Assembly: GCA_965230915.1 (NCBI GenBank)
Contig: OZ246395.1
Location: 140,019 to 204,018, forward strand
Source of the DNA: an uncultured Candidatus Saccharibacteria bacterium
GTDB taxonomy: Bacteria; Patescibacteriota; WWE3; 2-01-FULL-39-13
Length of the DNA: 64,000 nucleotides
Direction: 5' to 3'
Part shown: piece after piece, positions 1 through 64,000 of the stretch
Layout of the letters: each line of letters opens with the position of its first letter
Numbering within the stretch: the stretch's first letter is position 1
The notes under the pieces: generated by a model
What the model was told of the DNA's origin: nothing
Database searches by the model: none
What the model saw: only the letters and a program-made list of their open reading frames with translations
Made by a program: the position numbers and the translations under genes

Positions 1-654
1 TACGTCGGGTACGATGATAGCGCTTCGTTAAGCGATTTTGTGCAAGATAATCCATCATGCATAGTTTTATTTGATGAAATAGACAAAGCTCACCCTGAGG
101 TTTTGACTTCGTTACTTCACATAATGGATGAAGGAGAAATTCGCAACAACACTGGTGAAATCGTTTCATTTGAAAACGTAATCATTTTGATGACCAGTAA
201 CCACGGGGCAGAGTTAATTATGAAAGAAGACATAGGATTTGGCCGATTGGAAGACAAATCAAAGAAGCAAATTATTAAATCTAAAGCAGAATGGGCAGAC
301 AAAATTCAAGAATATATTAAAACAGTAATGAAGCCGGAATTCCTTAACAGATTTGACGATATTATTATTTACAATCAGCTAGATGAAGAGGCGATGCTTA
401 AGATTTTAGATTTAATGATCGAACCAATGACTTTGAATTTAAGAAAGAGAAATATCAAGTTCACAGTTACAAAGTCGGCGAAAAAATATCTTGTTAAGAA
501 ATGTAACGCAAAAGAATATGGAGCACGTGAACTTCGACGGGTTTTGAACAAAGAGGTCGCCGATTCTATTTCGAAGGTTCTATTCACTAATGAAAAAATC
601 AAAAGAATTAATGTAACCACCAAAGAAGAGGTTTTAGATATTAGTTCTCAATAA
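1..654 (+). CDS. Clp/Hsp100 AAA+ ATPase (ClpC/ClpB-like), C-terminal D2 domain fragment; 5' end lies outside the window
   Basis: Frame 1 is open from nt 1 (YVGYDDSASLSDF...). It contains VLFDEIDKAHPEV, which matches the conserved Clp sensor motif, and a C-terminal GARELRRVL that matches the Clp ARPLRR motif. Stop at 654. Confidence 0.8.
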   Translation, partial: YVGYDDSASLSDFVQDNPSCIVLFDEIDKAHPEVLTSLLHIMDEGEIRNNTGEIVSFENVIILMTSNHGAELIMKEDIGFGRLEDKSKKQIIKSKAEWADKIQEYIKTVMKPEFLNRFDDIIIYNQLDEEAMLKILDLMIEPMTLNLRKRNIKFTVTKSAKKYLVKKCNAKEYGARELRRVLNKEVADSISKVLFTNEKIKRINVTTKEEVLDISSQ

Positions 655-1567
655 ACGGTAGGTAAGTGTCCGGTCTTTCATTCTTAATTTCAGGCATATA
701 AATTTCTTTAGTTTGGTTATCTGCGATTATTTTCTCGATCCGGTCTTTGTAGTATTCGGTGCGTAAAAATTCACTAAATCGTCTTTCTTCATCGCAGCTG
801 TTTCCGCCAACGCCTACGGCATAAAGTGTTCCGGCAAATTCAAGTGGAGAACCACTATTCCCAGGGCAAATTCCAATTTCTGGATTGTAAGGATCTTGGC
901 ATTTTATTCTAGAGCCTTCGTAGTTTCGACATAGAAATTGGGCTGTAGCATCTTCTAAAATTGGAGATGTTTCTCCAGTCTCGGTTTGTCCCCATCCGAC
1001 GAGTGTTGAAGTCATAATTTCCCCCAGCTGAGGGTGAACTGTATCTGTATAAATATTTAATGGTCGGATATATTCAGTCTCGGTTATTTTTGGAATTTTA
1101 ATTAAAGCAATGTCATCTTCTTTGTTAATTGGATCAAAAGGTATAACTTTTACGGCTCTAACCACAACTTCACCATCTTCTAATTCATTTTTTTGAATTC
1201 CACCTAGGCTTAATTTTATTCCCTGTGGGGGAACATTTCCCCAATCGACGCAGTGGCCGCAGGTTAAGACCCACTCATCATTAATTAGTGTTCCCATTCC
1301 GGTTCCTCGAGAACTTTGAATCAAAACGACCCAAGGGTGTTCTCCTCGTTCGGTAGGATTAGCTCCAGATAAGTCAGGTTCAACGGTTTGTGATGGATAT
1401 ACAAATTCTTCTGGCAGTTTGCCGAAATCTTTTAAGTAAGCAAGATCTCCTTCAGCCTGGTTTATTGAAAATTCATAAGGTGGAATATCGTTGTAGGTTT
1501 CTATATTGGCTTCCATATTTTTATAATAAAAAACTTCTGCGGACTTAGCTATCTTATTGGGTCTCAA
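641..1567 (-). CDS. trypsin-like (S1/chymotrypsin-fold) serine protease
   Basis: His motif WVLTCGHC, Asp motif DIALIKIP, Ser motif CPGNSGSPL (GDSGGP with Asp changed to Asn). No signal peptide is evident. The real start may be the internal Met (MEANIE, ~1516), because a hairpin at 1541-1589 plus a T-run precedes it. Confidence 0.7.
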   Translation of the reverse strand: MRPNKIAKSAEVFYYKNMEANIETYNDIPPYEFSINQAEGDLAYLKDFGKLPEEFVYPSQTVEPDLSGANPTERGEHPWVVLIQSSRGTGMGTLINDEWVLTCGHCVDWGNVPPQGIKLSLGGIQKNELEDGEVVVRAVKVIPFDPINKEDDIALIKIPKITETEYIRPLNIYTDTVHPQLGEIMTSTLVGWGQTETGETSPILEDATAQFLCRNYEGSRIKCQDPYNPEIGICPGNSGSPLEFAGTLYAVGVGGNSCDEERRFSEFLRTEYYKDRIEKIIADNQTKEIYMPEIKNERPDTYLPFIEN

Positions 1568-1589
1568 ATTCTTGAGATAAGATAGCTAA
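1541..1589 (-). terminator. perfect 14-bp inverted repeat (cttagctatcttat / ataagatagctaag) followed on the minus strand by a T-run; likely terminator of the 1614-1925 gene
   Basis: Inverted repeat read directly from the sequence. The minus-strand transcript continues ...UCCGCAGAAGUUUUUUAUUAU. Confidence 0.45.
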
Positions 1590-1613
1590 GCCGCTTGAGG
1601 CTGGTCAGAGGTT

Positions 1614-1925
1614 TTAGTCTCTAAAGTCAGAAGGCCTCATGATGCCCAATCTGATTGCCTCGGCCTGGCACGTCACGCACTTTGCCATGTGAGCAATCTT
1701 GCTCTGGTAAACGTTGCCCTCGTAATCGGTCTCTGTCTCGTCGAGCAATCCTTGGAACTCTTCTGCACTCAGGCAGCCCCGAGTTGGGGGATCTGGCTTA
1801 AAGATAGCTGCTAATAGCTTCCCTAGGCCCGCGCGTTCTTTCGGGGTTAGCTCTTTTTTGCTCATGTTCATCTCTCCTTCATCCGTAGTCGTATGTGTTA
1901 ATTCGAATTCGCCGTGATTATACAT
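1614..1925 (-). CDS. small hypothetical protein (~100 aa) in a GC-elevated segment (~50% against ~37% flanks)
   Basis: ORF MSKKELTPKERAGLGKLLAAIF... with no motif I recognise. Composition is clearly GC-richer than the neighbouring genes. Confidence 0.45.
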   Translation of the reverse strand: MYNHGEFELTHTTTDEGEMNMSKKELTPKERAGLGKLLAAIFKPDPPTRGCLSAEEFQGLLDETETDYEGNVYQSKIAHMAKCVTCQAEAIRLGIMRPSDFRD

Positions 1926-2062
1926 CTATTTAAGGCAGGTTTCAATACTATAGGGTGCCTATATGGCAAAAAAAGAGGAGGTATCTTATCTAGCAGCGAA
2001 CAAATTCGCTTACCTTGCTTTCGCAAAGTTAGATTTGATACCTCCTTATGTTGCGGCAGAAA

Positions 2063-2425
2063 TTACCACTCGTCGTCTTCGTCTTTTTCTAGTTTCTCTA
2101 GGATCTCTGTTTGGCGCTCATAAATTCGGCCAACTTTGTTCATGATCCATAGTGCTCCGTAAACCAATACAATATCGCGGGCAAGGGCGATACTATTCGG
2201 ATCTGAAAAGCTAGCTGCGCCAAAGAACATCCACATGCCAATTATTACTGCCAATGGAGCCGAAGAGTCTCCGCCAAAAAACTTCCTGTGCAGAGCATAA
2301 ACCGAGCCTACTACAAGAGTTAACATTGAAAGAACGAATATTCCAAATCCAACCCAACCAGATACGTTCATCATGATTGGGTTGATCAGCTTGGCTTGCT
2401 CTTGCAACCACTGAATAGGGTCCAT
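2063..2425 (-). CDS. hypothetical small membrane protein (about three predicted TM helices)
   Basis: Hydrophobic segments WVGFGIFVLSMLTLVVGSVYAL, LAVIIGMWMFFGAASF and IVLVYGALWIM. Acidic C-terminus. Confidence 0.5.
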   Translation of the reverse strand: MDPIQWLQEQAKLINPIMMNVSGWVGFGIFVLSMLTLVVGSVYALHRKFFGGDSSAPLAVIIGMWMFFGAASFSDPNSIALARDIVLVYGALWIMNKVGRIYERQTEILEKLEKDEDDEW

Positions 2426-2644
2426 TTTATTGACTCATCTTTCTAGTAGTATGGCGAAAACATAATAATCTAAACGCTTTTAGATTGCGACATTATATAC
2501 TAATTTCGTTAATAAATCTGTCATGCCTTTCAGCTATTGCTGAAAGAATGCGAAGAAACTGAGTCATTACTTCCGTTTTATAGGAAGATAGCAGAAGTGT
2601 AACTTCTGCGTTACATTCGGTAAAAATTGGGGTATATTTTCTTT

Positions 2645-4027
2645 ATGCCTAAGAAATCTTCAACAGTATTTGTATGTACAGAATGCGGAAACGAATTTTC
2701 AAGATGGGAAGGTCAGTGTCCAGCTTGCAAAGCATGGAACACTTTAGTCGAAATGGACGCGGTTCCACATTCATTCGGAAAAAGTGGTAGAGGGTCAGGA
2801 AGCGGAAAGTCGCCATCAAAAAAATCCGGAGAATTAATAAAACCAAAAAAATTATCATCGATTGATCCGTCAGAATTTGTAAGAACAACAACTGGTATTC
2901 CAGAACTAGATCGCACAATAGGCGGGGGACTAGTTAGCGGGCAAGTAATTTTATTGGGTGGTCATCCAGGTATCGGAAAATCCACATTACTATTACAACT
3001 TGCTGCAACATTCGGTAAAAAAGTTTTGTATGCATCAGGTGAAGAATCCGAATCACAAATTGCACTGCGCGCCGACAGATTAAAAATAAAAACGGAACAA
3101 ATAGAAATACTTTCAACAGGAAACATTGATGCAATATTACATTCGGCATCGCCGAATGCAGGAATGAGCGAAGCGAAGACCGCTCAAAACACCGATGAAG
3201 AAACAGGTTTAATAATAATCGATTCGATTCAAGTAATGTATACCGACGATATAGATTCTCAAGCGGGAAGCGTTACGCAAATTCGTGAGTGCGCTGCGCG
3301 AATTGTTACTTATGCAAAATCAGAAAATATTCCAGTAATAATTGTCGGTCACATTACTAAAGAAGGAACAATTGCTGGGCCAAAAATTTTAGAGCACATG
3401 GTTGATACAGTTTTATATTTAGAAGGCGACAGGCAACATTTATTCAGAATGATGCGCGTAAATAAAAATCGATTTGGCGACGACAGTGAAGTCGGGATTT
3501 TTTCTATGGATACAAACGGATTACAAGGTGTTGCAAATCCATCATCAATTTTATTAGAAGATTCAACCGCAGGGTCAATCGGCACCGCTGTTGCAATAAT
3601 TTTAGAAGGCAGTCGTCCGCTTGCAGTCGAAGTTCAAGCGTTAACAACAAAAACTTCTTTCGGATATCCAAAGCGCGCCGTTAGTGGTTTCAGCCTTAAC
3701 AGACTGCAATTACTGTGTGCGGTTATTCAGAAAAAATTAAATTTAAATTTATTAGATCAAGACGTTTATTTAAATGTTGCATCGGGATTAAACGTTAAGG
3801 AACCCGCAATAGATCTAGCAGTTTGCGCAGCTATAGTTTCAAGTTATTTAGAACGCGCAATAAAACCAAGCACAGTTTTTTTTGGCGAAGTTGGCCTTGG
3901 TGGAGAAATAAGAAATGTTGTTGCAAGCGATCGCAGAATTAAAGAAGCAAAAAATTTAGGTTATAAAGAAATTTGCTATCCAAAAAACATTAAAACCATC
4001 GCAAAAGTATCAACAACTCTGTTATAA
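2645..4027 (+). CDS. radA: DNA repair protein RadA/Sms
   Basis: N-terminal C4 zinc finger CTECGNEFSRWEGQCPACKAWNT, RecA-like Walker A GGHPGIGKST, Lon-protease-like C-terminal domain. A Gly/Ser/Lys-rich insertion follows the zinc finger. The ORF track starts at 2627; 2645 (MPKKSS) fits the family N-terminus better. Confidence 0.9.
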   Translation: MPKKSSTVFVCTECGNEFSRWEGQCPACKAWNTLVEMDAVPHSFGKSGRGSGSGKSPSKKSGELIKPKKLSSIDPSEFVRTTTGIPELDRTIGGGLVSGQVILLGGHPGIGKSTLLLQLAATFGKKVLYASGEESESQIALRADRLKIKTEQIEILSTGNIDAILHSASPNAGMSEAKTAQNTDEETGLIIIDSIQVMYTDDIDSQAGSVTQIRECAARIVTYAKSENIPVIIVGHITKEGTIAGPKILEHMVDTVLYLEGDRQHLFRMMRVNKNRFGDDSEVGIFSMDTNGLQGVANPSSILLEDSTAGSIGTAVAIILEGSRPLAVEVQALTTKTSFGYPKRAVSGFSLNRLQLLCAVIQKKLNLNLLDQDVYLNVASGLNVKEPAIDLAVCAAIVSSYLERAIKPSTVFFGEVGLGGEIRNVVASDRRIKEAKNLGYKEICYPKNIKTIAKVSTTLL

Positions 4028-4141
4028 TCTGAGTTATAAAGTATAGCGAAGATTAATAGAGAATTTGTAAAAATTCGCTTCTAATCTCGCCTATATAAGA
4101 AGCAACGGAAATAATACTTAATGTAAAAACATGAATGAATC

Positions 4142-5203
4142 ATGCGATTAAACTTTTTGTTTATTGATTCAAAGTTTTTCCTCACTTCACGGTTCGCACA
4201 AAAACATAAACATGTTATGGACAGTTTTAAACAGTTAACTAAAAACATTTATCAAAAATATATTCGCCCAAATGCGAAATATTTGTGGTCATTAGCCCTT
4301 GCAACACTCGCTTTTATTTTAGCTAGACATTTTTATTTTAAAGACAATCCATTATTATCAATCCAATATTTAGGCGAAACGATAGTTGAAGCTGCAGCCT
4401 TTCTCATTTTCTTTTTTTACGGATTAACAATAATCCAAATGATAGGTAAGGGATTAGAAAGCTTTTTTGTTAGAGTTTTATATCAAGCTTACACTCGCGC
4501 ATACACTGAGTTTTGGAAAGTTCAGACGGCAAGATTAGTTGAGGCAATAAAACGTGACCAACCCGATTTAACTATCACGACGGCCCCTAATGAAAAAACA
4601 GAATATCCACGTGACAGTATTGTGCTTGATACATCAACCATAATTGACGGACGAATACTTGGTGCAATTCAAACTGGGTTTTTAGACAATCCACTTATTG
4701 TTCCACAAAATGTTGTAGATGAATTGCAGCACATGGCCGATAAGAGTAATGATATGAAGCGTCAGAAAGGTCGTAGAGGCCTCGATACATTAAAAGACAT
4801 ACGTAAGGCGGCTGGAAAGGGTAACTTCAAGATAGTCGATTTAAAGAACAATACAGACCCAGTCGATAAAACATTGGTTGCTTTCTGCAAAGAACAAAAG
4901 TGCAAACTAGCAACAGTAGACTTTAATCTTAATAAAGTAGCACAAGTAGCAGGCGTAAAAGTATTAAACATAAATAACCTTGCGAATGAGATTAAAACCA
5001 ACTTGCTCCCAGGCGAGTCACTATTAATTAAGCTCGTTCAAACAGGCAAAGAAGAAAACCAGGCGGTCGGCTTTCTAGAAGACGGCACTATGATTGTCAT
5101 TAAGAATGCCTCTGAATATATTGGGGAAAGCAAAGAGGTCGTGGTTGAAAAGGTATTACAGACTAGCGCAGGACGTATGGTGTTTGCCACAATAAACGGT
5201 TAA
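4142..5203 (+). CDS. PIN/TRAM-domain membrane protein (YacL-like)
   Basis: N-terminal TM helices, then a PIN domain (IVLDTSTIIDGRI...) and a C-terminal TRAM-like domain. Sits directly downstream of radA, as yacL does in Firmicutes. Alternative start at Met 4217. Confidence 0.65.
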   Translation: MRLNFLFIDSKFFLTSRFAQKHKHVMDSFKQLTKNIYQKYIRPNAKYLWSLALATLAFILARHFYFKDNPLLSIQYLGETIVEAAAFLIFFFYGLTIIQMIGKGLESFFVRVLYQAYTRAYTEFWKVQTARLVEAIKRDQPDLTITTAPNEKTEYPRDSIVLDTSTIIDGRILGAIQTGFLDNPLIVPQNVVDELQHMADKSNDMKRQKGRRGLDTLKDIRKAAGKGNFKIVDLKNNTDPVDKTLVAFCKEQKCKLATVDFNLNKVAQVAGVKVLNINNLANEIKTNLLPGESLLIKLVQTGKEENQAVGFLEDGTMIVIKNASEYIGESKEVVVEKVLQTSAGRMVFATING

Positions 5204-5908
5204 ACGAGAGATTTATTTCTCAAAGTTCATGCCCGCAAGCGGCTAACATTTCATATCTACGGTAAATTTTTCATAATAAATTTCCATTCAACTATCAGTC
5301 TTAAGGTTTCTAATGTGTATTGAAAAAGGGGATAAGAAAAGCCGAGCCAATGATGGCTTAACTCGCCATCGCTCGCCCGGCAGGATAATTACTAAAGTTC
5401 AGGACAGGTGAAACTTTAGGATTATTTATATTTAAAATGTAACACACTGGCATGTCATGTCAACACCTGTATTGGGCTAATTTCGGGTGTTTTGAGTAAA
5501 TAAATTGAGGGTAAAATTTTGAAGGGTACAGTAATTGTGCTAATCGCTCAAAAATACCGCTATGTCAGGCCGAATGCATTATCTAGAGTGTTTCCCAGTA
5601 AAAATGCTGATAAAACTGCGTGGCTTGGGGAATTTTTGTACACTGTATCAGATGGGCTGATATAAGTGATAATAGCCGTATCCTCGGGCTAGTTACTATG
5701 GGGTCGGTGTCGAACGTCGATTTCCTATTGCTAAAGAAAGATCGAAGTGTTAACCTTACCACGTTACAAAGTTTCCACTCCTGTTAAGCATCCAAGAGAT
5801 ATACGTGCTTTTTCCATTTCGCCGAGCCGAATTATCACTAACTGTAAAAACAGAAGAAGGTAAACGCTAGTTTCCTTATTTTTTATTTTTTAATTCAATT
5901 CAATAACA

Positions 5909-7138
5909 ATGAATAACAAATCCTCAGATACAACCAATGTGGTTGACTACAATGATCTAGTAAATGGTTCTGCAAATGGGGGAACATCCTCTAAATCCTC
6001 TAATAATGAAGCATCATATAAAGTAGACGGAGTTCTCGAAGTTAAACAAGATTACGGAGTATTAAGACAAGAAAGACCAGCAGGATATGATGATAGCTCT
6101 AATCTTCCCAAAGATGTTTATGTTGCTCCAACTCAAATCAATAAATTTGGCTTAAGAAAAGGCGACCGAATCGAAGGAGTTGCTCGTGCTCCAAAAGAAG
6201 GCGAAAGATACTTGTCTCTATTAAAGATAGAACGTGTTGAAGGTATCTCAGCTGATCAAGCTAGAAACAGACCACGATTTGAGAATTTAGTCCCAATTCA
6301 TCCAAATGAAAGAATTAAACTAGAAACAAAAGGAGATGTTTTAACAACTCGCTTAATAGACTTACTTGCGCCAATAGGTAAGGGACAACGTGGAATGATT
6401 GTTGCTCCACCTAAAGCAGGTAAAACTTGGTTGCTACAACATATTGCAACCGGAGTTTCTGAAAATCATAAAGAAATTAAAATAATGGTTGTTCTAATCG
6501 GTGAGCGTCCAGAAGAAGTCACTGAAATGAGTAGAACTGTTAAAGGTGAAATTTGGGCATCGAACTTTGATGAACCTCCAGAAAGACAAGTTGAAGTTGC
6601 TGAAAATGCTTTAGAGCGTGCAAAACGTTTAGCGGAAAAAGGCGATGACGTCTTTATATTAATGGACTCTATTACACGTTTAGCTCGAGCATATAACATG
6701 GTAGAACCACCAAGTGGAAGAACTTTAACCGGAGGTTTTGACCCAGCTGCGCTATATCCACCAAAAAGATTTTTTGGAGCTGCACGTAACTTCGAAGATG
6801 GCGGATCACTTACTATTATAGCTACCGCCTTAGTCGACACTGGTTCAAGAATGGACGACGTTATTTTTGAAGAATTCAAAGGTACCGGAAACATGGAACT
6901 ATTCTTAGATAGAACTTTGGCTGAAAGAAGAATATTCCCAGCATTTGATATTCGAAGATCTATGACTCGTCATGAAGAACTTCTATATACAAAGAAAGAA
7001 GCTGAAAAAGTTTTGACTCTTAGAAGAATGATCGACTTGTTAGACGATAAAGAATCTACACAGGTTGTTATCGAAAGATTGAAGAAAACTAAAACCAATG
7101 ATGAGTTTTTAGAGACTCTATCGAACGGTAAAATCTAA
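5909..7138 (+). CDS. rho: transcription termination factor Rho
   Basis: RecA-type Walker A GKGQRGMIVAPPKAGKTWLLQ, typical C-terminal FPAFDIRRSMTR, N-terminal OB/CSD region. A ~130-aa low-complexity N-terminal extension is present. Confidence 0.92.
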   Translation: MNNKSSDTTNVVDYNDLVNGSANGGTSSKSSNNEASYKVDGVLEVKQDYGVLRQERPAGYDDSSNLPKDVYVAPTQINKFGLRKGDRIEGVARAPKEGERYLSLLKIERVEGISADQARNRPRFENLVPIHPNERIKLETKGDVLTTRLIDLLAPIGKGQRGMIVAPPKAGKTWLLQHIATGVSENHKEIKIMVVLIGERPEEVTEMSRTVKGEIWASNFDEPPERQVEVAENALERAKRLAEKGDDVFILMDSITRLARAYNMVEPPSGRTLTGGFDPAALYPPKRFFGAARNFEDGGSLTIIATALVDTGSRMDDVIFEEFKGTGNMELFLDRTLAERRIFPAFDIRRSMTRHEELLYTKKEAEKVLTLRRMIDLLDDKESTQVVIERLKKTKTNDEFLETLSNGKI

Positions 7139-7263
7139 GCTTCGGTAAGCCATTCCAGCCAAGTTGCAAATTATCAATCCTAATGTATAGTTGGCAATAG
7201 GCTGGAACAAAATGTACTATTATATTTATAGACATTTTGTTAAAACCTTAAGCAATACAACCT

Positions 7264-8418
7264 ATGAAATCCACCATTAGGCGAGGCGCCACCGATACGC
7301 TTCGACCGATTGTTGAATATCTCACTCAATTTGGAGCATTTGGCTCTGCCGTATTCGATTACCTTTTCAAGAAGATTGGACAGGCGTTCCAACTTGCGCA
7401 CTATGTAACCATCAAACAAATTGAAATCCTCGTTGGGATAAAATTCAAAACTGTTTCCAGTTTAATATGGTCAGGCGGAAAAGTCGGACGGAATATTCGC
7501 TATATATTTATTGTACTTTTTGTTTGGACAATTTTTTTAGCAGGGGGAATTTTTCAAGGGCAACTTGTCAGCAAAGAAGGGTCAAGCCGCGACGAATTTT
7601 TAGCCACAAACGATTTCATTTTAGCCGAAGCAACCGCTGCCACCGATACTGGTGAGCGCTCGTTATTAGATGAGCCGATTTCTCATACAGTTGCCGAAGG
7701 TGAAACACTAGATAGCATTGGTCAAAAATATAATATTTCAATTGAATCGATTAAATTTGCTAATACTTTAACATCTGAAAAATTAAAAGTGGGTCAGGTT
7801 TTAACAATACCTCCCGTCGATGGAACAATTCATAAAGTTGCTAAAGGCGATACTATAGAAACACTTTCAAGAAGGTATAGAGTTCCATCTCAGATTATTG
7901 TGGACTTTAATTATTTAGATGCTCCATATACTTTAACTGAAGGTCAGTTAATCACAATTCCAGATGCGCAGGTTCCACAGGCTGAAAGATTTTATGCTGG
8001 AACAAATTCATATGATAGTTCAGCTTACGGGATTATTCCTTATGCGGGGTCAGGTGCAAAAGGAACGGGTCAATTTGTTTGGCCATTCTCAGGAATCATT
8101 ACGCAAACATTTAGCAGCTATCACCCTGGCTTAGATATCGCCGCAAATAGTGGAGATATTATTGCTGCGGATAAAGGAACTGTTATTCGTGCAGGTTGGT
8201 GGCAAGGCGGTTACGGAAACGCAGTCCAAGTCGACCATGGTAATGGTTCTGTTACAACGTATGCTCACATGAGTGTAATTTCAGTATCTACTGGAGATGA
8301 AGTTCAGCAAGGTCAGAAACTTGGAGTTGTCGGATCAACCGGTCGTTCTACTGGTCCACACTTACACTTCACTATACAAAAAGACGGTCATTACATTGAT
8401 CCACTAAAGGAGCTTTAA
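7264..8418 (+). CDS. LysM-domain M23 family metallopeptidase (peptidoglycan endopeptidase)
   Basis: Two LysM repeats (HTVAEGETLDSIGQKYNIS..., HKVAKGDTIETLSRRYRV...). M23 motifs HPGLDIAA, YGNAVQVDHGNG, GSTGRSTGPHLHF. N-terminal TM anchor. Confidence 0.88.
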   Translation: MKSTIRRGATDTLRPIVEYLTQFGAFGSAVFDYLFKKIGQAFQLAHYVTIKQIEILVGIKFKTVSSLIWSGGKVGRNIRYIFIVLFVWTIFLAGGIFQGQLVSKEGSSRDEFLATNDFILAEATAATDTGERSLLDEPISHTVAEGETLDSIGQKYNISIESIKFANTLTSEKLKVGQVLTIPPVDGTIHKVAKGDTIETLSRRYRVPSQIIVDFNYLDAPYTLTEGQLITIPDAQVPQAERFYAGTNSYDSSAYGIIPYAGSGAKGTGQFVWPFSGIITQTFSSYHPGLDIAANSGDIIAADKGTVIRAGWWQGGYGNAVQVDHGNGSVTTYAHMSVISVSTGDEVQQGQKLGVVGSTGRSTGPHLHFTIQKDGHYIDPLKEL

Positions 8419-8494
8419 AAAAACTTGATATATCAATATTTTTTGTTGGCGCATTGGTGTCATGGTCTGTCATATTGCATAATATTTGTAGCTA

Positions 8495-10804
8495 TTGGAC
8501 AATCTTTACATGCAATCAATACTCGATAATCCCACCCAAATCGAGGCGAGCGCGCCAAGGCCGAGTAACTTTGGAGCAGTCGCCCAGCAAGTCAATTGGT
8601 TGGCAATCATAGAAAACCTTTTCTGTGGTTTGCTACTTCTTCTTCCGGTTTTCTTTCTACCCATCACGGCAGATCCACTAAACCTAAATAAGACCTACTT
8701 AACAGTATTTGTAGCCTTATTAGCTTTAGTACTTTTCTTTGCAAATGGCGTACAGAAGGGGAAGATAAGCTTTTATAATATCCAATCACACTTGGGATTA
8801 TCAATCTTAGCTTTAGCCGCTATCGCCTCTGTAATTTTTTCAATCAACAGAGACAACTCGATCTTCGGACACTTTGGTAATTATTCGGATTCATTAATCT
8901 ACATAATCGCTATTTTTATCCTTGGATTTGTTGCTGCGAATGTAAGACTAAGCACACAGAAACTATTAAAATTCTTTATTTTGGGAACATCAATCTCAAC
9001 TGTAGTTTCTCTATTAGTTTTATATGGAGTTGCTTTACCTGGAATAGGGGCACTTCCTAGAGTATTTTCACTCGCAGGATCGGTCTACATTTTAATGGGA
9101 CTTCAAATAATTGCTGTTTTGGTTTCAGTATTTATGTTACTGAACATTACTTCAATGAAAGGAAAACTATTCTACACATCAGTATTGGTAGTTAATGGTT
9201 TATACCTAGTAGCCATGCTTAACCCAATGGCTATGGTTGTTCTAGGTGCAGGCCTTTTGGTTTTGTTCTTATACGTTCACAAATCAATTCCAGCTTCCAG
9301 TAGAACATTATTCATTGGAATTTTAATTGCATTAGCTGTATTAGGGTTTGTTCATCATTATCCGATGACAAGAAATGCATTAGGTCTAGATCAGATGAAC
9401 ACACAACCAAGACTCTCATTAAGAGAATCATGGATTATCACAGCTGAAACTTTAAGAGATAGACCAATTACCGGATCAGGCATTGGAACATTCGTAAATA
9501 TGTTTAGCATCTACAGACCAGCTTCATTAAACATGAGCGAAAACTGGGAAGCTAGATTCGAATCTCCATATAGCGATCTTCTTCTTTGGATGGGAGGAGC
9601 AGGTTTAGTAGGACTTTTGGCTTACTTAATTTTCGTAGTTTGGTCATTAATAACTGTTAAATCACTTGGTAAAGAAGATGATGCATCAAGACTTCTAACA
9701 ATAGTTATTCCAGTAGTTTTATTATCTTTAATACTATTAGGAAATAACCCAGTGCTTTACGCATTACTTTTCGTAGTACTTGGAGTTGCAATGCATAAAA
9801 CCAGTAGAAGATCATTTACTGTAAGTTCTATCCCAGTTCTTTCAGTATTCGTATTAATCGGACTCGTAATGCTTGCATACTCAATGTACAACGCATACAG
9901 AGTTTATGCTGGCCAATACTTCTTTAGAGAAAGTTTGACCAAAGATAATCTTGGAGAAAGATTCCAGCTACAGGCATCTGCCATAAATGCTGACCCAATG
10001 GAAAGCGTTTACCAGAGATCATATATCTCAACCGGAGTTGCTATCGCTAGTGTACTAGCACAGAAACAAGATTTAACCGATCAGGAAAAACAGGAAATCG
10101 TTAACATTCTTTCACAGTCATTCAATAACGTAAGATATGTTACAGAAAGCTTTGAACCAATTAATGTAGCGAACTGGTCACTAAGAGGAGACCTTTACGC
10201 ATCAGTTATGGATTTAGCACAAGGTGCTGATCAATTATCAGTAGTTGCTTACAGAAATGCTCTTCAATTAGAGCCAACAAATCCAAATCTTTGGATCAAC
10301 TTAGGTTCTGTTTACTACAGAAGACAAGTATACGGAGAAGCAGTAAGCGCATTCTTGCAGGCTGTTCAATTAAAGCCTGACTATGCAAATGCCAGATACA
10401 ACTTGGCATACGCATTAAAAGATGCAGGCTATTTAGCAGATGCTGCTACTCAAATGGAAGTTGCATTAAGATTGGTTCCAGAAGGAACACCAGATCATGA
10501 AAAAGCTTCAAAAGATTTAGAAGAATTCAAGAAGCTTGCTGATGAAGCCGCAAAGAAAGCTGCTGCACAACAAAGCGCAGAGGGCGTAGATAAATTAAAC
10601 AATGAACCAGTCGCGCCACAGCCTTCAACAGAGCCATTAGTTGCTCCTGAAGACAGACCAAGTCCACAGGTTCAATCAGGTGACGCAGAAGTACAAAGTG
10701 GAGTAGAAGAAAAGATTAAAGCTGAAACAGTTCAACCAGCTGACGGATCAGAGATTCCAGAAGGCGGAACAGAAGCTCCAATAGCTAATCCACAAGGTGA
10801 ATAA
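8495..10804 (+). CDS. polytopic membrane protein with an O-antigen-ligase-like (Wzy_C) core and C-terminal TPR repeats plus a Pro/Gln/Glu-rich tail
   Basis: More than 10 predicted TM helices. TPR-like segment NALQLEPTNPNLWINLGSVYYRRQVYGEAVSAFLQAVQLKPDYANARYNLAYAL. Low-complexity tail PVAPQPSTEPLVAPEDRPSPQVQ. Confidence 0.55.
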   Translation: MDNLYMQSILDNPTQIEASAPRPSNFGAVAQQVNWLAIIENLFCGLLLLLPVFFLPITADPLNLNKTYLTVFVALLALVLFFANGVQKGKISFYNIQSHLGLSILALAAIASVIFSINRDNSIFGHFGNYSDSLIYIIAIFILGFVAANVRLSTQKLLKFFILGTSISTVVSLLVLYGVALPGIGALPRVFSLAGSVYILMGLQIIAVLVSVFMLLNITSMKGKLFYTSVLVVNGLYLVAMLNPMAMVVLGAGLLVLFLYVHKSIPASSRTLFIGILIALAVLGFVHHYPMTRNALGLDQMNTQPRLSLRESWIITAETLRDRPITGSGIGTFVNMFSIYRPASLNMSENWEARFESPYSDLLLWMGGAGLVGLLAYLIFVVWSLITVKSLGKEDDASRLLTIVIPVVLLSLILLGNNPVLYALLFVVLGVAMHKTSRRSFTVSSIPVLSVFVLIGLVMLAYSMYNAYRVYAGQYFFRESLTKDNLGERFQLQASAINADPMESVYQRSYISTGVAIASVLAQKQDLTDQEKQEIVNILSQSFNNVRYVTESFEPINVANWSLRGDLYASVMDLAQGADQLSVVAYRNALQLEPTNPNLWINLGSVYYRRQVYGEAVSAFLQAVQLKPDYANARYNLAYALKDAGYLADAATQMEVALRLVPEGTPDHEKASKDLEEFKKLADEAAKKAAAQQSAEGVDKLNNEPVAPQPSTEPLVAPEDRPSPQVQSGDAEVQSGVEEKIKAETVQPADGSEIPEGGTEAPIANPQGE

Positions 10805-10824
10805 AGTTCACTTGCGATAAGCAG

Positions 10825-10854
10825 AAAAAGGCTCCCGAAAGGGAGCTTTTTTTG
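10825..10854. terminator. bidirectional rho-independent terminator (stem GGCTCCC-GAAA-GGGAGC flanked by an A-run and a T-run)
   Basis: aaaaaGGCTCCCgaaaGGGAGCttttttt lies between the convergent genes at 8495-10804 (+) and obg (-). Confidence 0.8.
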
Positions 10855-10876
10855 TATTAAAAGTTAGATTTCAAAA

Positions 10877-12094
10877 TTAAAAGACTAACCGTGAAGGATG
10901 AATATCGTTATTATTAAACATATTCTGAGATTTCTTAAAAACAATCCGCTTGTTAGGTAAGTTGTTGATATCAAATTTATTGTTCTGTTCTTGAACCTCG
11001 ATAACAATTTTCTCAGCTTCTTTTTCGTGTTTAGATATAACAGCTGCGACTTGCTTTAATAATTCTTTTGTTCCTTCAGAAGTTGCGGCAGAAACAAATA
11101 GTAAATCTATTGAATATTTTTTCTTGAATAATTTTTCAATTTCATTTTGTTTTTCCCTAACTTCGGTGATGTCAATTTTATTTACAACGACTATTTGAGG
11201 TTTTGTACTTAGTTTAGAAATAGTAGGGTCAACTTTTCCGGTGCCATCTAGTCGAATGGCAATTTCTTCATCCCATTTTAATAATTCGTTTTGGATAACT
11301 TCATATTGTTTTGATAATTCTTCTACAGTAAAAAGATTAACGGCATTTCCATCGAGTAGGTGAATTAGAACTTTTGTTCTTTCGATATGTCTTAAGAAAT
11401 CATGGCCGAGACCTTTTCCGTCGGCAGCACCTTCGATGATTCCGGGAATGTCTGCAAGAATGATATCGTCGTAACCTTCGCCCAGCAATTCTGATGTGCG
11501 TACGACTCCTATATTCGGTTCTAAGGTCGTGAAATGATATTCAGCAGTTTTCACCTCGGTTCGTGCCAATGAGTTGAGTAGTGTCGATTTACCGCTGCTA
11601 GGAAGGCCGATTATTCCCGCGTCAGCGATTAATTTTAATTCTAAAGATAAAATCATTGGCTCTATCTTTTTTCCGTCCGTTGCTTTCATTGGAGTTCGGT
11701 TTACAGATGATTTAAAGTGCCAGTTCCCAAGTCCTCCACGTCCGCCTTCTTGAATTAATATTGTTTCGCCTTTTTCAGTAAGGTCATATAAAACATTTCC
11801 AGTTTGATCGCGAACAATTGTTCCTACCGGAACTTTTATTATTAAGTCTTCACCATTTTTATTTTGACCACGATTTCTCATACCTGGTAAACCTTTTCCA
11901 GCTTCGAATTTTCTCGCTTGTTTGAAGTCTGATAGGGTATTAAGGTTCGGATCAACGTAAAAGTAGATGCTTCCACCTTTTGAGCCATCTCCGCCCCATG
12001 GTCCGCCTCGAGGGATGTATTTTTCGCGTCTAAAGGATACGATACCGTCTCCACCGTTTCCTGCTTTTATTTGAATAGTTGCTGTATCTGTCAT
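10877..12094 (-). CDS. obg: GTPase Obg/CgtA
   Basis: Obg-fold N-terminus with glycine-rich repeats (IKAGNGGDGIVSFRREKYIPRGGPWGGDGSKGGSIYF). G1 motif GLPSSGKSTLL. DxxG motif present. Probable start at Met 12094 (MTDTATIQIKAG); the ORF track extends to 12118. Confidence 0.9.
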   Translation of the reverse strand: MTDTATIQIKAGNGGDGIVSFRREKYIPRGGPWGGDGSKGGSIYFYVDPNLNTLSDFKQARKFEAGKGLPGMRNRGQNKNGEDLIIKVPVGTIVRDQTGNVLYDLTEKGETILIQEGGRGGLGNWHFKSSVNRTPMKATDGKKIEPMILSLELKLIADAGIIGLPSSGKSTLLNSLARTEVKTAEYHFTTLEPNIGVVRTSELLGEGYDDIILADIPGIIEGAADGKGLGHDFLRHIERTKVLIHLLDGNAVNLFTVEELSKQYEVIQNELLKWDEEIAIRLDGTGKVDPTISKLSTKPQIVVVNKIDITEVREKQNEIEKLFKKKYSIDLLFVSAATSEGTKELLKQVAAVISKHEKEAEKIVIEVQEQNNKFDINNLPNKRIVFKKSQNMFNNNDIHPSRLVF

Positions 12095-12224
12095 GTCGAA
12101 TAGATTATACAGTAACAATGGCGCGCATCCTATAGTTTTGACATTTAGCGAGGATTTGGTATTATGTTTGCCAGTTCAAGCGGCCTTCGTTTGACTAATC
12201 GCACACTAAAGAAGAGAGACTGAA

Positions 12225-12722
12225 ATGAATCGCCGGCTTAATATTGTTATGGTTACGGTGCTTTTGATTCTTGGCTTATCTGGATGTGTAGGGGGAAATA
12301 CCTATCAGACTGAACTGCCGATCCGTGTTACCAGCTCGATCGAAGAGGAGACGTGCTTTCTTTTGGGGCAGGACTTTTCGATCACGATGACCATCGATGC
12401 TCCGCCAGACTGGAACGATATCAATCGAACCAGTTCGCAAGAGATCAAATTTCGCCTGCAGGTTATGGGGCCAGACACAGATTCTGTGGTGTTTCTAAAT
12501 CTAACCCAGCAGCGAGTGTTCGTGCTAAAACCGGGTGAAATGGCGATGACGGACATCGAAATTACGGTCTCACTAGAAAATGGCGACCGGGTCACGTATG
12601 CCTTGAATGACTTTCCGTTCTTCAAGTACACGCGGCGTGACGGTATTAGCCACTTTTGTGTTCAGCTACCTGGTGAGGAAGACCTAAAGGACAAGAAGTC
12701 TCTTCCGATGTTACAGGCCTGA
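12225..12722 (+). CDS. hypothetical lipoprotein (signal peptide with lipobox LSGC) in a GC-elevated segment
   Basis: MNRRLNIVMVTVLLILGLSGC is a classic SPase II lipobox. About 49% GC against ~37% in the flanks. Ends with TGA. Confidence 0.55.
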   Translation: MNRRLNIVMVTVLLILGLSGCVGGNTYQTELPIRVTSSIEEETCFLLGQDFSITMTIDAPPDWNDINRTSSQEIKFRLQVMGPDTDSVVFLNLTQQRVFVLKPGEMAMTDIEITVSLENGDRVTYALNDFPFFKYTRRDGISHFCVQLPGEEDLKDKKSLPMLQA

Positions 12723-12727
12723 CGCTC

Positions 12728-12796
12728 GCGGCGACACATGTATGTGGGGTGTTTTACCTACAGTTTTACCCAACATGTGTCGCCGCTTTTGTTTTT
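12728..12796 (+). terminator. long perfect hairpin (GCGGCGACACATGT...ACATGTGTCGCCGC) followed by TTTTGTTTTT
   Basis: 14-bp perfect inverted repeat with a ~31-nt loop and a T-run, immediately downstream of the lipoprotein ORF. Confidence 0.65.
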
Positions 12797-12843
12797 CTCC
12801 TTCTAGGCTGCAAAAATCCCTTCCATTCTGCTAAAATTAGCCC

Positions 12844-15189
12844 ATGACTTCCGCATACGACCATAAATCTATCGAAGAAAAACGTTTAAAAATTTGGGAA
12901 GATTCCAAATTATTTCAAAAAACATACGACGATCCAGAAGTTTCTCAGGAAAATAAATTGTACTTATTGTTTGCATTCGCTTACCCATCAGGGGAGGGAT
13001 TGCACGTGGGACACGTCGAATCCAAAACGGCCTTAGACATTTTAGCCAGATATAACAGAATGAATGGTAAAAAAGTTTTCTTTCCGGTAGGATGGGACGC
13101 TTTTGGTCTACCTGCCGAAAACTATGCTGTAAAAACTGGAGTTCCTCCAGCAGAAACTACTAAAAAAGCTATCGAAACTTTTACAAGACAGATTAAAAGA
13201 GTCGGAATTTCTTATGACTGGGAAACTGAAGTTACAACTTCTCAGCCTGATTATTACAAATGGACTCAATGGTTATTCTTAGAATTATATAAAGCAGGCA
13301 AAGCATATCGTGGAAGCGCTCACGTTAATTGGTGCCCAAAAGACCAGACAGTTTTGGCAAACGAGCAAGTTGTAGATGGAAAGTGCGAGCGTTGCGGAAC
13401 CGAAGTTGTACAAAAAGAAATGGTCCAGTGGCAATACAAGATTACAGATTACAAAGACGAATTGATTTCCGGTTTAGATAAAGTTGATTGGCCTTATTTC
13501 ACAAAGAAGCGCCAGATCGATTGGATAGGTAAATCAGAAGGTGCTGAAATAGATTTTGAAGTTGAGAATGATGATAAAAAGATTACTGTATTCACAACTC
13601 GTCCAGATACAATAATGGGAGTCACATTCATGGTTTTAGCTCCAGAACACCCAATGGTTTCAGAGTTATGGACTGCTGATTACGAATCCGCTATTCGAGA
13701 TTATCAAAAGAAAGCTCAAACCAAATCAGAAGAAGAACGCCAGATTAATAAAGATAAAACAGGAGTTTTCACAGGCTCGTATGTAATAAATCCAATGAGT
13801 GGCAAAAAAGTTCCAGTCTGGATTTCAGATTACGTTTTAATGGGATATGGAACTGGCGCTATTATGGCGGTTCCAGGTCATGATGAACGCGACGAAGCTT
13901 TTGCTAAAGCTCACAATATCGAAATTATTAAATTGGAATTAGACGGATTAAACGGTGTTGCTCCAATGATAAAGCAGTTAGAAGAGAAGAAAGTTGGTCG
14001 CGCAAAAACCACATATCGATTGCGCGATTGGTTAGTTTCTCGCCAAAGATATTGGGGAGCTCCAATTCCTATTGTTTATGATCCAGAAGGAAATCCACAT
14101 ATGGTGAAAGAAGAGCATTTGCCTTGGGTATTGCCAACAGATGTCGACTTTTTACCAACCGGAGAATCTCCATTAACAACTTCAAAAGAATTTAAAGAAC
14201 GCGTAGAAAAGTTATACGGCGAAGGATGGAGGCCGGAATACGATACGATGGATACTTTTGTTGATTCATCGTGGTACTTTTTGCGCCAGACAGATCCGAA
14301 AAATGAAAATGCGTTTGCTTCAAAAGAGCAGATGGCAAAATTATTGCCTGTAGATTTTTACATGATTGGTCCGGAACACACTGTTTTGCATTTATTATAT
14401 TCAAGATTCTTTACTAAGTTTTTACGTGATCAAGGCTACGTAAACTTTGATGAACCATTCATGGGAATGCGCCACCAAGGAATGATTTTAGGTCCGGACA
14501 ATCGAAAGATGAGTAAGAGCAAAGGAAATGTAATAAATCCAGATGAAATCGTCGAATCACATGGAGCCGACACATTGCGCGTATACGAAATGTTCATGGG
14601 TCCAATCGACGCCGACAAGCCTTGGGATACAAATGGTGTAGCCGGAGTTCGCCGCTTTTTAGCCAGGATCTGGAATTTAGCTAACGACGCCGCAAAATCA
14701 AAAGCAGAAAAATCAACCGAAGAATTGCAAAGACTTTTACACAAATCCATTAAGAAAGCGACTGAAGATATTCCGACATTAAAATTTAATACTGCGATTT
14801 CTCAATTAATGATTTTTGTTAATGAATGGGAAAAGAGTGGGGCAGCTTTATCAGCCGAAGATACAATGGCCTTTTTGAAAGTGTTAGCGCCATTTGCTCC
14901 ATTTATTGCCGATGAATTATACGCATTGAATGGTGGAAAGGAATCGACAATCCATTTAGAAAATTGGGCAAAATATAGCGAAGAATTGGCAAAAGATAGT
15001 AAGGTAACAATTGTTGTTCAGGTTAACGGGAAGTTGCGCGGCAATTTAGAAAACATCGACGCAGGTTTAGCAGAAGGTGAAGTTACTGAAATGGCAAAAG
15101 ACATCGTTGCTAAATTCTTAGAAGGGCAAGAAATTATAAAAACAATTTATGTTCCGCAAAGAATCGTTAATTTCGTGGTGAAAGGTTAG
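12844..15189 (+). CDS. leuS: leucyl-tRNA synthetase (compact, 781 aa)
   Basis: Class I HIGH-type motif region (HVGHVESKTALDILARY), KMSKS (NRKMSKSKGNV), and the LeuRS-specific CP/zinc region (CERCGTEVVQKE). Roughly 80 aa shorter than typical bacterial LeuRS. Confidence 0.92.
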   Translation: MTSAYDHKSIEEKRLKIWEDSKLFQKTYDDPEVSQENKLYLLFAFAYPSGEGLHVGHVESKTALDILARYNRMNGKKVFFPVGWDAFGLPAENYAVKTGVPPAETTKKAIETFTRQIKRVGISYDWETEVTTSQPDYYKWTQWLFLELYKAGKAYRGSAHVNWCPKDQTVLANEQVVDGKCERCGTEVVQKEMVQWQYKITDYKDELISGLDKVDWPYFTKKRQIDWIGKSEGAEIDFEVENDDKKITVFTTRPDTIMGVTFMVLAPEHPMVSELWTADYESAIRDYQKKAQTKSEEERQINKDKTGVFTGSYVINPMSGKKVPVWISDYVLMGYGTGAIMAVPGHDERDEAFAKAHNIEIIKLELDGLNGVAPMIKQLEEKKVGRAKTTYRLRDWLVSRQRYWGAPIPIVYDPEGNPHMVKEEHLPWVLPTDVDFLPTGESPLTTSKEFKERVEKLYGEGWRPEYDTMDTFVDSSWYFLRQTDPKNENAFASKEQMAKLLPVDFYMIGPEHTVLHLLYSRFFTKFLRDQGYVNFDEPFMGMRHQGMILGPDNRKMSKSKGNVINPDEIVESHGADTLRVYEMFMGPIDADKPWDTNGVAGVRRFLARIWNLANDAAKSKAEKSTEELQRLLHKSIKKATEDIPTLKFNTAISQLMIFVNEWEKSGAALSAEDTMAFLKVLAPFAPFIADELYALNGGKESTIHLENWAKYSEELAKDSKVTIVVQVNGKLRGNLENIDAGLAEGEVTEMAKDIVAKFLEGQEIIKTIYVPQRIVNFVVKG

Positions 15190-15266
15190 CTTGACCACGG
15201 TTATCCTATAGAAGATAATATTCCCACTCAACGGCGTTTGACTAGCATAGTGAAAGAGAGATCGAA

Positions 15267-15815
15267 ATGCGTATTTTGCCTGGAGTTAAGGCAGTAATTT
15301 TTGCTAACAGTATGGCAACGGCTTATGCTTTTGCTGTGCCGAGTGAAGTTGTGTCGAATGTGCGAACGCTTCAAGAGTTGTATGCAATGTGGAGCGAAAA
15401 GGCGACGGTAGAAGACCCCTTAAGTCCTTTCAAATATTGGAGCGAAAGGCCGGCAACCGAAGATAAGCCTTACGCTTTGATCGCCAAGTATTTCAATGTA
15501 TGGGTTGAAGTTACTGAGAATGAAATTGTATTTTCAATCTTAGGCGGTGATTCTGACAAGGTTTTGGCAAAGATAAGCGTGAAGTTTGAAGGGAAGAAGC
15601 GTGTCACTATTGTTGCTTTGGATATTCCTTCTTTGGAGAAAAGGCACGTGCATATGTATTTGGGTGCGCTTTGGGAAGCTGACCAAAAACTTGGCGGTGT
15701 CATAATGGACAAAATCCAGAGGACTAGCCAAAAGAGCCGTATTCGTTACTTGTTGATAGAACTATATAAGCAATGGGTGATACGCGAAAACGACAGTATC
15801 CGCGAGGCTGCATGA
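15267..15815 (+). CDS. hypothetical protein (182 aa), moderately GC-elevated
   Basis: ORF with no motif I recognise. About 45% GC. Followed by a strong hairpin terminator. Confidence 0.4.
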   Translation: MRILPGVKAVIFANSMATAYAFAVPSEVVSNVRTLQELYAMWSEKATVEDPLSPFKYWSERPATEDKPYALIAKYFNVWVEVTENEIVFSILGGDSDKVLAKISVKFEGKKRVTIVALDIPSLEKRHVHMYLGALWEADQKLGGVIMDKIQRTSQKSRIRYLLIELYKQWVIRENDSIREAA

Positions 15816-15876
15816 CATCGAATTGAAGAAGAGCTTCTGGAATAGGCGGCTCTGAAACTACGTTTCTTGTGTTAAG

Positions 15877-15930
15877 AACAGGTTGAGAGTTATCTCTCGT
15901 TTTTTACTCTCAACCTGTGTTGTTTTTTAT
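15877..15930 (+). terminator. rho-independent terminator (AACAGGTTGAGAGT...ACTCTCAACCTGT followed by a T-run)
   Basis: 13-bp inverted repeat followed by GTTGTTTTTTATTT. Confidence 0.65.
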
Positions 15931-15989
15931 TTATCAGAATTTCACAAGTCGTTAAAAATTTTTTAACTTATCAGTCATAAAATCATCAT

Positions 15990-17183
15990 GTGGAAATTCT
16001 TAAATCGTTAATCCCCTTAATAATAGGATTATTGCTTCTGGTGTTTTTTACACACTTAGCTAGCCAAATTTTTCATAATAAAAGGGAAACTGGAACTGTG
16101 TTTTCCGGAGTGCTGTATGAGCAGCCAGTTACTAATGGTCGATATAAATCAATAAATATAAATAATAAAAGAATTTACTTCAGTCGGTATTCGGCAATAT
16201 CTCAAGGAGACTATGTAAATCTAGATTTTTCTACATGTAAGTACAACAAAAAATTTGATAGCTATGAAAACTGTTTGATTCAAGTTGAACCTGCAAAGGC
16301 GAATCCAGTTTTAAAATTGATACTGAATTTAAGAAGAGTAATAATTTCACACGCACATTATAGGCTGCCAAACCCCCACGATTCTCTGTTATTGGCAATG
16401 ACCATAGGGTATAAAGATGATTTGCCTGATGGCTTATCAGAAAAACTGCGTGATATAGGCGCAATTCATATGTTGGTGGTCTCAGGGTATAACGTTTCTT
16501 TGGTTTTAAACTCGGCCGGGGTGGTGCTAATGAGGTTTCCAAAATCAGTTTATGTAGGGTTAAGCGTGGTTTTGCTGCTGGGTTTTATCTCGATTGCAGG
16601 ATTTGACGCCCCAATTGTAAGATCGGCGATAATGGGTACTTTTATTGTGCTTGGTAAGGCGTACAACCGTCAAAATCTGGCAATTTACTTACTGTTTTTG
16701 TCCGGAATTATTATGGTTGCGTGGAATTTTGGTTATTTGAGTAGTATAAGTTTCCAATTGTCATTCTTTGCAACACTTGGGGTTATAATTTCCGGAAATA
16801 TTTTCAGCTTTAAAAACTCTTTGTTGTCTGATTTGTGCACATCGGTCGGTGCAAGCATTTTTGTTCTTCCAATTTTGTCATTTCATTTTGGAACGGTGAG
16901 TTTTTTAGGAATCATTTCATCGGTTTTGTTGGGTTGGTTGGTTCCACTTATTACTTATTTAGGGGTGCTAATTTTTTTATTTAATATTCCAGCTATAAAT
17001 TTAGGCTTTGTATCTGTAGCAGATCTTTTCTTTGGTTTAACCGATTTCATTTCTAGATTTGCATTCCTAAATTTCGAATATAAATTAGGCTTAAGAGGGA
17101 TAGTTATGTATTATATTTTTGTCTTTGCAATAGTTGCGCTTATTAGCCAATTTAAAGCAAAAACTAACCATGAGCAAATCTAA
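15990..17183 (+). CDS. comEC: ComEC/Rec2 competence membrane channel, N-terminal and competence-domain portion
   Basis: Polytopic membrane protein. LLLAMTIGYKDDLPDGLSEKLRDIGAIHMLVVSGYNVSLV matches the ComEC competence-domain signature (…G.…L…G..HLLAVSGLH…). Confidence 0.75.
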   Translation: MEILKSLIPLIIGLLLLVFFTHLASQIFHNKRETGTVFSGVLYEQPVTNGRYKSININNKRIYFSRYSAISQGDYVNLDFSTCKYNKKFDSYENCLIQVEPAKANPVLKLILNLRRVIISHAHYRLPNPHDSLLLAMTIGYKDDLPDGLSEKLRDIGAIHMLVVSGYNVSLVLNSAGVVLMRFPKSVYVGLSVVLLLGFISIAGFDAPIVRSAIMGTFIVLGKAYNRQNLAIYLLFLSGIIMVAWNFGYLSSISFQLSFFATLGVIISGNIFSFKNSLLSDLCTSVGASIFVLPILSFHFGTVSFLGIISSVLLGWLVPLITYLGVLIFLFNIPAINLGFVSVADLFFGLTDFISRFAFLNFEYKLGLRGIVMYYIFVFAIVALISQFKAKTNHEQI

Positions 17184-18069
17184 ATTACCCCTATATATCG
17201 CATCTTTTCTAATATTCGCGCTGACATTTCTTTTGGTTGAATATCCAAAATTTCATAAGTATAACGACGGTTTGTTACATATATATTTTTTGGATGTTGG
17301 CCAAGGAGATTCTGAATTAATAAAAACTCCATCGAAAAAGCTAATATTGATCGACGGTGGGCCCAAAACAAACCTTGGTGATACCATTTCGGCTGAGCTT
17401 CCATTTAATAAAAACCGCATAGATTTAATAATAATTAGCCATTCACATGCTGACCACATAACTGGATTAATTGATATTTTGGCTAATTATGAAGTCGGTT
17501 GTATGGTCTATGACTGGCAAGATAAATCAGAATCTGAGACTGAAACTGAGTTGAGAAATGAAATTAATCTGCAAAAAATCAAAGTTGTAACAACGGCTGA
17601 TTTAAATAAAAATCAGATTCCATCTAGTTGTTTTAGCGACCCAGACGTTAATTTAAGCATTTATTCTTTAAGAAATATAAATGAATTGACCGAAGATGAA
17701 TTAAAAAATGATCAAAATTTCGAGTCGAATATGGTGCTTTTAGATTACAAAAATTTCGAAACATTGTTTACCGGTGATGCCGAAATTGAAGCACAGGAAA
17801 TATTAATTCAATATTTAACCGATGACATCGAAGTGTTAAAAGCGGCGCATCATGGCTCTTTTAATGGGCTTTATGCTCCATTAATTGATAAATTAAAGCC
17901 GAATTTTTCAGTAATTTCTGCGGGTCAAGGTAATCGTTATGGGCATCCGGATATAGAAACACTCAGCGAATATCAACAAAGTGGCTTAGAATACGCTAGA
18001 ACCGATTTAAATGGCACTGTAGAAGTGAGCTCTAGTGGTGAAACTTGGAAGCACAAAGGGTCCAAATAA
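17134..18069 (+). CDS. comEC: ComEC metallo-beta-lactamase (MBL) domain, encoded as a separate overlapping ORF
   Basis: HIYFLDVGQGDSELI...LILIDGGP...IISHSHADHITGL is the MBL HxHxDH motif of the ComEC C-terminal domain. Overlaps the upstream ORF by 50 nt in another frame. Confidence 0.75.
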   Translation: MRLLANLKQKLTMSKSKLPLYIASFLIFALTFLLVEYPKFHKYNDGLLHIYFLDVGQGDSELIKTPSKKLILIDGGPKTNLGDTISAELPFNKNRIDLIIISHSHADHITGLIDILANYEVGCMVYDWQDKSESETETELRNEINLQKIKVVTTADLNKNQIPSSCFSDPDVNLSIYSLRNINELTEDELKNDQNFESNMVLLDYKNFETLFTGDAEIEAQEILIQYLTDDIEVLKAAHHGSFNGLYAPLIDKLKPNFSVISAGQGNRYGHPDIETLSEYQQSGLEYARTDLNGTVEVSSSGETWKHKGSK

Positions 18070-18107
18070 ACCGCGTAATAGCGCTAATTTTGTAGTAAAA
18101 TGGCTGT

Positions 18108-19970
18108 ATGAATGTTAAAGAAACATTAAAAAACGAAATTGCTGCAAGCTTAAACAAACTTTTACCTAACAAAAATATAAATGGCGAAAGCATTTTAATA
18201 GAATTCCCAGAAAATTTAGATTACGGAGATTTTTCTACAAATTCAGCAATGGTATTTTTTAAACAAGCTGGTTCAGAAAGTGGATACAAATCACCTCGGG
18301 ACTTTGCAGAAGCTCTTATAAACGATTTAAACGCGTCAAAAAATTTATCAAAGTATATCGAGACTATCCAAGTGGCTGGTCCAGGATTTATTAACTTTAA
18401 ATTACGCGGCTTATATTTCGCCGAAATGCTTAGCCTAATTAATTCTGATATAGGTCTGTTCGCAAAGCCTGTCCAAGTGAAGTCTAAAGCGTCATTAGAG
18501 CATACTCAAATGAATCCGAATAAAGATCTTCATGTCGGCCACTTAAGAAATTCATGCATTGGCGATTCAGTTGTTAAACTGCTAGGTTTTAGCGGGCGAG
18601 ATGTTACGGTTCAGTATTACCAGAATGATGCAGGGTTACAAATATCATCGATTGTTTTAGCCTACAAGGAAAAGTTTATAAAGCCCGAAGATTTTCAGAA
18701 GTTACACAAATGGGCGGCTGTTGCGTATGTTGACATAGAAAGTCGCATAGAAACTAATGAGGGGTTGGTACAAAAACGCGCTGACATCCAAGTCAATATA
18801 TCCAAGCAGAACAATGAAGATGCAAGGTTGGCTAAAAAATTAACCGACGAAATTCTAAGAAATGTTTTGGAAACTATGTCAGACCTTGGCGTCTATTTTG
18901 ATTTAGTAGTATGCGAAAGCGATATATTAAAGGATCAAATATGGGATCAGGCGTTCGAAATATTAAAGAAAAGCGATTCTTTTTATCAGGCAAAAGAAGG
19001 TAAGCAAGAAGGTTGTTGGTTAGTGAAAATGCCTAATGCGGAAGACAAAATTTTTGTTCGTGCCAATGGAATTCCTAATTATGTAGCTACCGATTTTGCT
19101 TATGAATTGTGGAAGTTCGGACAATTAAAGGATTTCAAATATAAAGAATTTCCACTTAACTTTTATAAAAAACAATTAGATATAACTTCATCAGATGGCG
19201 ATACTAAGAATGGGTACAACAATGCAGATGAGGTGTATTTAGTAGTTGATGTAACCCAGAGCTATCCACAACAAAGCATTGTAGAAGCATTAAACGTATT
19301 GGGTTATAAAAAAGAAGCTAGTAACTACCATCATATTGCCTATGGTTTCGTTTATCTTTCAGAAAAGACTGCAAATAAACTAGGTATAGAAATTGAGGAT
19401 TCCACAAAACCTATTAAAATGAGCGGCCGTAAAGGCACCGTAGTCTCTGTAGATACATTCTTAGAGAAGGTCGAAACCGCACTAATAGAAAAATTTGGGG
19501 ATTTTAGCAGCTTAAAAGAGGTGAGAAACGGGGCTATTAAGTTCGAAATGCTAAAAAATAATACATACCAGGATATGGTGTTTGATTTGGAAGCTGCAAT
19601 AGATAATAAAGGTTTTACAGGTCCATATATTCAATATACATACGCTAGAGCTATGTCTGTGCTTAAAAAGAGTAAAAACGTTGTTACTATAGAAGCTTTG
19701 GAAGTCGATTTCGACGATGCAGAGCTTAAATTATTAAAAGAAATTAATAAGTTGCCAGATGAAATACAGCGAGCGATTGACGAATTAAGTCCGCATTATA
19801 TATGTCATTATATGTACAGCGTTGCACAGGCGTACAATGCTTTTTATAATTCAAACCAAATAATTGGATCCGAAAAGGAAAGCTTTAGGGTTGCAGTGAC
19901 GCAATCTGTCGCAAATGTCCTAGAGCTAGGTTTGTCGCTATTGGGGATTAAAGCCCCAGAATCGATGTAG
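18108..19970 (+). CDS. argS: arginyl-tRNA synthetase
   Basis: NPNKDLHVGHLRNSCIGD is the ArgRS HIGH region. Typical ArgRS C-terminus ...LGIKAPESM. N-terminal Arg_tRNA_synt_N-like domain. Confidence 0.88.
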   Translation: MNVKETLKNEIAASLNKLLPNKNINGESILIEFPENLDYGDFSTNSAMVFFKQAGSESGYKSPRDFAEALINDLNASKNLSKYIETIQVAGPGFINFKLRGLYFAEMLSLINSDIGLFAKPVQVKSKASLEHTQMNPNKDLHVGHLRNSCIGDSVVKLLGFSGRDVTVQYYQNDAGLQISSIVLAYKEKFIKPEDFQKLHKWAAVAYVDIESRIETNEGLVQKRADIQVNISKQNNEDARLAKKLTDEILRNVLETMSDLGVYFDLVVCESDILKDQIWDQAFEILKKSDSFYQAKEGKQEGCWLVKMPNAEDKIFVRANGIPNYVATDFAYELWKFGQLKDFKYKEFPLNFYKKQLDITSSDGDTKNGYNNADEVYLVVDVTQSYPQQSIVEALNVLGYKKEASNYHHIAYGFVYLSEKTANKLGIEIEDSTKPIKMSGRKGTVVSVDTFLEKVETALIEKFGDFSSLKEVRNGAIKFEMLKNNTYQDMVFDLEAAIDNKGFTGPYIQYTYARAMSVLKKSKNVVTIEALEVDFDDAELKLLKEINKLPDEIQRAIDELSPHYICHYMYSVAQAYNAFYNSNQIIGSEKESFRVAVTQSVANVLELGLSLLGIKAPESM

Positions 19971-20284
19971 GCCGAAATCTATGTACGAATAGGCAATGTC
20001 GCCTAAGATCTTCATATTTGAAAATACTGACAACGGATTTTATTTCAGGTAAAAACATATTTATATAGCTTCAGATCGTGGGCGTTGGCGTTTTCTCATG
20101 CTTTATCGCGATGAGACATCGATTTTCTTCGGTTGAGGTACATATTCATTAAATTGCACCCTGCTTGAAAACCTTTATTTAACGCGCATTGTTAAAAACT
20201 TATCATCTGTAAAATTTATCTGATTAGTCTACTGAGGCCTAAGACTAAGTTCCATAAGTATGTCTTTGTGTTAGAATTTCGTTT

Positions 20285-21169
20285 ATGAAGCAGTTAAGCT
20301 TTCGGAATTGTTTAGTGTCGTTATTAAGCGTGTCCTGTTTAGGAGTCATAGCGATAACTCTTGCTGGAGTTTTGATTTTCCAAAAGGCATATAAAGACCC
20401 TTCTGAAACTACAACCAAGGAAACTCCCAGCCCTTATTCTCATTTACCTGCTAAGCAAAAGCCAATTGAATCCGTTGTGGCTATAGTTTCTGATTCTGAA
20501 GACGATTGGGAAACCCTATCCCAGGTTATAGAAAATTTAGACAACGGTAAAATACTAAATGGTTTTCATGCAGGTGATATTACAAGCCTTGGCGTTTTAG
20601 AAGACTTACAGGAGGCGAAGAAGATTACAGATAACTCTAGTGTCGAATTTAACTTTGTTCCAGGTGATAGAGATCTTTGGAAATCTGGAGGCGTCGAAAA
20701 CTTTAACAAAGTCTTTGGGGAGAGTTACAAAATGGTTAATATTGGTTCTGTTAATTTCCTATTAATAGATAACGCTAATGAGTATGAAGGAATTCCAGAA
20801 GAAGAATGGACCTTTATTGCTGACAACCTATCAAAGGCTGATTATGTGATCCTTCATAATCCAATTTATTTCAATGATTCATTGTTAGGGCTAGCTCATC
20901 ATGGTATGGGACAGTATTCACAAAATGTCGAGGATCAAAGAGTGAGGTTATTGTCTATGATAAGAAATTCTAACGTAAAAGCAGTGTTTGCTGGAGATCA
21001 GCATTTGTTTTCTGAAAGTGCTGATACGGAAAAGCCTGAATTGAACCATTACGTCGTTGGAGCATTAAATACAGATCGTAACATTCAACAACCTAATTAC
21101 CTGTTGTTGACACTATATACAGACGGAGATTATCATGTTGAACAAGTATATTTAGTACCTTCCAAATAA
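20285..21169 (+). CDS. membrane-anchored calcineurin-like metallophosphoesterase (putative)
   Basis: N-terminal TM helix. Motifs GDITSLG, PGDRDLW, ILHNPIY and FAGDQHLF resemble metallophosphatase motifs. Confidence 0.45.
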   Translation: MKQLSFRNCLVSLLSVSCLGVIAITLAGVLIFQKAYKDPSETTTKETPSPYSHLPAKQKPIESVVAIVSDSEDDWETLSQVIENLDNGKILNGFHAGDITSLGVLEDLQEAKKITDNSSVEFNFVPGDRDLWKSGGVENFNKVFGESYKMVNIGSVNFLLIDNANEYEGIPEEEWTFIADNLSKADYVILHNPIYFNDSLLGLAHHGMGQYSQNVEDQRVRLLSMIRNSNVKAVFAGDQHLFSESADTEKPELNHYVVGALNTDRNIQQPNYLLLTLYTDGDYHVEQVYLVPSK

Positions 21170-21173
21170 TTTT

Positions 21174-21683
21174 ATGTATCACGACGAGACAGTCCAAAGA
21201 ATAAAAAAGGAACTTCCTTTTGAGCGTACCTTAGTTTTAATTAAACCTGACGCGGTGCAGCGTGGCCTTGTCGGTAGAGTTATAACCAGATTTGAAGATA
21301 AAGGTCTTCAGCTAGTTGGTTTAAAATTAATGAACGTGAGTGATACTATTATCGAATCACACTACTCGCATCTTAAAGAAAAACCTTTCTTTAAAACATT
21401 AACCGACTTCATGCAAAGTTCTCCAGTTGTTGCGATGATCTGGCAGGGTGTAGACGCTGTCGAAGCTGTTAGATTGATTGTTGGTATAACTAATTCTCGA
21501 AAAGCTGATGCAGGAAGTATTAGGGGCGATTTTGGAATGGGTCAGTCTGCGAATATAATCCATGCCTCCGATTCAGTAGATAACGCTAAAATAGAAGTTG
21601 AAAGATTCTTTGATGCAGACGAAATTTTAGATTACGATAAGACCGAACTCTTGCATATTTATTCTCCAGAGCTTAACCGCTAA
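21174..21683 (+). CDS. ndk: nucleoside diphosphate kinase
   Basis: ERTLVLIKPDAVQRGLVG, ...YSHL..KPFF, and NIIHASDS carrying the catalytic His. Confidence 0.9.
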   Translation: MYHDETVQRIKKELPFERTLVLIKPDAVQRGLVGRVITRFEDKGLQLVGLKLMNVSDTIIESHYSHLKEKPFFKTLTDFMQSSPVVAMIWQGVDAVEAVRLIVGITNSRKADAGSIRGDFGMGQSANIIHASDSVDNAKIEVERFFDADEILDYDKTELLHIYSPELNR

Positions 21684-21709
21684 TAGATAGGTAAATATAT
21701 AATTCAGCC

Positions 21710-21785
21710 TGGTGCTCCCGGAAGGACTTGAACCTTCGACACCAGGTTTAGGAAACCTGTGCTCTATCCCCTGAGCTACGAGAGC
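21710..21785 (-). tRNA. tRNA-Arg (anticodon CCT), 76 nt with encoded CCA
   Basis: Reverse complement GCTCTCGTAGCTCAGGGGATAGAGCACAGGTTTCCTAAACCTGGTGTCGAAGGTTCAAGTCCTTCCGGGAGCACCA folds into a canonical cloverleaf: 7-bp acceptor stem with one G-U pair, D-loop AGGGGATA, anticodon loop TT-CCT-AA, T-loop TTCAAGT. Confidence 0.85.
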
Positions 21786-22435
21786 AAAATTTTCTCAAAA
21801 ACAGTACAGTTGAAATAATACCATATAGATCTTCTGGTGTTTTTGTCGTAGTTTGGGCGTATTAAGGGGGAGTGAGCACGCCCTATAACTATTAAAAATG
21901 AAAATGCGGGGAAGGGGCTTATAGTTTGTAAGGTGGGTGTTCGTAAATTTGCATATAAAATTCAGTTTTCTACATTTGGGTTTTGGCTGTAACGGAGCAT
22001 AAGGTCCTATAACTTTTCAATTTAAATGTTTTGAGTAAATTTAGTGCAGATTGTTTTGGGCTGTTACATTCAGTAATGCTAGCTAAATTAATATGAATTA
22101 TTCTTTTTAGTCAGTGATTCCCATATCATGCGGATATATTACGACATCTGCCTTGCAAGTTTTAAAATATTCTAAACATTAAATGTATATAGAATTATTT
22201 TAATAAATAAAAAGTGCTTATAGCTTATTTAAAGCGCAAAAAAAGTTTATAGAATTCTATAGCCTATATACATGCATTTTCGGTGTCATAAAAAATCTTA
22301 GTTCATAAAGTTTCACGGCCAAATTTTCTATCAGTCGGGCGTTTGTACTGATATGGCTCTGAACTCCATAGATAGAGAGTCCCTATCCTTAAGAGTTATG
22401 TATGATTTTAGGTGTTATAATAATTACATAGTCAT

Positions 22436-23086
22436 ATGAATCAGAAACTCATATTAAACACACTCGGTAACTTCCTTATGATCTTAGGCTTAGGCATCGC
22501 GGTGTTCACCTATGCACCTATTATTTACTCAGAAGTAAAATATGAGCTATCTCCAAAGCAGAACATCGTTCCCGTTGAAAATGAACACAATAATGACTCT
22601 GATTCAGGCGTATCTGATGAACCTGATTTTGAGAATATTGCCCTTCTAGAGCCGGTTGATCCAGACTTTTCAATTGTCATAAGCAAGATAGACGTTAATG
22701 CACCTGTCATTGAAGATGTGACTACAGTTAATCATGAAGAATACATGGCAGCCTTAAAGCGTGGCGTAGCTCATGCAAGGGGGACATCTCTTCCCGGTGA
22801 ACCTGGTAATATGTTTTTATTCGCGCATTCATCTCTAAACTTTTGGGAATTAGGTCCATACGCTACAGTATTTAATCTTTTAAATAAGCTTGAAAACGGA
22901 GATTTGATTACGGTCTTTTATGATGGCCAAGCATACACATACCAAGTTTATGATATGGAAGTCGTTCCTGGGTGGAACACCGAACCATTTTACGAAGAAT
23001 CAGAAGATGCTACTTTAACTCTTATTACTTGTGATCCACCTGGGTCAACTATTAATAGAAGGGTTGTTAAAGCCCGACTTATTTAA
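22436..23086 (+). CDS. sortase family transpeptidase
   Basis: N-terminal TM anchor, His motif FLFAHSS, catalytic TLxTC motif (ATLTLITCDP), downstream Arg (NRRVVKARL). Confidence 0.7.
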   Translation: MNQKLILNTLGNFLMILGLGIAVFTYAPIIYSEVKYELSPKQNIVPVENEHNNDSDSGVSDEPDFENIALLEPVDPDFSIVISKIDVNAPVIEDVTTVNHEEYMAALKRGVAHARGTSLPGEPGNMFLFAHSSLNFWELGPYATVFNLLNKLENGDLITVFYDGQAYTYQVYDMEVVPGWNTEPFYEESEDATLTLITCDPPGSTINRRVVKARLI

Positions 23087-23180
23087 CATTAATATTTAAC
23101 ATCAAAAAGTTGACGCATAATATATAAGGCCAAATTTAGGCTGTCTTACAAGCGAACTTTTCGATATGAAATACTAATGC

Positions 23181-24374
23181 TTAGCGGATTGAGATCGCAT
23201 ATAAGTTGGTTTGAGATCTTTCTTTTAGCCAGGTTAGAACGATTATCTTATCCCCTGCAGGTGTTGGAAATGCTTGGTCTGAAGCAAGAGTGCCTGTATA
23301 GATTGGTGTACGATTTGTTCCATCTATTCTTACTAAACTTATTGTGTAGTTATCTGCTGTGTTAGGAGTTTTCTCCACTAATATTAAGTGGTATGAATCT
23401 GAGTACCAGTAGATCTTTGTAGTCGTTGGGTCTGGTAGTGTTAATGTTTCGTATGTACGTTTTTCACCTACCGGAAGTGGATCTTCTCCGTTATATATAT
23501 TTACTTTAACTTCGTTTGGGTTTTCGGTTCCAGGTGTTAAGAAGAAAAATTTTTCTTCGTCCGGAGACCAAGTTGTTTGGCTTGTTAAAGCTTTCTCTTT
23601 TATCCATTCTGGCATGTCTTGCTGGCTATCAATTGTTTCAATTTTTGCATTAACAAAGTCGGCTTTATACTCTTCGTCCCATCTGTCGAAGACTTGCTGC
23701 ACGTTTGTAATTGCCTGTGGTTGAGGGTTGGCGTTTCCAGCTGCGTCTAATTTATATAGAAGATATCCTGTCTCGTTCATTCGAACTAATAATTCATCGT
23801 CGTTTTTTGACCACCAAATGTTTTCTCCTGCGGATGGAGTAGCGTTTGAAGTATCTGGAATTAATAGCCTTGTATTGTTTCGAAATATATTAAGTGGTGA
23901 TCCGGTTAATGGAAGCGACCAAACACCTGGTTCTTCGTGATCTGTCGTTAAGAAGACTATGTTATTTTGGTTTGTAGAGAGTCCAAATGCTTTTACATTA
24001 GTATTAGTTAATGGTTCTAGTCTAGGGCTCTGTAAAACTAATACAGCGGTTATATCTGTAACAAGTTCTGGATAAACTGAGATTTCTTTTTCCCAGCTTT
24101 CATATCCGTCTCTTTCTATTCTTAATGTGTATTGCCCAGGTTGTAGTGAAGAAATAGTATCGTCAGTTGCAGTTATTAATTCGTCGTCTAGATATATTTT
24201 TGCTCCATCGGGCATAGATCTGACCGCGAGCATTCCTGTTTTTTTAACGGTTGGTTGTGGGTAGCCGCTTTGGCCTCTTAGGTCGATTCGCCAGCCTTCA
24301 CTATATAGTAAGGTCACAACCGTCACTAATAATAGTGAGCTTAATGTAATTGCGAGGTTCAATAAATTTTTCAT
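23181..24374 (-). CDS. secreted or membrane-anchored PEGA-domain protein with a beta-propeller-like C-terminal region
   Basis: N-terminal signal/anchor. PEGA-like segment LAVRSMPDGAKIYLDDELITATDDTISSLQPGQYTLRIERDGYESWEKEISV. Confidence 0.45.
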   Translation of the reverse strand: MKNLLNLAITLSSLLLVTVVTLLYSEGWRIDLRGQSGYPQPTVKKTGMLAVRSMPDGAKIYLDDELITATDDTISSLQPGQYTLRIERDGYESWEKEISVYPELVTDITAVLVLQSPRLEPLTNTNVKAFGLSTNQNNIVFLTTDHEEPGVWSLPLTGSPLNIFRNNTRLLIPDTSNATPSAGENIWWSKNDDELLVRMNETGYLLYKLDAAGNANPQPQAITNVQQVFDRWDEEYKADFVNAKIETIDSQQDMPEWIKEKALTSQTTWSPDEEKFFFLTPGTENPNEVKVNIYNGEDPLPVGEKRTYETLTLPDPTTTKIYWYSDSYHLILVEKTPNTADNYTISLVRIDGTNRTPIYTGTLASDQAFPTPAGDKIIVLTWLKERSQTNLYAISIR

Positions 24375-24654
24375 TCATACAAATCTTATCAAATAAGGCT
24401 TTAACCTTAAAGGCTGGCGATATATGTTGTTCTCCTTGTCTTAGGTCGTGATTTTAAAATTTACTAACAAGAAATTGCGAAGTGTGAAAATTTGTAGCGA
24501 CAATTTTTTAATTGAGATTTTTATTGCTGATTCTCACTTTATCGCAAGCAAATCGATGTGAGAAATAGCTGGTATATCGATCTATTTTCATAACCCGAAC
24601 CCATAGTTACAAGTTTACCTTGACTAGGTATGTTGCTCGATGTAAGTTAAGGAC

Positions 24655-25869
24655 ATGGCTATAGAACTCGCTGACAAACTCTACACATCAACCCAAGTCG
24701 CTGACATTTTAGGCGTAAGCTTGAGGACACTATATAGATACATGGAAGATGACAAAATCAAATCCATGAGAACTGCATCTGGCAGACACAGATTCACCAA
24801 AGATCACATAATAGAATTTTTAAATGCAGGAAGAGGCGGAATGGGTGATGAGATGTCTTCTGCGCCAGCATATGGAAGTCCTAGAAATTCAGGGTATCCA
24901 AATATGCCTCAGAATCAAGGTATGATGCAAAATGGTCAGAGAGGTGGCTATTATGATAATGCTCAGGTGCCGGTTAATAACATGCCAAATCCTTATGCTT
25001 CAGGGTCAAACTTTTCTGGTATGAGCCAGCCTGCTCAAACAGGTAATAATATGTATGGTCGTGAAGATAAAATGGGTATGAATACTGCTGCACATAGTGC
25101 ACAAGGCAATATGCCAAATCAACAGCAGCAAAACCAACAGCCACAACAGAATCAATATAATAGTGATTTTGTTGTTGAAGAAGAAGATGATTTTGAATTT
25201 GACGTAACTAGCTATGACTATGATAGTGATGTTGGTACGCAACAAAATCAGACAAGTGCTCCAACAAGCAGTAATAACTATTCGGGTCAAAATTCAGGTT
25301 ATGGCTCAGCTCAACAGAGCAATTATGCTCAAAGTCCAGTTCAGCCGCAGGCACAGCCAGCACAGCAGCAAGCTGCAAGACAAGATTTTTCTCAGTCTAC
25401 ATACGCGCCTCCGGCAAGTACTTCTGCCCCTGAGGTAAAGCCAGAACCTATGGTTTCGGAAGGTGCGGAAGCTAATATTAATGTTAGATATTATAAGAGC
25501 GATTACAGTGATTTAATCGAGCTAGCCAAGAAGATAAAAGATACTTCAAATGCTAAAGATTTAGAGTATGCATTCACTTTATATGCTGGGTTGTCTTTAC
25601 ATTTCTTGATAAGACCATTTACTGTTCTTAACTTCTATGCAAACCCAGAAGATATGCAGCTTTGGAAAGATGAGTTGAGGTTAGTTCCTACTCAGCGCCG
25701 AGAAGAGGCAAATGTTGGAATCATAATAAATACCGATATCGTATTCGTTCCAACTAGAGAAATAGGGGGCTTTAAGGTAGTAGAAGATAAGATACTATTG
25801 AAGGATTTATCTGCATCAAAAGAAGAAGACTTAGTAAAACAGTTTAGACAACATCTGACATCAATTTAA
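24655..25869 (+). CDS. DNA-binding HTH (excisionase/MerR-type) protein with a long Gln/Asn/Ser/Gly-rich low-complexity middle region and a C-terminal domain of unknown function
   Basis: HTH: YTSTQVADILGVSLRTLYRYMEDDKIKSMRTASGRHRF. Residues ~60-250 are Q/N/S/G/Y/P/M-rich (NQQQQNQQPQQNQYN...). Confidence 0.6.
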   Translation: MAIELADKLYTSTQVADILGVSLRTLYRYMEDDKIKSMRTASGRHRFTKDHIIEFLNAGRGGMGDEMSSAPAYGSPRNSGYPNMPQNQGMMQNGQRGGYYDNAQVPVNNMPNPYASGSNFSGMSQPAQTGNNMYGREDKMGMNTAAHSAQGNMPNQQQQNQQPQQNQYNSDFVVEEEDDFEFDVTSYDYDSDVGTQQNQTSAPTSSNNYSGQNSGYGSAQQSNYAQSPVQPQAQPAQQQAARQDFSQSTYAPPASTSAPEVKPEPMVSEGAEANINVRYYKSDYSDLIELAKKIKDTSNAKDLEYAFTLYAGLSLHFLIRPFTVLNFYANPEDMQLWKDELRLVPTQRREEANVGIIINTDIVFVPTREIGGFKVVEDKILLKDLSASKEEDLVKQFRQHLTSI

Positions 25870-26296
25870 GGCCTCGAGCCGTGTTTTCGACATAGAATAG
25901 CACGGCTTGACAAATACTCTTATAGGTTATAGAATTCCACCAATTGAACATTGTTTGTATGTAATCAGTGAAAGCTTATGCATCACTTTGGGCTTTTAGC
26001 CTAAGTACGAGAGCAAAAGCCTTTCGGCAAGACAGGTGGTTACAATCATAGAATAAGACACTTTTTGGAATTATCTTTATTATCCATTTTTTCTCGTCTT
26101 ATTCACATTCCTCCTTGCGGAAGGGGCTCTTGCTCTAGTGCTAACAAAAACATTACATAATAAATATCGTTTGGGATCCAATTAAAATTTTGGATCGCAG
26201 ATAAAAAACCGCTTCTAAACATGCAAGTGATTTGGGCAGGACACTTGTCATGCGCCGGAGGCGGTTTTTTGTTTAGATTTTTGCTAAGATTTAGAC

Positions 26297-27916
26297 ATGG
26301 CAAAGAAGGCAACTATACAAGCCGACAACTCTCTTATTGGTCAGTTTACTAAGTTTTTGTCATCCACAGAACCAGACGATATGCAGAAAAAAGAACAAAT
26401 TCCAACTAAAAAACTGAAGATTTTACATGTAGCTGCTGAGGTATCTCCATTTTCAAGCGTAGGAGGACTAAGTGGTGTTGTGAGTTACTTGTCTAAGGCG
26501 ATGGCCGAACGAGGTCACGATGTAAGAATATTTATGCCTAAGTTTGGCACTATAAATGAGAAAAAGTATCAGATGGAGGTAGTCTATAAAGGATTAAAAG
26601 TTCCAACTGGATACACAAAAGAAGATAATCATCCCAATTATTTAATTTGCAATGTTAAGAAATATGTAACGGAGGCTGGTGTTACTGTTTATTTTTTAGA
26701 GAACATGGAGTTTTATGAAAAGCGTTCGAATGTTTACGCTTATTCAGATGACCACATTCGTTGGGCTTTGCTTTCTTATGGTGCACTTAAATATATTTGT
26801 GAGTGTATTGATTGGGTTCCAGATATTGTTCATGCACACGATTGGCATGCTTCACTTGTTCCGAATATTATAGCTACTCAATATAAGAAAAATTCTTGTT
26901 TGTCCCATACAACAACAGTGTTAACTATCCACAATATGCAATTTCAGGGATTAGAAGTTGATCCTACAAGTCAATTAAATTTTGATGATGGAAAATCTGA
27001 TATTCCAAGACTTTTTAGTGAACGTTTAAAGAAATTAAACTTCTTAAGACGTGGAATTTTATATTCTGACTTGGTAAACACAGTTTCTGAAGGTTATGCA
27101 CGACAAATTTTGACTCCAGAATATGGATGCGGACTAGATAAACTATTAATGGAATTACGATCAAAATTATTCGGGGTAGTTAACGGTATCGACTATGACA
27201 AATTTGATCCCGAGCACGATCCGCTTTTAGCCGAACACTTTAATATAAATACTCTAAATAATCGTATAAAGAATAAAGCTAAATTACAAAAAGAATTTGG
27301 GTTAGAAGAGGATTTATCAATTCCATTATTCGGATATGTTGGCCGTTTAGATCATCAAAAAGGTGTTGATTTAATGCTTGAGGTTGTAGAGAAATTCCTT
27401 AAAGATTTTTATGCACAATTTGTATTGGTTGGATCAGGTGATGGTGGATACGAAAAAATGGCCAATAAATTAATGGAAAAGTTCCCTGGGCAAGTTGGCG
27501 CACATACGTATGCAAACTTTACGCTACCTAAATTAGTATTTGCAGGTTCAGACATAATGTTAATGCCTTCAAGATTTGAACCTTGTGGAATTGTTCAAAT
27601 GGAAGCAATGCGATATGGCGCTATTCCAATTGTTCGCGCAACCGGCGGTTTAGACGATACGGTCAAAGATTTTAATCCATCAACTTTAGAAGGAAATGGA
27701 TTTAAATTTAAAGATTTTGACGGATGGTCGCTTTATGGCCAAATGGTTCGTGCTGCAGAAACTTATAGAAACAAAGAAGACTGGATGCATTTGCAGGTTA
27801 ATGCGATGAGCGAAGACTTTTCTTGGGCACAAATCGCTGTTAAATATGAAGACTTATATAAAAAAGCTATGCATTTTAAATCAGAAGGATATGTTCACGG
27901 AGGAATGGTCGAATGA
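26297..27916 (+). CDS. glgA: glycogen/starch synthase, GT5 family
   Basis: KILHVAAEVSPFSSVGGLSGVVSYLSKAMAERGHDVRIFMPKFG is the hallmark KxGGL N-terminal motif. C-terminal GT-B Rossmann fold (PSRFEPCGIVQMEAMRYG). Confidence 0.88.
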   Translation: MAKKATIQADNSLIGQFTKFLSSTEPDDMQKKEQIPTKKLKILHVAAEVSPFSSVGGLSGVVSYLSKAMAERGHDVRIFMPKFGTINEKKYQMEVVYKGLKVPTGYTKEDNHPNYLICNVKKYVTEAGVTVYFLENMEFYEKRSNVYAYSDDHIRWALLSYGALKYICECIDWVPDIVHAHDWHASLVPNIIATQYKKNSCLSHTTTVLTIHNMQFQGLEVDPTSQLNFDDGKSDIPRLFSERLKKLNFLRRGILYSDLVNTVSEGYARQILTPEYGCGLDKLLMELRSKLFGVVNGIDYDKFDPEHDPLLAEHFNINTLNNRIKNKAKLQKEFGLEEDLSIPLFGYVGRLDHQKGVDLMLEVVEKFLKDFYAQFVLVGSGDGGYEKMANKLMEKFPGQVGAHTYANFTLPKLVFAGSDIMLMPSRFEPCGIVQMEAMRYGAIPIVRATGGLDDTVKDFNPSTLEGNGFKFKDFDGWSLYGQMVRAAETYRNKEDWMHLQVNAMSEDFSWAQIAVKYEDLYKKAMHFKSEGYVHGGMVE

Positions 27917-29469
27917 AATGGGCCCACTTCCTGCACATATACCAGCCGGCAGACCAGCATCCAGGTATATTAGAAAAGATTGTTAATGAATCTTATCGAC
28001 CAATCTTACGAGGACTTATTAAAACCCCAGAATCACGAGTCACACTAAACATAAATGGCACCTTGGTGGAAAAGCTTTTTGAACACGGTTACAGAGATGT
28101 AATTGATGATATTAAAGCTTTAGTCGACCTTGGACGATTAGAACTAACAGGCTCTGCAAAATTCCATGCTTTTTTACCTTTATTACCAGAACACGAAGTC
28201 GAAAGGCAAATAAAACTTAACGAAGAAACAATGCGCAAATATTTTGGGGATAAGTTTGTAAAAAAAGGGTTTTTTAGTCCAGAAATGGGATATTCACCAA
28301 AAGTTGCCGCTGCTGTAGAAAAATTAGGATACCAATGGATGATTATCGACGAAGTTTCGATCTGTGAACCAGGTCAGACTTTAGAAGATCTTCATATGGA
28401 TAAAATTTACACAATTAAGGGAACAAATTTGAAAGCTTTTTTTAGAGAGAAGCAACCAAGCAACGTAATTATGGGAGCGTTAGTACGTTCAGCAGATTCG
28501 TTAAAGAAAGTTATGCAACGCAGATTAGAAAGTAATACTTATGTTGTAACAGCAATGGATGGGGAAACCTTTGGCCATCATAGACCTGGATTTGAAGAAT
28601 CTCTATTCGAAATTATTAGAGACCCAGCTTTTGACAATGCATTTATTAGTCAACTTCCCAATTATTTTAGTAATACTGTAGAAGTGGTGCCTAAAGATTC
28701 ATCTTGGGCATCGAGTGCAATAGATGTTGCGAATAATAATCCATATAACCTTTGGTTGCATCCCGATAATCAAATTCATACATACGAATGGGAACTAGTT
28801 GATCTTGCAATTAGGGTTGTGAACGGTTCGCAATATTCGGACGAAAAATATCCACACATGTTAGAGGAAGAAATGAGTTGGGAGGACATGACCGAAGATC
28901 AAAAGTATCACGAAGAAAGAAAACGCCAATGGGTTAGGGTCCGTGGGGCTCTAGACGCCGCTTTAAACAGCGATCCGATGTGGTGGGCTAGTGCAAGACC
29001 TTGGTGGAGTGTTGAGATGATTGAGAAAGGAATGAACGCTTTATACAAAGTGATAATGGAAACGCCGGATGCACATAGCGAAGATAAATCTCAAGCCGAG
29101 AATTTATATAAAAATATTTTATTTACAGCTCACGAATGGCAAAGAGCTGGAATGGTAGACAAAATGGCTGCAAATGATGCTGCTGAAAGAAGAATACCTC
29201 TATCGAAGCGCTTTGCAGCAGAGGGAACTTATGTTGCAATGCTCAAGGCGCTAAAAGATGAAGAAATGAATGCAGCTGCAAAGCGCGAATACGAACAAGC
29301 AATTAAGTGGAGAGACTCTCAATATAAGTTAGAAAGAGATTTAGATATTTATGATGCAGTTCATATTATCGATCTATTTAAGGCCGAAGGTGATTTTAAG
29401 AAGTTTGAAGAATATCTAAGCGAATATCGCAAAAAATATCGTGAGATATCAAAAGGGCAACCAGAATAA
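27913..29469 (+). CDS. glycoside hydrolase family 57 enzyme (putative alpha-glucan branching or processing enzyme)
   Basis: GH57 hallmarks: N-terminal HIYQP, TAMDGETFGHH containing the catalytic Glu, and a helical C-terminal domain. Start overlaps the glgA stop (ATGA). Confidence 0.65.
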   Translation: MKWAHFLHIYQPADQHPGILEKIVNESYRPILRGLIKTPESRVTLNINGTLVEKLFEHGYRDVIDDIKALVDLGRLELTGSAKFHAFLPLLPEHEVERQIKLNEETMRKYFGDKFVKKGFFSPEMGYSPKVAAAVEKLGYQWMIIDEVSICEPGQTLEDLHMDKIYTIKGTNLKAFFREKQPSNVIMGALVRSADSLKKVMQRRLESNTYVVTAMDGETFGHHRPGFEESLFEIIRDPAFDNAFISQLPNYFSNTVEVVPKDSSWASSAIDVANNNPYNLWLHPDNQIHTYEWELVDLAIRVVNGSQYSDEKYPHMLEEEMSWEDMTEDQKYHEERKRQWVRVRGALDAALNSDPMWWASARPWWSVEMIEKGMNALYKVIMETPDAHSEDKSQAENLYKNILFTAHEWQRAGMVDKMAANDAAERRIPLSKRFAAEGTYVAMLKALKDEEMNAAAKREYEQAIKWRDSQYKLERDLDIYDAVHIIDLFKAEGDFKKFEEYLSEYRKKYREISKGQPE

Positions 29470-29591
29470 TTAATTATTTTCTTGCCCATAATTAACAATA
29501 AAATTTTGACAACGTTTCGTAGGTAGCTTGAGACTACAGGCTCAAGCGTGAAGCCGGAGGTACGTCGGAAAAATTTTAATGTTAATAATGC

Positions 29592-31346
29592 ATGGATCCA
29601 AAAGTTAAAGCAATTTTAGATAAATATTCTCTTACAGAAACTGAAATAATCAGACAACCAGATAATGGAATGGTTCGTTCTTATGTTATTACAGCTAAAA
29701 GTGCACATGGAGCAGAATATACTGTTAAAGTTTTTACTTCTTCTGATATAACTGCAAAAAATCATTTTATAAATGAAATTCATAATATTCGAAGAATACG
29801 CTCTAAGGTTAAGTCAAAATTTAAAGATTGGGTTCCGAATATTAAATGGTTTTCACAAAATAACGAGTATCCATATTACATATATAAATATGTCGAAGGT
29901 GAAGCATTAGGACGTTTTATAAAAGATTATGGTATAAAGTGGGGCAGTTTTAGACACAAAAACTTCTATGAATTTTTGCAATTTTTTGATGAGATTCATA
30001 AATTGTCTGATGAATCACTAACACTTCCTAGCTGGGGATACCGTGTTGCCCGCAAAGAATTACAGTTCTATTTTGAAAATACGAGAAGGCTTCTTCCATC
30101 TGATACTTATGACAAAGTTATATCTTTTTTAGATGCAAACCAGAATAAAGCATTTAAATATAAGAATGTTTCACACCGGGATTTATATCCTGAAAATATT
30201 ATTTTAAAGCAGCCTGGCTCGCGTAAATTCTGTTTCTTAGATTGGGAATATATGAGCGAAGTGCCTATCGGATTCGACGCAGCATTTTTATATTTACTAT
30301 TTTGGCGCGAAGAATATTGGAAGGCCAAAGTAATGTCTTATTATTACAACAAATATAGCGAAGAGTCACAGAAACACTTATTAAATGCATTTAATCTATC
30401 ATTCAGACTTTGTTTAATGGTTCTTTCTATAAGATTTTTGTATCAGATTAATGCATTTTCAGATCGAGTGAGTTCCGATTACGAACATGCATATTTATCA
30501 TTTAGTTATGACCTTCAAGCTGCATTGTCAGGTGAAATCATAAAGCCTAAAAACATCAAGTTTTACCTAAGCTTAGAAGATATTCGTAAAGTTGCTGAAG
30601 AATACGGTATAAAAGATGTTAAAAATTATGAGGTGTTTTATGCAAGTAAAGGAAATACTGTTGCTAAAGTTGATACCAAATCAGGTTGCTATATTTTCAG
30701 ATTTTATTCTCAGTCAAGATCTACAACATTAATAAGTCGAGAGCTCGAAATATTTGAGAAACTAACAGACCGCGGTATTAAGACCTATGATGTACTAAGA
30801 ACTTTAAAAGGTGATATCTATTTGAAATATAAACTATATGGCAAGGTCCGCCGTATAGCTGTTTTAACATATATAAGCGGAAAGAAGATTCATCAGAAAT
30901 GGGCAAATGAAAAATCGGCTGTTGAAGTCGGTCATGTGCTGAAAAAGATTCATGACAGCAACATAATTCACGGGGATTTTAGCAAGGAAAACGTTTTATT
31001 TATAAGAAGCAAAGTAAGCGGAGTTATTGATTTTGAATGGGGGAGATTCACTACATCCTCGAGCGCTAAATTCAATGATATGGCAAAGGCAATCGCACTT
31101 TGGCTAATTGATGTTAGAAGCAAAAAATTAGACGAAGGTGTATTTGTTAAGGAGTTTTTAAAAGGATACTATGGACAATTCCCCCAAAAGGCAAAATTGG
31201 AAAAAATAAAGCTTGCCGTTATAAGTAAAGTTAACGAAGAGAGGGCAATATTCTTAACAACAATTGATAAAAATAGCAAAATGAGAAATTTAGGAAAGCG
31301 CTTCGACCATGCAATTAAGAAGGTCCAAGAAGTCGAGCCCGACTAA
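29592..31346 (+). CDS. protein with two tandem APH/choline-kinase-like phosphotransferase domains (putative sugar kinase, possibly maltokinase-like)
   Basis: Domain 1: HRDLYPENIIL...LDWEYM. Domain 2: IHGDFSKENVLF...IDFEWG. Both are Brenner-type catalytic motifs (HxDxxxxN plus DFE/DWE). Lies inside the alpha-glucan cluster. Confidence 0.45.
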   Translation: MDPKVKAILDKYSLTETEIIRQPDNGMVRSYVITAKSAHGAEYTVKVFTSSDITAKNHFINEIHNIRRIRSKVKSKFKDWVPNIKWFSQNNEYPYYIYKYVEGEALGRFIKDYGIKWGSFRHKNFYEFLQFFDEIHKLSDESLTLPSWGYRVARKELQFYFENTRRLLPSDTYDKVISFLDANQNKAFKYKNVSHRDLYPENIILKQPGSRKFCFLDWEYMSEVPIGFDAAFLYLLFWREEYWKAKVMSYYYNKYSEESQKHLLNAFNLSFRLCLMVLSIRFLYQINAFSDRVSSDYEHAYLSFSYDLQAALSGEIIKPKNIKFYLSLEDIRKVAEEYGIKDVKNYEVFYASKGNTVAKVDTKSGCYIFRFYSQSRSTTLISRELEIFEKLTDRGIKTYDVLRTLKGDIYLKYKLYGKVRRIAVLTYISGKKIHQKWANEKSAVEVGHVLKKIHDSNIIHGDFSKENVLFIRSKVSGVIDFEWGRFTTSSSAKFNDMAKAIALWLIDVRSKKLDEGVFVKEFLKGYYGQFPQKAKLEKIKLAVISKVNEERAIFLTTIDKNSKMRNLGKRFDHAIKKVQEVEPD

Positions 31347-31347
31347 G

Positions 31348-32829
31348 CTATAAAGCTAATACTTTGTTATATAGGTGAATATATTTCTTTGCGCTTTCTT
31401 TCCAAGAAAAGTCTTCCAGCATGCATGCTACAACCATCTTCTGCCATTTATTTTTATCATTAACATAGAGGTTTAATGCGTTTCTTAACGCTTCTAGCAT
31501 CGCATCTGTGCTTAGCTGTTCGTAAGTAAATCCTGTTTGATTGTTTTGTACTGTATCGTAAAGTCCTCCTGTTGCGCGTACAACTGGAACAGACCCATAT
31601 TTCATGGCGATCATCTGTGTTAGTCCGCATGGTTCAAATCTTGATGGGACCAAGAACATATCAGATGAAGCATAAATTCTACGTGCGGTTTCTTCTGAAA
31701 AAGTTATTAAGGCACGAATATTTCCCCTTAAATCACTCTCGTTATATTCTTTAAATTTAGTTTCAATAAACGGATCACCTGTACCTAACAAAACGACTTG
31801 GTATCCCATTTCTATTATTTGTCTAACTCCTTCTGCAACTAGGTCGAGTCCCTTTTGGTGTGCGAGACGGCTAACTAAACCAAGCAATGGGCGATCAGGA
31901 TTAATATCTAGGCCCAATTCTTCTTGTAACATACGCTTATTTTCGCTTTTGCCCTTTTTCCAGTCGACGGTTGTGTATTTGTTTAGAATAAAATTATCGT
32001 TTTGTGGATTAAATATCTCGTAACTTATTCCGTTTAGAACTCCGGTTAAGCGAGCACCACGTGCTTTAAGTATTTCTTCTAGGCCTTCGCCATACTCTGG
32101 AGTTTGGATTTCTTCTGCATATTTTTCTGACACCGTATTTACGAAGTCTGAACCGACAATTCCCTGTAGAACGAAGTCTAGGTTATCGTCTTGGGCGTCC
32201 CAACTCATGGTTCTGTCTTGAGAAATGTTTATGCCTAATTTTTCTCCAACTTCAAGACGGCTAAATCCTTGATAGGCAAGATTGTGAATTGTGAATATCG
32301 TTTTTACTGGTTTTTTTTGAATAAACTTACTTCTGCTTTGAATGATTTGTGGAACCATTCCGGTATGCCAGTCGTTACAGTGAATTATTTCAGGTTTAAA
32401 GCTGCCGATTTCTGCTTCTAGGCCTTCGGCAAATATATCAGCAATTGCCTTGCTAAAGAATGCGAAGCGTTCAATTTCTCCTTCTGGGCTAGGCATAAAT
32501 TCTGGAGAATAATAGATGCCTCCATTTGAAATATAATCTGCGTTTTCGATTAGGTAAATTGGAACCTGTGTGCCGGGCAACATAGTCAAATAAATATTTG
32601 TTAAAAGACTTTTGTCTCCATATGAAATTAATTTTTCAGCAATTTTTTGAGGATAATGACCGTTTTGTTCTGCTGCGAATTTTTCAGCAAGTGGTTTATA
32701 AAAAGGTATAGCGACTCTTACATCTATCCCAAGTTCAAATAATACAATTGGAAGGCTACCTATAACGTCTGCAATTCCTCCAACTTTAACTAAAGGTGCG
32801 CATTCGGAAGCGGTTATCAAAACTTTCAT
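31348..32829 (-). CDS. glgA: second glycogen synthase paralog, GT5 family
   Basis: MKVLITASECAPLVKVGGIADVIGSLP is the KVGGL motif. C-terminal PSRFEPCGLTQMIAMKYG. Confidence 0.85.
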   Translation of the reverse strand: MKVLITASECAPLVKVGGIADVIGSLPIVLFELGIDVRVAIPFYKPLAEKFAAEQNGHYPQKIAEKLISYGDKSLLTNIYLTMLPGTQVPIYLIENADYISNGGIYYSPEFMPSPEGEIERFAFFSKAIADIFAEGLEAEIGSFKPEIIHCNDWHTGMVPQIIQSRSKFIQKKPVKTIFTIHNLAYQGFSRLEVGEKLGINISQDRTMSWDAQDDNLDFVLQGIVGSDFVNTVSEKYAEEIQTPEYGEGLEEILKARGARLTGVLNGISYEIFNPQNDNFILNKYTTVDWKKGKSENKRMLQEELGLDINPDRPLLGLVSRLAHQKGLDLVAEGVRQIIEMGYQVVLLGTGDPFIETKFKEYNESDLRGNIRALITFSEETARRIYASSDMFLVPSRFEPCGLTQMIAMKYGSVPVVRATGGLYDTVQNNQTGFTYEQLSTDAMLEALRNALNLYVNDKNKWQKMVVACMLEDFSWKESAKKYIHLYNKVLAL

Positions 32830-32868
32830 TAAAACATTCTAAATGGATGTACGCTATAAGTATAGTAA

Positions 32869-33696
<828 letters not shown>

Positions 33697-33746
33697 GCGA
33701 AGCGAATATGTGGCTTTATAATTAATTAAATCTGTATAATAAATTT

Positions 33747-34376
33747 ATGGAATTTTCTTTAGATAGCTTTCAATACTTAGTAATCGCAGCAAATTTTATT
33801 ATTACTGCATTCTTAATCGGATATTCTATATATCTATACAGAATCGAAAGAGATCTTAGGCATAAATTTAGGAATGTTAATGCGAAAGCTGCAAAAATAG
33901 TCGAAGAAGCGAATAACAAAGCTATCCACATAATAAATCACTCAAAGTATGTTTCAGACGAAATGAGAAACAACGCAGATCAGAGTTTTCAAAAAGTTCT
34001 AGAAGATCTCGAGAGCGAAAATAAAGGATTTTATAAATCATTAGAGCAAGCTTATTTTGATAAATCAGAAGTTTTTGTAAAAGGAATTCAAGCCGAAACC
34101 GAAAAAGGCATAAACGATTTCTCACAAAAAATCGCGCAGACTACAACAGAAACCCAGGTCGCAATCGAAAAAAAGCTTGAAGCCGACTACGAAGAAGCTA
34201 AAAAGGATATAAATAAGTTTAAGGAAATTAAAAAGAAAGAGTTTGAAGAAAAATTAAAAGAGAAAATAGCTTCAATTTCTGCTTCTGTAATGCCCGACTA
34301 TTTGAAAATTGACGACCAAGAGAAGTTTGCTAAGGAAGTAATCGAGAAAGCTGCTTCTGAAGGTTTTTTCAATTAA
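33747..34376 (+). CDS. atpF: F-type ATP synthase subunit b-like (single TM helix plus long coiled coil)
   Basis: N-terminal TM (YLVIAANFIITAFLIGYSIYLY) followed by a charged, Ala/Glu/Lys-rich helical region. Position in the operon fits b. Confidence 0.6.
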   Translation: MEFSLDSFQYLVIAANFIITAFLIGYSIYLYRIERDLRHKFRNVNAKAAKIVEEANNKAIHIINHSKYVSDEMRNNADQSFQKVLEDLESENKGFYKSLEQAYFDKSEVFVKGIQAETEKGINDFSQKIAQTTTETQVAIEKKLEADYEEAKKDINKFKEIKKKEFEEKLKEKIASISASVMPDYLKIDDQEKFAKEVIEKAASEGFFN

Positions 34377-34396
34377 TTATTGATCAAAATAATACA

Positions 34397-34861
34397 ATGA
34401 GTACAAATCCTGCCAAAAATAAAATAGTTTTAACCTTTGATGATTTTTCTGTAATAAAAGATAAATTAGAAAACTTAAGATCTCAGGTTTATAAAACTGA
34501 TTTTAAATTTGAAGACTATCTAGATAAAAATTTCACTAAAGAACAAAAAGAATTTATTTCTAATGATGTTAATGTTACTGCTGACGCCGCCGCGTCAGAA
34601 AAATCTATTGATACATTCTTGAAAAATATTTCAAACGCAGAAACAATATTTGTTAAGGTACCTTTTGTTCCATCGGCTGGATTTATACAGTGGATTAAAG
34701 AATATTTGCAAGAAAAAACAGCAAACAACAACGATACATGTTTACTAATGAAAATCGACACGGATAAATCTTTGATTTCAGGTGCTCACATTGAATTTAG
34801 AGGCAAAATAAAAGATCAAACAGCTAAAAACGAAGTATTAAATATTTTTAAAGTATCTTGA
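34397..34861 (+). CDS. atpH: F-type ATP synthase subunit delta (OSCP)-like
   Basis: C-terminal ...LISGAHIEFRGKIKDQTAKNEVLNI resembles the delta C-terminal (I)GG..V..G...DGS motif. Stop overlaps the atpA start (ATGA). Confidence 0.55.
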   Translation: MSTNPAKNKIVLTFDDFSVIKDKLENLRSQVYKTDFKFEDYLDKNFTKEQKEFISNDVNVTADAAASEKSIDTFLKNISNAETIFVKVPFVPSAGFIQWIKEYLQEKTANNNDTCLLMKIDTDKSLISGAHIEFRGKIKDQTAKNEVLNIFKVS

Positions 34862-36354
34862 CCAATAGCATCCTAACTAATTTTGATAAATATATTGACC
34901 AGGTAAAAGAATATGGGGTTGTTGAACAAGTTCGACATCCAGTTGTTATTGCTTCCGGGCTTCCTGGCGCCAAAATTAACGAAATTATTGTTTTTGAAGA
35001 TAATTCAGTAGGTCAAGTCACATCATTAAATATAGATAGTGTCGAAATAACAACTTTCTCTGATGTTCCGATGAAATCAGGAATGCGAGCTACTAGAACA
35101 AATGACAAGTTATTCGTTTCGGTTGGTAACGAGCTATTAGGAAAGGTTATAGACCCTCTGGGGAACCTTTTATTTGGGAGTTTAGATAAGCAACCCGATA
35201 CAAAACGGGAGATCGATGTTGCTCCACCAAGAATAGATAAAAGAGCTCGTATTACTAAACAATTACAGACGGGAGTTAGTGTAATTGACTCTATGCTGCC
35301 TTTAGGTAAAGGCCAAAGAGAACTTGTGGTTGGTGATCGAAAGACTGGTAAGACTTCCTTTGTTTTTAATATTGCCAGAACAATCGCAGAAAGCAGTCCT
35401 AATGATATAGTTATTTATGCATCTATTGGAAAAGAGAGAAGTGAATCAAAAAGACTAAAAGAAATTTTCCAGAAACAGCTAGACGAAGGTAAGATTGTCA
35501 TAGTTGCATCGAGCTCAGATCAATCTCCAAGCTTAATAGATTTGACTCCATATTCAGCAATGACCCTCGCAGAATACTTTAGAGACCAGAGTAAAGATGT
35601 CCTAGTTGTATTTGATGACTTGAGTACTCATGCAAAGTTTTATCGCGAAATGGCGCTGCTTTCTAAGCGTTTTCCCGGGAGAGATTCATATCCAGGTGAC
35701 ATATTTTATAAGCACGCACGACTTTTAGAACGCGCTGGAAACTTTAAAGTTGCCGATGGCAAAGAAGCATCGATTACTTGTCTTCCGGTTGCCGAAACTC
35801 AGGATAGTACATTAACCGATTACATTACATCAAACTTAATCGGTATAACCGACGGGCACATTTTATTCGACATAGAAGCTTTTAATAAAGGTATGAGACC
35901 TGCCGTAGACATATTCTTATCTGTTACTCGTGTGGGTAAGCAGACTCAAACAAAGTTGACCCGTGAAATTACAGGGAACGCATTAAAACTTCTAAAAGTT
36001 TACAACGATACTTTGGCCTACCAGCACTTTGGGGCTGAGCTTAGTACGGACGTTAAGAAACTCATCGATAAAGGCGAGAAGATTTATAAATTTTTTGAAC
36101 AGAGCACAGACGTTTCGGTGCCGCCACAGTTGCAGGCATTATTTTTAACTTTATTAATCGAAGGAAATTTTAACAAAAGAAGAACCACGGATGTTTTAAG
36201 CTATAGGGCAACTATGCTCGAAAACTATAGGAATGATATAAATGTAAAAAACAAGATTGACGAATTATATGCTGCAAAAGCATATAAAGACTATGTTAGC
36301 GCCATAAATGCAGATCCGAATAGTATCTACAAATGGTTGGGCTTCTTAAAATGA
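34858..36354 (+). CDS. atpA: F1 ATP synthase alpha subunit
   Basis: Walker A GDRKTGKTSFV (alpha-type GDRQTGKT). Alpha-typical N-terminal beta-barrel and C-terminal helical domain. Confidence 0.9.
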   Translation: MTNSILTNFDKYIDQVKEYGVVEQVRHPVVIASGLPGAKINEIIVFEDNSVGQVTSLNIDSVEITTFSDVPMKSGMRATRTNDKLFVSVGNELLGKVIDPLGNLLFGSLDKQPDTKREIDVAPPRIDKRARITKQLQTGVSVIDSMLPLGKGQRELVVGDRKTGKTSFVFNIARTIAESSPNDIVIYASIGKERSESKRLKEIFQKQLDEGKIVIVASSSDQSPSLIDLTPYSAMTLAEYFRDQSKDVLVVFDDLSTHAKFYREMALLSKRFPGRDSYPGDIFYKHARLLERAGNFKVADGKEASITCLPVAETQDSTLTDYITSNLIGITDGHILFDIEAFNKGMRPAVDIFLSVTRVGKQTQTKLTREITGNALKLLKVYNDTLAYQHFGAELSTDVKKLIDKGEKIYKFFEQSTDVSVPPQLQALFLTLLIEGNFNKRRTTDVLSYRATMLENYRNDINVKNKIDELYAAKAYKDYVSAINADPNSIYKWLGFLK

Positions 36355-36397
36355 GTTTAGAGGCGTTTAAATTTTTCAAAAGGCAATTCCATGCCTT

Positions 36398-38687
<2,290 letters not shown>

Positions 38688-38709
38688 TAGGCCTTGTTTG
38701 TCATATTAT

Positions 38710-38982
38710 TTAAAGGGATTCTAGGCCGACAAGTATTTCTACTTCGTTTTTTACGCATTTTAAAATACCTTTCCCGATTCTAAGTTGGACTTTTTCATTG
38801 TGGTTGGTTTGGATTAGGATATTTCTCTTAATAATTGATATAAAGCTTTGATGGCCTGGTAGGACATCGAAGCGACCCTCCTCATTTTCCGATGAAACGG
38901 ACTTCGCAGAGCCTGAGTAGATCGTTTTTTCTGATTCTATAACTTTTACCTCTAGTTTTTGTGTTTTATCTTTGGTTTCCAT
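38710..38982 (-). CDS. atpC: ATP synthase epsilon-like protein (N-terminal beta-sandwich only, 90 aa), encoded on the opposite strand, convergent with atpD
   Basis: LEVKVIESEKTIYSGSAKSVSSENEEGRFDVLPGHQSFISIIK matches the epsilon N-terminal-domain pattern (…IVTPE..I..G....V.......G..GIL.GH.P…). The C-terminal helical hairpin is absent. Confidence 0.5.
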   Translation of the reverse strand: METKDKTQKLEVKVIESEKTIYSGSAKSVSSENEEGRFDVLPGHQSFISIIKRNILIQTNHNEKVQLRIGKGILKCVKNEVEILVGLESL

Positions 38983-39143
38983 TACTACTATTCTAAGGCT
39001 ATATCTTATTGGTGTCTATTTGAGGTGCATGGAGGTTTATCTATTTAGCTTCTGTCATAGTTCTTGAGCTGAAATTGAGTAAAAAAATTTTGGTTATGGG
39101 GTACTTTTTTAGTGCAAAAAACTCGCGAGAAAAAATTACACTA

Positions 39144-39172
39144 TTGCTATGCTTTCAAAGCTTTTGTATAAT
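39144..39172 (+). promoter_or_regulatory. putative sigma70-type promoter for the giant gene: TTGCTA, 17-nt spacer, TG-TATAAT
   Basis: -35-like ttgcta (39144-39149), 17-nt spacer, then tgTATAAT (-10 at 39167-39172), ~38 nt upstream of the ATG at 39210. Confidence 0.4.
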
Positions 39173-39209
39173 TTTCTCATCACGAGATTTTTAAAATTAA
39201 TCCCTGCCC

Positions 39210-42200
39210 ATGGATACAACGAATCTTGACAATTTAAGAGATGTTAATCGGTTAGTACCAACTGACGAGATTATTAAACTTGCCAAAGATAGTGGAGTTA
39301 AATTCGGTTTCGGAGATGCAAGAAATCGTATCAGATACTTCGTTAAAAATGGGCTTCTTCCTCATCAAGTCCGTAAAGTTTTAGACGGAAAAATTACACC
39401 TCATCTTCCATACTCTGCACTTGAGAGGCTAATTGAAATCCAGGATCTTCAAACTACTTTTAAATATACAATCCCTCAACTTATAGAGCATTTTAATGAC
39501 TCTAACGTAAAGCAAGAGCGTTCAAAGTTTGAAGGATCAACTCCACAACCTATTGATGTTCCTGAAGAAGAGATTGTCGATGAAACAGTAAGTTCCACCT
39601 CTAATACCCCAGTTGCTCCTAATTCCGTGATAGATGCAACAAATGCTGCATCAGCCAATAGCATAGGTTCTGGGGATAATAATTCCTCTGTTATAGAAGA
39701 AGTTAAGCCACAAAAAAATGGTGGTTTTCAACCAATCGTCGGTAGCGAAGCTAGTAAGTTAGAAGTTGCGAATGGGAAGGTAAATGTAGGAGATTTGGCA
39801 AATGATGAGTTAGAAAATAAGACAGCAAAAGAGGTTGCGACAAAGCATGTCGGTAAGTACGCCTTAATTGCAGCTGGATTTTTACTTCTATTAATAGGTG
39901 TCATATCTCCATCGTTAGTAAGTGGTAAAGGTATTAATTTAGGTTGGCTGAAGAACGGGTTAAGTGATAGTTTTGGATTTTTACAAGATAAGGTAAATAA
40001 TGATGAAAATGCTCCTGCTGCTTCGGGCAACTTGGCGCAAAATGTCACAGATAGCACACAGGTAAGCTCAAATACTAATACAACAAATACTCAGGCATCG
40101 GTTTCAATATTTGGAATAAATATTCCAGCATATTTTTCAAATACGACTACATTCGGATCAGATGTCAATTTTGAGGGAAACCTTAATATAGAAAACCAGG
40201 ATATCAATTTGGGAACCGGGTCAATTCTTGCCTCAAATATTATCTACACAATTACGGGTGGAAATGGAATGCAGGTTTCGGCTGGCCAAAACCCTGTAAT
40301 TACAAATACTGGTGTATTAAGTATAGGTGGAGAATCAGGTGACATTGAATTAGCGGCTGGTGAAGGTATTGAAGTTGATGGAACCCAAATTACTAATATA
40401 GGAGTCCTTAGCCTTGGTGGAGAAACAGGTGAGCTTGAATTATCTGCTGGTGCAGATATAGATATAAATGGTTTACAAGTTGCACTTCAACCGGTACTAG
40501 ATACGGTTGAACAGATAAATTTGCCTGCAGATTCTGCAACAGCTTTGAAATTTGGCGGTATTGGAATTGGCCAAGCTGGTACATCGGTTTCTACATCGGG
40601 AGCTTCTTTAATCGGAATATATGACAATTTAGTCAACAGCTCAGCATCGAATCTACAATTGGCAGTTTCGGATATCGATACAGCGATAGGTGATCGCGAT
40701 TATTCGTTCCCACATTACATATCAGACGGACAAACTGTGACAGAAAGTTTAGAAACTTTAGATTCAACAATTTGGGGAATAGTCGGAGGTTCGATTGTCT
40801 GGTTTGATGGGGGCAATTACGTTTATACATCTGATTCTGAATACTTGGGAAATCCAACTAGTGGAGGAGCTAATAAAGTTACTGGGCTTTTCCTAGAAGA
40901 TAATGCCCCTATAACTTTTGGTACAAGCAATAATTTTACTGCTGTATTTGATGGAACACAGTTCGCTATGACGGATGGTTCTAACATTTTTATGAGTTTA
41001 GTTGATAGTGGTGCAAGCGCGAATTTTGCAATTAACAGGGATGACTTATTTGTTGCTCATGACGGTAAGGTAGGTATTGGAACAACTGCCCCGAGTTCTG
41101 CTTTACACGTAATCGGAAGTGCCAATATAACCGGTCAATTAACCTTAGGCAATGTTCCAACTGTAGGCGCTACTTCAACTGTGTTAACAAGCAGCTCTGG
41201 AGTTATTTCAGCTATGGATGTAAGCAGTTGGGATCTTGATTCATCCGATGATGTAACCACATTTTTAGGGTTAACAGATACGCCTGCTTCATATGCAGGG
41301 GCTGCTAATTATTTTGTAAGAGTAAATGGTGGCGGTACTGCATTGCAATTTACTGATTTAAGTGCATGGGATCAGGATTCTTCAGATGATTTAACCGGTT
41401 CAGGTGTAGATAGGTTCATTCCACTTTGGAATTCTGCTTCAGACTTGGTAACGTCTATTTTATATCAGGAAAGTGTGACAAATAATGTCGGTATCGGTAC
41501 TACAGATCCTGAATATGCTCTAGATATCGTAGGCGATATCAATACTTCTACAGATTTATTCGTTAATAATATTGCATTAAGTTCAACCGGGGGAGCAGGT
41601 TTAATTGGGGTTGATAGTACCAACATTGCAAATTCTTCAGCCACTATATTGCAAGATGTTTTAGAGGACCTAGACGCTTCTATCCAAAGCGGCTCACATG
41701 ATCCATTAACTTTAGCTGGCTCTTATGATTACTTAACATTAGATGGTCCGAATCAAGTTCTTACTCTAAATCAGATTGATTTAACAACAGGTACCGGAGA
41801 TGTAACTGGTTTATTAGGCGTGACAAATGGTGGTTTAGGCGCAAATGTATCAGCAGCTGGGGCTGGAGAATTGTTATTCTCGACTTCAACAACTGCTTAC
41901 GATTCTTTAAGTGCCGGATCTTCGAATCAGATTTTATTATCGAATGGAGCAGCTTCTCCTAGCTGGGTTAACTTAAGTACTTTGATTTCAGGGGGGGATG
42001 ATATTAGTGTGACCGGAACTACGTCCTTAACAGTTGCTTTGGAGGATAATATAGATCTTATTTCAGTAAATGCTGCCAGTGATGCGGGTATTAGCTTTTA
42101 TGATAATGGTAGCAACTTAGGTATGTTTATCGAGGATGGTGGTCAGATTGGTGTTGGTAGAACAAATCCTGAATACACATTAGATGTATCTGATACAGGA

Positions 42201-45200
42201 AGATTTGGAGGTCAATTGACATTAGCTTCTGTTCCATCTAGTGCAAGCAATAGCGTTTTAGTATATGGAGCGGGCGGAATTGTTTCACAAAGAGATGCTA
42301 GCGGTTGGGATACAGATGCGTCAAATGATGTCACCACTTTCTTGGGATTAACCGATACACCAAGTACATACGCAGGAAGCGCTAACTATATAGTCCGAGT
42401 TAATGGAGCAACAAACGCACTAGAGTTCTTAGATGCAGCAGGTTGGGATCAAAATGCTGCAGATGACTTAACCATTTCAGGAACAGCAAATCGTTCAGCT
42501 AAATTTAATGCATTAGGAAATAATGTAATGGAAGGATCTATAGATGATCTATATAACGCAGTTGCAGTAACAATTGATGCAAGCGGTAAGGTCGGTATCG
42601 GAACAACTGGCCCACAATTTGCATTAGATGTTGTCGGAAGAATTAGAGCTACAACCGATTTAATGGTTGGATCAGTAAATTTGGCTGACAACTCTTCAGC
42701 TGCAAGCGGAGCATCATTAATAGGAGTATTTGATAATAGCTTAACTTATGTTTCTGGTAATACTAATGTTCAAAGTGCTATTGAGCAATTAGATGCAGCA
42801 ATTGCAACAGCATCAGTCGGTGATATTTCTGCGATCGGTGATGTAACAAGTGGCGATGCGTTTACATCGGGCGGAACACAGGGAACAAGTTTATGGTTCT
42901 ATGATGCAGATGGAAGAGGTCAATTAACAATTGCTAACTTAACAGGACCACAGACATACACATTGCCGGACGCTAGCGGTGAGATTTCATTATTGGGTCA
43001 AACAATTGCAAACAACGAATTAGTAAATTCAGATATCACATTCAATGGTGATTCGGGTTCCGCCGCTATCTCCTTGGGCGGGGATTTTGACGTGATCGGC
43101 GGACCCGGAATCAGCACTTCAATATCAGCTACAACACTAACAATTACTAATACTGATTTAGGATCTACACAAAACATCTTCAAGAATATAGCTGTATCTG
43201 GCCAAAACACAGTTGTTGCAGATGCTAACAACGACACAATGACCCTAGTTGCAGGTACAAACGTAACTATTACAACAGACGATACAACTGATTCCGTAAC
43301 AATAAATGCAACAGATACTAATACAACATATACAGCAGGCAACGGTTTAACTTTAGCCGGAACAACATTCAAGTTCGGTGGAACAATTAGCGAAGATACA
43401 AGACTATTTAGTGCTACATCTGGAGAGATTCTATTTGTAAACGATACAACCGGAAATATTGGTTTGGGTATGACAGCTCCAGGCTACAAGTTAGATATAA
43501 ATGGAACAGCTAGAGTAGGCGGTCAATTAACATTAAGCAATGTTCCTTCCACATCTAATAATAATTTAGTGTTAACAGTAAACGGTGGAGTTGTTAGCTC
43601 TATAGATACAAGCGCGTGGGATACAAATGCGTCAAATGATGTCACTACTTTCTTGGGATTAACAGATGCTCCTGACTCATACACAGGCAGCGAGACTTAT
43701 TTAGTAAGAGTAAAGGCAGATGGAACAGGCTTAGAATTTGTAGATCCTGCGACAGTAGGCGGAGTTAACTCAGTCACAAATAGTGATGGAACATTAACAA
43801 TCTCTCCAACAACCGGAGCTGTTGTTGCTTCATTAAATTTAAATCAAGCAAACGCTTGGCTAGCTGCTCAAACATTTAGTGCCAATACATATTTTGGTGG
43901 AAATGGAATTTGGAGTTCTACAGGTGATGTCGGTATCGGTACAACTGCACCAGCATATAAACTTGATGTTGTTGGTGGAATTAGAACAACAACAGACTTG
44001 TTTGTAGGCAATATTGGATTAGGAACAACACAGCCTACAGGCTCAGGAGCTTCACTAGTTGGCGTTTATAATGGAAACTTAACAAACTCTATTGCTACAA
44101 ATGTTCAGTCTGTATTAGAGGATTTAGATGCTGCAATAGCAGGTTCTTCACACGATGCAGTTACATTAGCAGGTGCATACGATTACTTAACATTAAGTGG
44201 CCAACAGATTACATTGCAACAGATTGATTTAACTGAGGATGTAATAGGAGTATTGCCAACCTCAAATGGCGGTACCGGGCTAAATATTGATCCTACTGCA
44301 ATTGCTGACGGCCAGATTTTAATTGGAAACAATGCTGGTGACACATTTAGCTTAGCTACTATAACTCAAGGAACAGGTATTTCTATAACAAACGGTTCAG
44401 GAACAATTACTATTGCCAACTCTGACTTGGGTTCTAGCCAAAATATCTTTAAGAATATAGCTGTAAATGATCAAGGAACTGTGTCAACTGATACAAACAA
44501 TGACACTTTGACATTAGTCGCAGGAACAAACGTAAGTATTACAACCGATACCGGATCAGATTCAATAACAATTAACGCTACCGACACAGATACAACATAC
44601 ACAGCAGGCAATGGTTTAACTTTAGCAGGAACAACCTTCAAATTCGGTGGAACAATAACAGAGCCTACAAGATTAGCTGATGGCTCATTCGAATATCTAT
44701 TCTTAAATAATGCAAATGGAAGAGTAGGTATTGGAACAACTAACTCAGGTAGCAAGCTATCGGTAAGCGGTAACCAATCTATCGGTTCTACATATGCATT
44801 ATTGGCGGCTCCAACTAATGGATTAATCGTAGAAGGAAATACAGGAATCGGAGTAACGGCAACTATCTACCAATTAGAAGTTGGCGGAACAGCGGCTGTA
44901 CAAAACCTAGTATTAGGTGGAACACAAATAACAACAACTGGAACCGAAATTAATTTACTAAGCGGATTAACATCGACTTCAACAGAACTGAACTACCTAG
45001 ACGGAACAACAGTTCCAGCTGGTGCAGTGATGTTCGGAGACGGAACAAAGATTACAAATGATATTTCTAATTTCTTCTTTAATGATTCAACAAACAGATT
45101 AGGTTTGGGAACATCATCTCCAGATGCGACAATCGATGTCGCCGGTACAGCATGGTTACGAGGTAATTTATCCGCAGAAGGTTTATATGTTAACTCATCA

Positions 45201-48200
45201 GGTAATGTCGGAATCGGCGGAACAGCTGCTACTAGTGCTCCATTCTTCTTTAATACTTCGAGCGGATTTGCTACTAACTTAAGTTCAGCAACAGCATTAA
45301 CAGTTGGAGCAAACGGAACAGCATATGCAACATTTGATACTACACTTGGTTCTTCTAGTGACTTATTAAGCCTAAATGCTCCTGCTGGAAGCACATTAGG
45401 AAACTTATTTGCGATTTATGATAATGGTTCTCCGGTATTTAAGGTTTCACAGAACCAAATCGAGTCGGCTGTTCCACATACATTTACAGCAGCAGGTGAT
45501 GTTTCGATGTCTTATGATTTGAATTTCACCAACCCAACGGCTGCATATATAAACTTTGATGGTCCTGGTTATATCAGAACGAATAATCCAAGCGGCAACT
45601 ATGATTTAACATTAAGCGCAGCTAATAGCGGAGTGGTTTATATCGATGACAACTTAACAATTAGCGGAACTCAATTAACATTAACAAATGCTGCTGCATT
45701 AGACTTAGCGGCGTCGACAACAGCTCTAAATATCGAAAATGGTTTATTGAACTTAGATTCTACAAATGCAAGAGTTGGAATCGGAACAACAGTTCCAGGA
45801 TCTACATTATCTGTTGCAGGTAATCAAGCTATCGGTGCAACTTATGCAAGATTAGCAGCCCCAACAAACGGATTAATAGTGGAAGGTAACGTCGGAATTG
45901 GATTTACTGCAACAAACTACAAGTTGGCAGTAGCTGGAACAGCAGCAGTTTCTAATTTTGTACTTGGCGGAACACAAATCACAGCAACTGGCGCAGAAAT
46001 TAACTTACTAAGCGGATTAACTTCTACATCAAGCGAGCTTAACTACTTAGATGGAACAACCGTTGTAGCAGGTGGAGTAATGTTTGGAGATGGAACAAAG
46101 ATTGCCCAGGATACATCTAATTTCTTCTTTGATAGCGCAAGTAAGAGATTAGCAATCGGAACATCAGCAGCAAATAGCGGTTTAACAGTAATGGGATCAG
46201 GATCATTCGGCGCTGGTTATTCAAATATCGGAATTTCAGCTCCATTAAATGGCTTACTAGTGCAAGGAAATGTCGGAATCGGAATGACAAATCCTGGAGC
46301 ATTCGCTCTTAATGTAAACGGAAACATCAAGACTTCTGGCGACCTATTCATCGGAAACATCGGACTTGGAACAACAAATAGCGCAACTTCATCAGGAGCA
46401 TATTTAGTAGGAGTATTTGACGAATTTGATAACTCTAACTCTACAAATGTTCAGGCTGTATTAAACGATTTAGACGCAGCAATTGCTTCATCTGCGGGAG
46501 GATCAATTACTGGAATCGGCGACGTATCCTCAGGAGATGCATTTACAGCAGGTGGAACAAGCGGAACATCGCTATGGTTCTATGATCCACAAGGCCGTGG
46601 CCAATTAACAATCGCCAACTTAACAGGTGCACAAACATATACACTTCCAGATGCTAGTGGAGAGATCTCATTATTAGGTCAGACAATCGGTAATGCAGAA
46701 TTAGATAATTCAACAATTACATTTAATGCAGATACAGGTACTGTTGCATCAGCATTGGGTGATAGCTTCGCAATAAATGGAGGACCAGGTATAAGTACAG
46801 AAATCTCTGGAACAACATTAACAATCACAAATACAGACCTAGGCTCAAGCCAAAATATCTTTAAGAACATTTCGGTAAGCGGTCAAGGAACTGTATCTAC
46901 CGATACAAATAACGACACTTTGACATTAGTTGCAGGCACAAATGTAACTATAACTACTGATACAGGTTCGGATTCGATAACAATTAATGCAACAGACACA
47001 AATACAACATATACGGCTGGTAATGGTTTAACCTTAGCTACCACCACATTTAAGCTAGGTGGAACCATTACCGAAGACACAAGGCTTGCAAACGGTTCGT
47101 TTGACTACATCTTCTTAAATAACTCGGACGGAAACGTCGGTATTGGAACAACTGGTCCATTGTTTAAATTAGATGTAAACGGAACCGCAAGATTTACAGG
47201 AAACGTAACATTGGGTTCTGTTCCTGCTGATTCAAGTAACAACGTATTGGTATTAGATGGAAGCGGAGTTGTTTCTCAAAGAGATATAAGTGCATTCGAC
47301 CAAAATGCGTCAGATGATGTCACTACATTCCTAGGATTAACGGATACTCCAAGCTCATATACCGGAAATGAAACATACTTAGTAAGAGTGAATGCAGCAG
47401 GTAATGCTTTAGAATTTATCGACCCAACTACAGTAGGTGGAGTTAACTCAGTTGCAAATAGTGATGGAACATTAACAATCTCTCCAACAACAGGAAATGT
47501 AGTGGCTTCAATTAATTTAAACAACGCAAATGTATGGACAGGAAGCCAAACATTTAGCGCAAATACATACTTCCCAGGTAGCGGAGTTTGGGACACATCT
47601 GGCGATGTTGGAATTGGAACGACAGATCCACAATATAAATTGGATGTGGCTGGCTCTATAAATGTACTGGGCTTCTATCTATCAGGTGTTGCGCTTACTT
47701 CTTCTGCAGATGAATTAAACATTTTAGATGGAGCAACTCTTTCGACTTCTGAACTGAATATCTTAGACGGCGTTACTTCTACGGCAGCTGAAATTAATTA
47801 CCTAGATAACTCGACTGTATTAGCAGGAGGAATGGTGTTCGGAAATGGAACTAACTTTACACAAGATGTTTCAAACGTTTTCTACAATTCAACAACAAAG
47901 AGACTTGGAATCGGAACATCAACACCTGGAAACACTTTAGGTGTTGCCGGCGCAGCCGCAATCGGATCAGGTTACGCAGGAACTGGAATTTCTGCTCCGG
48001 CAAACGGCTTACTGGTACAAGGTAATGTCGGAATTGGAACAACTAATCCTGCATTCAAACTTGATGTAAATGGAGATATAAGAGTTGTCTCTGGTTCAGA
48101 TTTATATATCGGTGCAATCGGAATGAACGATAATGCATCGTTATCATCGGGAGCTTCATTGATCGGCTTATATGACGATTCAATGACATATATAAGTGGA

Positions 48201-51200
48201 AATACAACAGTTCAGGATGCAATAAAACAATTAGATACCGCAATCGCATCGGCAGCAACCGGAGACATAACTGCAATCGGTGACGTAGCAAGTGGCGCAG
48301 CATTCACATCAGGTGGAACACAGGGTACAAGTTTATGGTTCTACGATCCACAAGGTCGCGGTCAATTAACGATCGCAAACTTAACAGGTGACCAGACATA
48401 CACATTGCCAGACGCATCAGGAGAAATTTCATTACTTGGTCAGACGATAGGTAATTCAGAGCTTGAAAATTCAACAATCACATTCGCAGGTGATACAGGC
48501 TCTAATGCATCAGCCCTTGGAACAACATTCAATATCGTAGGCGGAACCGGAATCGGAACATCAGTAGGAGGAAACAACGTGTCGATCATAAACACCGATC
48601 GTGGTTCATCACAGAGTATATTCAAGAACTTCGCAGTAAGCGGTCAAAACACAGTAGTTGCAGATGCAAACAACGACACCTTAACACTAGCCGCCGGATC
48701 AAACATAACTATCACAACAAATGACACAACAGACACAATTACAATTGCTGCAACCGATACAAATACAACATACACAGCAGGCAACGGTTTAACATTGGCT
48801 ACAACTCAATTCAAGTTAGGTGGTCAAATAACAGAGCCAACAAGATTATTCGACGGGTCAAACGAATACTTATACATCAACCCTAATACAGGAAATCTTG
48901 GTATTGGTACAACAAATTCAGGCTACAAACTAGAAGTTAACGGAACATTCAATGCTGCAAGCGGATTCTACTTAGCAGGCTCACAAGTAACATCAAATGC
49001 ATCCGAATTAAATATATTAGACGGAGCAACACTAAATACAACAGAGCTTAACTACCTAGACGGCACAACTGTTGTAGCGGGAGGAATAACATTCGGAAAC
49101 GGTTCATATATCGCTCAAGATCCAGCTGATTTCTTCTGGAACAACACCTCAAACAGATTAGGTTTAGGAACATCTGCTCCAACAACTACATTAGATGTTG
49201 CAGGAACCTTTAGAGTAACAGGGAACACAACATTAGGCGATGCATCAGGTGATACGGTAACTTCAAACGCTGCTTCTTGGATATTCGCAAATGCAACAAC
49301 AATCGATTTAGCAAATTCAACAGCTGCATTAAGTATTGAAGGCGGATTATTAGGATTTGACTCGTCAAATGGAAGAATCGGAATCGGAACTACAGCTCCA
49401 AGTAAAACACTAGATGTGATTGGTGGAATAAGAACAACAGATGATTTATACGTAGGATTAATCGGTCTAAATGATAACGGATCAACATCATCAGGATCTT
49501 CATTAATCGGCTTATACGACAATAGCTTAGTTTACATTTCCGGAAATACTACAGTTCAAAGTGCGATCGAGCAGTTAGATGCAGCAATTGCAACAACCGC
49601 AGGTAATCAACACGATCCTGTAACCCTTGCAGGTTCACTAGCCTACTTAACATTAAATGACCAAGAAATAACTTTGAATGCGATTGACTTAACAACCGAT
49701 GTATCTGGAGTTCTTCCATTGGAAAATGGGGGAACAGGCAAGAATATCGACGGAACTGCAATTACAAATGGCCAGATTTTAATTGGGAATGCTACTACCG
49801 ACGGATTCGACCTTGCAACAATAACTCAAGGAACCGGTATTTCTGTAACAAATGGAGCAGGTTCAATCACAATTACAAATACCGATTTAGGATCAAGCCA
49901 GAATATCTTTAAGAATATAGCTGTAAATGATCAAGGAACTGTGTCAACTGATACAAACAATGACACATTAACATTAGTCGCTGGAACAAACGTAACGATC
50001 ACAACCGATGACACAACAGACTCAATAACAATTAACGCTACAGATACAAACACAACATACACAGCAGGCAATGGATTAACTTTAGCGGGAACAGTATTCA
50101 AGTTTGGTGGAACAATAACAGAACCAACAAGATTAGCTGACGGTTCATTTGAATACCTATTCTTAAATAATGCAAATGGAAGAGTAGGTATAGGAACAAC
50201 TAACTCAGGTAGCAAGCTTGGTATAGCCGGAAACGTAGGTATCGGAAACTCATATGCAACATATGCCGCTCCAGCTAATGGATTGATAGTAGAAGGTAAC
50301 ATTGGAGTTGGATTTACAGCTACAAATTATAAACTCGGTGTAAACGGAACAGCAGCTGTTTCAAACCTAGTACTTGGCGGAACACAGATTACAGCTACAG
50401 GTACAGAGATTAACAAATTAAGTGGATTAACTTCATCAACTGCAGAATTAAATATATTAACAGGCGTCACAACAAACGCTACAGAACTTAATTATCTAAC
50501 CGGATCATCAGTAGTATCTGGCGGAATAGTTTTTGGGGATGGAAGCAAATTCACACAAGATGCTGCTAACTTATTCTTCAATAACACATCAAAGAATTTA
50601 TCAATTGGTTCAACCGCAGGTGGTAGCAGACTTTCAGTAAATGGTGGAGCAGCAATCGGTTCTGGCTATATCGGAACAGCACTTTCAGCTCCAACAAACG
50701 GACTTCTTGTTCAAGGAAATGTTGGAATTGGAACAACAAACCCAGGAACTTATGCATTGAACGTAAATGGAACTGCAAATGCAAATGCATTATCAATTGG
50801 TAACTTACTATTATCAGCAAATTCAACTGCTACATCAGGCGGAACTTTAGTCGGAATTAATGACAACTCATTAACATATGTTTCTGCTAATACAAATGTC
50901 CAATCAGCAATCGAACAATTAGACGCAGCAATGTCATCAAACTTTAGCGGAGTAATAACAGCAATTGGTGATGTAACAGCAGGGGACGCATTCACATCAG
51001 GTGGGACACAAGGTACAAGCCTATGGTTCTACGATGCACAGGGCCGTGGCCAATTAACAATTGCTGATTTAACAAGTGCAAGAACATACACATTGCCAGA
51101 TGCCAGTGGGGAAATTTCATTACTAGGACAAACAATTTCTAATGCTGAGCTAGATAATTCAACAATCACATTCGCAGGGGACACAGGTTCAAATGCTTCA

Positions 51201-54200
51201 GCATTAGGAACAACATTCAACATCGTAGGTGGAACCGGCATCGGAACATCAGTTGGAGGAAACAACGTGTCGATCATAAACACTGATCGTGGCTCTTCAC
51301 AAAATATCTTCAAGAACTTTGCAGTAAGCGGTCAAAACACAGTATCAACCGATACAAACAACGACACATTAACATTAGTCGCTGGAACAAATGTAACAAT
51401 CACAACCGATGACACAACAGACTCAGTAACAATTAACGCTACAGATACAAATACAACATATACAGCAGGCAACGGTTTAACTTTAGCCGGAACAACCTTC
51501 AAGTTTGGTGGAACAATAACAGAGCCTACAAGATTAGCCGATGGTTCTTTTGAATACTTATTCTTAAATAACGGAAATGGAAGAGTGGGTATTGGCGCTA
51601 CAAACTCAGGAAGCAAATTATCAGTAGCTGGAAACGTAGGTATCGGAAACTCATATGCAACATATGCAGCTCCAGCAAACGGATTAATCGTAGAAGGCAA
51701 CACCGGTTTAGGAGTAACAGCTACAAACTTCAAGCTAGAGGTTGGAGGAACAGCAGCTGTTAAGAACTTAGTATTGGGTGGAACTCAAATAACAGCAACA
51801 GGAACTGAATTAAACAAACTAACAGGAGCAACACTATCAACAACAGAATTAAATTATCTAACAGGCACCACTGTTACATCAGGTGGAGTTCTATTCGGGG
51901 ACGGAACAAAGATTACTAACGATTCAGCTAACTTCTTCTGGAACGATTCAACAAATAGATTGGGTTTAGGGACAACAGCTCCTGGTCAGCAATTAGAATT
52001 AACTGGAAATATATTGTTACAAGGTAGCGGAAAGATTTACTTTGACGGTCCTGCATCAACCAACTATTCGATCTCGAGAAGTGCAAATAGATTCAGATTA
52101 GATTCTGCAGATTCATTTACTATTGGTTTAGACTCAACTGGATTAACGGGTGATGCTTTCTTAAATATAACTGACAGAAATGTTTCAAGAGTTTACATGG
52201 ATGCAAATGGTTTATTTGGAATCGGAACATCCGCTCCAGAAAGCTTGTTAACAGTTAAAGGAAATGCATCTATTGGTTCGGGTTATACAGGAATCGGAAT
52301 TTCATCCCCGTTAAATGGATTATTAGTTCAAGGTAACGTCGGAATCGGAAACACAAACCCAGGTGCATATGCATTAAATGTAACCGGAAACCAAAATATC
52401 AGCGGAACACTAACACTTGGGACAGTTAACTCAACATCAAACAACAATCAGGTACTAACAGTAAATAATGGGGTTGTTAGCTACATCGATACAAGCGGAT
52501 GGGATACAAACGCTTCAAATGATATTTCAACATTCTTAGGATTAACAGATACTCCAAGCTCATACAGCGGGGTTGGTAGCCAATTTGTAAGGGTGAACGC
52601 AGGTGAATCAGCTTTAGAATTCGTCGACTTATCAGCATGGGATCAAAATGCTGCAGATGATTTAACAATCTCTGGAACCGATAATAGAATCGCAAGGTTC
52701 AATGCGGCAGGTAATAACGTAGAAAATTCATCAATCGATGACGCATACACAGGTGGAGTTGCTCTAAGAATATTTGCAAATGGAACAATCGGAATCGGAG
52801 TAACTGCAACCAATTATCAATTAGCCGTCGGTGGAACTGCTTCGGTTTCAAACCTTGTATTAGGCGGAACTCAATTAACTGTAACTGGAACAGAATTAAA
52901 TCTATTAAGCGGATTAACCGCAACTTCATCCGAACTAAACATCTTAGACGGAGCAACATTATCAACGGCTGAATTAAATATTCTTGATGGCGCGACAGTT
53001 ACAGCTGCAGAACTTAATTACTTAGATAATTCATCAGTATTAGCAGGCGGATTAGTATTTGGAAACAACAGCAACTTTACACAAGATGTAGCAAATATTT
53101 TCTGGAACGATTCAACAAAGAGGTTAGGAATTGGAACATCGGCTCCAGGCCAAACATTATCAGTTGCTGGAACATTCGGTATAAAAGAAGGCGGATCATC
53201 TCCACATTTCTTTACAGCATTCCAGGGCGGAGACCAAAGCGCAGATATAACTTACACATTGCCAGTTGATGACGGATCAAGCGACTACGTTTTAGTAACC
53301 GATGGAAATGGAGTTCTTAGCTGGCAATCAGTCGGCGGAGTAGGTGCAGGAACCGGAGATATAACAGCAGTAATTGCTGGCGGAGGTTTATCTGGTGGAG
53401 CTTCAACAGGTGACGCAACACTCGATATCGGAGCTGGAAACGGTATCACTGTAAATGCAGATGATATTGCTATAAAGCTTGCAATATCATCAGGTGTTGG
53501 TGCAACAGCTTCATACTCCGGATTAGAAGTAAATTCAAACGGATTAAGTATGTTAACAGGTTGCGGTCAGGGCGAAATTTTAACTTGGGATGATTCCAAT
53601 AACATCTGGAAATGCGCTTCTATCGCATCATCAGGCGGAATAACTGGAACAGGTACAGCTAACTATGTTCCTTTATGGAATACATCATCAGATTTAACAA
53701 ATTCAGTAATCTATCAAACAGGTTCTAGTTTAGGAATTGGAACAACTGTCCCTGGAAGCAATCTATCAGTAAGCGGAAATCAGGCTATTGGTGCTTTATA
53801 TTCACGATATGCAGCTCCAGCGAATGGATTAATCGTAGAAGGTAACGTTGGAATCGGTTATACAGCTACAAATTACAAACTTGCAGTAGCTGGAACGGCA
53901 GCATTCAGCAACTTAGTACTTGGTGGAACACAAATTACAGCAACTGGAACAGAAATCAATAAATTAGCTGGCTTAACATCATCGACATCTGAACTAAACA
54001 TTTTAACTGGAGTAACTGCAAATGCTACAGAAATAAATTACCTAGATAATTCAAGCGTATTGGCAGGCGGATTAGTATTTGGAAACGGATCGAACTTTAC
54101 ACAAGATGTCGGAAGTATTTTCTTTGATTCAACAAATAAGAGATTGGGAGTCGGAACTTCAGCCCCAACAAGTGCTTTATCAGTAAATGGTGGAGCTGCA

Positions 54201-57200
54201 ATTGGTTCTGGTTATGCAGGTGGTGGAGTTTCTGCTCCAACAAATGGCTTATTGGTACAGGGTAGAGTTGGAATTGGAACAACCAATCCATCCTCAACAT
54301 ATGCTTTAGATGTAAATGGATCAATAAGAGCAACTTCATTAAATACAGCAAGCTCAACATATCAAAATGCTTTAATTTCAAATTCAGGTGCGTTCAACGT
54401 TAGTGTAGGAGGCGGAAGCAACTTATACATGACACTAAATGGAACTTCAGCTTCAGATAACTATATCGTTAGAACTGGTACAACAGATTTATTTAGAGTA
54501 GGTGGAAATGGCAAAGTCGGAATCGGAACAACAGCTCCAGAATCATTATTATCAGTAAAAGGTAATCAAACAATTGGCGCCGGTTACACAGGAATCGGAA
54601 TCTCAGCCCCAGTAAATGGTCTATTAGTCCAAGGTGTAGTCGGAATCGGCATGACCAACCCAGGTGCATTCGGATTAAACGTTGGAACAGGAATCAATAC
54701 ATTAGACGATCTATACGTAAATTCAGTCGGCCTAAATGATAACGCTTCAACAACCTCTGGAGCTTCATTAATCGGATTAAATGACGATTCAATGACATAC
54801 ATTTCCGGAAACACAACAGTACAAAGCGCAATCAAACAATTAGATACAGCAATTTCTTCAGGTCTAGGCGGAACAATAACAGCAATCGGAGATGTAACAT
54901 CTGGTGATGCATTTACATCAGCTGGAACACAAGGAACATCACTTTTCTTCTACGATCCACAAGGTCATGGCCAATTAACAATTGCAAACTTAACAGGTGA
55001 TCAAACTTATACACTTCCAGATGCAAGTGGAGAAATTTCTCTTCTTGGCCAAACAATCAGCAATTCAGAGTTAGTAAATTCAGATATCACATTCAATGGT
55101 GATTCGGGTTCCGCCGCTATTTCCCTGGGCGGGGATATTGACGTGATCGGCGGACCCGGAATCAGCACTTCAATATCAGGTACAACACTAACAATTACTA
55201 ATACCGATTTAGGCTCTACACAAAACATCTTCAAGAATATAGCTGTATCTGGCCAAAATACAGTTGTTGCAGATGCTAACAACGACACAATGACCCTAGT
55301 TGCAGGTACAAACGTAACTATTACAACAGACGATACAACTGATTCCATAACAATCGCAGCTACCGACACAAACACAACATACACAGCAGGAAACGGTTTA
55401 ACTCTTGCATCTACAACATTTAAACTTGGTGGAACAATCAGCGAAGATACTAGACTCGCAAATGGTTCTTTTGAATACTTATTCTTGAACAATGCAAACG
55501 GAAGAGTCGGAGTTGGAACAACAAATTCAGGATCAAAATTATCTGTAAATGGTAATCAAGCAATCGGAGCAACTTATGCTTCTTATGCAGCTCCAGCAAA
55601 TGGATTAATCGTAGAAGGAAACACTGGTCTTGGTGTAACTGCAACAATCTATAAACTCGAAGTTGGCGGAACAGCAGCTGTTAAGAATTTGGTATTAAAT
55701 GGAACACAAATAACAGCAACCGGAACCGAAATCAACAAATTATCTGGCTTAACATCTTCAACAGCAGAACTAAATATTTTAACCGGAGTAACAACCAATG
55801 GTACTGAGCTCAATTATTTAGATAATTCAACAGTATTAGCAGGTGGATTAGTATTTGGAAACGGTTCTAATTTCACTCAAGATATTTCAAACATCTTCTT
55901 TAATAGCACTTCAAAGAATCTTGGTATCGGAACATCAGCTCCAGGAAGCAGATTGTCAGTAGCAGGTGGAGCAGCAATCGGATCAGGATATGTAGGGTCA
56001 GGCTTATCAGCTCCAACAAACGGACTTCTTGTTCAAGGAAATGTCGGAATTGGAACAACAAACCCAGGAACATATGCGCTAAATGTTGCAGGCGGAGTAA
56101 ATGTTTCAACCTTATCGATTGGCAACTTACTATTATCAGCAAATTCAACCGCAACATCAGGAGCAACATTAGTTGGATTAAATGACGATTCACTAACTTA
56201 TGTAAGTGGAAACACAAGTGTTCAAGATGCTATTAAACAACTTGACACGGCAATTGCAACAGCAGCAACAGGTGATATTTCAGCAATCGGTGACGTAGCA
56301 AGTGGCGCAGCATTTACATCAGGTGGGACACAAGGTACAAGTTTATGGTTCTATGACCCACAAGGTCGTGGTCAATTAACGATCGCAAACTTAACAGGTG
56401 ACCAGACATACACATTACCAGATGCATCAGGAGAAATTTCATTACTAGGACAAACAATTTCTAATGCTGAGCTAGATAATTCAACAATCACATTCGCAGG
56501 TGATACAGGGTCAAATGCTTCAGCATTAGGAACAACATTCAACATCGTAGGTGGAACCGGAATCGGAACATCAGTAGGTGGAAACATCGTGTCGATCATA
56601 AACACCGATCGTGGTTCATCACAGAGTATATTTAAGAATATTGCCGTAAGCGGTCAGAATACCGTAGTTTCAGATGCAAACAACGATACATTAACACTTG
56701 CAGCAGGTTCTAACGTAACAATCACAACAAACGACACTACAGACACAATTACAATTGCTGCAACCGATACAAACACAACATATACAGCAGGCAACGGTTT
56801 AACTCTCGCTTCAACAACATTCAAACTCGGCGGATCTATTACAGAACCAACAAGATTATCAGACGGATCATTCGAATACTTGTTCTTAAATAATGGAAAC
56901 GGAAGAGTAGGTATAGGAACAACAAACTCAGGTTCTAAACTCGGCATAGCTGGAAACGTAGGTATCGGAAACTCATATGCAACATATGCAGCTCCATCTA
57001 ACGGTTTGATAGTTGAAGGGAATGTAGGCTTAGGTGTAACGGCAACAAACTTCAGATTAAGCGTAAATGGAACAGCTGCGGTTACAAACTTAGTACTAGG
57101 TGGAACTCAAATTACAGCAACTGGCACTGAAATCAATTTATTGTCAGGTTTAACATCAACTTCAACCGAGCTTAACTACTTAGATGGTACAACAATAACT

Positions 57201-60200
57201 TCAGGCGGAGTTTTATTTGGCGATGGAAGCAAGATCACAAATGATGTTTCAAACTTCTTCTTTAACTCAACAACAAAGAGATTAGCAATTGGAACATCAG
57301 CAGCAAATAGCGGTTTAACAGTAAATGGTAGCGGATCATTCGGCGCTGGTTATTCAAATATCGGAATTTCAGCTCCACTAAATGGATTATTAGTACAAGG
57401 CAATGTCGGAATTGGAACAACAAACCCAGGAACATATGCATTAAATGTTGCCGGTACAGCAAATGTAAACGCTTTATCTATCGGAAACTTATTACTAAGC
57501 GCAAATTCATCCGCTACATCGGGTGCAACTTTAGTCGGACTAAATGACAACTCATTAACATACGTATCTGGAAATACAAACGTTCAATCGGCTATCGAAC
57601 AACTTGATGCAGCAATCGCAACAGCAGCAACTGGCGACATTTCAGCAATTGGCGACGTAACAAGCGGCGCAGCATTTACATCGGGCGGAACACAGGGAAC
57701 AAGTTTATGGTTCTATGATGCAGATGGAAGAGGTCAATTAACAATCGATAACTTATCAGCTGCAAGAACCTACACATTACCAAATGCATCAGGTGAAATT
57801 TCATTACTGGGCCAAACAATCAGTAACGCAGAGTTAGTTAATTCAGATATTACATTCAATGGTGATTCGGGTTCCGCCGCTATTTCCCTGGGCGGGGATT
57901 TTGACGTGATCGGCGGACCCGGAATCAGCACTTCAATATCAGGTACAACACTAACAATTACTAATACCGATTTAGGCTCTACACAAAACATCTTCAAGAA
58001 TATAGCTGTATCTGGTCAAAATACAGTTGTTGCAGATGCTAACAACGATACAATAACCCTAGTTGCAGGATCAAATGTAACAATCACAACAAATGACACC
58101 ACAGACACAATTACAATTGCTGCTACAGATACAAATACAACTTACACAGCAGGCAACGGTTTAACATTGGCGACAACTCAATTCAAGTTAGGCGGTCAAA
58201 TAACAGAGCCAACAAGATTATTCGATGGATCTAATGAGTATTTATATATAAATCCAAACACAGGTAATTTAGGTATTGGAACAACAAATTCAGCATACAA
58301 ACTAGAAGTAAATGGAAGCTTCAACGCAGCTGGTAATTTCTATTTAGCAGGTTCTCAGGTAACTTCATCAGCTGCTGAATTAAATATCTTAGATGGTGTA
58401 ACATCAAATGCTACAGAACTTAACTACCTGGATAACTCAACAGTTGTGTCAGGCGGAATGGTATTTGGTAATGGAAGCAACTTCACACAAGATGCAGCAA
58501 ATATTTTCTACAACTCAACAACAAAGAGACTTGCAATCGGAACATCGGCAGCAAATAGTGGCTTAACCGTAAATGGTAGTGGTTCATTTGGAGCAGGTTA
58601 CTCAAATATCGGAATTTCAGCACCATTAAATGGATTACTGGTGCAAGGAAACGTCGGTATTGGAACAACCAACCCTTCGGCGACATTAGATGTAGCAGGT
58701 AATATCAAACTTGGAACAGCTGGTAATAGCGCCACAATCACTTTCCCAGTAACGACTTCTGGTTCAAGCTTCGTACCTTTGATTCAGAGTATCTACGGAT
58801 CTAACGCGCTTCGTATGAGCATGGATAGCAGTAACTATATTCAAATCCTTGGTAGTGGTGGTGGTGCAAATATTCAGAGTGGTGGAAGTAATTTTACACT
58901 TAATGGTACTGCAGCAACATTCAGCTTAAACGGTTTTGGGGAAGTCTTTAGAGCCACCAGTTCAGGAACTGTTGGTATTGGAACATCAGTACCTGGAAGT
59001 AAATTATCAGTTAGTGGCAATCAAGCAATCGGAGCTTTGTATTCAAGATATGCAGCTCCAACCGATGGATTAATCGTTCAAGGAAATGTCGGAATTGGTT
59101 ACACCGCAACAAACTATGCGTTAGGCGTAAATGGAACCGGTAACTTCTCAGATTTAGCAATTGGAGGAACATTATTCTCGGCAAATTCATCGGCAACATC
59201 TGGAGCTTCATTGGTCGGATTAAATGACGACGCAATGACATACATAAGTTCTAATACAAACGTTCAAAGCGCAATCAAACAATTAGATACAGCAATTGCA
59301 TCGGTTTCAGGTTCAGCAATAACAATCTCAGGAACCGACAACAGATTAGCAAGATTTAATGCAGCCGGTAATAACGTCGAAGATTCATCACTCAATGATT
59401 TATATACAGGCGGAGTTGCATTAACAATTGGAGCAAATGGAAATGTTGGAATCGGTTACACAGCAACCAACTATAGATTGGCAGTAGCTGGAACAGCAGC
59501 GTTACAAAACTTAGTACTTGGAGGAACACAAATCACTGCTACTGGAACAGAAATAAACAAACTATCTGGATTAACCTCATCAACAGCTGAATTAAATATT
59601 TTAACTGGTGTAACAACAAATGCTACAGAACTAAACTATCTAGACAATTCAACAGTCGTATCCGGCGGATTAGTCTTCGGAAACGGATCAAACTTTACAC
59701 AAGATACATCAGACTTATTCTGGAACAGCTCTCTAAACAGATTAGGAGTTGGAACATCAGGCCCAGAAAGCACATTAACCGTAAAAGGTGGGGCAACAAT
59801 AGGCGCAGGTTATACAGGAATTGGAATTTCGGCTCCAACAAATGGATTATTAGTACAAGGAAACGTTGGAATCGGAACAACCGCTCCAATTCAAGCTTTG
59901 GACGTGTCAGGAAGTATCAGGGCTACTGGTTCGGGTAACTTTTCTGGAACTGTAATTGCTAAAGCAGGGAGTGCATCAGATCCTGCATATCAATTCCAAG
60001 GCTTAGGTAATGTAGGCATGTATATGGTTGCCACTGGATTAGGGTTCTCATCTGCTGGTCTGGAAAGAATGCGTATAGACGTAAATGGCAACGTTGGAAT
60101 CGGAACAACTGCTCCTTCATACAAACTCGACGTAAACGGTGATGCAAGAGTAGCTTCAGGATCAGACTTCTATGTCGGTTCAATCGGCCTAAACGACACA

Positions 60201-63200
60201 GCAGGAACATCAACATCAGGTGCATCACTAGTCGGTGCATTCGACGAATTCGCATACTCATCATCAAGCAATGTTCAAGACGTGTTAGACGATTTGGATG
60301 CAGCAATCGCAACAGTATCAGGCTCAGCTTTAACAATCTCCGGAACCGACAATAGAATCGCTAGATTCAATGCTGCAGGCAACAATGTTGAAGATTCATC
60401 TCTAAACGATAACTACACAGGTGGAGTTGCATTAACAATCGACACAGAAGGCGACATCGGAATCGGAGTAACAGCTTCAATCTACAAATTAAATGTAAAC
60501 GGAAGTTTGAACACAACAGCTTTATCCCTAGGCGGGTCACAGGTAAACTCATCAGCCGCAGAAATAAATGTATTACAAGGTGTTAACACGGGAACACTAA
60601 CAGGTTCAGAACTTAACTTGGTAGATGGAGCAACCGCTACAAATGGCGGACTAGTCTTCGGAAATGGAACAAGATTTGCACAGGATGCTGCAAGTTTATT
60701 CTGGGATGATTCGAATAATAGATTAGGTATTGGGATAACCGCACCTGCTCAGGCTCTAGATGTAATGGGTTCGATCAGATCAAACGGAAGCTATTTAATC
60801 AATGGAAACTCTAATTTCATACTAAATGGAACTACTTTGAATTTGGGATCTAATGACGCTGTTATACAAGCAAAATGGGGTAGCGCAAACTTAAATATTA
60901 GGTCTGGCGATATTGGTGGATACGGAACGATCTCATTCCAGAGAACAAATGGCACTCCTATTACAACAATGTTTATAGATGCTTTAGGCAACATCGGAGT
61001 TGGTACCACAGCTCCAGAAAGCAGATTCACACTAGCAGGCAACGCATCAATCGGCTCTGGTTACACAGCAATCGGAATCTCAGCTCCAACAAATGGACTT
61101 CTAGTTCAAGGTAACGTAGGGCTAGGCTTAACAAACCCAGGCTCATTCAACTTAAACGTAAACGGAACAACAAGACTTGGTGGAGCATTAACTTTAGGAA
61201 CAGTTAACTCAACAGCAAACAATAACCAGGTATTAACAGTAAATTCTGGAGTAGTAAGTTACATCGACACAAGCACATGGGATACCGATTCATCAAACGA
61301 TTTAACAATCTCAGGTACTGATAACAGAATCGCAAGATTTAATGCAGCAGGAACAAACGTCGAAAACTCTTCAATAAATGATAACTATACTGGTGGAGTC
61401 GCATTAACAATCGATGCAGAAGGCGATGTCGGAATCGGCGTAACAGCTTCAATCTATAAATTAGCAGTCGGTGGAACCGCATCTGTATCTAGCTTGGTAC
61501 TAGGTGGAACTCAAATAACTGCAACCGGAACCGAAATTAACAAATTAAGCGGATTAACTTCATCAACATCAGAACTCAACTTACTAACAGGCGTCAACTT
61601 AACATTATCTGCTTCAGAAATAAATACATTAGACGGAATAACATCATCAACAGCTGAACTAAATTATGTAGACAACGCAACTGTAACTTCTGGTGGAATG
61701 GTATTTGGAAACGGTTCCAACTTCACTCAGGATGCTGCAAATATTTTCTATAACAGCACAACAAAGAGACTTTCAATCGGAACATCAGCAGCAAATAGCG
61801 GTTTAACAGTAAACGGATCAGGATCATTCGGCGCTGGTTATTCAAATATCGGAATTTCAGCTCCATTAAATGGCTTACTAGTGCAAGGAAACGTTGGAAT
61901 CGGAAACACAAACCCAGGCGGTTATGCACTGGCAGTCGGCGGAACAGCAAATGTTTCTAACTTATCTATCGGCGGATTATTATTAAATACAAATTCATCT
62001 GCCACATCTGGCGGAACATTAGTCGGAATCAACGATAATAGCTTGACCTATATCTCAGGTAACACTAATGCTCAGTCAGCAATCGAACAATTAGATGCAG
62101 CAATAGTAAGCGTTGCAAGCGGAGCATCAGGACTTTGGACCGATGCTGGTACAACAACTTACTTAACAACATTAACCGACAACGTCGGAATTGGAGTAAC
62201 AGCTACAAACTACAAGTTAGCAGTAAGTGGAACAGCAGCTGTAAGCAACCTGGTACTTGGTGGAACTCAAATCACTGCAACTGGAACTGAAATCAATTTA
62301 TTAAGCGGATTAACAGCTACATCGTCAGAATTAAATATCTTAGATGGTGCAACACTAAATACAACCGAGCTTAACTACCTAGATAACTCAACAGTAGTAT
62401 CAGGCGGAATGGTGTTCGGAAACGGTACAAACTTTACACAAGACACTGCAAATATCTTCTGGAATTCAACAACAAAGAGATTCGGTATCGGGACAAGTGC
62501 TCCAAGAAGCGCATTAACAGTATCGGGTAATGGTTCGTTCGGAGCAGGTTACGCAGCAATTGGAATCTCAGCTCCACTAAATGGCTTACTAGTCGAAGGC
62601 AATACTGGCATCGGAGTAACGGCAACTATCTATAAATTAGAAGTGGGTGGAACAGCCGCTGTTAAGAACTTAGTACTTGGTGGAACTCAAATCACATCAA
62701 GCGCTACAGAATTAAACAAACTAACAGGTGCAACATTATCTACAGCCGAACTTAACTACTTAACCGGAACAACAGTTACAAATGGTGGAGTTCTTTATGG
62801 CGACGGATCAAAGATCACAAACGATGTTTCTAACTTCTTCTTTAACAGCACATCAAAGAGATTGTCTATTGGTACTTCCGCAGCTAATAGCGGCTTAACA
62901 GTAAATGGTTCGGGATCATTTGGTGCAGGTTATTCAAATGCTGGAATTTCAGCTCCATTAAATGGATTAATCGTACAGGGTAATACAGGTATCGGATCAT
63001 CTGCTCCATCAGCATTATTATCGGTAGGCGCTTCAAATCAATTCTTGGTTAACTCATCAGGAAACATTGATAGAATCGGCGGAGTTAATCATACAATCAG
63101 CAACAATGGTGGAAACTTATTATTAACCGGAAATGGTGAACTTCAATTTGACGATTCGACATTGGCATCAGCAGTTCAATTAACTGATTTAGATAACTCA

Positions 63201-63998
63201 TTACCAAATTCAAATATCGGTATTATAGATGCGATCAACGACGCATATAACGCAGCTGTCGGTACAAGCGGAGGTCTTTGGACATTGTCATCAGGAGTTA
63301 TCTCTCCAACAACAGCAACAAACGACTTCGCAATCGGCGGATCGACATTGGCTGCATCAATCTTTAGTATCGATGAATCAGCTGGAACATTCTTATTCGG
63401 TGGAGACCAATCAGCAAATCCAATATTGAGATTTGAAGCTACAGATAACGATACAGCTGATTTTGGATTCAATACAAACGACAGCTTCTATATCGCAGGT
63501 GGAAGTTTAGGTATCGGTTATTCAGCACCAGGATCAACCTTATCAGTATCCGGAAACCAGGCAATTGGTGCTAACTATGCAAGATTGGCAGCTCCAACTA
63601 ATGGATTAATCGTAGAAGGTAATGTTGCAATCGGATTAACAGCAACAAACTACAAATTAGCTATCGGTGGAACAGCTGCAACTCAGAACTTGGTATTAGG
63701 CGGAACACAGATTACATCATCTGCCGCAGAAATAAATGTATTGCAGGGTGTAAACACTGGAACACTAACAGGCTCAGAACTTAACTTTTTAGACGGCGCA
63801 ACTGTAACCGCCGGCGGAGTTGTTTATGGCGATGGAACAAAACTAACACAAAGCGCAACTAACTTCTTCTGGGATAGTACAAACTTAAGACTAGGAGTAG
63901 GAACTTCAGCTCCATCACAAAGATTCCAGGTAAATACAAATGATTCGCCATTCGTAGTGACAAGCACAGGTTCAGTTGGAATTGGAACTACTTCTCCG
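39210..63998 (+). CDS. giant repetitive surface protein (more than 8,260 codons; 3' end beyond the window). N-terminal ~225-aa domain, single TM helix, then tandem shuffled Gly/Thr/Asn/Ser/Ala-rich fibre-like repeats
   Basis: I translated frame 0 by hand from ATG 39210 (preceded by an in-frame TAA at 39198) to the window end and found no stop. Frame checkpoints at 43311, 50040 and 63510 are all positions divisible by 3. The ORF track shows no + strand ORF here, which is expected if it only reports ORFs that reach a stop. TM helix KYALIAAGFLLLLIGVISPSLV is preceded by Lys-rich residues (N-in). Recurrent motifs: VGIGTT.P...LDV.G; SLWFYD.QGRGQLTIANLTG.QTYTLPDASGEISLLGQTI; TDTNTTYTAGNGLTLA; GSGY.G.GISAP.NGLLVQGNVGIGTTNP; LGGTQITATGTEINLLSGLTS.S.ELNYLDGTT. 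Confidence 0.85.
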   Translation, partial: MDTTNLDNLRDVNRLVPTDEIIKLAKDSGVKFGFGDARNRIRYFVKNGLLPHQVRKVLDGKITPHLPYSALERLIEIQDLQTTFKYTIPQLIEHFNDSNVKQERSKFEGSTPQPIDVPEEEIVDETVSSTSNTPVAPNSVIDATNAASANSIGSGDNNSSVIEEVKPQKNGGFQPIVGSEASKLEVANGKVNVGDLANDELENKTAKEVATKHVGKYALIAAGFLLLLIGVISPSLVSGKGINLGWLKNGLSDSFGFLQDKVNNDENAPAASGNLAQNVTDSTQVSSNTNTTNTQASVSIFGINIPAYFSNTTTFGSDVNFEGNLNIENQDINLGTGSILASNIIYTITGGNGMQVSAGQNPVITNTGVLSIGGESGDIELAAGEGIEVDGTQITNIGVLSLGGETGELELSAGADIDINGLQVALQPVLDTVEQINLPADSATALKFGGIGIGQAGTSVSTSGASLIGIYDNLVNSSASNLQLAVSDIDTAIGDRDYSFPHYISDGQTVTESLETLDSTIWGIVGGSIVWFDGGNYVYTSDSEYLGNPTSGGANKVTGLFLEDNAPITFGTSNNFTAVFDGTQFAMTDGSNIFMSLVDSGASANFAINRDDLFVAHDGKVGIGTTAPSSALHVIGSANITGQLTLGNVPTVGATSTVLTSSSGVISAMDVSSWDLDSSDDVTTFLGLTDTPASYAGAANYFVRVNGGGTALQFTDLSAWDQDSSDDLTGSGVDRFIPLWNSASDLVTSILYQESVTNNVGIGTTDPEYALDIVGDINTSTDLFVNNIALSSTGGAGLIGVDSTNIANSSATILQDVLEDLDASIQSGSHDPLTLAGSYDYLTLDGPNQVLTLNQIDLTTGTGDVTGLLGVTNGGLGANVSAAGAGELLFSTSTTAYDSLSAGSSNQILLSNGAASPSWVNLSTLISGGDDISVTGTTSLTVALEDNIDLISVNAASDAGISFYDNGSNLGMFIEDGGQIGVGRTNPEYTLDVSDTGRFGGQLTLASVPSSASNSVLVYGAGGIVSQRDASGWDTDASNDVTTFLGLTDTPSTYAGSANYIVRVNGATNALEFLDAAGWDQNAADDLTISGTANRSAKFNALGNNVMEGSIDDLYNAVAVTIDASGKVGIGTTGPQFALDVVGRIRATTDLMVGSVNLADNSSAASGASLIGVFDNSLTYVSGNTNVQSAIEQLDAAIATASVGDISAIGDVTSGDAFTSGGTQGTSLWFYDADGRGQLTIANLTGPQTYTLPDASGEISLLGQTIANNELVNSDITFNGDSGSAAISLGGDFDVIGGPGISTSISATTLTITNTDLGSTQNIFKNIAVSGQNTVVADANNDTMTLVAGTNVTITTDDTTDSVTINATDTNTTYTAGNGLTLAGTTFKFGGTISEDTRLFSATSGEILFVNDTTGNIGLGMTAPGYKLDINGTARVGGQLTLSNVPSTSNNNLVLTVNGGVVSSIDTSAWDTNASNDVTTFLGLTDAPDSYTGSETYLVRVKADGTGLEFVDPATVGGVNSVTNSDGTLTISPTTGAVVASLNLNQANAWLAAQTFSANTYFGGNGIWSSTGDVGIGTTAPAYKLDVVGGIRTTTDLFVGNIGLGTTQPTGSGASLVGVYNGNLTNSIATNVQSVLEDLDAAIAGSSHDAVTLAGAYDYLTLSGQQITLQQIDLTEDVIGVLPTSNGGTGLNIDPTAIADGQILIGNNAGDTFSLATITQGTGISITNGSGTITIANSDLGSSQNIFKNIAVNDQGTVSTDTNNDTLTLVAGTNVSITTDTGSDSITINATDTDTTYTAGNGLTLAGTTFKFGGTITEPTRLADGSFEYLFLNNANGRVGIGTTNSGSKLSVSGNQSIGSTYALLAAPTNGLIVEGNTGIGVTATIYQLEVGGTAAVQNLVLGGTQITTTGTEINLLSGLTSTSTELNYLDGTTVPAGAVMFGDGTKITNDISNFFFNDSTNRLGLGTSSPDATIDVAGTAWLRGNLSAEGLYVNSSGNVGIGGTAATSAPFFFNTSSGFATNLSSATALTVGANGTAYATFDTTLGSSSDLLSLNAPAGSTLGNLFAIYDNGSPVFKVSQNQIESAVPHTFTAAGDVSMSYDLNFTNPTAAYINFDGPGYIRTNNPSGNYDLTLSAANSGVVYIDDNLTISGTQLTLTNAAALDLAASTTALNIENGLLNLDSTNARVGIGTTVPGSTLSVAGNQAIGATYARLAAPTNGLIVEGNVGIGFTATNYKLAVAGTAAVSNFVLGGTQITATGAEINLLSGLTSTSSELNYLDGTTVVAGGVMFGDGTKIAQDTSNFFFDSASKRLAIGTSAANSGLTVMGSGSFGAGYSNIGISAPLNGLLVQGNVGIGMTNPGAFALNVNGNIKTSGDLFIGNIGLGTTNSATSSGAYLVGVFDEFDNSNSTNVQAVLNDLDAAIASSAGGSITGIGDVSSGDAFTAGGTSGTSLWFYDPQGRGQLTIANLTGAQTYTLPDASGEISLLGQTIGNAELDNSTITFNADTGTVASALGDSFAINGGPGISTEISGTTLTITNTDLGSSQNIFKNISVSGQGTVSTDTNNDTLTLVAGTNVTITTDTGSDSITINATDTNTTYTAGNGLTLATTTFKLGGTITEDTRLANGSFDYIFLNNSDGNVGIGTTGPLFKLDVNGTARFTGNVTLGSVPADSSNNVLVLDGSGVVSQRDISAFDQNASDDVTTFLGLTDTPSSYTGNETYLVRVNAAGNALEFIDPTTVGGVNSVANSDGTLTISPTTGNVVASINLNNANVWTGSQTFSANTYFPGSGVWDTSGDVGIGTTDPQYKLDVAGSINVLGFYLSGVALTSSADELNILDGATLSTSELNILDGVTSTAAEINYLDNSTVLAGGMVFGNGTNFTQDVSNVFYNSTTKRLGIGTSTPGNTLGVAGAAAIGSGYAGTGISAPANGLLVQGNVGIGTTNPAFKLDVNGDIRVVSGSDLYIGAIGMNDNASLSSGASLIGLYDDSMTYISGNTTVQDAIKQLDTAIASAATGDITAIGDVASGAAFTSGGTQGTSLWFYDPQGRGQLTIANLTGDQTYTLPDASGEISLLGQTIGNSELENSTITFAGDTGSNASALGTTFNIVGGTGIGTSVGGNNVSIINTDRGSSQSIFKNFAVSGQNTVVADANNDTLTLAAGSNITITTNDTTDTITIAATDTNTTYTAGNGLTLATTQFKLGGQITEPTRLFDGSNEYLYINPNTGNLGIGTTNSGYKLEVNGTFNAASGFYLAGSQVTSNASELNILDGATLNTTELNYLDGTTVVAGGITFGNGSYIAQDPADFFWNNTSNRLGLGTSAPTTTLDVAGTFRVTGNTTLGDASGDTVTSNAASWIFANATTIDLANSTAALSIEGGLLGFDSSNGRIGIGTTAPSKTLDVIGGIRTTDDLYVGLIGLNDNGSTSSGSSLIGLYDNSLVYISGNTTVQSAIEQLDAAIATTAGNQHDPVTLAGSLAYLTLNDQEITLNAIDLTTDVSGVLPLENGGTGKNIDGTAITNGQILIGNATTDGFDLATITQGTGISVTNGAGSITITNTDLGSSQNIFKNIAVNDQGTVSTDTNNDTLTLVAGTNVTITTDDTTDSITINATDTNTTYTAGNGLTLAGTVFKFGGTITEPTRLADGSFEYLFLNNANGRVGIGTTNSGSKLGIAGNVGIGNSYATYAAPANGLIVEGNIGVGFTATNYKLGVNGTAAVSNLVLGGTQITATGTEINKLSGLTSSTAELNILTGVTTNATELNYLTGSSVVSGGIVFGDGSKFTQDAANLFFNNTSKNLSIGSTAGGSRLSVNGGAAIGSGYIGTALSAPTNGLLVQGNVGIGTTNPGTYALNVNGTANANALSIGNLLLSANSTATSGGTLVGINDNSLTYVSANTNVQSAIEQLDAAMSSNFSGVITAIGDVTAGDAFTSGGTQGTSLWFYDAQGRGQLTIADLTSARTYTLPDASGEISLLGQTISNAELDNSTITFAGDTGSNASALGTTFNIVGGTGIGTSVGGNNVSIINTDRGSSQNIFKNFAVSGQNTVSTDTNNDTLTLVAGTNVTITTDDTTDSVTINATDTNTTYTAGNGLTLAGTTFKFGGTITEPTRLADGSFEYLFLNNGNGRVGIGATNSGSKLSVAGNVGIGNSYATYAAPANGLIVEGNTGLGVTATNFKLEVGGTAAVKNLVLGGTQITATGTELNKLTGATLSTTELNYLTGTTVTSGGVLFGDGTKITNDSANFFWNDSTNRLGLGTTAPGQQLELTGNILLQGSGKIYFDGPASTNYSISRSANRFRLDSADSFTIGLDSTGLTGDAFLNITDRNVSRVYMDANGLFGIGTSAPESLLTVKGNASIGSGYTGIGISSPLNGLLVQGNVGIGNTNPGAYALNVTGNQNISGTLTLGTVNSTSNNNQVLTVNNGVVSYIDTSGWDTNASNDISTFLGLTDTPSSYSGVGSQFVRVNAGESALEFVDLSAWDQNAADDLTISGTDNRIARFNAAGNNVENSSIDDAYTGGVALRIFANGTIGIGVTATNYQLAVGGTASVSNLVLGGTQLTVTGTELNLLSGLTATSSELNILDGATLSTAELNILDGATVTAAELNYLDNSSVLAGGLVFGNNSNFTQDVANIFWNDSTKRLGIGTSAPGQTLSVAGTFGIKEGGSSPHFFTAFQGGDQSADITYTLPVDDGSSDYVLVTDGNGVLSWQSVGGVGAGTGDITAVIAGGGLSGGASTGDATLDIGAGNGITVNADDIAIKLAISSGVGATASYSGLEVNSNGLSMLTGCGQGEILTWDDSNNIWKCASIASSGGITGTGTANYVPLWNTSSDLTNSVIYQTGSSLGIGTTVPGSNLSVSGNQAIGALYSRYAAPANGLIVEGNVGIGYTATNYKLAVAGTAAFSNLVLGGTQITATGTEINKLAGLTSSTSELNILTGVTANATEINYLDNSSVLAGGLVFGNGSNFTQDVGSIFFDSTNKRLGVGTSAPTSALSVNGGAAIGSGYAGGGVSAPTNGLLVQGRVGIGTTNPSSTYALDVNGSIRATSLNTASSTYQNALISNSGAFNVSVGGGSNLYMTLNGTSASDNYIVRTGTTDLFRVGGNGKVGIGTTAPESLLSVKGNQTIGAGYTGIGISAPVNGLLVQGVVGIGMTNPGAFGLNVGTGINTLDDLYVNSVGLNDNASTTSGASLIGLNDDSMTYISGNTTVQSAIKQLDTAISSGLGGTITAIGDVTSGDAFTSAGTQGTSLFFYDPQGHGQLTIANLTGDQTYTLPDASGEISLLGQTISNSELVNSDITFNGDSGSAAISLGGDIDVIGGPGISTSISGTTLTITNTDLGSTQNIFKNIAVSGQNTVVADANNDTMTLVAGTNVTITTDDTTDSITIAATDTNTTYTAGNGLTLASTTFKLGGTISEDTRLANGSFEYLFLNNANGRVGVGTTNSGSKLSVNGNQAIGATYASYAAPANGLIVEGNTGLGVTATIYKLEVGGTAAVKNLVLNGTQITATGTEINKLSGLTSSTAELNILTGVTTNGTELNYLDNSTVLAGGLVFGNGSNFTQDISNIFFNSTSKNLGIGTSAPGSRLSVAGGAAIGSGYVGSGLSAPTNGLLVQGNVGIGTTNPGTYALNVAGGVNVSTLSIGNLLLSANSTATSGATLVGLNDDSLTYVSGNTSVQDAIKQLDTAIATAATGDISAIGDVASGAAFTSGGTQGTSLWFYDPQGRGQLTIANLTGDQTYTLPDASGEISLLGQTISNAELDNSTITFAGDTGSNASALGTTFNIVGGTGIGTSVGGNIVSIINTDRGSSQSIFKNIAVSGQNTVVSDANNDTLTLAAGSNVTITTNDTTDTITIAATDTNTTYTAGNGLTLASTTFKLGGSITEPTRLSDGSFEYLFLNNGNGRVGIGTTNSGSKLGIAGNVGIGNSYATYAAPSNGLIVEGNVGLGVTATNFRLSVNGTAAVTNLVLGGTQITATGTEINLLSGLTSTSTELNYLDGTTITSGGVLFGDGSKITNDVSNFFFNSTTKRLAIGTSAANSGLTVNGSGSFGAGYSNIGISAPLNGLLVQGNVGIGTTNPGTYALNVAGTANVNALSIGNLLLSANSSATSGATLVGLNDNSLTYVSGNTNVQSAIEQLDAAIATAATGDISAIGDVTSGAAFTSGGTQGTSLWFYDADGRGQLTIDNLSAARTYTLPNASGEISLLGQTISNAELVNSDITFNGDSGSAAISLGGDFDVIGGPGISTSISGTTLTITNTDLGSTQNIFKNIAVSGQNTVVADANNDTITLVAGSNVTITTNDTTDTITIAATDTNTTYTAGNGLTLATTQFKLGGQITEPTRLFDGSNEYLYINPNTGNLGIGTTNSAYKLEVNGSFNAAGNFYLAGSQVTSSAAELNILDGVTSNATELNYLDNSTVVSGGMVFGNGSNFTQDAANIFYNSTTKRLAIGTSAANSGLTVNGSGSFGAGYSNIGISAPLNGLLVQGNVGIGTTNPSATLDVAGNIKLGTAGNSATITFPVTTSGSSFVPLIQSIYGSNALRMSMDSSNYIQILGSGGGANIQSGGSNFTLNGTAATFSLNGFGEVFRATSSGTVGIGTSVPGSKLSVSGNQAIGALYSRYAAPTDGLIVQGNVGIGYTATNYALGVNGTGNFSDLAIGGTLFSANSSATSGASLVGLNDDAMTYISSNTNVQSAIKQLDTAIASVSGSAITISGTDNRLARFNAAGNNVEDSSLNDLYTGGVALTIGANGNVGIGYTATNYRLAVAGTAALQNLVLGGTQITATGTEINKLSGLTSSTAELNILTGVTTNATELNYLDNSTVVSGGLVFGNGSNFTQDTSDLFWNSSLNRLGVGTSGPESTLTVKGGATIGAGYTGIGISAPTNGLLVQGNVGIGTTAPIQALDVSGSIRATGSGNFSGTVIAKAGSASDPAYQFQGLGNVGMYMVATGLGFSSAGLERMRIDVNGNVGIGTTAPSYKLDVNGDARVASGSDFYVGSIGLNDTAGTSTSGASLVGAFDEFAYSSSSNVQDVLDDLDAAIATVSGSALTISGTDNRIARFNAAGNNVEDSSLNDNYTGGVALTIDTEGDIGIGVTASIYKLNVNGSLNTTALSLGGSQVNSSAAEINVLQGVNTGTLTGSELNLVDGATATNGGLVFGNGTRFAQDAASLFWDDSNNRLGIGITAPAQALDVMGSIRSNGSYLINGNSNFILNGTTLNLGSNDAVIQAKWGSANLNIRSGDIGGYGTISFQRTNGTPITTMFIDALGNIGVGTTAPESRFTLAGNASIGSGYTAIGISAPTNGLLVQGNVGLGLTNPGSFNLNVNGTTRLGGALTLGTVNSTANNNQVLTVNSGVVSYIDTSTWDTDSSNDLTISGTDNRIARFNAAGTNVENSSINDNYTGGVALTIDAEGDVGIGVTASIYKLAVGGTASVSSLVLGGTQITATGTEINKLSGLTSSTSELNLLTGVNLTLSASEINTLDGITSSTAELNYVDNATVTSGGMVFGNGSNFTQDAANIFYNSTTKRLSIGTSAANSGLTVNGSGSFGAGYSNIGISAPLNGLLVQGNVGIGNTNPGGYALAVGGTANVSNLSIGGLLLNTNSSATSGGTLVGINDNSLTYISGNTNAQSAIEQLDAAIVSVASGASGLWTDAGTTTYLTTLTDNVGIGVTATNYKLAVSGTAAVSNLVLGGTQITATGTEINLLSGLTATSSELNILDGATLNTTELNYLDNSTVVSGGMVFGNGTNFTQDTANIFWNSTTKRFGIGTSAPRSALTVSGNGSFGAGYAAIGISAPLNGLLVEGNTGIGVTATIYKLEVGGTAAVKNLVLGGTQITSSATELNKLTGATLSTAELNYLTGTTVTNGGVLYGDGSKITNDVSNFFFNSTSKRLSIGTSAANSGLTVNGSGSFGAGYSNAGISAPLNGLIVQGNTGIGSSAPSALLSVGASNQFLVNSSGNIDRIGGVNHTISNNGGNLLLTGNGELQFDDSTLASAVQLTDLDNSLPNSNIGIIDAINDAYNAAVGTSGGLWTLSSGVISPTTATNDFAIGGSTLAASIFSIDESAGTFLFGGDQSANPILRFEATDNDTADFGFNTNDSFYIAGGSLGIGYSAPGSTLSVSGNQAIGANYARLAAPTNGLIVEGNVAIGLTATNYKLAIGGTAATQNLVLGGTQITSSAAEINVLQGVNTGTLTGSELNFLDGATVTAGGVVYGDGTKLTQSATNFFWDSTNLRLGVGTSAPSQRFQVNTNDSPFVVTSTGSVGIGTTSP
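43044..43300 (+). repeat. intragenic cassette, copy 1 of 3 (~96-98% DNA identity with 55095-55350 and 57858-58045); locally GC-rich codons (GGC/GCC/CCC) encoding GDSGSAAISLGGDFDVIGGPGISTSIS...
   Basis: Direct comparison of the three segments, e.g. aatggtgattcgggttccgccgctat[c/t]tcc[t/c]tgggcggggat[t/a]ttgacgtgatcggcggacccggaatcagcacttcaatatca... Confidence 0.8.
55095..55350 (+). repeat. intragenic cassette, copy 2 of 3 (near-identical to 43044-43300)
   Basis: Same ~255-bp block with a few substitutions. Confidence 0.8.
57858..58045 (+). repeat. intragenic cassette, copy 3 of 3 (near-identical to 43044-43300 over ~190 bp, then switches to a different cassette)
   Basis: Matches copies 1 and 2 through ...gcagatgctaacaacga, then continues as the 48700-49100-type cassette. 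Confidence 0.75.
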
Positions 63999-64000
63999 CA

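Follow-up and report, generated by a model that had tools for sequence, protein, structure and literature searches.

A giant gene beside the ATP synthase operon of a Patescibacteria bacterium encodes a predicted membrane-anchored protein with tail-fibre-like modules

The giant open reading frame and its setting

The window, i.e. the whole stretch of 64,000 nucleotides that was analysed, lies in a 945,287 bp contig of a small-genome Patescibacteria (CPR) bacterium. The ATP synthase operon is followed on the same strand by a giant open reading frame:

32872..38687, + strand: F-type ATP synthase operon, identified with Pfam (atpA 34858-36354, atpG, atpD 37296-38687, its listed ORF opening at 37242)
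39144..39172, + strand: weak sigma-70-like promoter match TTGCTA-17-TATAAT, 38 nt 5′ of the ATG
39210..63998, + strand: giant open reading frame, recognised by its stop-free frame, codon bias and dN/dS; the 3′ end is open and the C-terminus lies beyond the window

The frame stays open for 8,263 codons, up to the edge of the window, and the nearest in-frame stop 5′ of the ATG at 39210 is the TAA at 39198. Each of the remaining five frames has 208-937 stops over the same span. Computational translation thus bears out the initial annotation, which had described a frame open for at least 24.8 kb from this ATG with the TAA upstream of it. The silence of the ORF track had been put down to a gene leaving the edge, and this is correct; the lister leaves out any ORF that continues past the end of its source, and it gives no + strand ORF after atpD. 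Promoter matches are not above chance, with 3 sites in the region compared with 2.3 ± 1.7 in shuffled sequence.

The third codon position is strongly biased (G 6.7%, A 43%). Codon use is native, with a more extreme preference for codons ending in A. Comparison of seven internal copies of a repeated unit gives a median dN/dS of ~0.17, with dS of 0.65-2.2. The giant gene is real, and its repeats are old and under purifying selection. It takes at least 2.6% of the organism's DNA.

It might be argued that mis-assembled repeats have inflated the length, or that the gene is dead and unexpressed. Two short-read Logan contigs break here, ending at or just past atpD, and a giant gene of the family on the long-read contig L083 is split by frameshifts. 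No independent assembly crosses the giant gene, and the repeat copy numbers are those of the assembly. Yet the repeats are diverged, with synonymous saturation and strong purifying selection, which neither an artefact of recent duplication nor a pseudogene would show, and a stop-free frame of 24.8 kb at 38-40% GC cannot persist without selection. Collapse or expansion of the repeats is unlikely because the longest exact DNA repeat within the frame is shorter than 120 nt and the copies are 60-89% identical. We regard an artefact or a dead gene as extremely improbable.

The initial annotation had placed this frame among the largest of bacteria. It is the longest of its family among the best 150 of 12,238 representatives (E ≤ 1e-3), where the next is the complete P0023 at 6,147 aa, but it falls far below the record among giant genes published from bacteria, which stands at 85,804 aa (West-Roberts et al. 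2023, bioRxiv 10.1101/2023.11.21.568195).

Besides the ATP synthase operon, the neighbours are glycogen/starch enzymes, LeuRS, Obg, Rho and RadA-like genes. Among GTDB representatives, atpD has its best relatives in Patescibacteria, with identities of 57% at most. A gene of the family adjoins the atp operon at 18 of the 27 closest atpD loci, and also at L084, L108 and L109. On three other Patescibacteria contigs (L003, L108 and L109) atpD is followed by an orthologue having the same N-terminal domain, transmembrane helix and membrane-proximal stem. We considered a prophage tail fibre and rejected it; the neighbours are housekeeping genes, there are no phage genes, and the atp synteny is kept across lineages.

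The N-terminal part, membrane anchor and stem

The N-terminal part of the protein is divided as follows:

39210..39509, + strand: predicted cytoplasmic domain of ~100 aa, predicted helical, with the motif GVKFG[FY]G..NRIRYF[VI]K.GLLP
39510..39857, + strand: charged linker of low complexity by composition, aa 101-216
39858..39923, + strand: single transmembrane helix by hydropathy, aa 217-238, YALIAAGFLLLLIGVISPSLVS; predicted signal-anchor with the N-terminus inside
40107..40499, + strand: conserved membrane-proximal stem module, aa ~300-430, NIPAYF..ASNIIYTITGGNGMQVSAGQNPVITNTGVLSIGG.., matched by P0001-P0003

The transmembrane segment has a Kyte-Doolittle peak (19-aa window) of 2.48, and is the sole stretch of the 8,263 aa to exceed 1.6; the next best reaches 1.49. 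Four K/R residues lie in the 16 residues preceding the helix and two after it. The initial annotation had deduced an N-terminal part of ~225 aa and one positive-inside helix, and both agree with what we find, there being ~216 aa ahead of the helix. K, R, E and D together make up 26% of the first 216 aa vs 10% past the helix. There is no N-terminal signal peptide, as the only hydrophobic segment begins at aa 217, behind the charged part. The stem module is also matched by the atp-neighbour genes at 13 loci (L003 by sequence inspection).

The N-terminal domain is 48-59% identical to those of the syntenic orthologues L003, L108 and L109. Their linkers are analogous, i.e. acidic or charged, and differ in sequence. 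A search of a database of 5.8 billion proteins found no relatives of the domain. Many family members open with a canonical MerR/HTH_17 domain (E 1e-9 to 1e-26) ahead of the transmembrane helix. The order MerR HTH, helix, stem and fibre is found in P0001, P0002, P0023, P0024, P0042, P0123, P0180 and P0194, together with 10 atp-linked loci. The window domain has no MerR match at E ≤ 1 in Pfam (PF13411/PF00376), and hhalign against MerR gives a probability below 1%. In two of the four orthologues MerR_1 is found below the cut-off of 21.6 bits (L109, E 0.0013, 19.3 bits; L003, E 0.0067, 17 bits). An AF2 single-sequence model of the domain is all helical, at a pLDDT of 44. Judged by its placement where the relatives have a MerR-type HTH, it may be a divergent MerR-like domain.

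These observations bear on whether the protein could be a contact sensor or membrane-tethered regulator, with the fibre as antenna and an HTH-type N-terminal domain binding DNA. When the fibre binds or comes under tension, or when the protein is cleaved at the membrane, transcription would change or the nucleoid would be tethered at the site of contact. The canonical domains in so many relatives point this way, as do the sub-threshold matches in the orthologues and the conservation of a domain in the same position over four lineages in which neither linker nor fibre is collinear. By contrast, the window copy lacks a significant HTH match, the profile-profile comparison is negative, and neither an operator nor a protease or partner gene was found; a cytoplasmic domain might do no more than aid anchoring, oligomerisation or export. 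Such a role, which would be compatible with adhesion, seems unlikely to us.

A mosaic of capped modules

Beyond the stem lies the mosaic fibre region:

40500..63998, + strand: mosaic fibre region, aa 431-8263, in which cap motifs separate shuffled modules

It contains 62 cap motifs of the VGIGTTxP type (in full VGIGTTxPxxxL), each opening a module; counted as VGIGxT, 40 of the 62 have the P. The ~7,800 aa beyond the stem are made of shuffled modules of about ten types, including:

Module B, QLDAAI: 14 copies
Module C, LWFYD: 7 copies
Module D, IFKN..TYTAGNGL: 9 copies
Module E, FLGLTD: 5-6 copies
Module F, HDxVTLAG: 3 copies, related to C
Module G, LVLGGTQ with 13-aa ELNxLxG repeats: 44 repeat motifs, with 24 spacings of exactly 13 aa
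Module H, NGLxVxG: 23 copies
Module I, RFNAAGN: 5 copies

At least one internal paralogous copy exists for ~92% of the whole protein, rising to 97% past aa 431. The unit cap-B-C-D occurs seven times, with 288-290 aa per copy and identities of 68-84% in protein and 60-89% in DNA. These copies and two further segments are located as follows:

42591..43457, + strand: cap-B-C-D copy 1
46272..47135, + strand: cap-B-C-D copy 2
48027..48896, + strand: cap-B-C-D copy 3
50721..51584, + strand: cap-B-C-D copy 4
54639..55505, + strand: cap-B-C-D copy 5
56043..56906, + strand: cap-B-C-D copy 6, whose D module was the query that found the viral tail-fibre relatives
57405..58268, + strand: cap-B-C-D copy 7
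45531..45695, + strand: segment (aa 2108-2162) of an insert that is largely single-copy; it matches the beta-helical trimerization domain PF21930 below threshold
53124..53729, + strand: single-copy insert, aa 4639-4840, with both cysteines and a TYTLPxxDG...LSW motif

Simple tandem cassettes are rejected as a description. The repeats form a mosaic in which some ten types of module are intermixed, and these types also occur in phage tail fibres and in S74/MAT-type bacterial fibres. The PF21930 match has E 0.0053 and 17.1 bits vs a cut-off of 27 bits; the motif of this insert, TAAGDVS.AYDL.FTNQTA..., is also found just before the C-terminal region of P0023 and P0042. The insert at aa 4639-4840 has no Pfam match. 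The only cysteines of the protein are at aa 4785 and 4802 (codons at nt 53562 and 53613), where the initial annotation had seen a single pair at ~53560-53620. Its account of G/T/S/A/N-rich repeats with few K, R and E is likewise sound. Past the transmembrane helix the composition is G 14.2, T 13.4, S 10.3, A 9.4, N 9.3 and L 9.1%, and K, R and E make up 1.4, 1.4 and 2.1% of the whole protein.

A very large ectodomain of low charge, rich in G, T, S and N, might form a structural component of the envelope (an S-layer-like coat, spacer or sheath), many copies together acting as a glycocalyx-like brush for cell spacing or protection rather than as a host-binding adhesin. The codon bias exceeds that of the neighbouring genes and could mean high expression, and the position by a housekeeping operon is conserved. 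The modules, however, are those of receptor-binding fibres (MAT, phage tail fibres, S74), and their content is non-collinear between lineages, which is typical of diversifying recognition proteins and not of lattices. We think an envelope role quite improbable.

Relationship to fibres

Profile searches and structure prediction, which the initial annotation had suggested, yielded neither a threshold-passing family nor a usable model, but did give the sub-threshold PF21930 match and a match to PHROG 9942 "tail fiber" (E 2e-7). Across all 8,263 aa, not one Pfam or NCBIfam family reaches its threshold. An AF2 monomer model is poor (mean pLDDT 56, pTM 0.32); this would fit an obligate oligomer and equally a shallow, uneven alignment, and so is not evidence for an oligomer. 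Foldseek with this model returned nothing at E ≤ 0.001, and its match to the BadA head (E 1.3) is not significant.

The sole PDB sequence match, found by phmmer, is one short motif in which aa 604-675 align with residues 9-81 of 8ojn_C (E 0.0023). This is the tip of the Bd3182 MAT fibre of Bdellovibrio bacteriovorus, which has been crystallised (PDB 8OJN/8ONB/8ONC; Caulton et al. 2024, Nat Microbiol, PMC10769870). The cap motif aligns as GRVGVGTTAPTSALHVIG in the window protein vs GKVGIGTTAPSSALHVIG in the fibre tip. A capping-loop consensus has been defined for the trimeric beta-helix MAT fibres (PMC10769870), V-G-G/N-pi-x-x-P-x-x-x-L, of which the cap VGIGTTxPxxxL is a variant and not an exact copy. 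In IMG/VR, 23 viral loci match the D module at 57-73% identity. In one of these (L087) the module lies in a protein of 1,469 aa that also matches PHROGs for the C-terminal part of T4-like long tail fibres (E 1e-34 to 1e-18). A tblastn search of 50,697 deposited phage genomes gave no match. By sequence comparison the modules are homologous to those of MAT/S74 fibres and viral tail fibres.

Peptidase_S74 (PF13884) is known in phages from the K1F endosialidase and the T5 L-shaped fibre. Among the relatives, P0003, P0043, P0075 (encoded in the same genome as the window protein), P0107 and P0180 carry it. The visible 8,263 aa of the window protein have no PF13884 match, no SDxxxK and no LPXTG (LP.TG), the C-terminus lying beyond the window. 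Complete relatives end in an intramolecular chaperone, either Peptidase_S74 or of the ADLAEWY...GRVPVK type, and then a small beta-rich C-terminal domain.

With the C-terminus beyond the edge, the protein could be a delivery arm whose end presents an effector (a toxin or lytic enzyme), much as in polymorphic toxins or contact-dependent inhibition. The ends of relatives do vary, P0077 bearing PF03781 (precomputed Pfam) and P0003 an H-type lectin, and a Laminin_G_3 protein of 1,493 aa follows P0023. But in the two near-complete giants, P0023 and the gene on L083, the C-terminal end consists of a chaperone-like segment, a coiled coil and a small FDWWI domain, with no recognisable toxin. We consider a delivery arm very unlikely.

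JGI names the relatives P0223 and P0237 trimeric autotransporter adhesins. That class does not fit the window protein; there is no signal peptide, and the complete relative P0023, which on record has MerR and a faint PF22603 only, has no YadA anchor. The window C-terminus is unseen.

A predicted surface fibre for contact with other cells

We consider it probable that the giant protein is a type-II (N-in) single-pass membrane protein with a phage-tail-fibre-like ectodomain, serving contact with a host or partner. A very long surface fibre contacting other cells is the most likely product; we infer its trimeric state, extended length, the nature of its C-terminus and its function in adhesion. 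On this reading the gene is intact, chromosomal and translated, giving an ectodomain of at least 8,000 residues. The ~100-aa N-terminal domain would stay in the cytoplasm and the single helix act as a signal-anchor, so that the remainder is exported via Sec and folds outside the cell. The folded product would be a long, probably trimeric, beta-rich shaft of shuffled modules, each capped by VGIGTTxPxxxL. In phage fibres a C-terminal chaperone nucleates folding of the trimer from the C-terminus, and the unseen end here is expected to do the same. Scaled from the ~55-nm Bd3182 fibre, the shaft would project several hundred nanometres, reach a host or partner cell and bind to its surface. Shuffling of modules would diversify the fibre between lineages.

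The MAT fibres offer the nearest comparison. They are ~1,000 aa long (the Bd3182 construct ends at residue 922, and full-length Bd2133 is 1,031) and form homotrimers that are intertwined from one end of the fibre to the other. Behind a cleavable signal peptide they have a conserved beta-rich N-domain of ~130 aa (PMC10769870). Both they and the window protein, as predicted here, are at the cell surface, with phage-like modules and the VG.G..P...L cap. Both families have one conserved retention end and an otherwise mosaic body, with members that have or lack a C-terminal S74, and both Bdellovibrio and the window lineage live on other bacteria. Unlike a MAT, the window protein has at least 8,263 aa, a cytoplasmic part of 216 aa with a transmembrane anchor, and a different stem, and it belongs to a monoderm-like CPR lineage.

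Phage tail fibres share the D module, common to viral contigs including the T4-like long-tail-fibre protein, and S74 is present in relatives of the window protein. The latter differs in its chromosomal housekeeping context, its N-terminal membrane anchor, a length 5-10 times greater, and the absence of S74 within the window.

The giants of Omnitrophota and other bacteria exceed 30,000 aa and have many transmembrane regions and SecA-DEAD or dockerin-type domains (10.1101/2023.11.21.568195). They resemble the window protein in being very large, mostly extracellular, implicated in attachment, prone to fragment assemblies, and encoded by ultra-small cell-dependent bacteria. The window protein is not of that type, having one transmembrane segment, no SecA-DEAD or dockerin-type domain (the Pfam scan for these gave nothing but noise at E ≤ 0.01), and tail-fibre-like modules instead.

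The Patescibacteria proteins that combine MerR HTH, transmembrane helix and fibre agree with the window protein in order of parts, modules and atp-adjacent position; the window protein and its three orthologues differ in carrying the divergent ~100-aa domain instead of a canonical MerR HTH. We note that NCBI labels such relatives "MerR family DNA-binding transcriptional regulator", for example MBN1162167.1 (P0024), of 2,849 aa.

The giant open reading frame

The initial annotation had proposed that a plus-strand frame missing from the ORF listing stays open to the edge of the window. On computed translation this frame runs from the ATG at 39210 to base 63998 (+), i.e. 8,263 codons with no stop, and the closest in-frame stop on its 5′ side is the TAA at 39198. 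The remaining five frames over the same 24.8 kb contain from 208 to 937 stops. No plus-strand ORF was listed after atpD because the listing tool omits ORFs that leave the sequence, as had been guessed. The gene occupies at least 2.6% of the 945,287-bp source contig.

The internal repeats are 60-89% identical as DNA, and there is no exact repeat of 120 nt or more. A unit of 288-290 aa is present in seven copies with protein identities of 68-84%; between these copies dS is 0.65-2.2, with a median dN/dS of 0.17. The repeats are old duplications under purifying selection, and a recent expansion in assembly or a decaying pseudogene is unlikely. Two short-read contigs of the same organism (Logan; SRR14271365 and SRR14271372) stop within or just after atpD, so the region breaks short-read assemblies and is spanned by the long NCBI contig alone, from which the repeat copy number is also taken. 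We consider the chance that the gene is an assembly artefact or a dead gene to be very small. In practical terms, ORF callers miss such a gene at contig edges and short-read assembly breaks it.

Codon usage is like that of the neighbouring genes, with A-ending codons favoured more strongly. One antisense frame is unusually stop-poor (208 in 8,263 codons). A 161-aa ORF lies antisense within the gene (55007-55492, minus strand). As one antisense frame is so poor in stops, the codon bias of the giant gene probably suffices to explain this ORF, which would then not be a gene itself.

Anatomy of the protein

The protein comprises an N-terminal domain, a linker, one transmembrane (TM) helix, a stem and a very long mosaic region.

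Domains and modules of the giant protein (39210-63998, plus strand), with the sequence motif and copy number of each module
aa 1-100: N-domain, conserved, predicted helical and cytoplasmic
aa 101-216: charged low-complexity linker
aa 217-238: TM helix
aa ~300-430: stem module, ASNIIY..GQNPVITNTGVLSIGG, the part most widely common to relatives
aa 431 onward: mosaic fibre region
Module B: QLDAAI, 14 copies
Module C: LWFYD, 7 copies
Module D: IFKN...TYTAGNGL, 9 copies
Module E: FLGLTD, 5-6 copies
Module F: HDxVTLAG, related to C, 3 copies
Module G: LVLGGTQ, then 13-residue ELNxLxG repeats; 44 repeat motifs, 24 spacings exactly 13
Module H: NGLxVxG, 23 copies
Module I: RFNAAGN, 5 copies
aa 4639-4840: single-copy insert with both cysteines, among the few inserts that interrupt the mosaic

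The factual statements of the initial annotation on translation, membrane helix, composition and cysteines are all borne out. The segment at aa 217-238 is the sole hydrophobic one, with a 19-aa hydropathy of 2.48 compared with at most 1.49 elsewhere. Four Lys or Arg residues lie just on its N-terminal side and two after it, in agreement with the positive-inside orientation that had been assigned. Beyond the helix the chain is rich in Gly, Thr, Ser, Ala, Asn and Leu, and over the whole protein Lys, Arg and Glu make up 1.4, 1.4 and 2.1% respectively. The single pair of cysteines is at aa 4785 and 4802 (nt 53562 and 53613).

A cap motif of the type VGIGTTxPxxxL occurs 62 times and splits the chain into modules. 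These form a shuffled mosaic, and a simple tandem-repeat array was rejected. For about 97% of the ectodomain past aa 431 there is at least one paralogous copy elsewhere in the protein. Two further classes were considered and rejected: a trimeric autotransporter adhesin, since the protein has no signal peptide; and a giant protein of the Omnitrophota type, given the one TM helix. An LPXTG protein was set aside within the scope of the 8,263 aa seen, which contain no LPXTG; the C-terminus, where such a signal would lie, is beyond the window. Giant bacterial genes are already known, up to ten times larger than this one (West-Roberts et al. 2023, bioRxiv 10.1101/2023.11.21.568195).

The modules resemble those of trimeric fibres

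No Pfam or NCBIfam model reached threshold on halves of the protein or on ten separate modules. The sole sequence match in the PDB is 8ojn_C (E 0.0023), where the cap GKVGIGTTAPSSALHVIG is aligned with GRVGVGTTAPTSALHVIG. This structure (8OJN) shows the tip of a Bdellovibrio fibre, Bd3182, of the mosaic adhesive trimer (MAT) kind (PMC10769870). The MAT fibres are built of intertwined trimeric beta-helices with a capping-loop consensus similar to the cap, have S74 and non-S74 ends, and play a part in prey recognition (PMC10769870).

The protein also matches PHROG 9942 ('tail fiber') at 2e-7. Module D is 57-73% identical to sequences of 23 viral contigs in IMG/VR; in one of these (L087) it is part of a 1,469-aa protein whose C-terminus matches PHROGs of T4-like long tail fibres and baseplates at 1e-34 to 1e-18. 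A tblastn search of 50,697 deposited phage genomes gave no match. Many relatives carry Peptidase_S74, including a 1,395-aa protein of the same genome (P0075), and the insert at aa 2108-2162 matches, below threshold, a beta-helical trimerization domain. Four lines (i.e. cap, PHROG, viral contigs and relatives) tie the protein to trimeric phage-type fibres. That the ectodomain instead serves as a structural coat seems to us improbable.

A profile search of the PDB with an alignment of 75 module sequences gave no match. Modelled as a monomer with AF2, a 483-aa supermodule reached a pLDDT of 56 with 75 aligned sequences, only module D within it reaching 74-90; a Foldseek comparison of the supermodule model with the PDB returned no structural neighbours. 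The poor monomer model would fit an obligate oligomer and equally a shallow, uneven alignment, and proves nothing.

P0075, encoded on the source contig outside the window, is a second family member of ordinary size. Between a hydrophobic anchor at the N-terminus and a VNWIVIN domain at the C-terminus it carries E-type modules and Peptidase_S74.

A family of HTH-TM-fibre proteins

Searched exhaustively with aa 2340-3339 of the giant protein, a set of 1.84 billion representatives yielded 12,238 proteins at E <= 1e-3, of which 179 reached E <= 1e-30. Among the best 150 of the 12,238, P0023 (6,147 aa) and P0022 (5,875 aa) are the longest. P0023 is complete: its MerR helix-turn-helix (HTH) and TM helix are followed by the fibre, a TAAGDVS.AYDL segment, ADYAEMY...GRVPVKV, a coiled coil and, at the C-terminus, a small domain that closes with FDWWIV. 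P0022 represents the middle part of a gene split by frameshifts in an ENA long-read contig (L083, 1-23599) into called genes of 634, 5,875 and 1,202 aa. Joined, these encode at least 7.8 kaa, with the N-terminus cut by the contig end and the C-terminus ending ...FDWWILETETEEE, in the same manner as P0023. P0022 was rejected as a collinear orthologue of the window protein, since the modules are common to both but shuffled; this lack of collinearity makes the mosaic nature of the proteins explicit.

Many family members begin with a canonical MerR/HTH_17 domain placed before the TM helix, and one of 2,849 aa is named 'MerR family DNA-binding transcriptional regulator' by NCBI. The window protein clearly falls within this Patescibacteria family, which exists in databases alone and is so far undescribed; at 8,263 aa, open-ended, it is the longest member encountered here. 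In the literature on CPR bacteria together with tail fibres, S74 or giant adhesins we found no description of the family.

Directly 3′ of the P0023 gene (locus L084, 27843-32324) is a gene whose 1,493-aa product matches DUF2341 and has repeated matches to Laminin_G_3 and Toxin_R_bind_N; this product may be a partner surface protein.

The N-terminal domain

Residues 1-100 have no relative in a database of 5.8 billion proteins. DNA-level searches gave three orthologues of the N-domain, 48-59% identical, in loci L003, L108 and L109. All three have the layout of the window gene, lying directly 3′ of atpA-G-D(-C) and running off the contig or locus. Pfam MerR_1 is the top match for two of the three, at 19.3 and 17.0 bits (below the cut-off of 21.6); it does not match the N-domain of the window copy or of L108. 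Profile-profile tests against MerR HTHs (hhalign/HMM) were negative, and AF2 without an alignment gave a pLDDT of 44. From its place in the sequence the N-domain is read as the positional equivalent of the MerR HTH, of which it is possibly a divergent descendant. That the cytoplasmic domain has a contact-sensing or regulatory role is conceivable, if unlikely.

The window encodes another HTH protein of 404 aa (24655-25869, plus strand), which starts with an HTH_17/MerR-type domain (E 2e-11), continues in a long low-complexity region rich in Gln, Asn, Gly and Ser, and has no TM helix. Kinship of the N-domain with this protein was rejected, as the sequences do not match.

Linkage to the ATP synthase operon

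On the 5′ side of the giant ORF are genes for a ClpB-like fragment, a RadA-like protein, Rho, a LysM-M23 peptidase, Obg, LeuRS, two GT5 starch/glycogen synthases and GH57, together with the F-type ATP synthase operon and one tRNA-Arg. These are housekeeping genes, and a prophage tail fibre was rejected on that account. Among 185,579 species representatives the nearest atpD genes are at most 57% identical and come from Patescibacteria (Levy-, Roizman- and Woesebacteria, and unclassified); module-level matches of the giant protein include candidate division WWE3. The source is thus a CPR bacterium with a small genome, and the collections searched contain no close sequenced relative of it.

A fibre-family gene adjoins the atp operon in 18 of the 27 closest atpD loci (L003-L029), either just downstream or divergently upstream, and 10 of these 18 family members begin with a canonical MerR HTH. 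The fibre gene is downstream in the window, L108 and L109, while that of P0023 is divergently upstream in L084. The linkage is kept across several Patescibacteria lineages for no obvious functional reason, and may simply be conserved gene order.

We note that a 90-aa ORF resembling atpC (ATP synthase epsilon) lies between atpD and the giant gene, on the strand opposite to the atp operon (38710-38982, minus strand). This inversion is common to L003 and L108, and absent from L109 and L084. It leaves a divergent intergenic region of 227 bp (38983-39209) with one promoter-like site per strand.

Probable function

Patescibacteria form a large share of bacterial diversity, and apparently live attached to other cells. 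To our knowledge type IV pili are the main structure studied so far in their attachment.

We infer that the giant protein is a type-II membrane protein whose ectodomain would be a trimeric shaft like that of a tail fibre. Folding of the shaft would be nucleated by a C-terminal intramolecular chaperone beyond the window, three N-terminal TM helices would anchor the trimer, and the fibre would reach and bind host or partner cells. The full-length Bd3182 fibre is ~55 nm, with construct numbering to residue 922 (PMC10769870). Scaled from this, the window fibre might extend for several hundred nm, comparable to or longer than a CPR cell. An arm that delivers effectors is in our view very improbable.

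The protein may be likened to the Bdellovibrio MAT fibres and to S74 and long tail fibres of phage in its working. Several features that define these fibres are not evident in it: unlike the MAT fibres it has no signal peptide and is not known to share their N-domain, while its tip would lie beyond the window and its trimer state is a prediction.

There is a slim chance that the protein is a contact-to-DNA device in one polypeptide, in which a host-reaching fibre would be covalently continuous through the TM helix with a conserved MerR-type or MerR-derived DNA-binding domain, an arrangement kept in Microgenomates-like Patescibacteria beside the ATP synthase operon. When the fibre meets a host, tension, clustering or regulated cleavage would directly change transcription, or fix the chromosome at the site of attachment. 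Such a class of membrane-tethered regulator, if real, has not been described before and would account for attachment sensing by episymbiotic CPR cells.

As a putative host-binding fibre, the protein is a tangible candidate for the means by which CPR bacteria recognise hosts, and would carry the MAT concept into another phylum with another mode of anchoring. Purifying selection maintains its gene, of at least 24.8 kb and with a membrane-anchored product resembling a tail fibre, in a genome of ~0.95 Mb. The family to which it belongs (>12,000 representatives) is labelled in databases 'hypothetical' or, misleadingly, 'MerR transcriptional regulator'. The puzzling fusion of an HTH to a giant surface fibre and the equally puzzling linkage to atp are the most intriguing features.

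Additional observations

Eight contigs (L007, L009, L012-L014, L017, L024 and L038) with atpD 47-56% identical to that of the window, among the Patescibacteria matches, were deposited as MAGs of 'uncultured Gammaproteobacteria', 'Methylococcaceae', 'Pseudomonadales' or 'Lysobacterales'. Four of them (L007, L009, L013 and L017) carry fibre-family genes too. The eight appear to be CPR contigs that were wrongly binned with genomes of possible hosts.

The glycogen/starch cluster of the window (26297-32829) contains two GT5 starch-synthase-like genes on opposite strands, the GH57 gene and a gene whose 584-aa product has both APH and protein-kinase domains. L084 likewise has a GT5 gene near its fibre gene.

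Follow-up and report, generated by a model that had tools for sequence, protein, structure and literature searches.

ToxR and CadC combine a winged helix-turn-helix (wHTH) of the OmpR type (Trans_reg_C) with periplasmic sensor domains that are compact (about 100-250 aa). Together with TcpP they belong to the transmembrane transcription regulators (TTRs), a class defined by the combination of a recognised DNA-binding domain with one or more TM regions in a single polypeptide, and all three exert promoter control from the membrane (PMC10269533). In the survey of this class by Demey et al. 2023 (PMC10269533), 56% of the proteins were single-pass and MerR or MerR_1 heads were found in 736 of 50,302 (about 1.5%); those parts of its text and supplements that were available make no mention of Patescibacteria. 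The giant protein encoded in the 64,000-nucleotide stretch of DNA analysed here (the window) falls within the TTR definition, considering that it comprises a MerR-like wHTH (residues 12-105) and a TM helix (residues 217-239). Like ToxR, CadC and TcpP, it would have an N-terminal cytoplasmic DNA-binding domain, a flexible linker, one TM helix and an extracytoplasmic C-terminal part. Unlike in ToxR and CadC, the head is MerR-like, and the part predicted to lie outside, with more than 8,000 residues, forms a fibre that shows features of tail fibres.

A comparison with the MerR family yields a similar mixture of shared and distinct features. In the classical arrangement of merR/merT, the MerR-type gene is divergent from its target operon with a dyad in between, and the same holds for most relatives of the giant gene and their neighbouring operon. 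The recognition helix, the wing and helices 3-4 are homologous to those of MerR, CueR, BmrR and CadR, but the family lacks the antiparallel coiled coil and the C-terminal effector domain of these proteins. RacA of Bacillus subtilis is soluble, is tethered via DivIVA and has many GC-rich sites near the origin. As proposed for the giant protein, it provides a link between DNA and the cell envelope through a MerR-like wHTH, whereas the giant protein is predicted to be membrane-integral and its candidate sites are located in promoters. TnrA, GlnR, BldC and CvkR share with the family a wHTH core that has neither the long dimerisation helix nor the effector domain; these proteins are small and soluble, whereas the family has a FGxGDP insertion, a membrane anchor and an ectodomain. 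TnrA and GlnR act as dimers on palindromic sites (PMC5859096).

The giant reading frame and its N-terminal head

The giant gene starts with the ATG at 39210..39212 of the forward strand, the first start codon 3' of an in-frame TAA (39198-39200). The homologues begin at the equivalent place, with their domain starting within ~12 residues of the N-terminus. From 39210 the frame is open to the end of the window, where it runs off after 8,263 stop-free codons; the length of the protein (>8,263 residues) is a lower bound and its C-terminus lies beyond the window. Translation of 39210-40500 gave exactly the sequence quoted in the initial annotation, including the stretch ...ELENKTAKEVATKHVGK-YALIAAGFLLLLIGVISPSLVSG-KG.... 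Just 5' of the start codon a CCTGCC motif (39203..39208, forward strand) is found, which many family genes from unrelated MAGs also have directly before their ATG; Shine-Dalgarno-like motifs were not seen before the window genes.

The N-terminal 225 residues had been described as one domain, which does not hold: they consist of a wHTH of ~95 residues and an acidic linker. The exhaustive phmmer search yielded 190 homologues at E<=1e-3, and every alignment was confined to residues ~12-105 (39243..39524, forward strand). Structure prediction with AF2 on the basis of the alignment drew the same boundary. Residues ~12-105 were folded as a wHTH (pLDDT 88.6 for the head, 92-98 over residues 11-90) and the subsequent ~110 residues (106-216) were unconserved and disordered-looking. 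The single-sequence AF2 model (pLDDT 46) was unusable, and the alignment-based model was relied on for the head.

The window protein itself stays below every Pfam threshold, those of MerR_1 (PF13411) and MerR (PF00376) included, and scans of residues 1-107, 1-260 and 1-1000 against Pfam, NCBIfam and PHROG gave nothing significant. Single-sequence phmmer against the PDB likewise returned no significant match, and a word-indexed homology search returned 0 matches with the single sequence and 3 with the profile. The assignment to the MerR class runs via the relatives, to which the window ORF is tied by phmmer at E = 2e-34 and by the family HMM at E = 6.6e-32. MerR_1 was matched by 45 of 65 relatives at E<=1 (best 3.6e-8), and a 220-aa relative reached 27.5 bits at a gathering score of 21.6 bits. 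Matches to Trans_reg_C, the OmpR-type wHTH, were found neither in the window protein nor in the 65 relatives, where MerR_1 and MerR appeared instead. Moreover, the best PDB matches of the family profile were all MerR-family proteins (4ua1 at 1.9e-6 and 3gpv at 2.3e-4), with TnrA (0.0076), GlnR (0.03) and CadR following in a list with E up to about 0.1. Alignment of the family profile by hhalign to one approximate CueR sequence was uninformative (probability 2%).

The layout of the head is a strand, helix 1, a long conserved FGxGDP loop, the recognition helix NRIRYF, a beta-hairpin wing and helices 3 and 4. In the AF2 model this appears as a strand-helix-loop-helix-hairpin-helix-helix topology (E15-17, H18-27, H37-46, E54-58, E61-67, H69-83, H88-96), in which the elements of the MerR-type fold (helix 1, turn, recognition helix, wing, helices 3-4) follow each other in the proper order. 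The deviation from that fold is the turn of 9 residues between helices 1 and 2. Helix 1 lies outside the stretch that is homologous to MerR, and is set apart from it by the family-specific FGxGDP insertion of 6-7 residues. Foldseek matches to the MerR fold were weak, the best structural TM-score being obtained for CvkR. The R-x-R-Y of the recognition helix is near invariant (R40 and Y43 are conserved at 90% or more). A MerR dimerisation coiled coil is absent, as conservation and model confidence stop at ~105 and only a short low-confidence helix (98-108) is found there. Neither is there an effector (metal/drug) domain after the wHTH; a Cys/His cluster is lacking, and residues 1-340 contain 0 Cys. 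About 11 family members carry two copies of the domain in tandem, which fits the recognition of a two-fold symmetric site. By the profile matches of its family and its modelled fold the head is a divergent wHTH of the DNA-binding MerR type, and would be expected to bind DNA. This class of domains is cytoplasmic, the opposite of secreted, in agreement with the location that had been proposed for the N-terminal part.

Linker, membrane helix and ectodomain

The acidic low-complexity linker (residues 106-216; 39525..39857, forward strand) was delineated on basis of its composition, the low confidence of the single-sequence AF2 model and the observation that phmmer homologues never align here. It contains no Arg and ends in the K-rich stretch KTAKEVATKHVGK, and its length varies across the family from about 0 to 249 residues. 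It is predicted to be disordered and cytoplasmic. The linker is followed by a single TM helix, YALIAAGFLLLLIGVISPSLVSG (residues 217-239; 39858..39926, forward strand), recognised by a Kyte-Doolittle peak and by family conservation. The hydropathy over the 19 residues 219-237 is 2.48, compared to 1.49 for the runner-up among all 8,263 residues. The composition of the protein shifts sharply at this helix: the pI is 9.6 for residues 12-105, 4.4 for the linker and 4.05 for residues 240-8263, where K+R make up just 2.5%.

The arrangement "domain, linker, one TM helix, variable ectodomain" is found in about 250 Patescibacteria proteins with a length between 200 and 5,766 aa. The smallest ectodomains comprise ~100 aa and are attached to the same head. 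Among the 67 homologues of >=250 aa, 63 have the TM helix after the domain. The same order is seen in each ORF of sufficient length from 106 loci that were fetched independently, with a back-translated DNA pattern of the domain alone. Considering this recurrence, the combination of domain and TM helix cannot be attributed to chance. The domain is always N-terminal in the family and nothing hydrophobic precedes it.

The features of a cleavable Sec signal are thus lacking, as had been claimed in the initial annotation: the sole hydrophobic segment of the giant protein starts 217 residues in, and none of 150 homologues shows hydrophobicity before the domain. The argument that had been derived from the positive charges fared less well. 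The K-rich stretch is indeed present, but the signal in the giant protein alone is slight (a net charge of +2 before and +1 after the helix) and becomes significant only family-wide, with a K+R of 3.08 on the N-side versus 2.27 after the helix (60 versus 23 proteins; Wilcoxon p = 7e-6). On the basis of these sequence features, the giant protein is predicted to adopt an N-in/C-out topology with an uncleaved signal anchor (type II).

The ectodomain extends from residue 240 to beyond residue 8,263 (39927..64000, forward strand, continuing off the window end). Judged from its composition it is fibre-like: rich in G/T/S/N, acidic and repetitive. Pfam over the whole 8,263 residues gave sub-threshold matches only, and no S74 in the part present. 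The tail-fibre chaperone Peptidase_S74, an intramolecular chaperone of the endosialidase type, does occur in relatives, some giants among them, at residues 3416-3468 of the giant P0016 (E = 2.8e-17) and at residues 801-854 of the relative in locus L005 (E = 1.4e-13), and a motif just after the TM helix (...ASNIIYxIxGGxGIxV...) is common to the relatives. The acidic, K/R-poor composition and the S74 domains of the relatives are in line with the earlier proposal that the remainder of the protein is extracellular. The trimeric fibre implied by S74 and the two-fold operator described below do not map onto each other in a simple way.

The relatives share S74 with phage tail fibres and tailspikes, and their repetitive, acidic, G/T/S/N-rich ectodomain resembles that of giant adhesins. 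Unlike in phage tail fibres, the gene is chromosomal and the N-terminus consists of a predicted signal anchor and a DNA-binding type of head, not of a part that joins a virion baseplate. Indeed, a phage origin found no support, since the family DNA pattern had 0 matches among 2.9 million viral contigs and housekeeping genes of the chromosome lie next to the gene. Known giant adhesins are anchored by LPXTG, by a C-terminal TM or by type-1 secretion, and the giant protein differs from these as well. Its predicted arrangement suggests that giant fibres can use an N-terminal signal anchor, besides the usual cell-wall or secretion-system routes.

Promoter, dyad and genomic setting

A consensus scan identified a -35-like hexamer TTGCTA (39144..39149, forward strand) and a -10 hexamer TATAAT (39167..39172, forward strand) in front of the giant gene, with 10 out of 12 consensus matches and a spacer of 17 nt. 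The motif ATTGCT is found at the same place in the related loci L003, L004, L005, L007 and L010. The -10 box lies 37 nt before the ATG; for most other genes in the window the -10-like box lies ~10-15 nt before the start.

The control regions of the family contain a dyad of 17 bp, TTYCYCG-N3-CGRGRAA, with TTTCCCGTSACGGGAAA as consensus and a centre (T-S-A) that is itself symmetric. Allowing <=1 mismatch, 28 occurrences were counted in the 24 kb upstream of family genes and 12 in 586 kb elsewhere, a 57-fold enrichment (p = 1.6e-30). When <=2 mismatches are allowed, 36 of the 44 divergent control regions contain a site. The window contains a degenerate copy, TTTCTCATCACGAGATT (39173..39189, forward strand), which abuts the -10 box and thus overlaps the expected transcription start. 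This copy has 3 mismatches to the pattern, a number at which the count of sites in itself is not significant (13 found versus 16 expected). When a PWM derived from 99 sites in other loci is used for scoring, the copy ranks 3rd of 63,984 positions and is the best non-coding one; 0.5% of random 60-nt stretches equal its score. The orthologous site in L003 reads TTTCTCGTTACGAGATT. The dyads TTTCCCGTGACGGGAAA and TTTCTCATCACGAGATT are put forward as putative binding sites of the head, candidates for recognition by the head rather than by some other factor. There is a suggestive link between the operator variants TCTCG/TCCCG and the recognition-helix variants NRIRY/NRLRY, which is confounded by phylogeny, has exceptions and carries no weight in the present argument.

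In classical MerR systems the dyad is located inside a spacer of 19-20 nt. In the window, by contrast, the spacer measures 17 nt and the -10 box is followed by the dyad, so that activation by DNA untwisting is not expected. Upstream of the -35 hexamer another palindrome, CTCGCGAG (39122..39129, forward strand), could be an auxiliary site, although this is uncertain. The window contains just one further palindrome of the form CTCG-N0-5-CGAG, CTCGTCGAG at 1737, which is far from the giant gene, and in L004 the equivalent position is occupied by a perfect TTTCTCGCCGCGAGAAA.

Two other explanations for the dyad were considered and rejected. An RNA hairpin is unlikely because the leader folds no better than shuffled sequences (z = -0.75), the symmetric T-S-A would leave a loop of 1 nt, and the left arm of the -10-adjacent class is located 5' of the site where transcription is expected to start. 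The Rfam scan over the window found one tRNA and left the 5' leader of the giant gene empty. A general promoter motif is likewise at odds with the data, since TATAAT followed by TTCTC occurs in the window only at the giant gene.

Just upstream of the giant gene lies an ATP-synthase cluster (32872..38982), identified from the translations and, for epsilon, by Pfam. It contains a conserved membrane protein of 274 aa, two small ORFs and the alpha, gamma and beta subunits, with epsilon encoded on the minus strand. The ATP-synthase neighbourhood was recovered in 64 of 109 loci that had been fetched by the domain DNA pattern only. Two gene arrangements were found: most relatives are divergent from the ATP-synthase cluster, and in others the gene is located downstream of it. 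A sub-clade of ~220-aa proteins has neither the dyad nor the ATP-synthase neighbours. In the one case in which a source names a family member, the annotation read "hypothetical protein".

Possible functions of the tethered head

The combination of a MerR-type head, a floppy linker and a single anchor makes the giant protein a probable member of a family of membrane-tethered gene regulators of the ultra-small Patescibacteria, in which a huge external fibre is linked to the DNA. More specifically, the head, the dyad and the membrane anchor together point to a transmembrane transcription regulator whose head is of the MerR type and whose outside part is exceptionally large. On balance we lean towards the reading that the giant protein is a signal-anchored (N-in/C-out), membrane-tethered, MerR-like regulator of its own promoter.

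In such a scenario the wHTH would be made first and remain in the cytoplasm, followed by the flexible acidic linker of ~110 residues. The emerging helix (217-239) would then direct the ribosome to the Sec translocon and stay behind as membrane anchor, while the other >=8,000 residues would be exported co-translationally and give rise to a fibre on the surface that resembles a tail fibre. The wHTH, tethered to the membrane and probably kept in a dimeric or higher oligomeric state by the fibre, could reach the chromosome from there and bind the 17-bp dyad. Considering that a dyad copy is located directly 3' of the -10 box, binding would silence or tune the transcription of the giant gene itself. 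In most relatives the dyad also lies within the control region that is common to the divergent ATP-synthase cluster, and the external part could act as the input, through contact with a surface or a host. The most far-reaching form of this proposal is one we regard as possible but unlikely: that in episymbiotic Patescibacteria a single polypeptide senses host or surface contact, or mechanical load, with its fibre and, via its TM helix and MerR-like head, sets its own transcription and, in most lineages, that of the neighbouring ATP-synthase cluster. If true, attachment would be coupled to energy metabolism, and the family would represent a regulator that is found throughout the lineage at a conserved position, with a sensor part of variable size (from about 100 to more than 8,000 residues).

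In the tiny genomes of Patescibacteria (CPR) few regulators can be recognised, and the giant surface proteins of these bacteria are mostly unannotated. The present finding provides a function-bearing handle on one of these giants, an unannotated family that joins a head of the DNA-binding type to a surface fibre, and it brings along a precise candidate operator sequence as well as a conserved association with the ATP-synthase genes. If the binding proves true, the protein would constitute an extreme one-component transmembrane regulator and a rare case of a defined regulatory circuit in CPR bacteria.

The initial annotation had suggested a role in docking or signalling and its interpretation as a whole is supported in part; this functional suggestion was vague, and the evidence favours DNA binding and promoter control, which it did not contain. 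Nevertheless, the parts can be read in other ways. The wHTH might not regulate at all but keep the chromosome, or the very long gene that encodes it, attached to the membrane. This would resemble the anchoring of DNA at the cell pole by RacA, or stabilise the coupled transcription, translation and export of a gene of more than 25 kb. There is precedent for such a role, as the architectural proteins RacA and Xis use a MerR-like wHTH (PMC5859096) and RacA is a DNA-membrane tether (PMC6593407); the long flexible linker and the dyad at the protein's own promoter would suit it as well. We nevertheless consider it rather unlikely. The dyad does not occur as many dispersed sites but as a single or double discrete promoter site, often common to a divergent operon, which is the signature of a local regulator and unlike that of an anchor. 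Moreover, help in the export of a giant product is not a general role, because members with an ectodomain of ~100 aa have the same head.

Little weight is also given to the possibility, which corresponds to the docking suggested by the initial annotation, that the wHTH fold now serves to dock proteins in the cytoplasm, for example a membrane partner or the ATP-synthase products, and that the dyad is bound by a different, soluble regulator. The near-invariant FGxGDP insertion, which MerR proteins lack, might serve as a surface for protein contacts, helix 1 is outside the homology, the window dyad is degenerate and the strict synteny with the ATP synthase could reflect a link at the protein level. 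Yet the residues that are best conserved with respect to MerR are exactly those of the recognition helix and the wing (NRxRYY, RK), the domain is basic (as judged from its pI), the tandem heads of some members match a two-fold site, and the dyad accompanies the gene both where it is divergent from and where it is downstream of the ATP-synthase cluster.

Release of the head or the fibre by proteolysis would change only the last step of the regulation by a tethered head that we favour, and not the identity of the parts. Signal peptidase could free the fibre by cutting at the helix as an internal signal, or regulated intramembrane proteolysis could free the wHTH as a soluble regulator after a signal at the surface. 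Cleavage is a known means of release for membrane-tethered regulators, with proteolytic activation reported for CadC (PMC11484849), small residues follow the helix (SLVSG-K), and S74 domains stand for self-cleavage elsewhere in the fibre family. Comparison of the relatives by eye, on the other hand, revealed no conserved A-x-A-type site after the helix, and a protease gene was not seen beside the giant gene, which makes this variant improbable. Finally, an artefact in which the genes of a head and a fibre were joined by a frameshift, a misassembly or a wrong start codon can be dismissed as highly improbable: although the sequence is of the metagenome type and the gene runs off the window end, the frame is unbroken for 24.8 kb, the same fusion is found in more than 100 independent contigs of different studies (including contigs of 0.87 Mb and 1.08 Mb), and two short Logan-assembly contigs from separate sequencing runs reproduce the N-terminal region of the window protein.

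The N-terminal module and its fold

The giant gene begins at ATG 39210, the earliest start codon past an in-frame TAA (39198-39200), and its translation runs for 8,263 codons without a stop to the end of the window; as the frame is still open there, the 3' end of the gene is missing. The peptide quoted in the initial annotation, with the K-rich segment KTAKEVATKHVGK abutting YALIAAGFLLLLIGVISPSLV, matches this translation exactly. In a Kyte-Doolittle scan residues 219-237 form the sole strong hydrophobic segment (score 2.48, against 1.49 for the runner-up in the whole protein), and it is at this helix that the composition shifts. A basic stretch (residues 12-105, pI 9.6) is followed by an acidic one of low complexity with zero Arg (residues 106-216, pI 4.4), and residues 240-8263 (pI 4.05) are rich in G, T, S and N, with 205 K+R per 8,024 residues.

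Scanned directly, the protein had no match in Pfam, NCBIfam, PHROGs or the PDB, nor did a word-indexed protein search return one. When 1.84 billion representatives were searched exhaustively with HMMER, 190 homologues passed E<=1e-3 (best 2.3e-34), every one of them aligning to residues ~12-105 only. The N-terminal domain of 225 residues proposed initially is therefore to be replaced by a conserved module of ~95 residues, followed by a non-conserved linker. We aligned 65 modules drawn from these homologues (alignment A1), which revealed the signature LIPxxxxIxxAKxxGVxFGxGDPxNRxRYxIKxGLLPHxxRK...GHxP...L..I..L. When the 65 members were scanned singly, Pfam MerR_1 matched 45 of them (best 3.6e-8) and MerR matched 24, and one member of 220 aa reached 27.5 bits for MerR_1, above the gathering score of 21.6. 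The top matches of the A1 profile among all PDB sequences were of the MerR family (4ua1, 1.9e-6; 3gpv, 2.3e-4; then TnrA, GlnR, CadR and HiNmlR-type chains); a few unrelated chains are found among the weaker matches, with E above about 0.1. The MerR-family chains align over the NRxRYY recognition helix, the wing and helices 3 and 4.

An AlphaFold2 model of the module, with A1 as the alignment, had a mean pLDDT of 88.6 (92-98 across residues 11-90) and shows, in order, a strand, helix 18-27, a 9-residue loop, helix 37-46, a beta hairpin (54-67), helix 69-83 and helix 88-96. The topology of the model is that of the MerR winged-HTH, with a family-specific and nearly invariant FGxGDP insertion in the HTH turn. 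We are therefore highly confident that the head is a divergent MerR-like winged HTH. Its organisation is closest to that of TnrA, GlnR, BldC and RacA, minimal MerR-like proteins without coiled coil or effector domain (PMC5859096).

Membrane topology and the outside part

Among the best 150 of the 190 homologues the module is N-terminal, with nothing hydrophobic ahead of it, and a single TM segment follows it in 63 of the 67 proteins of at least 250 aa; homologues without such a segment are mostly short fragments. Two tandem modules precede the helix in about 11 homologues. The homologues found range from ~200 to 5,766 aa, at least 10 of them exceeding 2,000 aa, and are called "hypothetical protein" in the source annotation where named. 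An independent sample was fetched with a DNA pattern back-translated from NR[IL]RY.x.K.GLLP; GTDB genomes contributed 11 loci and metagenomes 98 (designated by L-numbers). The domain was present in 106 of 111 loci, and every ORF with more than ~170 residues available has one TM helix, 10-130 residues past the module. The named loci belong to WWE3, "Saccharibacteria" or "Patescibacteria group" MAGs, in addition to three that were labelled "uncultured Gammaproteobacteria" by the submitter, and the pattern had zero matches among 2.9 million viral contigs.

Within the 15 residues flanking the helix, the family mean of K+R is 3.08 before versus 2.27 after (Wilcoxon p = 7e-6; higher before the helix in 60 proteins, lower in 23), the bias in the window protein alone being only slight. 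HTH domains are cytoplasmic. Together with the lack of an N-terminal signal peptide, both points support, short of proof, the N-in/C-out signal anchor that had been suggested initially, and we regard an N-in orientation of the window protein as quite probable.

The motif that opens the window ectodomain, ...ASNIIYxIxGGxGIxVxxGQxPxI..., is common to relatives. Peptidase_S74 was found in the homologue P0016 (4,159 aa; residues 3416-3468, E = 2.8e-17) and in the L005 protein (1,185 aa; gene 4645-1088, minus strand; residues 801-854, E = 1.4e-13). This domain is an endosialidase-type intramolecular chaperone typical of trimeric phage tail fibres, and its assignment in cellular, membrane-anchored members implies that these may form trimeric, self-processing fibres outside the phage context.

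A sub-clade of small members (L014, L099, L070, L078, L031, L030, L026, L036; ~200-230 aa) has the head and TM helix in common with the others, but its outside domain measures a mere ~90 aa. The loci of this sub-clade have neither the upstream palindrome described below nor ATP-synthase neighbours, and its members are probably a group of paralogues acting on another target.

Genomic context and putative regulation

ATP-synthase genes adjoin the family gene in 64 of the 109 loci (tblastn), which were chosen solely by the module's DNA pattern; the 64 include L002, L004, L007, L015, L022, L024, L043, L045, L047, L048, L065, L076, L079, L085, L086, L092, L095, L101, L104 and others. In arrangement A the family gene and the cluster's first gene are divergently oriented, and in arrangement B (window, L003, L004, L007, L010, L011, L008, L101) the family gene comes directly 3' of beta and epsilon. 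This suggests a gene whose position is conserved in Patescibacteria and which may have a regulatory connection with energy metabolism. Upstream of the giant gene, the window holds glycogen synthases and a cluster (32872-38982) with alpha, gamma, beta and, on the opposite strand, epsilon (38710-38982, minus strand; Pfam ATP-synt_DE_N); a, b, c and delta subunits were not recognisable in the cluster by Pfam. The cluster is headed by a conserved protein of 256-274 aa (32872-33696, plus strand), homologous (E = 4.5e-38) to a neighbour of ~256 aa found in L027, L048, L054, L065, L066, L075, L079 and L080. It has no Pfam match and comprises a signal peptide, an outside domain of ~170 aa and two C-terminal TM helices with an 11-residue motif. 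The C-terminal hairpin may resemble a c-subunit loop, though with Asn in place of the carboxylate.

Comparison of the upstream regions revealed a recurrent 17-bp palindrome, TTYCYCG-N3-CGRGRAA, most commonly TTTCCCGTSACGGGAAA. For 80 non-identical family genes, the 300 nt upstream (24 kb in total) contain 28 copies with at most one mismatch, at 27 genes, versus 12 in 586 kb elsewhere, a 57-fold higher density (binomial p = 1.6e-30); most of those elsewhere lie upstream of the gene of the ~256-aa membrane protein. At two mismatches or fewer, 43 of the 80 genes have a site. Of 44 non-identical control regions of type A, 36 have one or more sites at two mismatches or fewer and 27 at one or fewer, and 14 carry two sites. 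The central bases T-S-A are themselves symmetric, in keeping with two-fold recognition of duplex DNA by a protein and at odds with an RNA hairpin.

The giant gene has a sigma-70-like promoter (39144-39172: TTGCTA, 17-nt spacer, TATAAT), directly 3' of which lies the candidate operator TTTCTCATCACGAGATT (39173-39189), with three mismatches and by simple count not above chance. Scored with a weight matrix derived from 99 sites at other loci, from which the copies of the window itself and of L003, its closest relative, were excluded, it ranks third of 63,984 positions and above every other non-coding site of the window, a score matched by only 0.5% of random 60-nt stretches. TATAAT followed by TTCTC has no other occurrence in the window. 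Type-B relatives carry the dyad at the same place (TATAAT-TTTCTCGTTACGAGATT in L003, TTTCCCGTCACGAGAAT in L008, TATAAT-TTCCCGT... in L040 and L100).

[quoted passage not shown] The window protein, with predicted DNA-binding head, linker, single TM helix and outside domain, has the TTR layout and falls under its structural definition. It differs from classical MerR regulators in having neither coiled coil nor effector domain and in a dyad outside any long spacer, where the classical operator lies within one, and from ToxR/CadC in its head, which has no Trans_reg_C. In the textbook layout, the gene of a local MerR-family regulator is next to an operon, often in divergent orientation, and a dyad lies in the control region that gene and operon share. 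Both layouts lead us to read the window protein as a signal-anchored, membrane-tethered MerR-like regulator, N-in/C-out. Its head would bind the dyad overlapping its own transcription start, most simply resulting in autorepression, and the outside part would be a giant tail-fibre-like fibre, exported co-translationally, from which a signal may be passed on. We give this mechanism as a whole somewhat better than even chances. Alternatively, the protein might be an architectural tether between DNA and membrane in the manner of RacA. The head might also have been repurposed for protein docking, a role considered in the initial annotation along with signalling, with a different factor occupying the dyad, or proteolysis might free the head or the fibre. 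An assembly artefact is for practical purposes excluded by more than 100 independent contigs with the same architecture.

New are the unannotated family itself, confined to Patescibacteria in the sampled sequences and with its HTH modified by FGxGDP, its positional link to the ATP-synthase cluster together with a defined dyad, and an outside part ranging from ~100 residues to a giant fibre (window protein >8,263 residues). West-Roberts et al., in their survey of giant genes, report no HTH or MerR heads, and a full-text literature search combining MerR, Patescibacteria/Saccharibacteria and membrane found no publication on such a family. The combination of head and fibre is surprising, and offers a putative regulatory circuit that can be tested directly, in a lineage where such circuits are very scarce.

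Further observations on the loci

In the window and its closer relatives (L004, L007, L010, L011 and L101) epsilon and the alpha, gamma and beta genes are on opposite strands; other lineages have epsilon after beta in the same orientation. At L003, whose gene is another giant (>1,951 aa), the gap between giant gene and glycogen synthase (5957-8000) has no ORF >69 aa and contains nothing but the degraded remains of a beta-subunit gene (tblastn, 36% identity across 301 aa). The cluster seems to have decayed there, with the promoter and dyad of the giant gene retained.

The two top weight-matrix sites in the window are identical (TTTCCCTGGGCGGGGAT, 55120-55136 and 57883-57899), lie 2,763 nt apart inside the giant ORF and probably merely mark a long coding repeat. 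The promoter-proximal element of L004 recurs unchanged, as TCTCATTAAGAGA, at 9414-9426 inside ORF 8495-10804, probably by chance. Folding of the window leader as RNA was no better than that of shuffles (z = -0.75).

CCTGCC (39203-39208) immediately precedes the start codon of the giant gene and, often as GGACCTGCC or AAYCCTGCCC, abuts the start codons of family genes in distant MAGs (at the same position in e.g. L003, L005, L006, L007, L040, L048, L065, L075 and L100); it has no complementarity to the canonical anti-Shine-Dalgarno sequence. At the starts of most ORFs in 1-39000 a Shine-Dalgarno-like sequence is absent, and in many window genes a TAnAAT-like box lies only ~10-15 nt 5' of the ATG, a proximity which suggests that the mRNAs may be mostly leaderless. 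The giant gene, with a conserved leader of ~30 nt, is an exception to this pattern.

Follow-up and report, generated by a model that had tools for sequence, protein, structure and literature searches.

The region from position 39,210 to the end of the window (the whole 64,000-nucleotide stretch that we analysed) probably encodes, at roughly 70% by our estimate, the N-terminal 8,263 or more residues of a giant fibre protein on the surface of a CPR (Patescibacteria) bacterium related to WWE3/Microgenomates. Judging from its sequence, the fibre shares modules with phage tail fibres and with the prey-recognition fibres of Bdellovibrio. An earlier note on this DNA had proposed a heavily glycosylated fibre for host attachment by a small-genome bacterium. 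The transmembrane (TM) anchor, the homology to fibres, and a synteny that is conserved in WWE3, Daviesbacteria, Levyibacteriota, and Shapirobacteria support the fibre reading; the glycosylation reading is not supported. The cytoplasmic N-terminal domain with its single TM anchor, the orthologues that start with MerR, and the atp neighbourhood are newly found.

The protein is encoded by a single uninterrupted open reading frame (ORF) that starts with an ATG and runs past the end of the window (Table 1). We consider it to be a real gene because it has protein-level relatives and its synteny is conserved. A promoter-like site precedes the start codon, but since the consensus scan did not find more such sites than expected from shuffling, only its position is suggestive. 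We found no signal peptide in the giant ORF. Instead, a charged N-terminal region of ~215 amino acids is followed by one TM helix with a Lys-rich flank on its N-terminal side. This helix is predicted to be a signal-anchor, with the remaining ~8,000 amino acids, assembled as a mosaic from five or six types of module, being extracellular. The commonest residues are G (14%), T (13%), S (10%), and A, N, and L (9% each); S, T, N, and G together make up 47% of the protein, and L, I, V, and F make up 25%. The earlier remark that there are few charged residues besides Asp is correct (D 5.6%, versus E 2.1%, K 1.4%, R 1.4%, and H 0.2%).

Table 1. Features of the giant ORF and its upstream neighbours (aa, amino acid positions in the giant ORF).
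Feature	Position	Strand	Basis
F-type ATP synthase genes atpA, atpG, atpD (+) and an atpC-like ORF (-) at 38710-38982	34858..38982		Pfam and ORF list
Promoter-like site TTGCTA-17-TATAAT, 38 nt 5' of the start codon	39144..39172	+	Consensus scan
Giant ORF, 5' part only	39210..63998	+	At least 8,263 codons, no stop up to the window end
Predicted cytoplasmic N-terminal domain, aa 1-100, helical	39210..39509	+	43% identity to the N-terminus of P0145
Single TM helix, aa 217-239, YALIAAGFLLLLIGVISPSLVSG	39858..39926	+	Read straight from the sequence
Conserved 'start module' ASNIIYTITGG.G..V..GQNPVITNTGVLSIGG...	40197..40469	+	41-52% identity to P0072, P0073, P0074
First GIGTT 'capping-loop' module, aa 604-675	41019..41234	+	Direct phmmer match to PDB 8OJN (Bd3182)
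Full cassettes 1-2, aa 1107-1519 and 1571-1957	42528..45080	+	phmmer self-comparison with cassette aa 5565-6018
Full cassettes 3-6, aa 2309-2745, 2893-3310, 3387-3790, and 3791-4244	46134..51941	+	Self-comparison
ELNxLDG 13-residue repeat, triple tandem, aa ~4555-4605	52872..53024	+	One example among 34 copies
Full cassettes 7-9, aa 5102-5564, 5565-6018, and 6019-6434	54513..58511	+	Self-comparison
Distal mosaic of shuffled sub-modules, aa 6435-8263	58512..63998	+	Open at the window end

Both of the motifs that had been reported, GIGTT and ELNxLDG, are present. The strict form of the first ([IV]G[IVL]G[TRM][TSN].P) has 25 copies in the giant ORF and a relaxed form has 48, which makes it the commonest module type. 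The strict form of the second (EL[NS].L[DNS]G) has 13 copies and its relaxed form has 34, often in tandem at a spacing of 13 amino acids. For comparison, composition shuffles contained on average 0.01 (GIGTT) or 0.00 (ELNxLDG) strict copies. The repeat is a mosaic rather than a simple unit: it comprises about nine cassettes, each 390 to 460 amino acids long, as well as shuffled sub-modules. The cassettes are 42 to 87% identical to one another, and cassettes 3–6 compared to cassettes 7–9 show up to 87% amino acid identity and 74–87% DNA identity. Each of cassettes 7–9 contains GIGTT loops, a helix 'VQxAIxQLDxAI', ELNxLDG repeats, the module 'TYTLPDASGEISLLGQ', and the module 'QNIFKNIAVSGQNTV...TDTNTTYTAGNGL'.

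The GIGTT element is homologous to the capping-loop/β-strand unit found in two kinds of fibre: the trimeric β-helix/β-prism fibres of Bdellovibrio bacteriovorus (mosaic adhesive trimers, MATs) and the S74-type tail fibres and tailspikes of phages. A profile built from 31 copies in the window was searched against 177,635 sequences from the PDB. It matched Bd2133 (E = 1.7e-17, three copies), Bd3182 (E = 1.7e-11, both capping loops), Bd2439 (E = 3.2e-7), and Bd1334 (E = 1e-5); besides these four Bdellovibrio MAT fibres, nothing in that database scored below E = 0.1. A profile of the whole cassette matched residues 1–146 of the Bd3182 chain (E = 2.6e-4). Significant similarity to the solved fibres is limited to units of ~35–50 residues. 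MAT fibres form a trimeric intertwined β-helix, are displayed on the cell surface, and bind glycans of the prey (PMC10769870). The capping loop of Bd3182 (R656-H669) is RVGVGTTAPTSALH (PMC10769870), and the window protein contains the capping-loop motif of the MAT superfamily (V-G-x-G-T-T-x-P-x-x-x-L type in β-helix repeats). Modules TLPDASGEISLLGQ, QNIFKNI..., and ELNxLDG had no solved relative in our PDB searches; the best lead for ELNxLDG, a cyanophage fibre (8I4M), was not significant (E = 0.41). ELNxLDG does occur in long arrays in proteins that resemble tail fibres and terminate in S74 (P0009, for example).

The suggestion that the repeats are of the phage tail-fibre type is borne out by three kinds of evidence: in the PDB, the GIGTT profile finds MAT fibres only; relatives carry S74; and HMMs find PHROG tail-fibre families. 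The PHROG matches are to phrog_9942 (E = 3.4e-14 and 1.3e-11), phrog_31660, and phrog_18345, with further E values of 1.9e-6 and 6.4e-5, and each match covers only 40–110 residues. Peptidase_S74 is carried by many relatives (in P0145, at E = 1e-16), and P0074 carries PF13884 and PF09458. The other resemblance that had been suggested, to a chlorovirus glycoprotein or to Pfam tail-fibre repeats, did not hold up: neither Chlorovi_GP_rpt nor a Pfam tail-fibre repeat matched at E ≤ 5 on 700-amino-acid pieces, or at E ≤ 0.01 on the two halves. And the giant ORF did not match any family in Pfam or NCBIfam. At E ≤ 1e-3, the protein family has 4,754 representatives, and the best matches are proteins of 3,000–6,100 amino acids. 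The complete relative P0132 (6,147 amino acids) has a MerR HTH, a TM helix, the same modules as the window protein, and a distinct C-terminal region. The complete relatives P0132, P0145, and P0149 lack an LPXTG motif with a TM helix at the C-terminus. A sortase gene lies at 22436-23086 in the window.

The start module is the best-conserved part of the protein across orthologues, and it recovered 13 loci in named genomes, almost all of them from Patescibacteria. The orthologues, from WWE3, Daviesbacteria, Levyibacteria (Levyibacteriota), and Shapirobacteria, range from 652 to over 8,263 amino acids. Most of them begin with a MerR-type HTH, and most adjoin the atp operon: atp genes are within 10 kb of the fibre gene at 9 of the 13 loci, and the order of atp operon and then giant fibre gene is seen in both WWE3 and Daviesbacteria (the adjacency is found at L003 and L004). 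The atp genes are conserved neighbours of this gene family.

A clear MerR HTH is present at 8 of the 13 loci and in P0132, P0045, P0072, and P0073, and an HTH-linker-TM layout is seen in P0045, P0072, P0073, P0132, P0145, and loci L005-L017. The N-terminal domain of the window protein occupies the position of this HTH and is divergent in sequence ('NRIRYFVKNGLLP'). Its nearest relative, P0145 (Table 1), has sub-threshold matches to MerR_1 and MerR at its N-terminus (20.9 bits versus a cutoff of 21.6). The window domain itself did not match the Pfam models MerR, MerR_1, or HTH_17, and a word search with it found no relatives. Its hhalign probability was 0.3 (not significant) and its AF2 model had a pLDDT of 45. 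We regard it as a putative HTH only.

The earlier note also read an "extreme" density of N-x-S/T sequons as a sign of heavy N-glycosylation. Relative to neighbouring genes the density is indeed high, with 208 N-x(not P)-S/T sites in 8,000 amino acids, or 2.6 per 100, which is 5 times the 0.53 per 100 in the window's other 29 ORFs. But composition alone predicts 174 sites, an excess of just 20% (1.2 times; z ~3 by a naive shuffle). Because the repeat copies are not independent, we also permuted the alignment columns of the nine aligned cassettes, and with this null, the 106 observed sequons do not significantly exceed the expectation (85.4 ± 13.9, z = 1.5, P = 0.076). Furthermore, D-x-S/T, which is not a sequon, has a larger excess (153 versus 104 expected), and the excess of G-x-S/T is equal to or above that of sequons. 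In favour of glycosylation, N is paired with S/T more often than expected only at i,i+2 (1.20 times expected versus 0.82 to 0.89 at other spacings), although a strand or turn pattern would be expected to give this bias, and five columns each hold a sequon in 6 or more of the 9 cassettes. On the other side, the extended PglB-type sequon, D/E-x-N-x-S/T, occurs 20 times versus 13 ± 3.7 expected. The relatives are split: sequons are above expectation in the giant relatives P0132 (147 versus 112) and P0075 (164 versus 115), but below it in P0076 (59 versus 72) and P0045 (11 versus 17).

Among the 29 other ORFs in the window we found none for an STT3/PglB-type or GT41/HMW1C-type enzyme, and the GT5 genes are of the glycogen-synthase type. 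There is a Wzy_C+TPR membrane protein at 8495-10804, whose role we infer; its class includes O-oligosaccharyltransferases, which could be counted in favour of glycosylation. MAT and S74 tail fibres, however, fold without needing to be glycosylated. Overall, we think it unlikely that the fibre is heavily N-glycosylated at these sequons or that their density was selected for this. The claimed excess is mostly a by-product of a composition rich in Asn, Ser, and Thr; the tripeptides follow from N/S/T-rich β-strands and turns and do not count as evidence for N-glycosylation.

By homology to MAT and S74 fibres, three chains would trimerise co-linearly to form a rigid, net-acidic fibre that is lined with Asn, Ser, and Thr. 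The N-terminus would anchor the fibre in the cytoplasmic membrane and the rest would project outward. If the rise per residue is like that of MATs, then scaling from Bd3182 (about 550 Å for ~760 amino acids) gives a length of roughly 0.5 µm, which would exceed that of a typical CPR cell. The window ends before the distal tip. Relatives have an S74 chaperone/autoprotease or a lectin-like domain as their tip, and here the tip probably binds glycans on the surface of the host cell. The fibre would help an episymbiotic cell to recognise its host and attach to it. That the protein is expressed, forms trimers, is displayed on the surface, and binds a host is in each case inferred from the homologous systems.

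We also considered that the protein might have a structural role, as a surface layer, sheath, or spacer (an envelope coat or a tether between cells), rather than being a host-recognition adhesin. This would fit its extreme size, its highly repetitive modules, its low charge, and the conservation of a single-copy gene beside housekeeping genes, and no binding tip is seen within the window, which ends before the C-terminus. However, every homologous system of known function is a receptor-binding fibre (PMC10769870 and the PHROG tail-fibre matches), and the tips of relatives are of the S74 or lectin type. The wide size range of the orthologues is also typical of adhesins under diversifying pressure, not of lattice-forming coats. 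So we doubt that it is a coat. That the protein is instead a mucin-like, intrinsically disordered polymer, rich in Ser, Thr, and Asn and with no defined fold, seems very unlikely. The composition would suit such a polymer, and our AF2 models had low confidence (for a monomer of one cassette, pLDDT 44.5 and pTM 0.24). But the cassette model is not a refutation of the fibre, because modelling a single chain is no test of an obligate intertwined trimer. The motifs are long, hydrophobic-rich, conserved at specific positions, and common across phylum-level distances; the homology to crystallised β-helical fibres is significant; a quarter of the residues are L, I, V, or F; and no simple-sequence tandem repeats were found in the DNA.

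Given the modules in common with phage tail fibres, the gene might also belong to a prophage, a tailocin, or a contractile injection system. We consider this extremely improbable. A cytoplasmic N-terminal domain and a TM anchor argue against it, as does the conserved position by the atp operon in several CPR lineages. The 39 kb upstream hold housekeeping genes and none for phage structural proteins, integrase, or terminase. Also, there was no BLAST-level match among 50,697 deposited phage genomes, and over 8,000 amino acids is far beyond the size of phage fibres.

How does the proposed membrane-anchored fibre compare to known systems? The likeness to the chlorovirus glycoprotein repeat (Chlorovi_GP_rpt) is a resemblance of short Gly/Thr-rich motifs only. 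Membrane-tethered one-component regulators of the ToxR/CadC type have a cytoplasmic DNA-binding domain, one TM helix, and an external domain. Similarly, orthologues of the window gene have an N-terminal MerR-type HTH, one TM helix, and an external domain, but their DNA-binding domain is of the MerR/HTH_17 type instead of the OmpR type, and in place of a small sensor domain there is a huge fibre. Among other predatory or episymbiotic bacteria, Vampirococcus reportedly has proteins that are likewise giant, are predicted to lie at the surface, and are proposed to help in attaching to the host or prey; unlike the window protein, they are said to be built from enzymatic, dockerin/cohesin, or other domains. 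The same likenesses and the same difference in domains apply to the 'Archaeovorins' and dockerin-type giants of Omnitrophota (bioRxiv 10.1101/2023.11.21.568195); no mention of 'tail fiber', 'MerR', or 'Patescibacteria' was found in that preprint.

The S74 phage tail fibres and tailspikes (such as K1F endosialidase, 3GW6, and T5 pb1, 4UW8) have a C-terminal Peptidase_S74 intramolecular chaperone. The likeness of the window protein to tail fibres is at the HMM level (phrog_9942, 31660, and 18345), and arrays of the ELNxLDG 13-mer as well as GIGTT units also occur in S74-terminated 'tail fiber domain-containing proteins' (such as P0009 and P0053). In contrast to phage tail fibres, the window protein is membrane-anchored, chromosomal, and about ten times longer, and it lacks a BLAST-level phage match or a Pfam tail-fibre family.

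The MATs (Bd3182, Bd2133, Bd2439, and Bd1334; PDB 8OJN, 8OND, 8OL4, and 8OML; PMC10769870) are ~1,000 amino acids, versus at least 8,263 for the window protein, which has additional types of modules with no counterpart in MATs. MATs begin with a signal peptide that is cleaved off, followed by an invariant, β-rich, surface-binding domain of ~130 amino acids; the window protein has no signal peptide, and its predicted anchor is a cytoplasmic domain with one TM helix instead. Bdellovibrio has 21 MAT paralogues, while we see one copy in the window, at a conserved position by atp. And the host of the window protein is a Gram-positive-like CPR cell that, unlike the MAT host, has no outer membrane. 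Nevertheless, MATs and the window protein have in common the repeated unit 'x-M-x-I-D-x-x-G-N-V-G-I-G-T-T-A-P-x-x-x-L-x-V-x-G', from which the capping loops of the trimeric β-helix are formed. S74 is the C-terminal domain in relatives of the window protein, as it is in the 13 S74-type MATs. Both MATs and the window protein have a modular design with swappable tips, both are encoded by the cell rather than by a phage, and both are found in bacteria whose way of life depends on attachment to other cells.

The interval that the earlier note described as a run of repeat units (40000-64000) is a single open reading frame on the forward strand, not a set of separate repeats (see the table). Its frame is still open at the end of the window, so the protein has at least 8,263 residues. 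We considered, and rejected, that this ORF is non-coding or an assembly artefact. The protein is rich in glycine (14%), threonine (13%), serine (10%), and alanine, asparagine and leucine (9% each). Charged residues are scarcer (5.6% aspartate, 2.1% glutamate, and 1.4% each of lysine and arginine), and there are two cysteines. The first ~215 residues are charged and lack a signal peptide. Next comes the sole transmembrane (TM) helix, and everything beyond it is an ectodomain rich in asparagine, serine, and threonine. (The ORF antisense to the giant gene is most likely a chance ORF of a long, stop-poor repeat stretch.) We propose, with a probability of roughly 0.7, that the giant protein is a trimeric beta-helical fibre, similar to the mosaic adhesive trimer (MAT) fibres of Bdellovibrio bacteriovorus and to tail fibres with the Peptidase_S74 (S74) chaperone/autoprotease. 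It would be held in the membrane by its TM helix, project outward, and bind host glycans with its distal tip.

Features of the window and of the giant protein (nucleotide positions are those of the window)
Feature	Position	Strand	Description
Wzy_C-TPR protein	8495-10804	+	769-aa membrane protein; Wzy_C domain fused to TPR repeats
Sortase, PEGA and HTH genes	22436-25869	- (PEGA gene)	sortase gene adjoining a PEGA-domain membrane protein and the other HTH protein
Other HTH protein	24655-25869		404 aa; N-terminal HTH_17/MerR-like; ~200-aa Gln/Asn/Pro-rich low-complexity region; no TM helix
Alpha-glucan cluster	26297-32829		two GT5 glycogen-synthase-like genes (one per strand) and a GH57 enzyme; also a 584-aa fusion of an APH-type phosphotransferase and a protein-kinase domain
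atpC-like ORF	38710-38982	-	ATP synthase epsilon-like; between atpD and the giant gene, opposite to atpA/atpG/atpD
Promoter-like sequence	38 nt upstream of the giant gene's ATG		TTGCTA-17-TATAAT
Giant gene	39201-63998 (stop-free)	+	first start codon ATG at 39210
TM helix of the giant protein	aa 217-239		YALIAAGFLLLLIGVISPSLVSG
Antisense ORF	55007-55492	-	161 aa, within the giant gene

Both of the motifs that the earlier note had picked out are present far above chance. The GIGTT element ([IV]G[IVL]G[TRM][TSN].P) has 25 strict and 48 relaxed copies, and the ELNxLDG element (EL[NS].L[DNS]G), which typically forms tandem 13-residue units, has 13 strict and 34 relaxed copies, versus averages of 0.01 and 0.00 strict copies in shuffled sequences of the same composition. 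The repeats are organised as a mosaic without a fixed unit. There are about nine near-complete copies of a composite cassette of 390-460 amino acids, and the arrays that flank them re-assort the same five or six sub-modules. The cassettes are 42-87% identical to each other as protein, and the longest stretches repeated exactly in the DNA have 100-149 bp. TRF found no tandem arrays in the DNA; the cassette's period (~1.3 kb) is above TRF's limit, with 74-87% DNA identity between copies.

When we compared the giant protein to the sequences in the PDB, we found one match, 8OJN, which is residues 632-922 of the MAT fibre Bd3182 (PMC10769870). Bd3182 is an intertwined trimeric beta-helix with a surface cleft between identical capping loops, R656-H669 and F752-H765 (PMC10769870). 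The first of these loops, RVGVGTTAPTSALH, is the GIGTT element. Furthermore, a profile built from 31 copies of this element, all from the giant protein, matched four MAT structures among 177,635 PDB sequences: Bd2133 (E = 1.7e-17, three copies), Bd3182 (E = 1.7e-11, both loops), Bd2439 (E = 3.2e-7), and Bd1334 (E = 1e-5). No other PDB sequence in this set had E < 0.1. MyRF, which has also been tied to the capping-loop motif (PMC10769870), was not a significant match to the profile (E = 2.1). A profile of the full cassette covers nearly the entire chain of Bd3182 (E = 2.6e-4). As for the ELNxLDG 13-mers, their best match in the PDB, a fibre of cyanophage P-SCSP1u, was not significant (E = 0.41); as long arrays, however, they are found in environmental "tail fiber domain-containing proteins" with S74 at their end, such as the relative P0009. 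There were also short but significant matches to tail-fibre families in PHROGs: phrog_9942 (E = 3.4e-14 and 1.3e-11), phrog_31660 (E = 1.9e-6), and phrog_18345 (E = 6.4e-5). Searches of Pfam (with halves of the protein and with 700-aa pieces) and of NCBIfam recognised no family, including the chlorovirus glycoprotein and tail-fibre repeats. The earlier note's comparison with tail fibres is thus supported by the PHROGs matches, the MAT structures, and the S74-terminated relatives. The link to chlorovirus glycoproteins that it also suggested had no match in Pfam or NCBIfam and is not supported.

The earlier note also expected a beta-helix or beta-solenoid. The repeats are indeed of a fibre type, but homology implies an intertwined beta-helix or prism of three chains instead of a single-chain solenoid. 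Among MATs, "meandering trimerization" is reportedly invariant (PMC10769870), and three chains of the giant protein would trimerise in a similar way. An AlphaFold2 (AF2) model of one cassette (aa 5565-6018) as a monomer, from a shallow alignment of 13 rows, had a pLDDT of 44.5 and a pTM of 0.24. We take this model to be uninformative, because a monomer cannot represent the faces of a multi-chain beta-helix and because the alignment was shallow. We also considered, and rejected, that the giant protein is a disordered mucin-like polymer. If scaled from Bd3182 (~550 Å per ~760 residues), the fibre would reach outward by very roughly 0.5 µm. Its distal tip, which lies beyond the window, would bind glycans on the host's surface; the MAT fibre Bd2439 binds the O-antigen of Proteus, and S74 fibres bind O-antigen as well (PMC10769870).

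The repeats are rich in potential N-glycosylation sites, or sequons (N-x-S/T, where x is not proline), and the earlier note called their density extreme and proposed heavy glycosylation. The density is high: there are 208 sequons in the 8,000 residues encoded by 40000-64000, or 2.6 per 100 amino acids, versus 0.53 per 100 amino acids in the window's other 29 ORFs. But composition by itself predicts 174 sequons (2.2 per 100 amino acids), and the excess of 20% (z ~ 3) is naive, as repeat copies are not independent. So, we permuted the alignment columns across nine aligned cassettes, which have 106 sequons versus 85.4 ± 13.9 expected (z = 1.5, P = 0.076). Hence the density is high but essentially an effect of composition, and the earlier note's sequon claim does not survive the refuting condition that the note itself had set (a density no higher than a composition-matched expectation). 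The tripeptide D-x-S/T, which is not a sequon, is in greater excess (153 versus 104 by naive shuffling and 77 versus 54 by column permutation). The bias in the spacing of asparagine to serine or threonine is confined to i,i+2 (1.20 times expected, versus 0.82-0.89 times for gaps of 1, 3, or 4), and PglB-type extended sequons are not clearly enriched (20 versus 13 ± 3.7). Together, these three results argue for a structural origin of the sequons; the i,i+2 pattern is what is expected from polar residues on one face of a strand or from Asx/ST turns. Among the relatives, P0132 and P0075 have more sequons than expected and P0076 and P0045 have fewer. It seems unlikely that N-glycosylation is a selected feature of this protein. 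The serine- and threonine-rich surface may be O-glycosylated. The window's sole candidate enzyme for protein glycosylation or glycan ligation is the Wzy_C-TPR protein, which presumably belongs with the O-antigen ligases and O-oligosaccharyltransferases. More broadly, a high count of sequons in a beta-helical repeat protein that is rich in Asn, Ser, and Thr does not count as evidence that the protein is glycosylated.

With one cassette as the query, exhaustive searching with HMMER found 4,754 representative proteins at E ≤ 1e-3, of which 70 have E ≤ 1e-30. The best matches are also giants, with 5,875, 3,772, 6,147, 4,548, and 4,029 amino acids. In P0132, a complete protein of 6,147 aa, a canonical MerR helix-turn-helix (HTH; Pfam E = 4e-10) is accompanied by a TM helix and the same modules, and the C-terminal region is distinct. 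The same early modules, together with a MerR HTH and a TM helix, are found in P0045 (Daviesbacteria), P0072 (WWE3), and P0073 (Patescibacteria), each of which is cut off by a contig end. The N-terminus of the giant protein is unusual. It has no match in Pfam, hhalign to MerR gives a probability of 0.3, the first 110 residues have no word-sharing relatives, it is not similar to the window's other HTH protein, and an AF2 model of the first 105 residues from the single sequence has a pLDDT of 45.2. It is 43% identical to the N-terminus of P0145 (3,143 aa), whose TM helix lies near residue 183 and which carries an S74 domain (E = 1e-16). From its equivalent position and from a near-threshold match of P0145 to MerR_1, the giant protein's N-terminal domain is putatively of the MerR type.

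Some relatives differ in their modules. P0076 (3,772 aa) is cysteine-rich (152 Cys) and consists almost wholly of a "QxIFKxIAVSGQ...TDxxTDTxT" module, which is free of cysteine in the giant protein. P0075 (5,875 aa) has near-identical long tandem repeats of GIGTT, "LNDN..SSG..LVG", and helix modules. P0132 (aa ~5650-6147), P0145 (the C-terminal 650 aa), and P0074 have an extra region past the fibre or S74 domain. In complete relatives, this region is a coiled-coil-like or Ser/Ala-rich linker and then a beta-rich domain that ends with "...GFIV+VD......W(I/M)A". This terminal domain of P0132 and P0145 resembles the end of P0074, which bears an H-type-lectin domain from Pfam; Pfam does not call the terminal domain in P0132 or P0145.

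The 39 kb upstream of the giant gene is ordinary chromosome, with genes for ClpB, RadA, Rho, LeuRS, ArgRS, ComEC, Obg, NDK, a sortase, a PEGA protein, two GT5 glycogen-synthase-like proteins, and GH57, and with F-ATPase genes directly upstream of the giant gene. The arrangement of an atp operon followed by an HTH-TM-fibre gene is also found in WWE3 (GCA_002774285.1, where atpC is inverted as well) and in Daviesbacteria (GCA_030699125.1). The inversion of atpC is seen at the WWE3 locus L003/L005, while atpC is co-directional at other CPR loci (L004 and L010). Using the conserved segment after the TM helix as a probe against GTDB species representatives, we found 13 loci: one each in WWE3, Shapirobacteria, and Saccharimonadales, four in Levyibacteriota, two in unclassified "Patescibacteria group" MAGs, one in an unclassified "bacterium", and three in MAGs labelled as Gammaproteobacteria. 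There are atp genes within 10 kb upstream in nine of the 13, and the gene begins with one or two MerR HTHs and then a TM helix in eight. The three loci from MAGs titled "uncultured Gammaproteobacteria" (L007, L008, and L014) may reflect contamination during binning or mislabelling; the gene is otherwise restricted to Patescibacteria, and L007 has a double MerR HTH, as in the Levyibacteriota copies.

Tail-fibre modules might suggest a prophage. However, there are no phage genes in the 39 kb upstream, the synteny is conserved in CPR bacteria, and tblastn of one cassette against 50,697 phage genomes found no match. Conservation, synteny, and variation in size within Patescibacteria indicate a cellular gene instead, and we reject a prophage origin.

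The gene reaches the contig end at 10 of the 13 loci (the others have 652, 661, and 2,007 amino acids), and in both NCBI examples (L003 and L004) the contig likewise stops before the gene's 3' end. Complete copies from across the family range from 652 to 6,147 amino acids. Short-read MAG assemblies systematically break up this family, so it is probably under-annotated. The giant protein itself was not found in a database of 5.8 billion proteins, an exact 44-mer from the end of the window had no match in genome or metagenome contigs, and an exact look-up of the window's AtpD had no match. The window's NDK and LeuRS matched only on Logan contigs of 4.6 kb and 7.1 kb (SRR14271365 and SRR14271372). 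These contigs (L001 and L002) encode proteins identical to the window's NDK and LeuRS, in the same gene neighbourhood, so both runs contain the same organism, and the gene could be completed from their reads.

Because the family joins a MerR-type domain, via one TM helix, to a fibre of about half a micrometre, it could act as a direct sensor of contact or tension. Binding of the tip to a host, or proteolytic release, would alter how the N-terminal domain binds DNA. Another option is that the fibre could tether the nucleoid to the site of attachment. The gene's conserved place beside the atp operon gives a hint of a regulatory target. We consider mechanical or proteolytic coupling of either kind, as a ToxR-like one-component sensor or as a nucleoid tether, to be a long shot. 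If sensing is correct, a homologue of tail fibres would serve as the sensor of a ToxR-like one-component system.

To our knowledge, little is known beyond type IV pili about how the ultra-small CPR/Patescibacteria episymbionts recognise and hold their hosts, and the MAT fibres of Bdellovibrio are the only bacterial fibres with demonstrated recognition of prey glycans. By sequence, the gene family ties CPR episymbionts both to MAT fibres and to the receptor-binding proteins of phages. It is kept at a fixed genomic position across several CPR lineages and, as a candidate for host specificity, is both concrete and testable. The literature that we searched describes neither the HTH-TM-fibre architecture nor MAT-like fibres in CPR bacteria, and a term search of a preprint on giant genes in Omnitrophota found no mention of tail fiber, MerR, or Patescibacteria. 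The giant protein shares the capping-loop motif with the MATs. Unlike them, it lacks the MAT-type signal peptide and invariant N-domain; it is at least 8 times longer, with extra modules; it is predicted to be anchored by a cytoplasmic domain (a MerR-HTH in its orthologues) and a TM helix; and its gene lies at a conserved site beside atp in CPR bacteria. Given the shared capping loop and the absence of the signal peptide and N-domain, we describe it as an adhesin that would work like a MAT or a tail fibre but is a distinct variant, with the MAT superfamily as the closest known system.

Follow-up and report, generated by a model that had tools for sequence, protein, structure and literature searches.

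How does a single gene come to carry blocks of nearly identical DNA at scattered positions among repeats that have otherwise drifted far apart? The question is raised by a 64-kb stretch of DNA (the window), in which a giant ORF (39210-63998, on the + strand like every feature described below) lies on the chromosome of a cellular organism and adjoins the ATP synthase operon. Its frame stays open from 39201 to 63998, where it is cut by the window end, and from the ATG at 39210 runs uninterrupted for 24.8 kb, or >8,260 codons, the visible part amounting to >2.6% of the 945-kb genome. The host belongs to the CPR (Patescibacteria-type) bacteria and has a genome of about 0.95 Mb. No family in Pfam or NCBIfam was matched by the giant protein, whose sole strongly hydrophobic segment, LIAAGFLLLLIGVISPSLV (aa 219-237; 39864-39920), reaches a Kyte-Doolittle mean of 2.48 in a 19-residue window versus 1.49 for the runner-up and is a putative transmembrane anchor. 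From these sequence features the product is read as a single-pass membrane-anchored fibre of combinatorial repeat modules, in which a cytoplasmic N-terminal segment would be followed by one transmembrane helix and then by thousands of residues of phage-tail-fibre-like modules. A promoter-like site (TTGCTA, 17-nt spacer, TATAAT; 39144-39172) lies 38 nt 5' of the ATG as a consensus match only, the number of such sites being no higher than expected from shuffled sequence.

Self-alignment placed 100% of the repeat matches of the window inside the giant ORF, the first at 42306, and the modules combine as QWT, QHT (two units), QR, DDR and others with a tandem periodicity of ~1.4 kb. There are seven QWT units, composed of Q, W and T modules: the first spans 42690-43529 (840 nt), and units 2-7 start at 46371, 48132, 50820, 54741, 56142 and 57504. 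Repeat-versus-repeat DNA identity is mostly 65-78%, and, islands excepted, synonymous sites are saturated between all copies (pS 0.5-0.8). Even the adjacent units at 54741, 56142 and 57504 are only 70-76% identical overall, with high identity confined to non-adjacent islands. The earlier note had described the gene as a mosaic of high-identity DNA cassettes, and this observation is confirmed as a whole: stringent self-alignment recovered islands, in frame and 130-520 nt long, that stand out from the diverged background with 88-99% identity and cover ~4 kb of 21 kb. Likewise, 53 of 53 exact repeats of at least 25 nt are in frame, the longest measuring 115 nt, followed by 87, 77, 71, 68 and 65 nt.

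Cassette A is present in three copies, at 43020-43303 (delimited by self-alignment and informative sites), 55047-55354 (the union of the tracts common with copies 1 and 3) and 57810-58069 (ending at a breakpoint, 58067/58070). In stringent self-alignments, identity is 97.2% over 284 nt between 43020-43303 and 55071-55354, 96.5% over 260 nt between 55047-55306 and 57810-58069, and 95.3% over 236 nt between 43020-43255 and 57834-58069; the ~97% claimed previously holds on the intervals used then (A1/A2 96.9%, A1/A3 96.3%, A2/A3 98.9%). The tract ends are unlike between the A1/A2, A2/A3 and A1/A3 pairs, informative sites across 43020-43295 favour the 54741 copy by 95:4, and pS, which is 0.43-0.71 in the flanks of these pairs, falls to 0.06-0.17 within the cassette. 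Compared as proteins, A and B are two discrete types, homologous and equal in length, A not being an insertion. A separate 71-nt tract (42861-42931) is 100% identical to 57675-57745, and because ~90 nt of lower identity part it from cassette A, conversion appears to have been patchy.

Cassette B pairs copy 1 (48273-48793) with copy 2 (56283-56803) at 90.2% over 521 nt, with pS of 0.29-0.36 (up to 0.39 within cassette B overall) versus 0.5-0.8 in the background. Copy 2 is itself mosaic, as its positions 56433-56614 are 95.6% identical to 51111-51292 (a 182-nt island in stringent self-alignment), and by parentage unit 56142 is 48132-like and 50820-like by turns. A B-type tract resembling 48698-48853 stands right after cassette A copy 3, at 58070-58225; the alignment of 48642-48853 with 58014-58225 gives 91.0% over 212 nt, and pS is 0.23 in segment 4 of the 48132/57504 pair. 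Cassette B as first delimited stands for its first two copies (90.9%), whereas copy 3, taken as 58060-58470, is merely 81.5% identical to copy 1. In 50-nt windows the third copy shows 92-96% identity at 58100-58200 and 62-80% beyond 58250; the reach to 49130 and that of copy 3 to 58470 had been overstated, the latter being highly identical just over 58070-58225. The switch reported from cassette A copy 3 into cassette B is genuine and sharp: in unit 57504, informative sites favour the 54741 copy by 87:4 over 57812-58067 and the 48132 copy by 79:12 over 58070-58342, the parent changing within 3 nt (58067/58070).

Further tracts extend the pattern to other module combinations. The two QHT units have 44436-44758 and 49896-50218 in common (90.4%, 323 nt), and a tract of ~354 nt at 49944-50296 matches 51345-51697 at 88.7%; because it is common to a QHT and a QWT unit, one and the same cassette occurs in different upstream contexts. 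A 132-nt tract (46153-46284) is 97.0% identical, with a 77-nt exact match, to a partner 15.6 kb away (61774-61905).

The clustering of identity is significant. Concordant runs of polymorphic sites reached 61, 42, 33 and 33 in four pairs, and none of 2,000 permutations went beyond 32 (global p <= 0.0005); this test alone cannot separate conversion from strong rate heterogeneity, whereas the synonymous contrast and parent switching do. Triplet parentage blocks yielded Fisher p values of 1e-18 to 4e-34, and within the 840 nt of one unit pair sliding-window identity ranges from 45% to 100%, while pS passes from 0.6-0.7 to 0.06-0.17 and back to saturation. Could such a picture arise with no exchange at all, through strong purifying selection on protein or nucleotide sequence, or as the remnant of a recent whole-unit duplication? 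The cassettes do encode conserved module cores, with A and B as discrete types, as this account would have it, but the synonymous-site analysis contradicts it: the W module, the most conserved protein stretch, combines pN of about 0.1 with pS of 0.45-0.70, so that protein constraint does not hold the DNA identical. Whole-unit duplication, moreover, predicts contiguous similarity, whereas on either side of an island the same pair is saturated and unit 57504 is first A-like and then 48132-like. We consider an origin of this kind extremely unlikely.

The account that we judge likely, as far as the sequence of one assembly allows, is that the gene's ancient modular repeats bear the traces of gene conversion that has sporadically taken place among them. 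Early on, the gene would have grown as ~1.4-kb units were duplicated in tandem and in frame and as module types were joined; later, misaligned repeats of the same gene would recombine homologously, and stretches of 130-520 nt would occasionally be copied from unit to unit. Transfer would be non-reciprocal; cassette A would have undergone two or more separate events and cassette B older ones, and the units would have become chimeras of several parents. Recent intragenic conversion, as the earlier note had suggested, is upheld by the pS drop within units, the pair-specific tract ends and the abrupt change of parent; unequal crossing-over, its other proposal, accounts for the old tandem spacing of ~1.4 kb and leaves the short islands unexplained. 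Because a RadA homologue is encoded within the window, recombination machinery exists. We infer RecA-type heteroduplex or template repair as the mechanism. Module variants would be reassorted as a consequence, and units could be lost or duplicated through the exact repeats of 65-115 nt, all of which are in frame.

As the repeat region is known from one assembly, we considered whether repeat copies might have been cross-polished or mis-joined during assembly or polishing. Where the repeats begin, short-read assemblies of this organism break off, that of a second strain (L001) stopping at 40612, before the repeats, and because of these breaks the gene needed long reads or curation. The flanks, however, are 25-55% diverged, so that reads would not cross-map, and the islands differ by 1-10%, are always in frame and leave the 24.8-kb ORF open, while the longest exact match, at 115 nt, is shorter than ordinary read pairs. 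Adjacent sequence is also 100% identical to independent Logan contigs (SRR14271365), and the same pattern appears in unrelated assemblies: in independently assembled sequences from Pseudomonadales, Gammaproteobacteria, Actinobacteria and other MAGs, large genes related to this one hold in-frame cassettes at 98-100% identity between diverged flanks. An artefact is thus very unlikely.

Each copy of cassette A contains a GC-rich, codon-atypical patch (43050-43115, with further copies at 55101-55166 and 57864-57929 in copies 2 and 3) built around an imperfect 16-bp inverted repeat, GATTCGGGTTCCGCCG ... CGGCGGACCCGGAATC. The three patches are the gene's three most codon-atypical 20-codon windows (z -5.1 to -5.8), have a GC3 of 0.65-0.70 versus 0.25 for the gene, and use the codons TCG, GCC, GGC, GGG, CCC and GTG, which are rare here; they also form the gene's three most stable predicted 90-nt folds (MFE -33 to -34 kcal/mol), versus merely -14 to -15 kcal/mol predicted for their B-type counterparts. 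The distinct codon usage noted before for cassette A is therefore real for ~60 nt, a 20-codon patch, but not for the cassette as a whole, which has 41% GC versus 40% for the gene and otherwise employs the gene's usual AT-rich codons. Such codons would be expected if cassette A, or its GC-rich core, had been imported horizontally from a GC-richer homologue and then spread to three units. That so short a segment is atypical speaks against import, as do JGI metagenome contigs, among which no exact match to the core was found, and GTDB genomes, which yielded no close homologue; the idea that the cassette was copied in from elsewhere found no source in these collections or in the window, and we regard it as most improbable. 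The atypical codons coincide with both arms of the inverted repeat, which suggests a structural rather than a compositional cause. The conversion pressure invoked earlier was not seen in a GC-biased form, the GC3 of other high-identity tracts being 0.260 versus 0.246 (p = 0.32). In sum, the former interpretation is supported in part, for recent intragenic exchange, but not for outside import, GC-biased conversion or a cassette-wide codon shift. The hairpin patch itself is left unexplained by the gene-conversion model.

Might the exchanges instead be a programmed or high-frequency form of surface variation, a self-contained cassette shuffling that yields length and sequence variants between cells and for which the hairpin is perhaps the trigger? 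This would carry the earlier note's suggestion to its furthest point. The longer in-frame exact repeats are recombination substrates, nowhere else in the gene are hairpins as strong or codons as atypical as in cassette A, and the product would be a surface fibre with modules apparently common to phage tail-fibre proteins, a class known for diversifying host recognition. Yet in the 39 kb upstream neither silent donor cassettes nor any invertase, recombinase, reverse transcriptase or G4-type initiator was found, the hairpin is absent from the other high-identity tracts and shows no consistent association with related loci, and the copies differ by 1-10% with pS up to 0.39, so that on the scale of a population the events are infrequent and old. 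The second strain, furthermore, differs by just six synonymous changes in the comparable N-terminal part. Programmed shuffling is hence unlikely, and the evidence indicates change over evolutionary time rather than a programmed high-frequency switch. In its most developed form, the proposal would make the locus a self-contained means by which an episymbiont diversifies its recognition of host or prey, with in-gene variant modules reassorted by conversion, the GC-rich hairpin of every A cassette acting as a recombination-initiating (fork-stalling or nicking) site, and populations carrying many fibre isoforms like those of phage tail fibres; this we hold to be decidedly unlikely.

Sporadic conversion between the gene's own repeats can be set against several known systems. 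Neisseria pilE/pilS, Borrelia vlsE and Mycoplasma genitalium mgpB/MgPar exemplify cassette-based antigenic variation. Such variation (reviewed in PMC4534519) likewise involves segmental, non-reciprocal transfer into an expressed surface-protein gene, but draws on silent external donors and switches at high frequency, whereas donors and recipients here all lie within the ORF, self-alignment having found no donor cassettes outside it in window positions 1-39200. A diversity-generating retroelement target was also considered and rejected: the differences among A copies (C/T, T/A, C/G, A/C etc.) are not adenine-specific, and no RT domain was detected among the window ORFs. Comparable are the bacterial examples of intragenic conversion and concerted evolution (PMC4534519), in which paralogous repeats of one ORF likewise swap short tracts, with patchy high identity, incongruent parentage and a kept frame in common; the giant gene displays all three marks of intragenic conversion, namely tracts beyond permutation, low in-tract pS and parent switching. 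Unlike uniform concerted arrays, it is homogenised very incompletely (~4/21 kb), as a chimera of module variants on a saturated background, and its host, unlike those examples, is an uncultured ultra-small bacterium. Periscope Proteins (SasG, Rib, Sgo_0707), for which DNA-level repeat identity has been proposed to permit intragenic recombination and length change (PMC8201768), are similarly long rod- or fibre-like surface proteins. Their stalks, however, are tandem and highly DNA-identical, whereas the repeats here are 65-78% identical and carry non-adjacent islands, and Periscope Proteins are anchored by a C-terminal LPXTG rather than an N-terminal transmembrane helix, the C-terminus of the giant protein lying beyond the window.

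Tail-fibre genes are mosaic in the classical P2/T-even literature, with modules exchanged among fibres. The giant gene may have tail-fibre-type modules in common with them, and its evolution is likewise modular and cassette-wise, but exchange there is between phages and here between own repeats of a >8,260-aa, membrane-anchored, chromosomally encoded protein. PF13884 (Peptidase_S74, an intramolecular chaperone) occurs in many proteins homologous to the repeat modules, and its usual place, the C-terminus, is outside the window in the giant protein; PHROG gave a weak, partial match to phrog_9942 'tail fiber protein' (E = 1.7e-6), and Foldseek against BFVD retrieved uncultured Caudovirales proteins, one named tail fiber, at E = 2e-5 to 6e-3 and TM-scores of merely 0.3-0.37. 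No significant match to the modules was found in the PDB, nor any at E <= 1e-5 in 50,697 GenBank phage records. Finally, giant genes have been described in bacteria with a predatory or episymbiotic life (bioRxiv 10.1101/2023.11.21.568195). They are likewise very large single ORFs of uncultured bacteria, prone to fragmentation in assembly, but number tens of thousands of codons; searching that text for 'nucleotide identity', 'recombination' and 'tail fiber' gave no hit.

Gene conversion among repeats is already well known as an evolutionary mechanism and is a familiar route for such genes. The current view of ultra-small CPR bacteria is that they live attached to host cells; to our knowledge, their attachment proteins are almost unknown. 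In a gene of no curated family, whose modules apparently recur in fibre-type proteins of uncultured tailed phages, segment exchange among repeats would offer a concrete route for the fibre to alter binding modules or length, and the locus, where short-read assemblies break, is a practical place to seek strain-level structural variation. As to the N-terminus, none of MerR, MerR_1 or HTH_17 (Pfam) was found in aa 1-110 of the giant protein even at E <= 1, while the partial homologues P0001, P0002, P0104 and P0113 carry a MerR-type HTH at their N-terminus (1e-11 to 1e-13); the homology of P0001 covers aa 304-396 of the giant protein, C-terminal to the transmembrane helix.

The giant gene constitutes a single open reading frame, which starts with an ATG at 39210, runs without a stop to the final complete codon in the window (63998) and spans more than 8,260 codons. 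It follows, in divergent orientation, the gene for the epsilon subunit in an F-type ATP synthase operon, and a promoter-like site (TTGCTA, a 17-nt spacer and TATAAT) is found upstream at 39144-39172. Glycine, threonine, serine and asparagine make up 47% of the encoded residues, charged side chains are scarce (E 2.1%, K 1.4%, R 1.4%) and there is almost no cysteine. From the sole strongly hydrophobic segment, residues 219-237, we infer that a short N-terminal stretch is cytoplasmic, that the chain crosses the membrane once as a helix and that the huge remainder is extracellular.

Motif anchors reveal a combinatorial layout, in which seven QWT units (of Q, W and T modules), two QHT units and two QR units are combined with DDR blocks and with L/E modules in variable number. 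The QWT units start at 42690, 46371, 48132, 50820, 54741, 56142 and 57504, and spacings of 1401 and 1362 nt define a periodicity of ~1.4 kb. Self-comparison of the window by blastn under ordinary scoring returned 163 repeat pairs at 60-84% identity, every one of them inside the giant gene, and mismatch-intolerant scoring of the self-alignment resolved a set of high-identity islands. The three copies of cassette A are paired at 43020-43303 and 55071-55354 (97.2%, 284 nt), at 55047-55306 and 57810-58069 (96.5%, 260 nt), and at 43020-43255 and 57834-58069 (95.3%, 236 nt); cassette B contributes 48273-48793 with 56283-56803 (90.2%, 521 nt) and 48642-48853 with 58014-58225 (91.0%, 212 nt). Additional islands pair 44436-44758 with 49896-50218 (90.4%, 323 nt), 51111-51292 with 56433-56614 (95.6%, 182 nt), 46153-46284 with 61774-61905 (97.0%, 132 nt) and 42861-42931 with 57675-57745 (100%, 71 nt). 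Exact repeats of at least 25 nt, the longest measuring 115, 87, 77, 71, 68 and 65 nt, are without exception (53/53) spaced by multiples of three. The near-identity of the cassette A copies described in an earlier note on this DNA holds (96-99%), as does that of the first two copies of cassette B (91%), but the match it had drawn from the first to the third B copy out to 58470 does not: identity over 58060-58470 is only 81.5%, and values of 92-96% are confined to about 58100-58200. Its description of blocks recurring in different orders and contexts is correct, because one and the same T-module cassette, a further island of 354 nt at 88.7% identity, stands after different upstream modules in a QHT unit (49944-50296) and in a QWT unit (51345-51697).

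The seven QWT units were codon-aligned for divergence, run-length and triplet analyses. Within one pair of units, identity in 60-nt windows ranges from 45% to 100%. Synonymous differences, expressed as a proportion (pS), have reached saturation (0.45-0.82) in nearly all pairs and segments, including the W module, whose proportion of nonsynonymous differences is about 0.1; since this module combines a conserved protein with saturated pS, protein-level constraint does not keep the DNA alike. By contrast, pS amounts to 0.06-0.17 in cassette A, 0.29-0.39 in B-type tracts and 0.23 in the segment after A for the units starting at 48132 and 57504. In a GENECONV-style test, where the longest concordant run of polymorphic sites was compared with 2,000 permutations of site order, the observed runs reached 61, 42, 33 and 33 sites, and no permutation exceeded 32. 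Triplet comparisons further reveal switches in parentage: unit 57504 is 54741-like at 57812-58067 (87:4) and then 48132-like at 58070-58342 (79:12), unit 42690 is 54741-like only at 43020-43295 (95:4), and 48132-like and 50820-like stretches alternate in unit 56142. The three cassette A pairs have different tract ends, which implies a minimum of two events. Judged from these alignments, the data show that short segments have been transferred non-reciprocally between repeats of the giant gene, over an ancient duplicated scaffold, whose ~1.4-kb periodicity and long alignments at 70-76% identity reflect old tandem duplications.

That the islands could be an artefact of one assembly is argued against by the occurrence of the same signature elsewhere. 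A scan of 95 related loci from GTDB genomes and JGI metagenomes turned it up in homologous large genes from unrelated organisms, as cassettes of 170-430 nt that are in frame, 93-100% identical and set between flanks unalignable in register. Examples are L016, a Pseudomonadales MAG (8792-9221 and 12920-13349), L005, a Gammaproteobacteria MAG (7620-7932 and 10239-10551), L007, an Actinobacteria MAG, and three further loci of the scan (L041, L039 and L009). Its recurrence in unrelated MAGs makes cassette-wise reuse look like a habit of the gene class, and such reuse seems general for genes of this type.

Of the interpretation offered in the earlier note, intragenic conversion is borne out by the pS contrast, the permutation test and the parent switching, whereas ongoing variation from cell to cell, a foreign origin of cassette A and a conversion pressure acting on it are not. 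The distinct codon usage ascribed to the cassette applies to a 20-codon patch only (43053-43112, 55104-55163 and 57867-57926 in copies 1-3); the cassette as a whole has 41% GC versus 40% for the gene. No other windows in the gene are as codon-atypical as these three patches (z of -5.1 to -5.8; GC3 of 0.65-0.70 versus 0.25), and their rare codons supply both arms (GATTCGGGTTCCGCCG ... CGGCGGACCCGGAATC) of an imperfect inverted repeat of 16 bp. The corresponding predicted hairpin regions (43050-43115, 55101-55166 and 57864-57929) provide the three most stable 90-nt folds of the gene, at -33 to -34 kcal/mol; against dinucleotide shuffles, the plus strand scores z = -1.9 to -2.6 and the minus strand z = -3.5. 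Covariation lends the hairpin no support, since the three copies are nearly alike. The GC-rich patch is absent at the homologous B-type and C-type positions, and the B-type sequence has equal length, a similar protein, ordinary codons and no fold. No hairpins were detected in the other high-identity tracts. GC-biased conversion is unsupported, as GC3 outside the patches is equal in the high-identity tracts (0.260) and in the rest (0.246, p = 0.32). As to an import from elsewhere, a source of the patch was not found in GTDB genomes or JGI metagenome contigs, the latter having yielded no match in an exact search with the cassette A core. That hairpins generally accompany cassettes was likewise rejected in the related loci, where the association is inconsistent and the cassette of L007 is a different module. 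Finally, a 161-aa antisense frame over the second copy of cassette A (55007-55492, minus strand) is considered spurious, because the giant gene harbors 15 antisense open stretches of at least 100 aa and the frame in the third copy extends over no more than 81 aa.

The mechanism proposed for the giant gene corresponds to the classical one of gene conversion, or concerted evolution, between repeats (PMC4534519). In Periscope Proteins, identity at the DNA level would allow recombination within the gene of a surface stalk (PMC8201768); the likeness is conceptual, and the tandem, highly identical repeats that define these proteins are a feature that the giant gene fails to show. Segmental, non-reciprocal transfer is also common to pilE/pilS-type antigenic variation, which however relies on external silent donors: in the 39 kb upstream of the giant gene we saw no silent cassettes, nor any recombinase, invertase or reverse transcriptase, and no sign of switching emerged. 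A diversity-generating retroelement was rejected, as the window ORFs include no reverse transcriptase and the mismatches are not adenine-specific. Phage tail fibres may share modules with the giant protein and evolve in a similarly modular way, whereas the giant protein is chromosomal and membrane-anchored. The main interest lies in the giant fibre, an uncharacterised protein of a CPR bacterium, and in the odd hairpin patch.

Searches of Pfam, NCBIfam and PDB sequences assigned the giant protein to no family, and PHROGs returned a weak, partial match to the 'tail fiber protein' family phrog_9942 (E = 1.7e-6). A 467-aa super-repeat has homologues in hundreds of metagenomic proteins, mostly without a name, many of which feature the endosialidase/tail-fibre chaperone domain PF13884. 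The best-conserved core, of ~50 aa (SQNIFKNIAVSGQxTVVADxNNDTLTLVAGxNVTITTD), is often tandem in homologues, with up to nine copies, and has neither a Pfam family nor a solved structure. This core, part of the T module (55038-55475), has a wide distribution that takes in aquatic metagenomes, CPR, Proteobacteria, one archaeal MAG and uncultured phages. An AlphaFold model of the whole 280-aa QWT unit, with the seven internal copies as input, was unusable (pLDDT 38), and a 146-aa T-module model from 52 sequences reached a pLDDT of 78.6 and features beta-hairpins. The latter has no significant structural match in the PDB; among predicted structures it matches proteins of uncultured Caudovirales, including one that bears the name tail fiber, with E-values from 2e-5 to 6e-3 and low TM-scores; no GenBank phage record matched at E <= 1e-5.

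The first 600 aa of the giant protein, used as query for orthologues, recovered only three weak protein matches and nothing in GTDB genomes. The post-membrane stem resembles a protein of candidate division WWE3, and the nearest named LeuRS homologues belong to 'Candidatus Pacebacteria' (57-60% identity; other relatives 75-84%); by these two homologies, the host is an ultra-small CPR (Patescibacteria-type) bacterium, and the giant gene accounts for more than 2.6% of its genome; an NCBI contig of 945,287 bp carries the window's proteins. Four partial homologues from WWE3 and Patescibacteria (P0001, P0002, P0104 and P0113) carry a clear MerR-type HTH at their start (E = 1e-11 to 1e-13), with similar fibre modules behind it. 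The N-terminus of the giant protein (39210-39920) has no Pfam match; a MerR-reminiscent RxRYFxxxGLLP motif precedes its single transmembrane helix. The giant protein could join a DNA-binding domain, tethered to the membrane, to a giant fibre outside the cell. Separately, a 404-aa protein encoded at 24655-25869 (plus strand) combines an N-terminal HTH_17/MerR domain with a long Q/N/G/P-rich low-complexity region and does not resemble the N-terminus of the giant protein.

Two public runs contain the host, on short Logan contigs only. Those from SRR14271365 match the window at 100% identity, and a contig of a second strain from SRR14271343 differs from window 38661-40612 at 6 of 1,952 positions. 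All six differences are synonymous and span 39443-40526 in the N-terminal part of the giant gene, with none in the 550 nt upstream; both short-read assemblies stop before or at the first repeats. Upstream in the window, 1567-2627 has no large ORFs and is predicted to fold locally with high stability (-34 to -35 kcal/mol), with small minus-strand ORFs encoding 103 aa and a 120-aa membrane protein; a structured RNA was rejected there in view of these ORFs and the lack of a credible Rfam match. The upstream genes further include a RadA/Sms homologue (2627-4027), the competence channel ComEC with a metallo-beta-lactamase domain (15990-18069), a sortase (22436-23086) and a PEGA-domain protein (23181-24374). 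The sortase might process surface proteins; the C-terminus of the giant protein lies outside the window.
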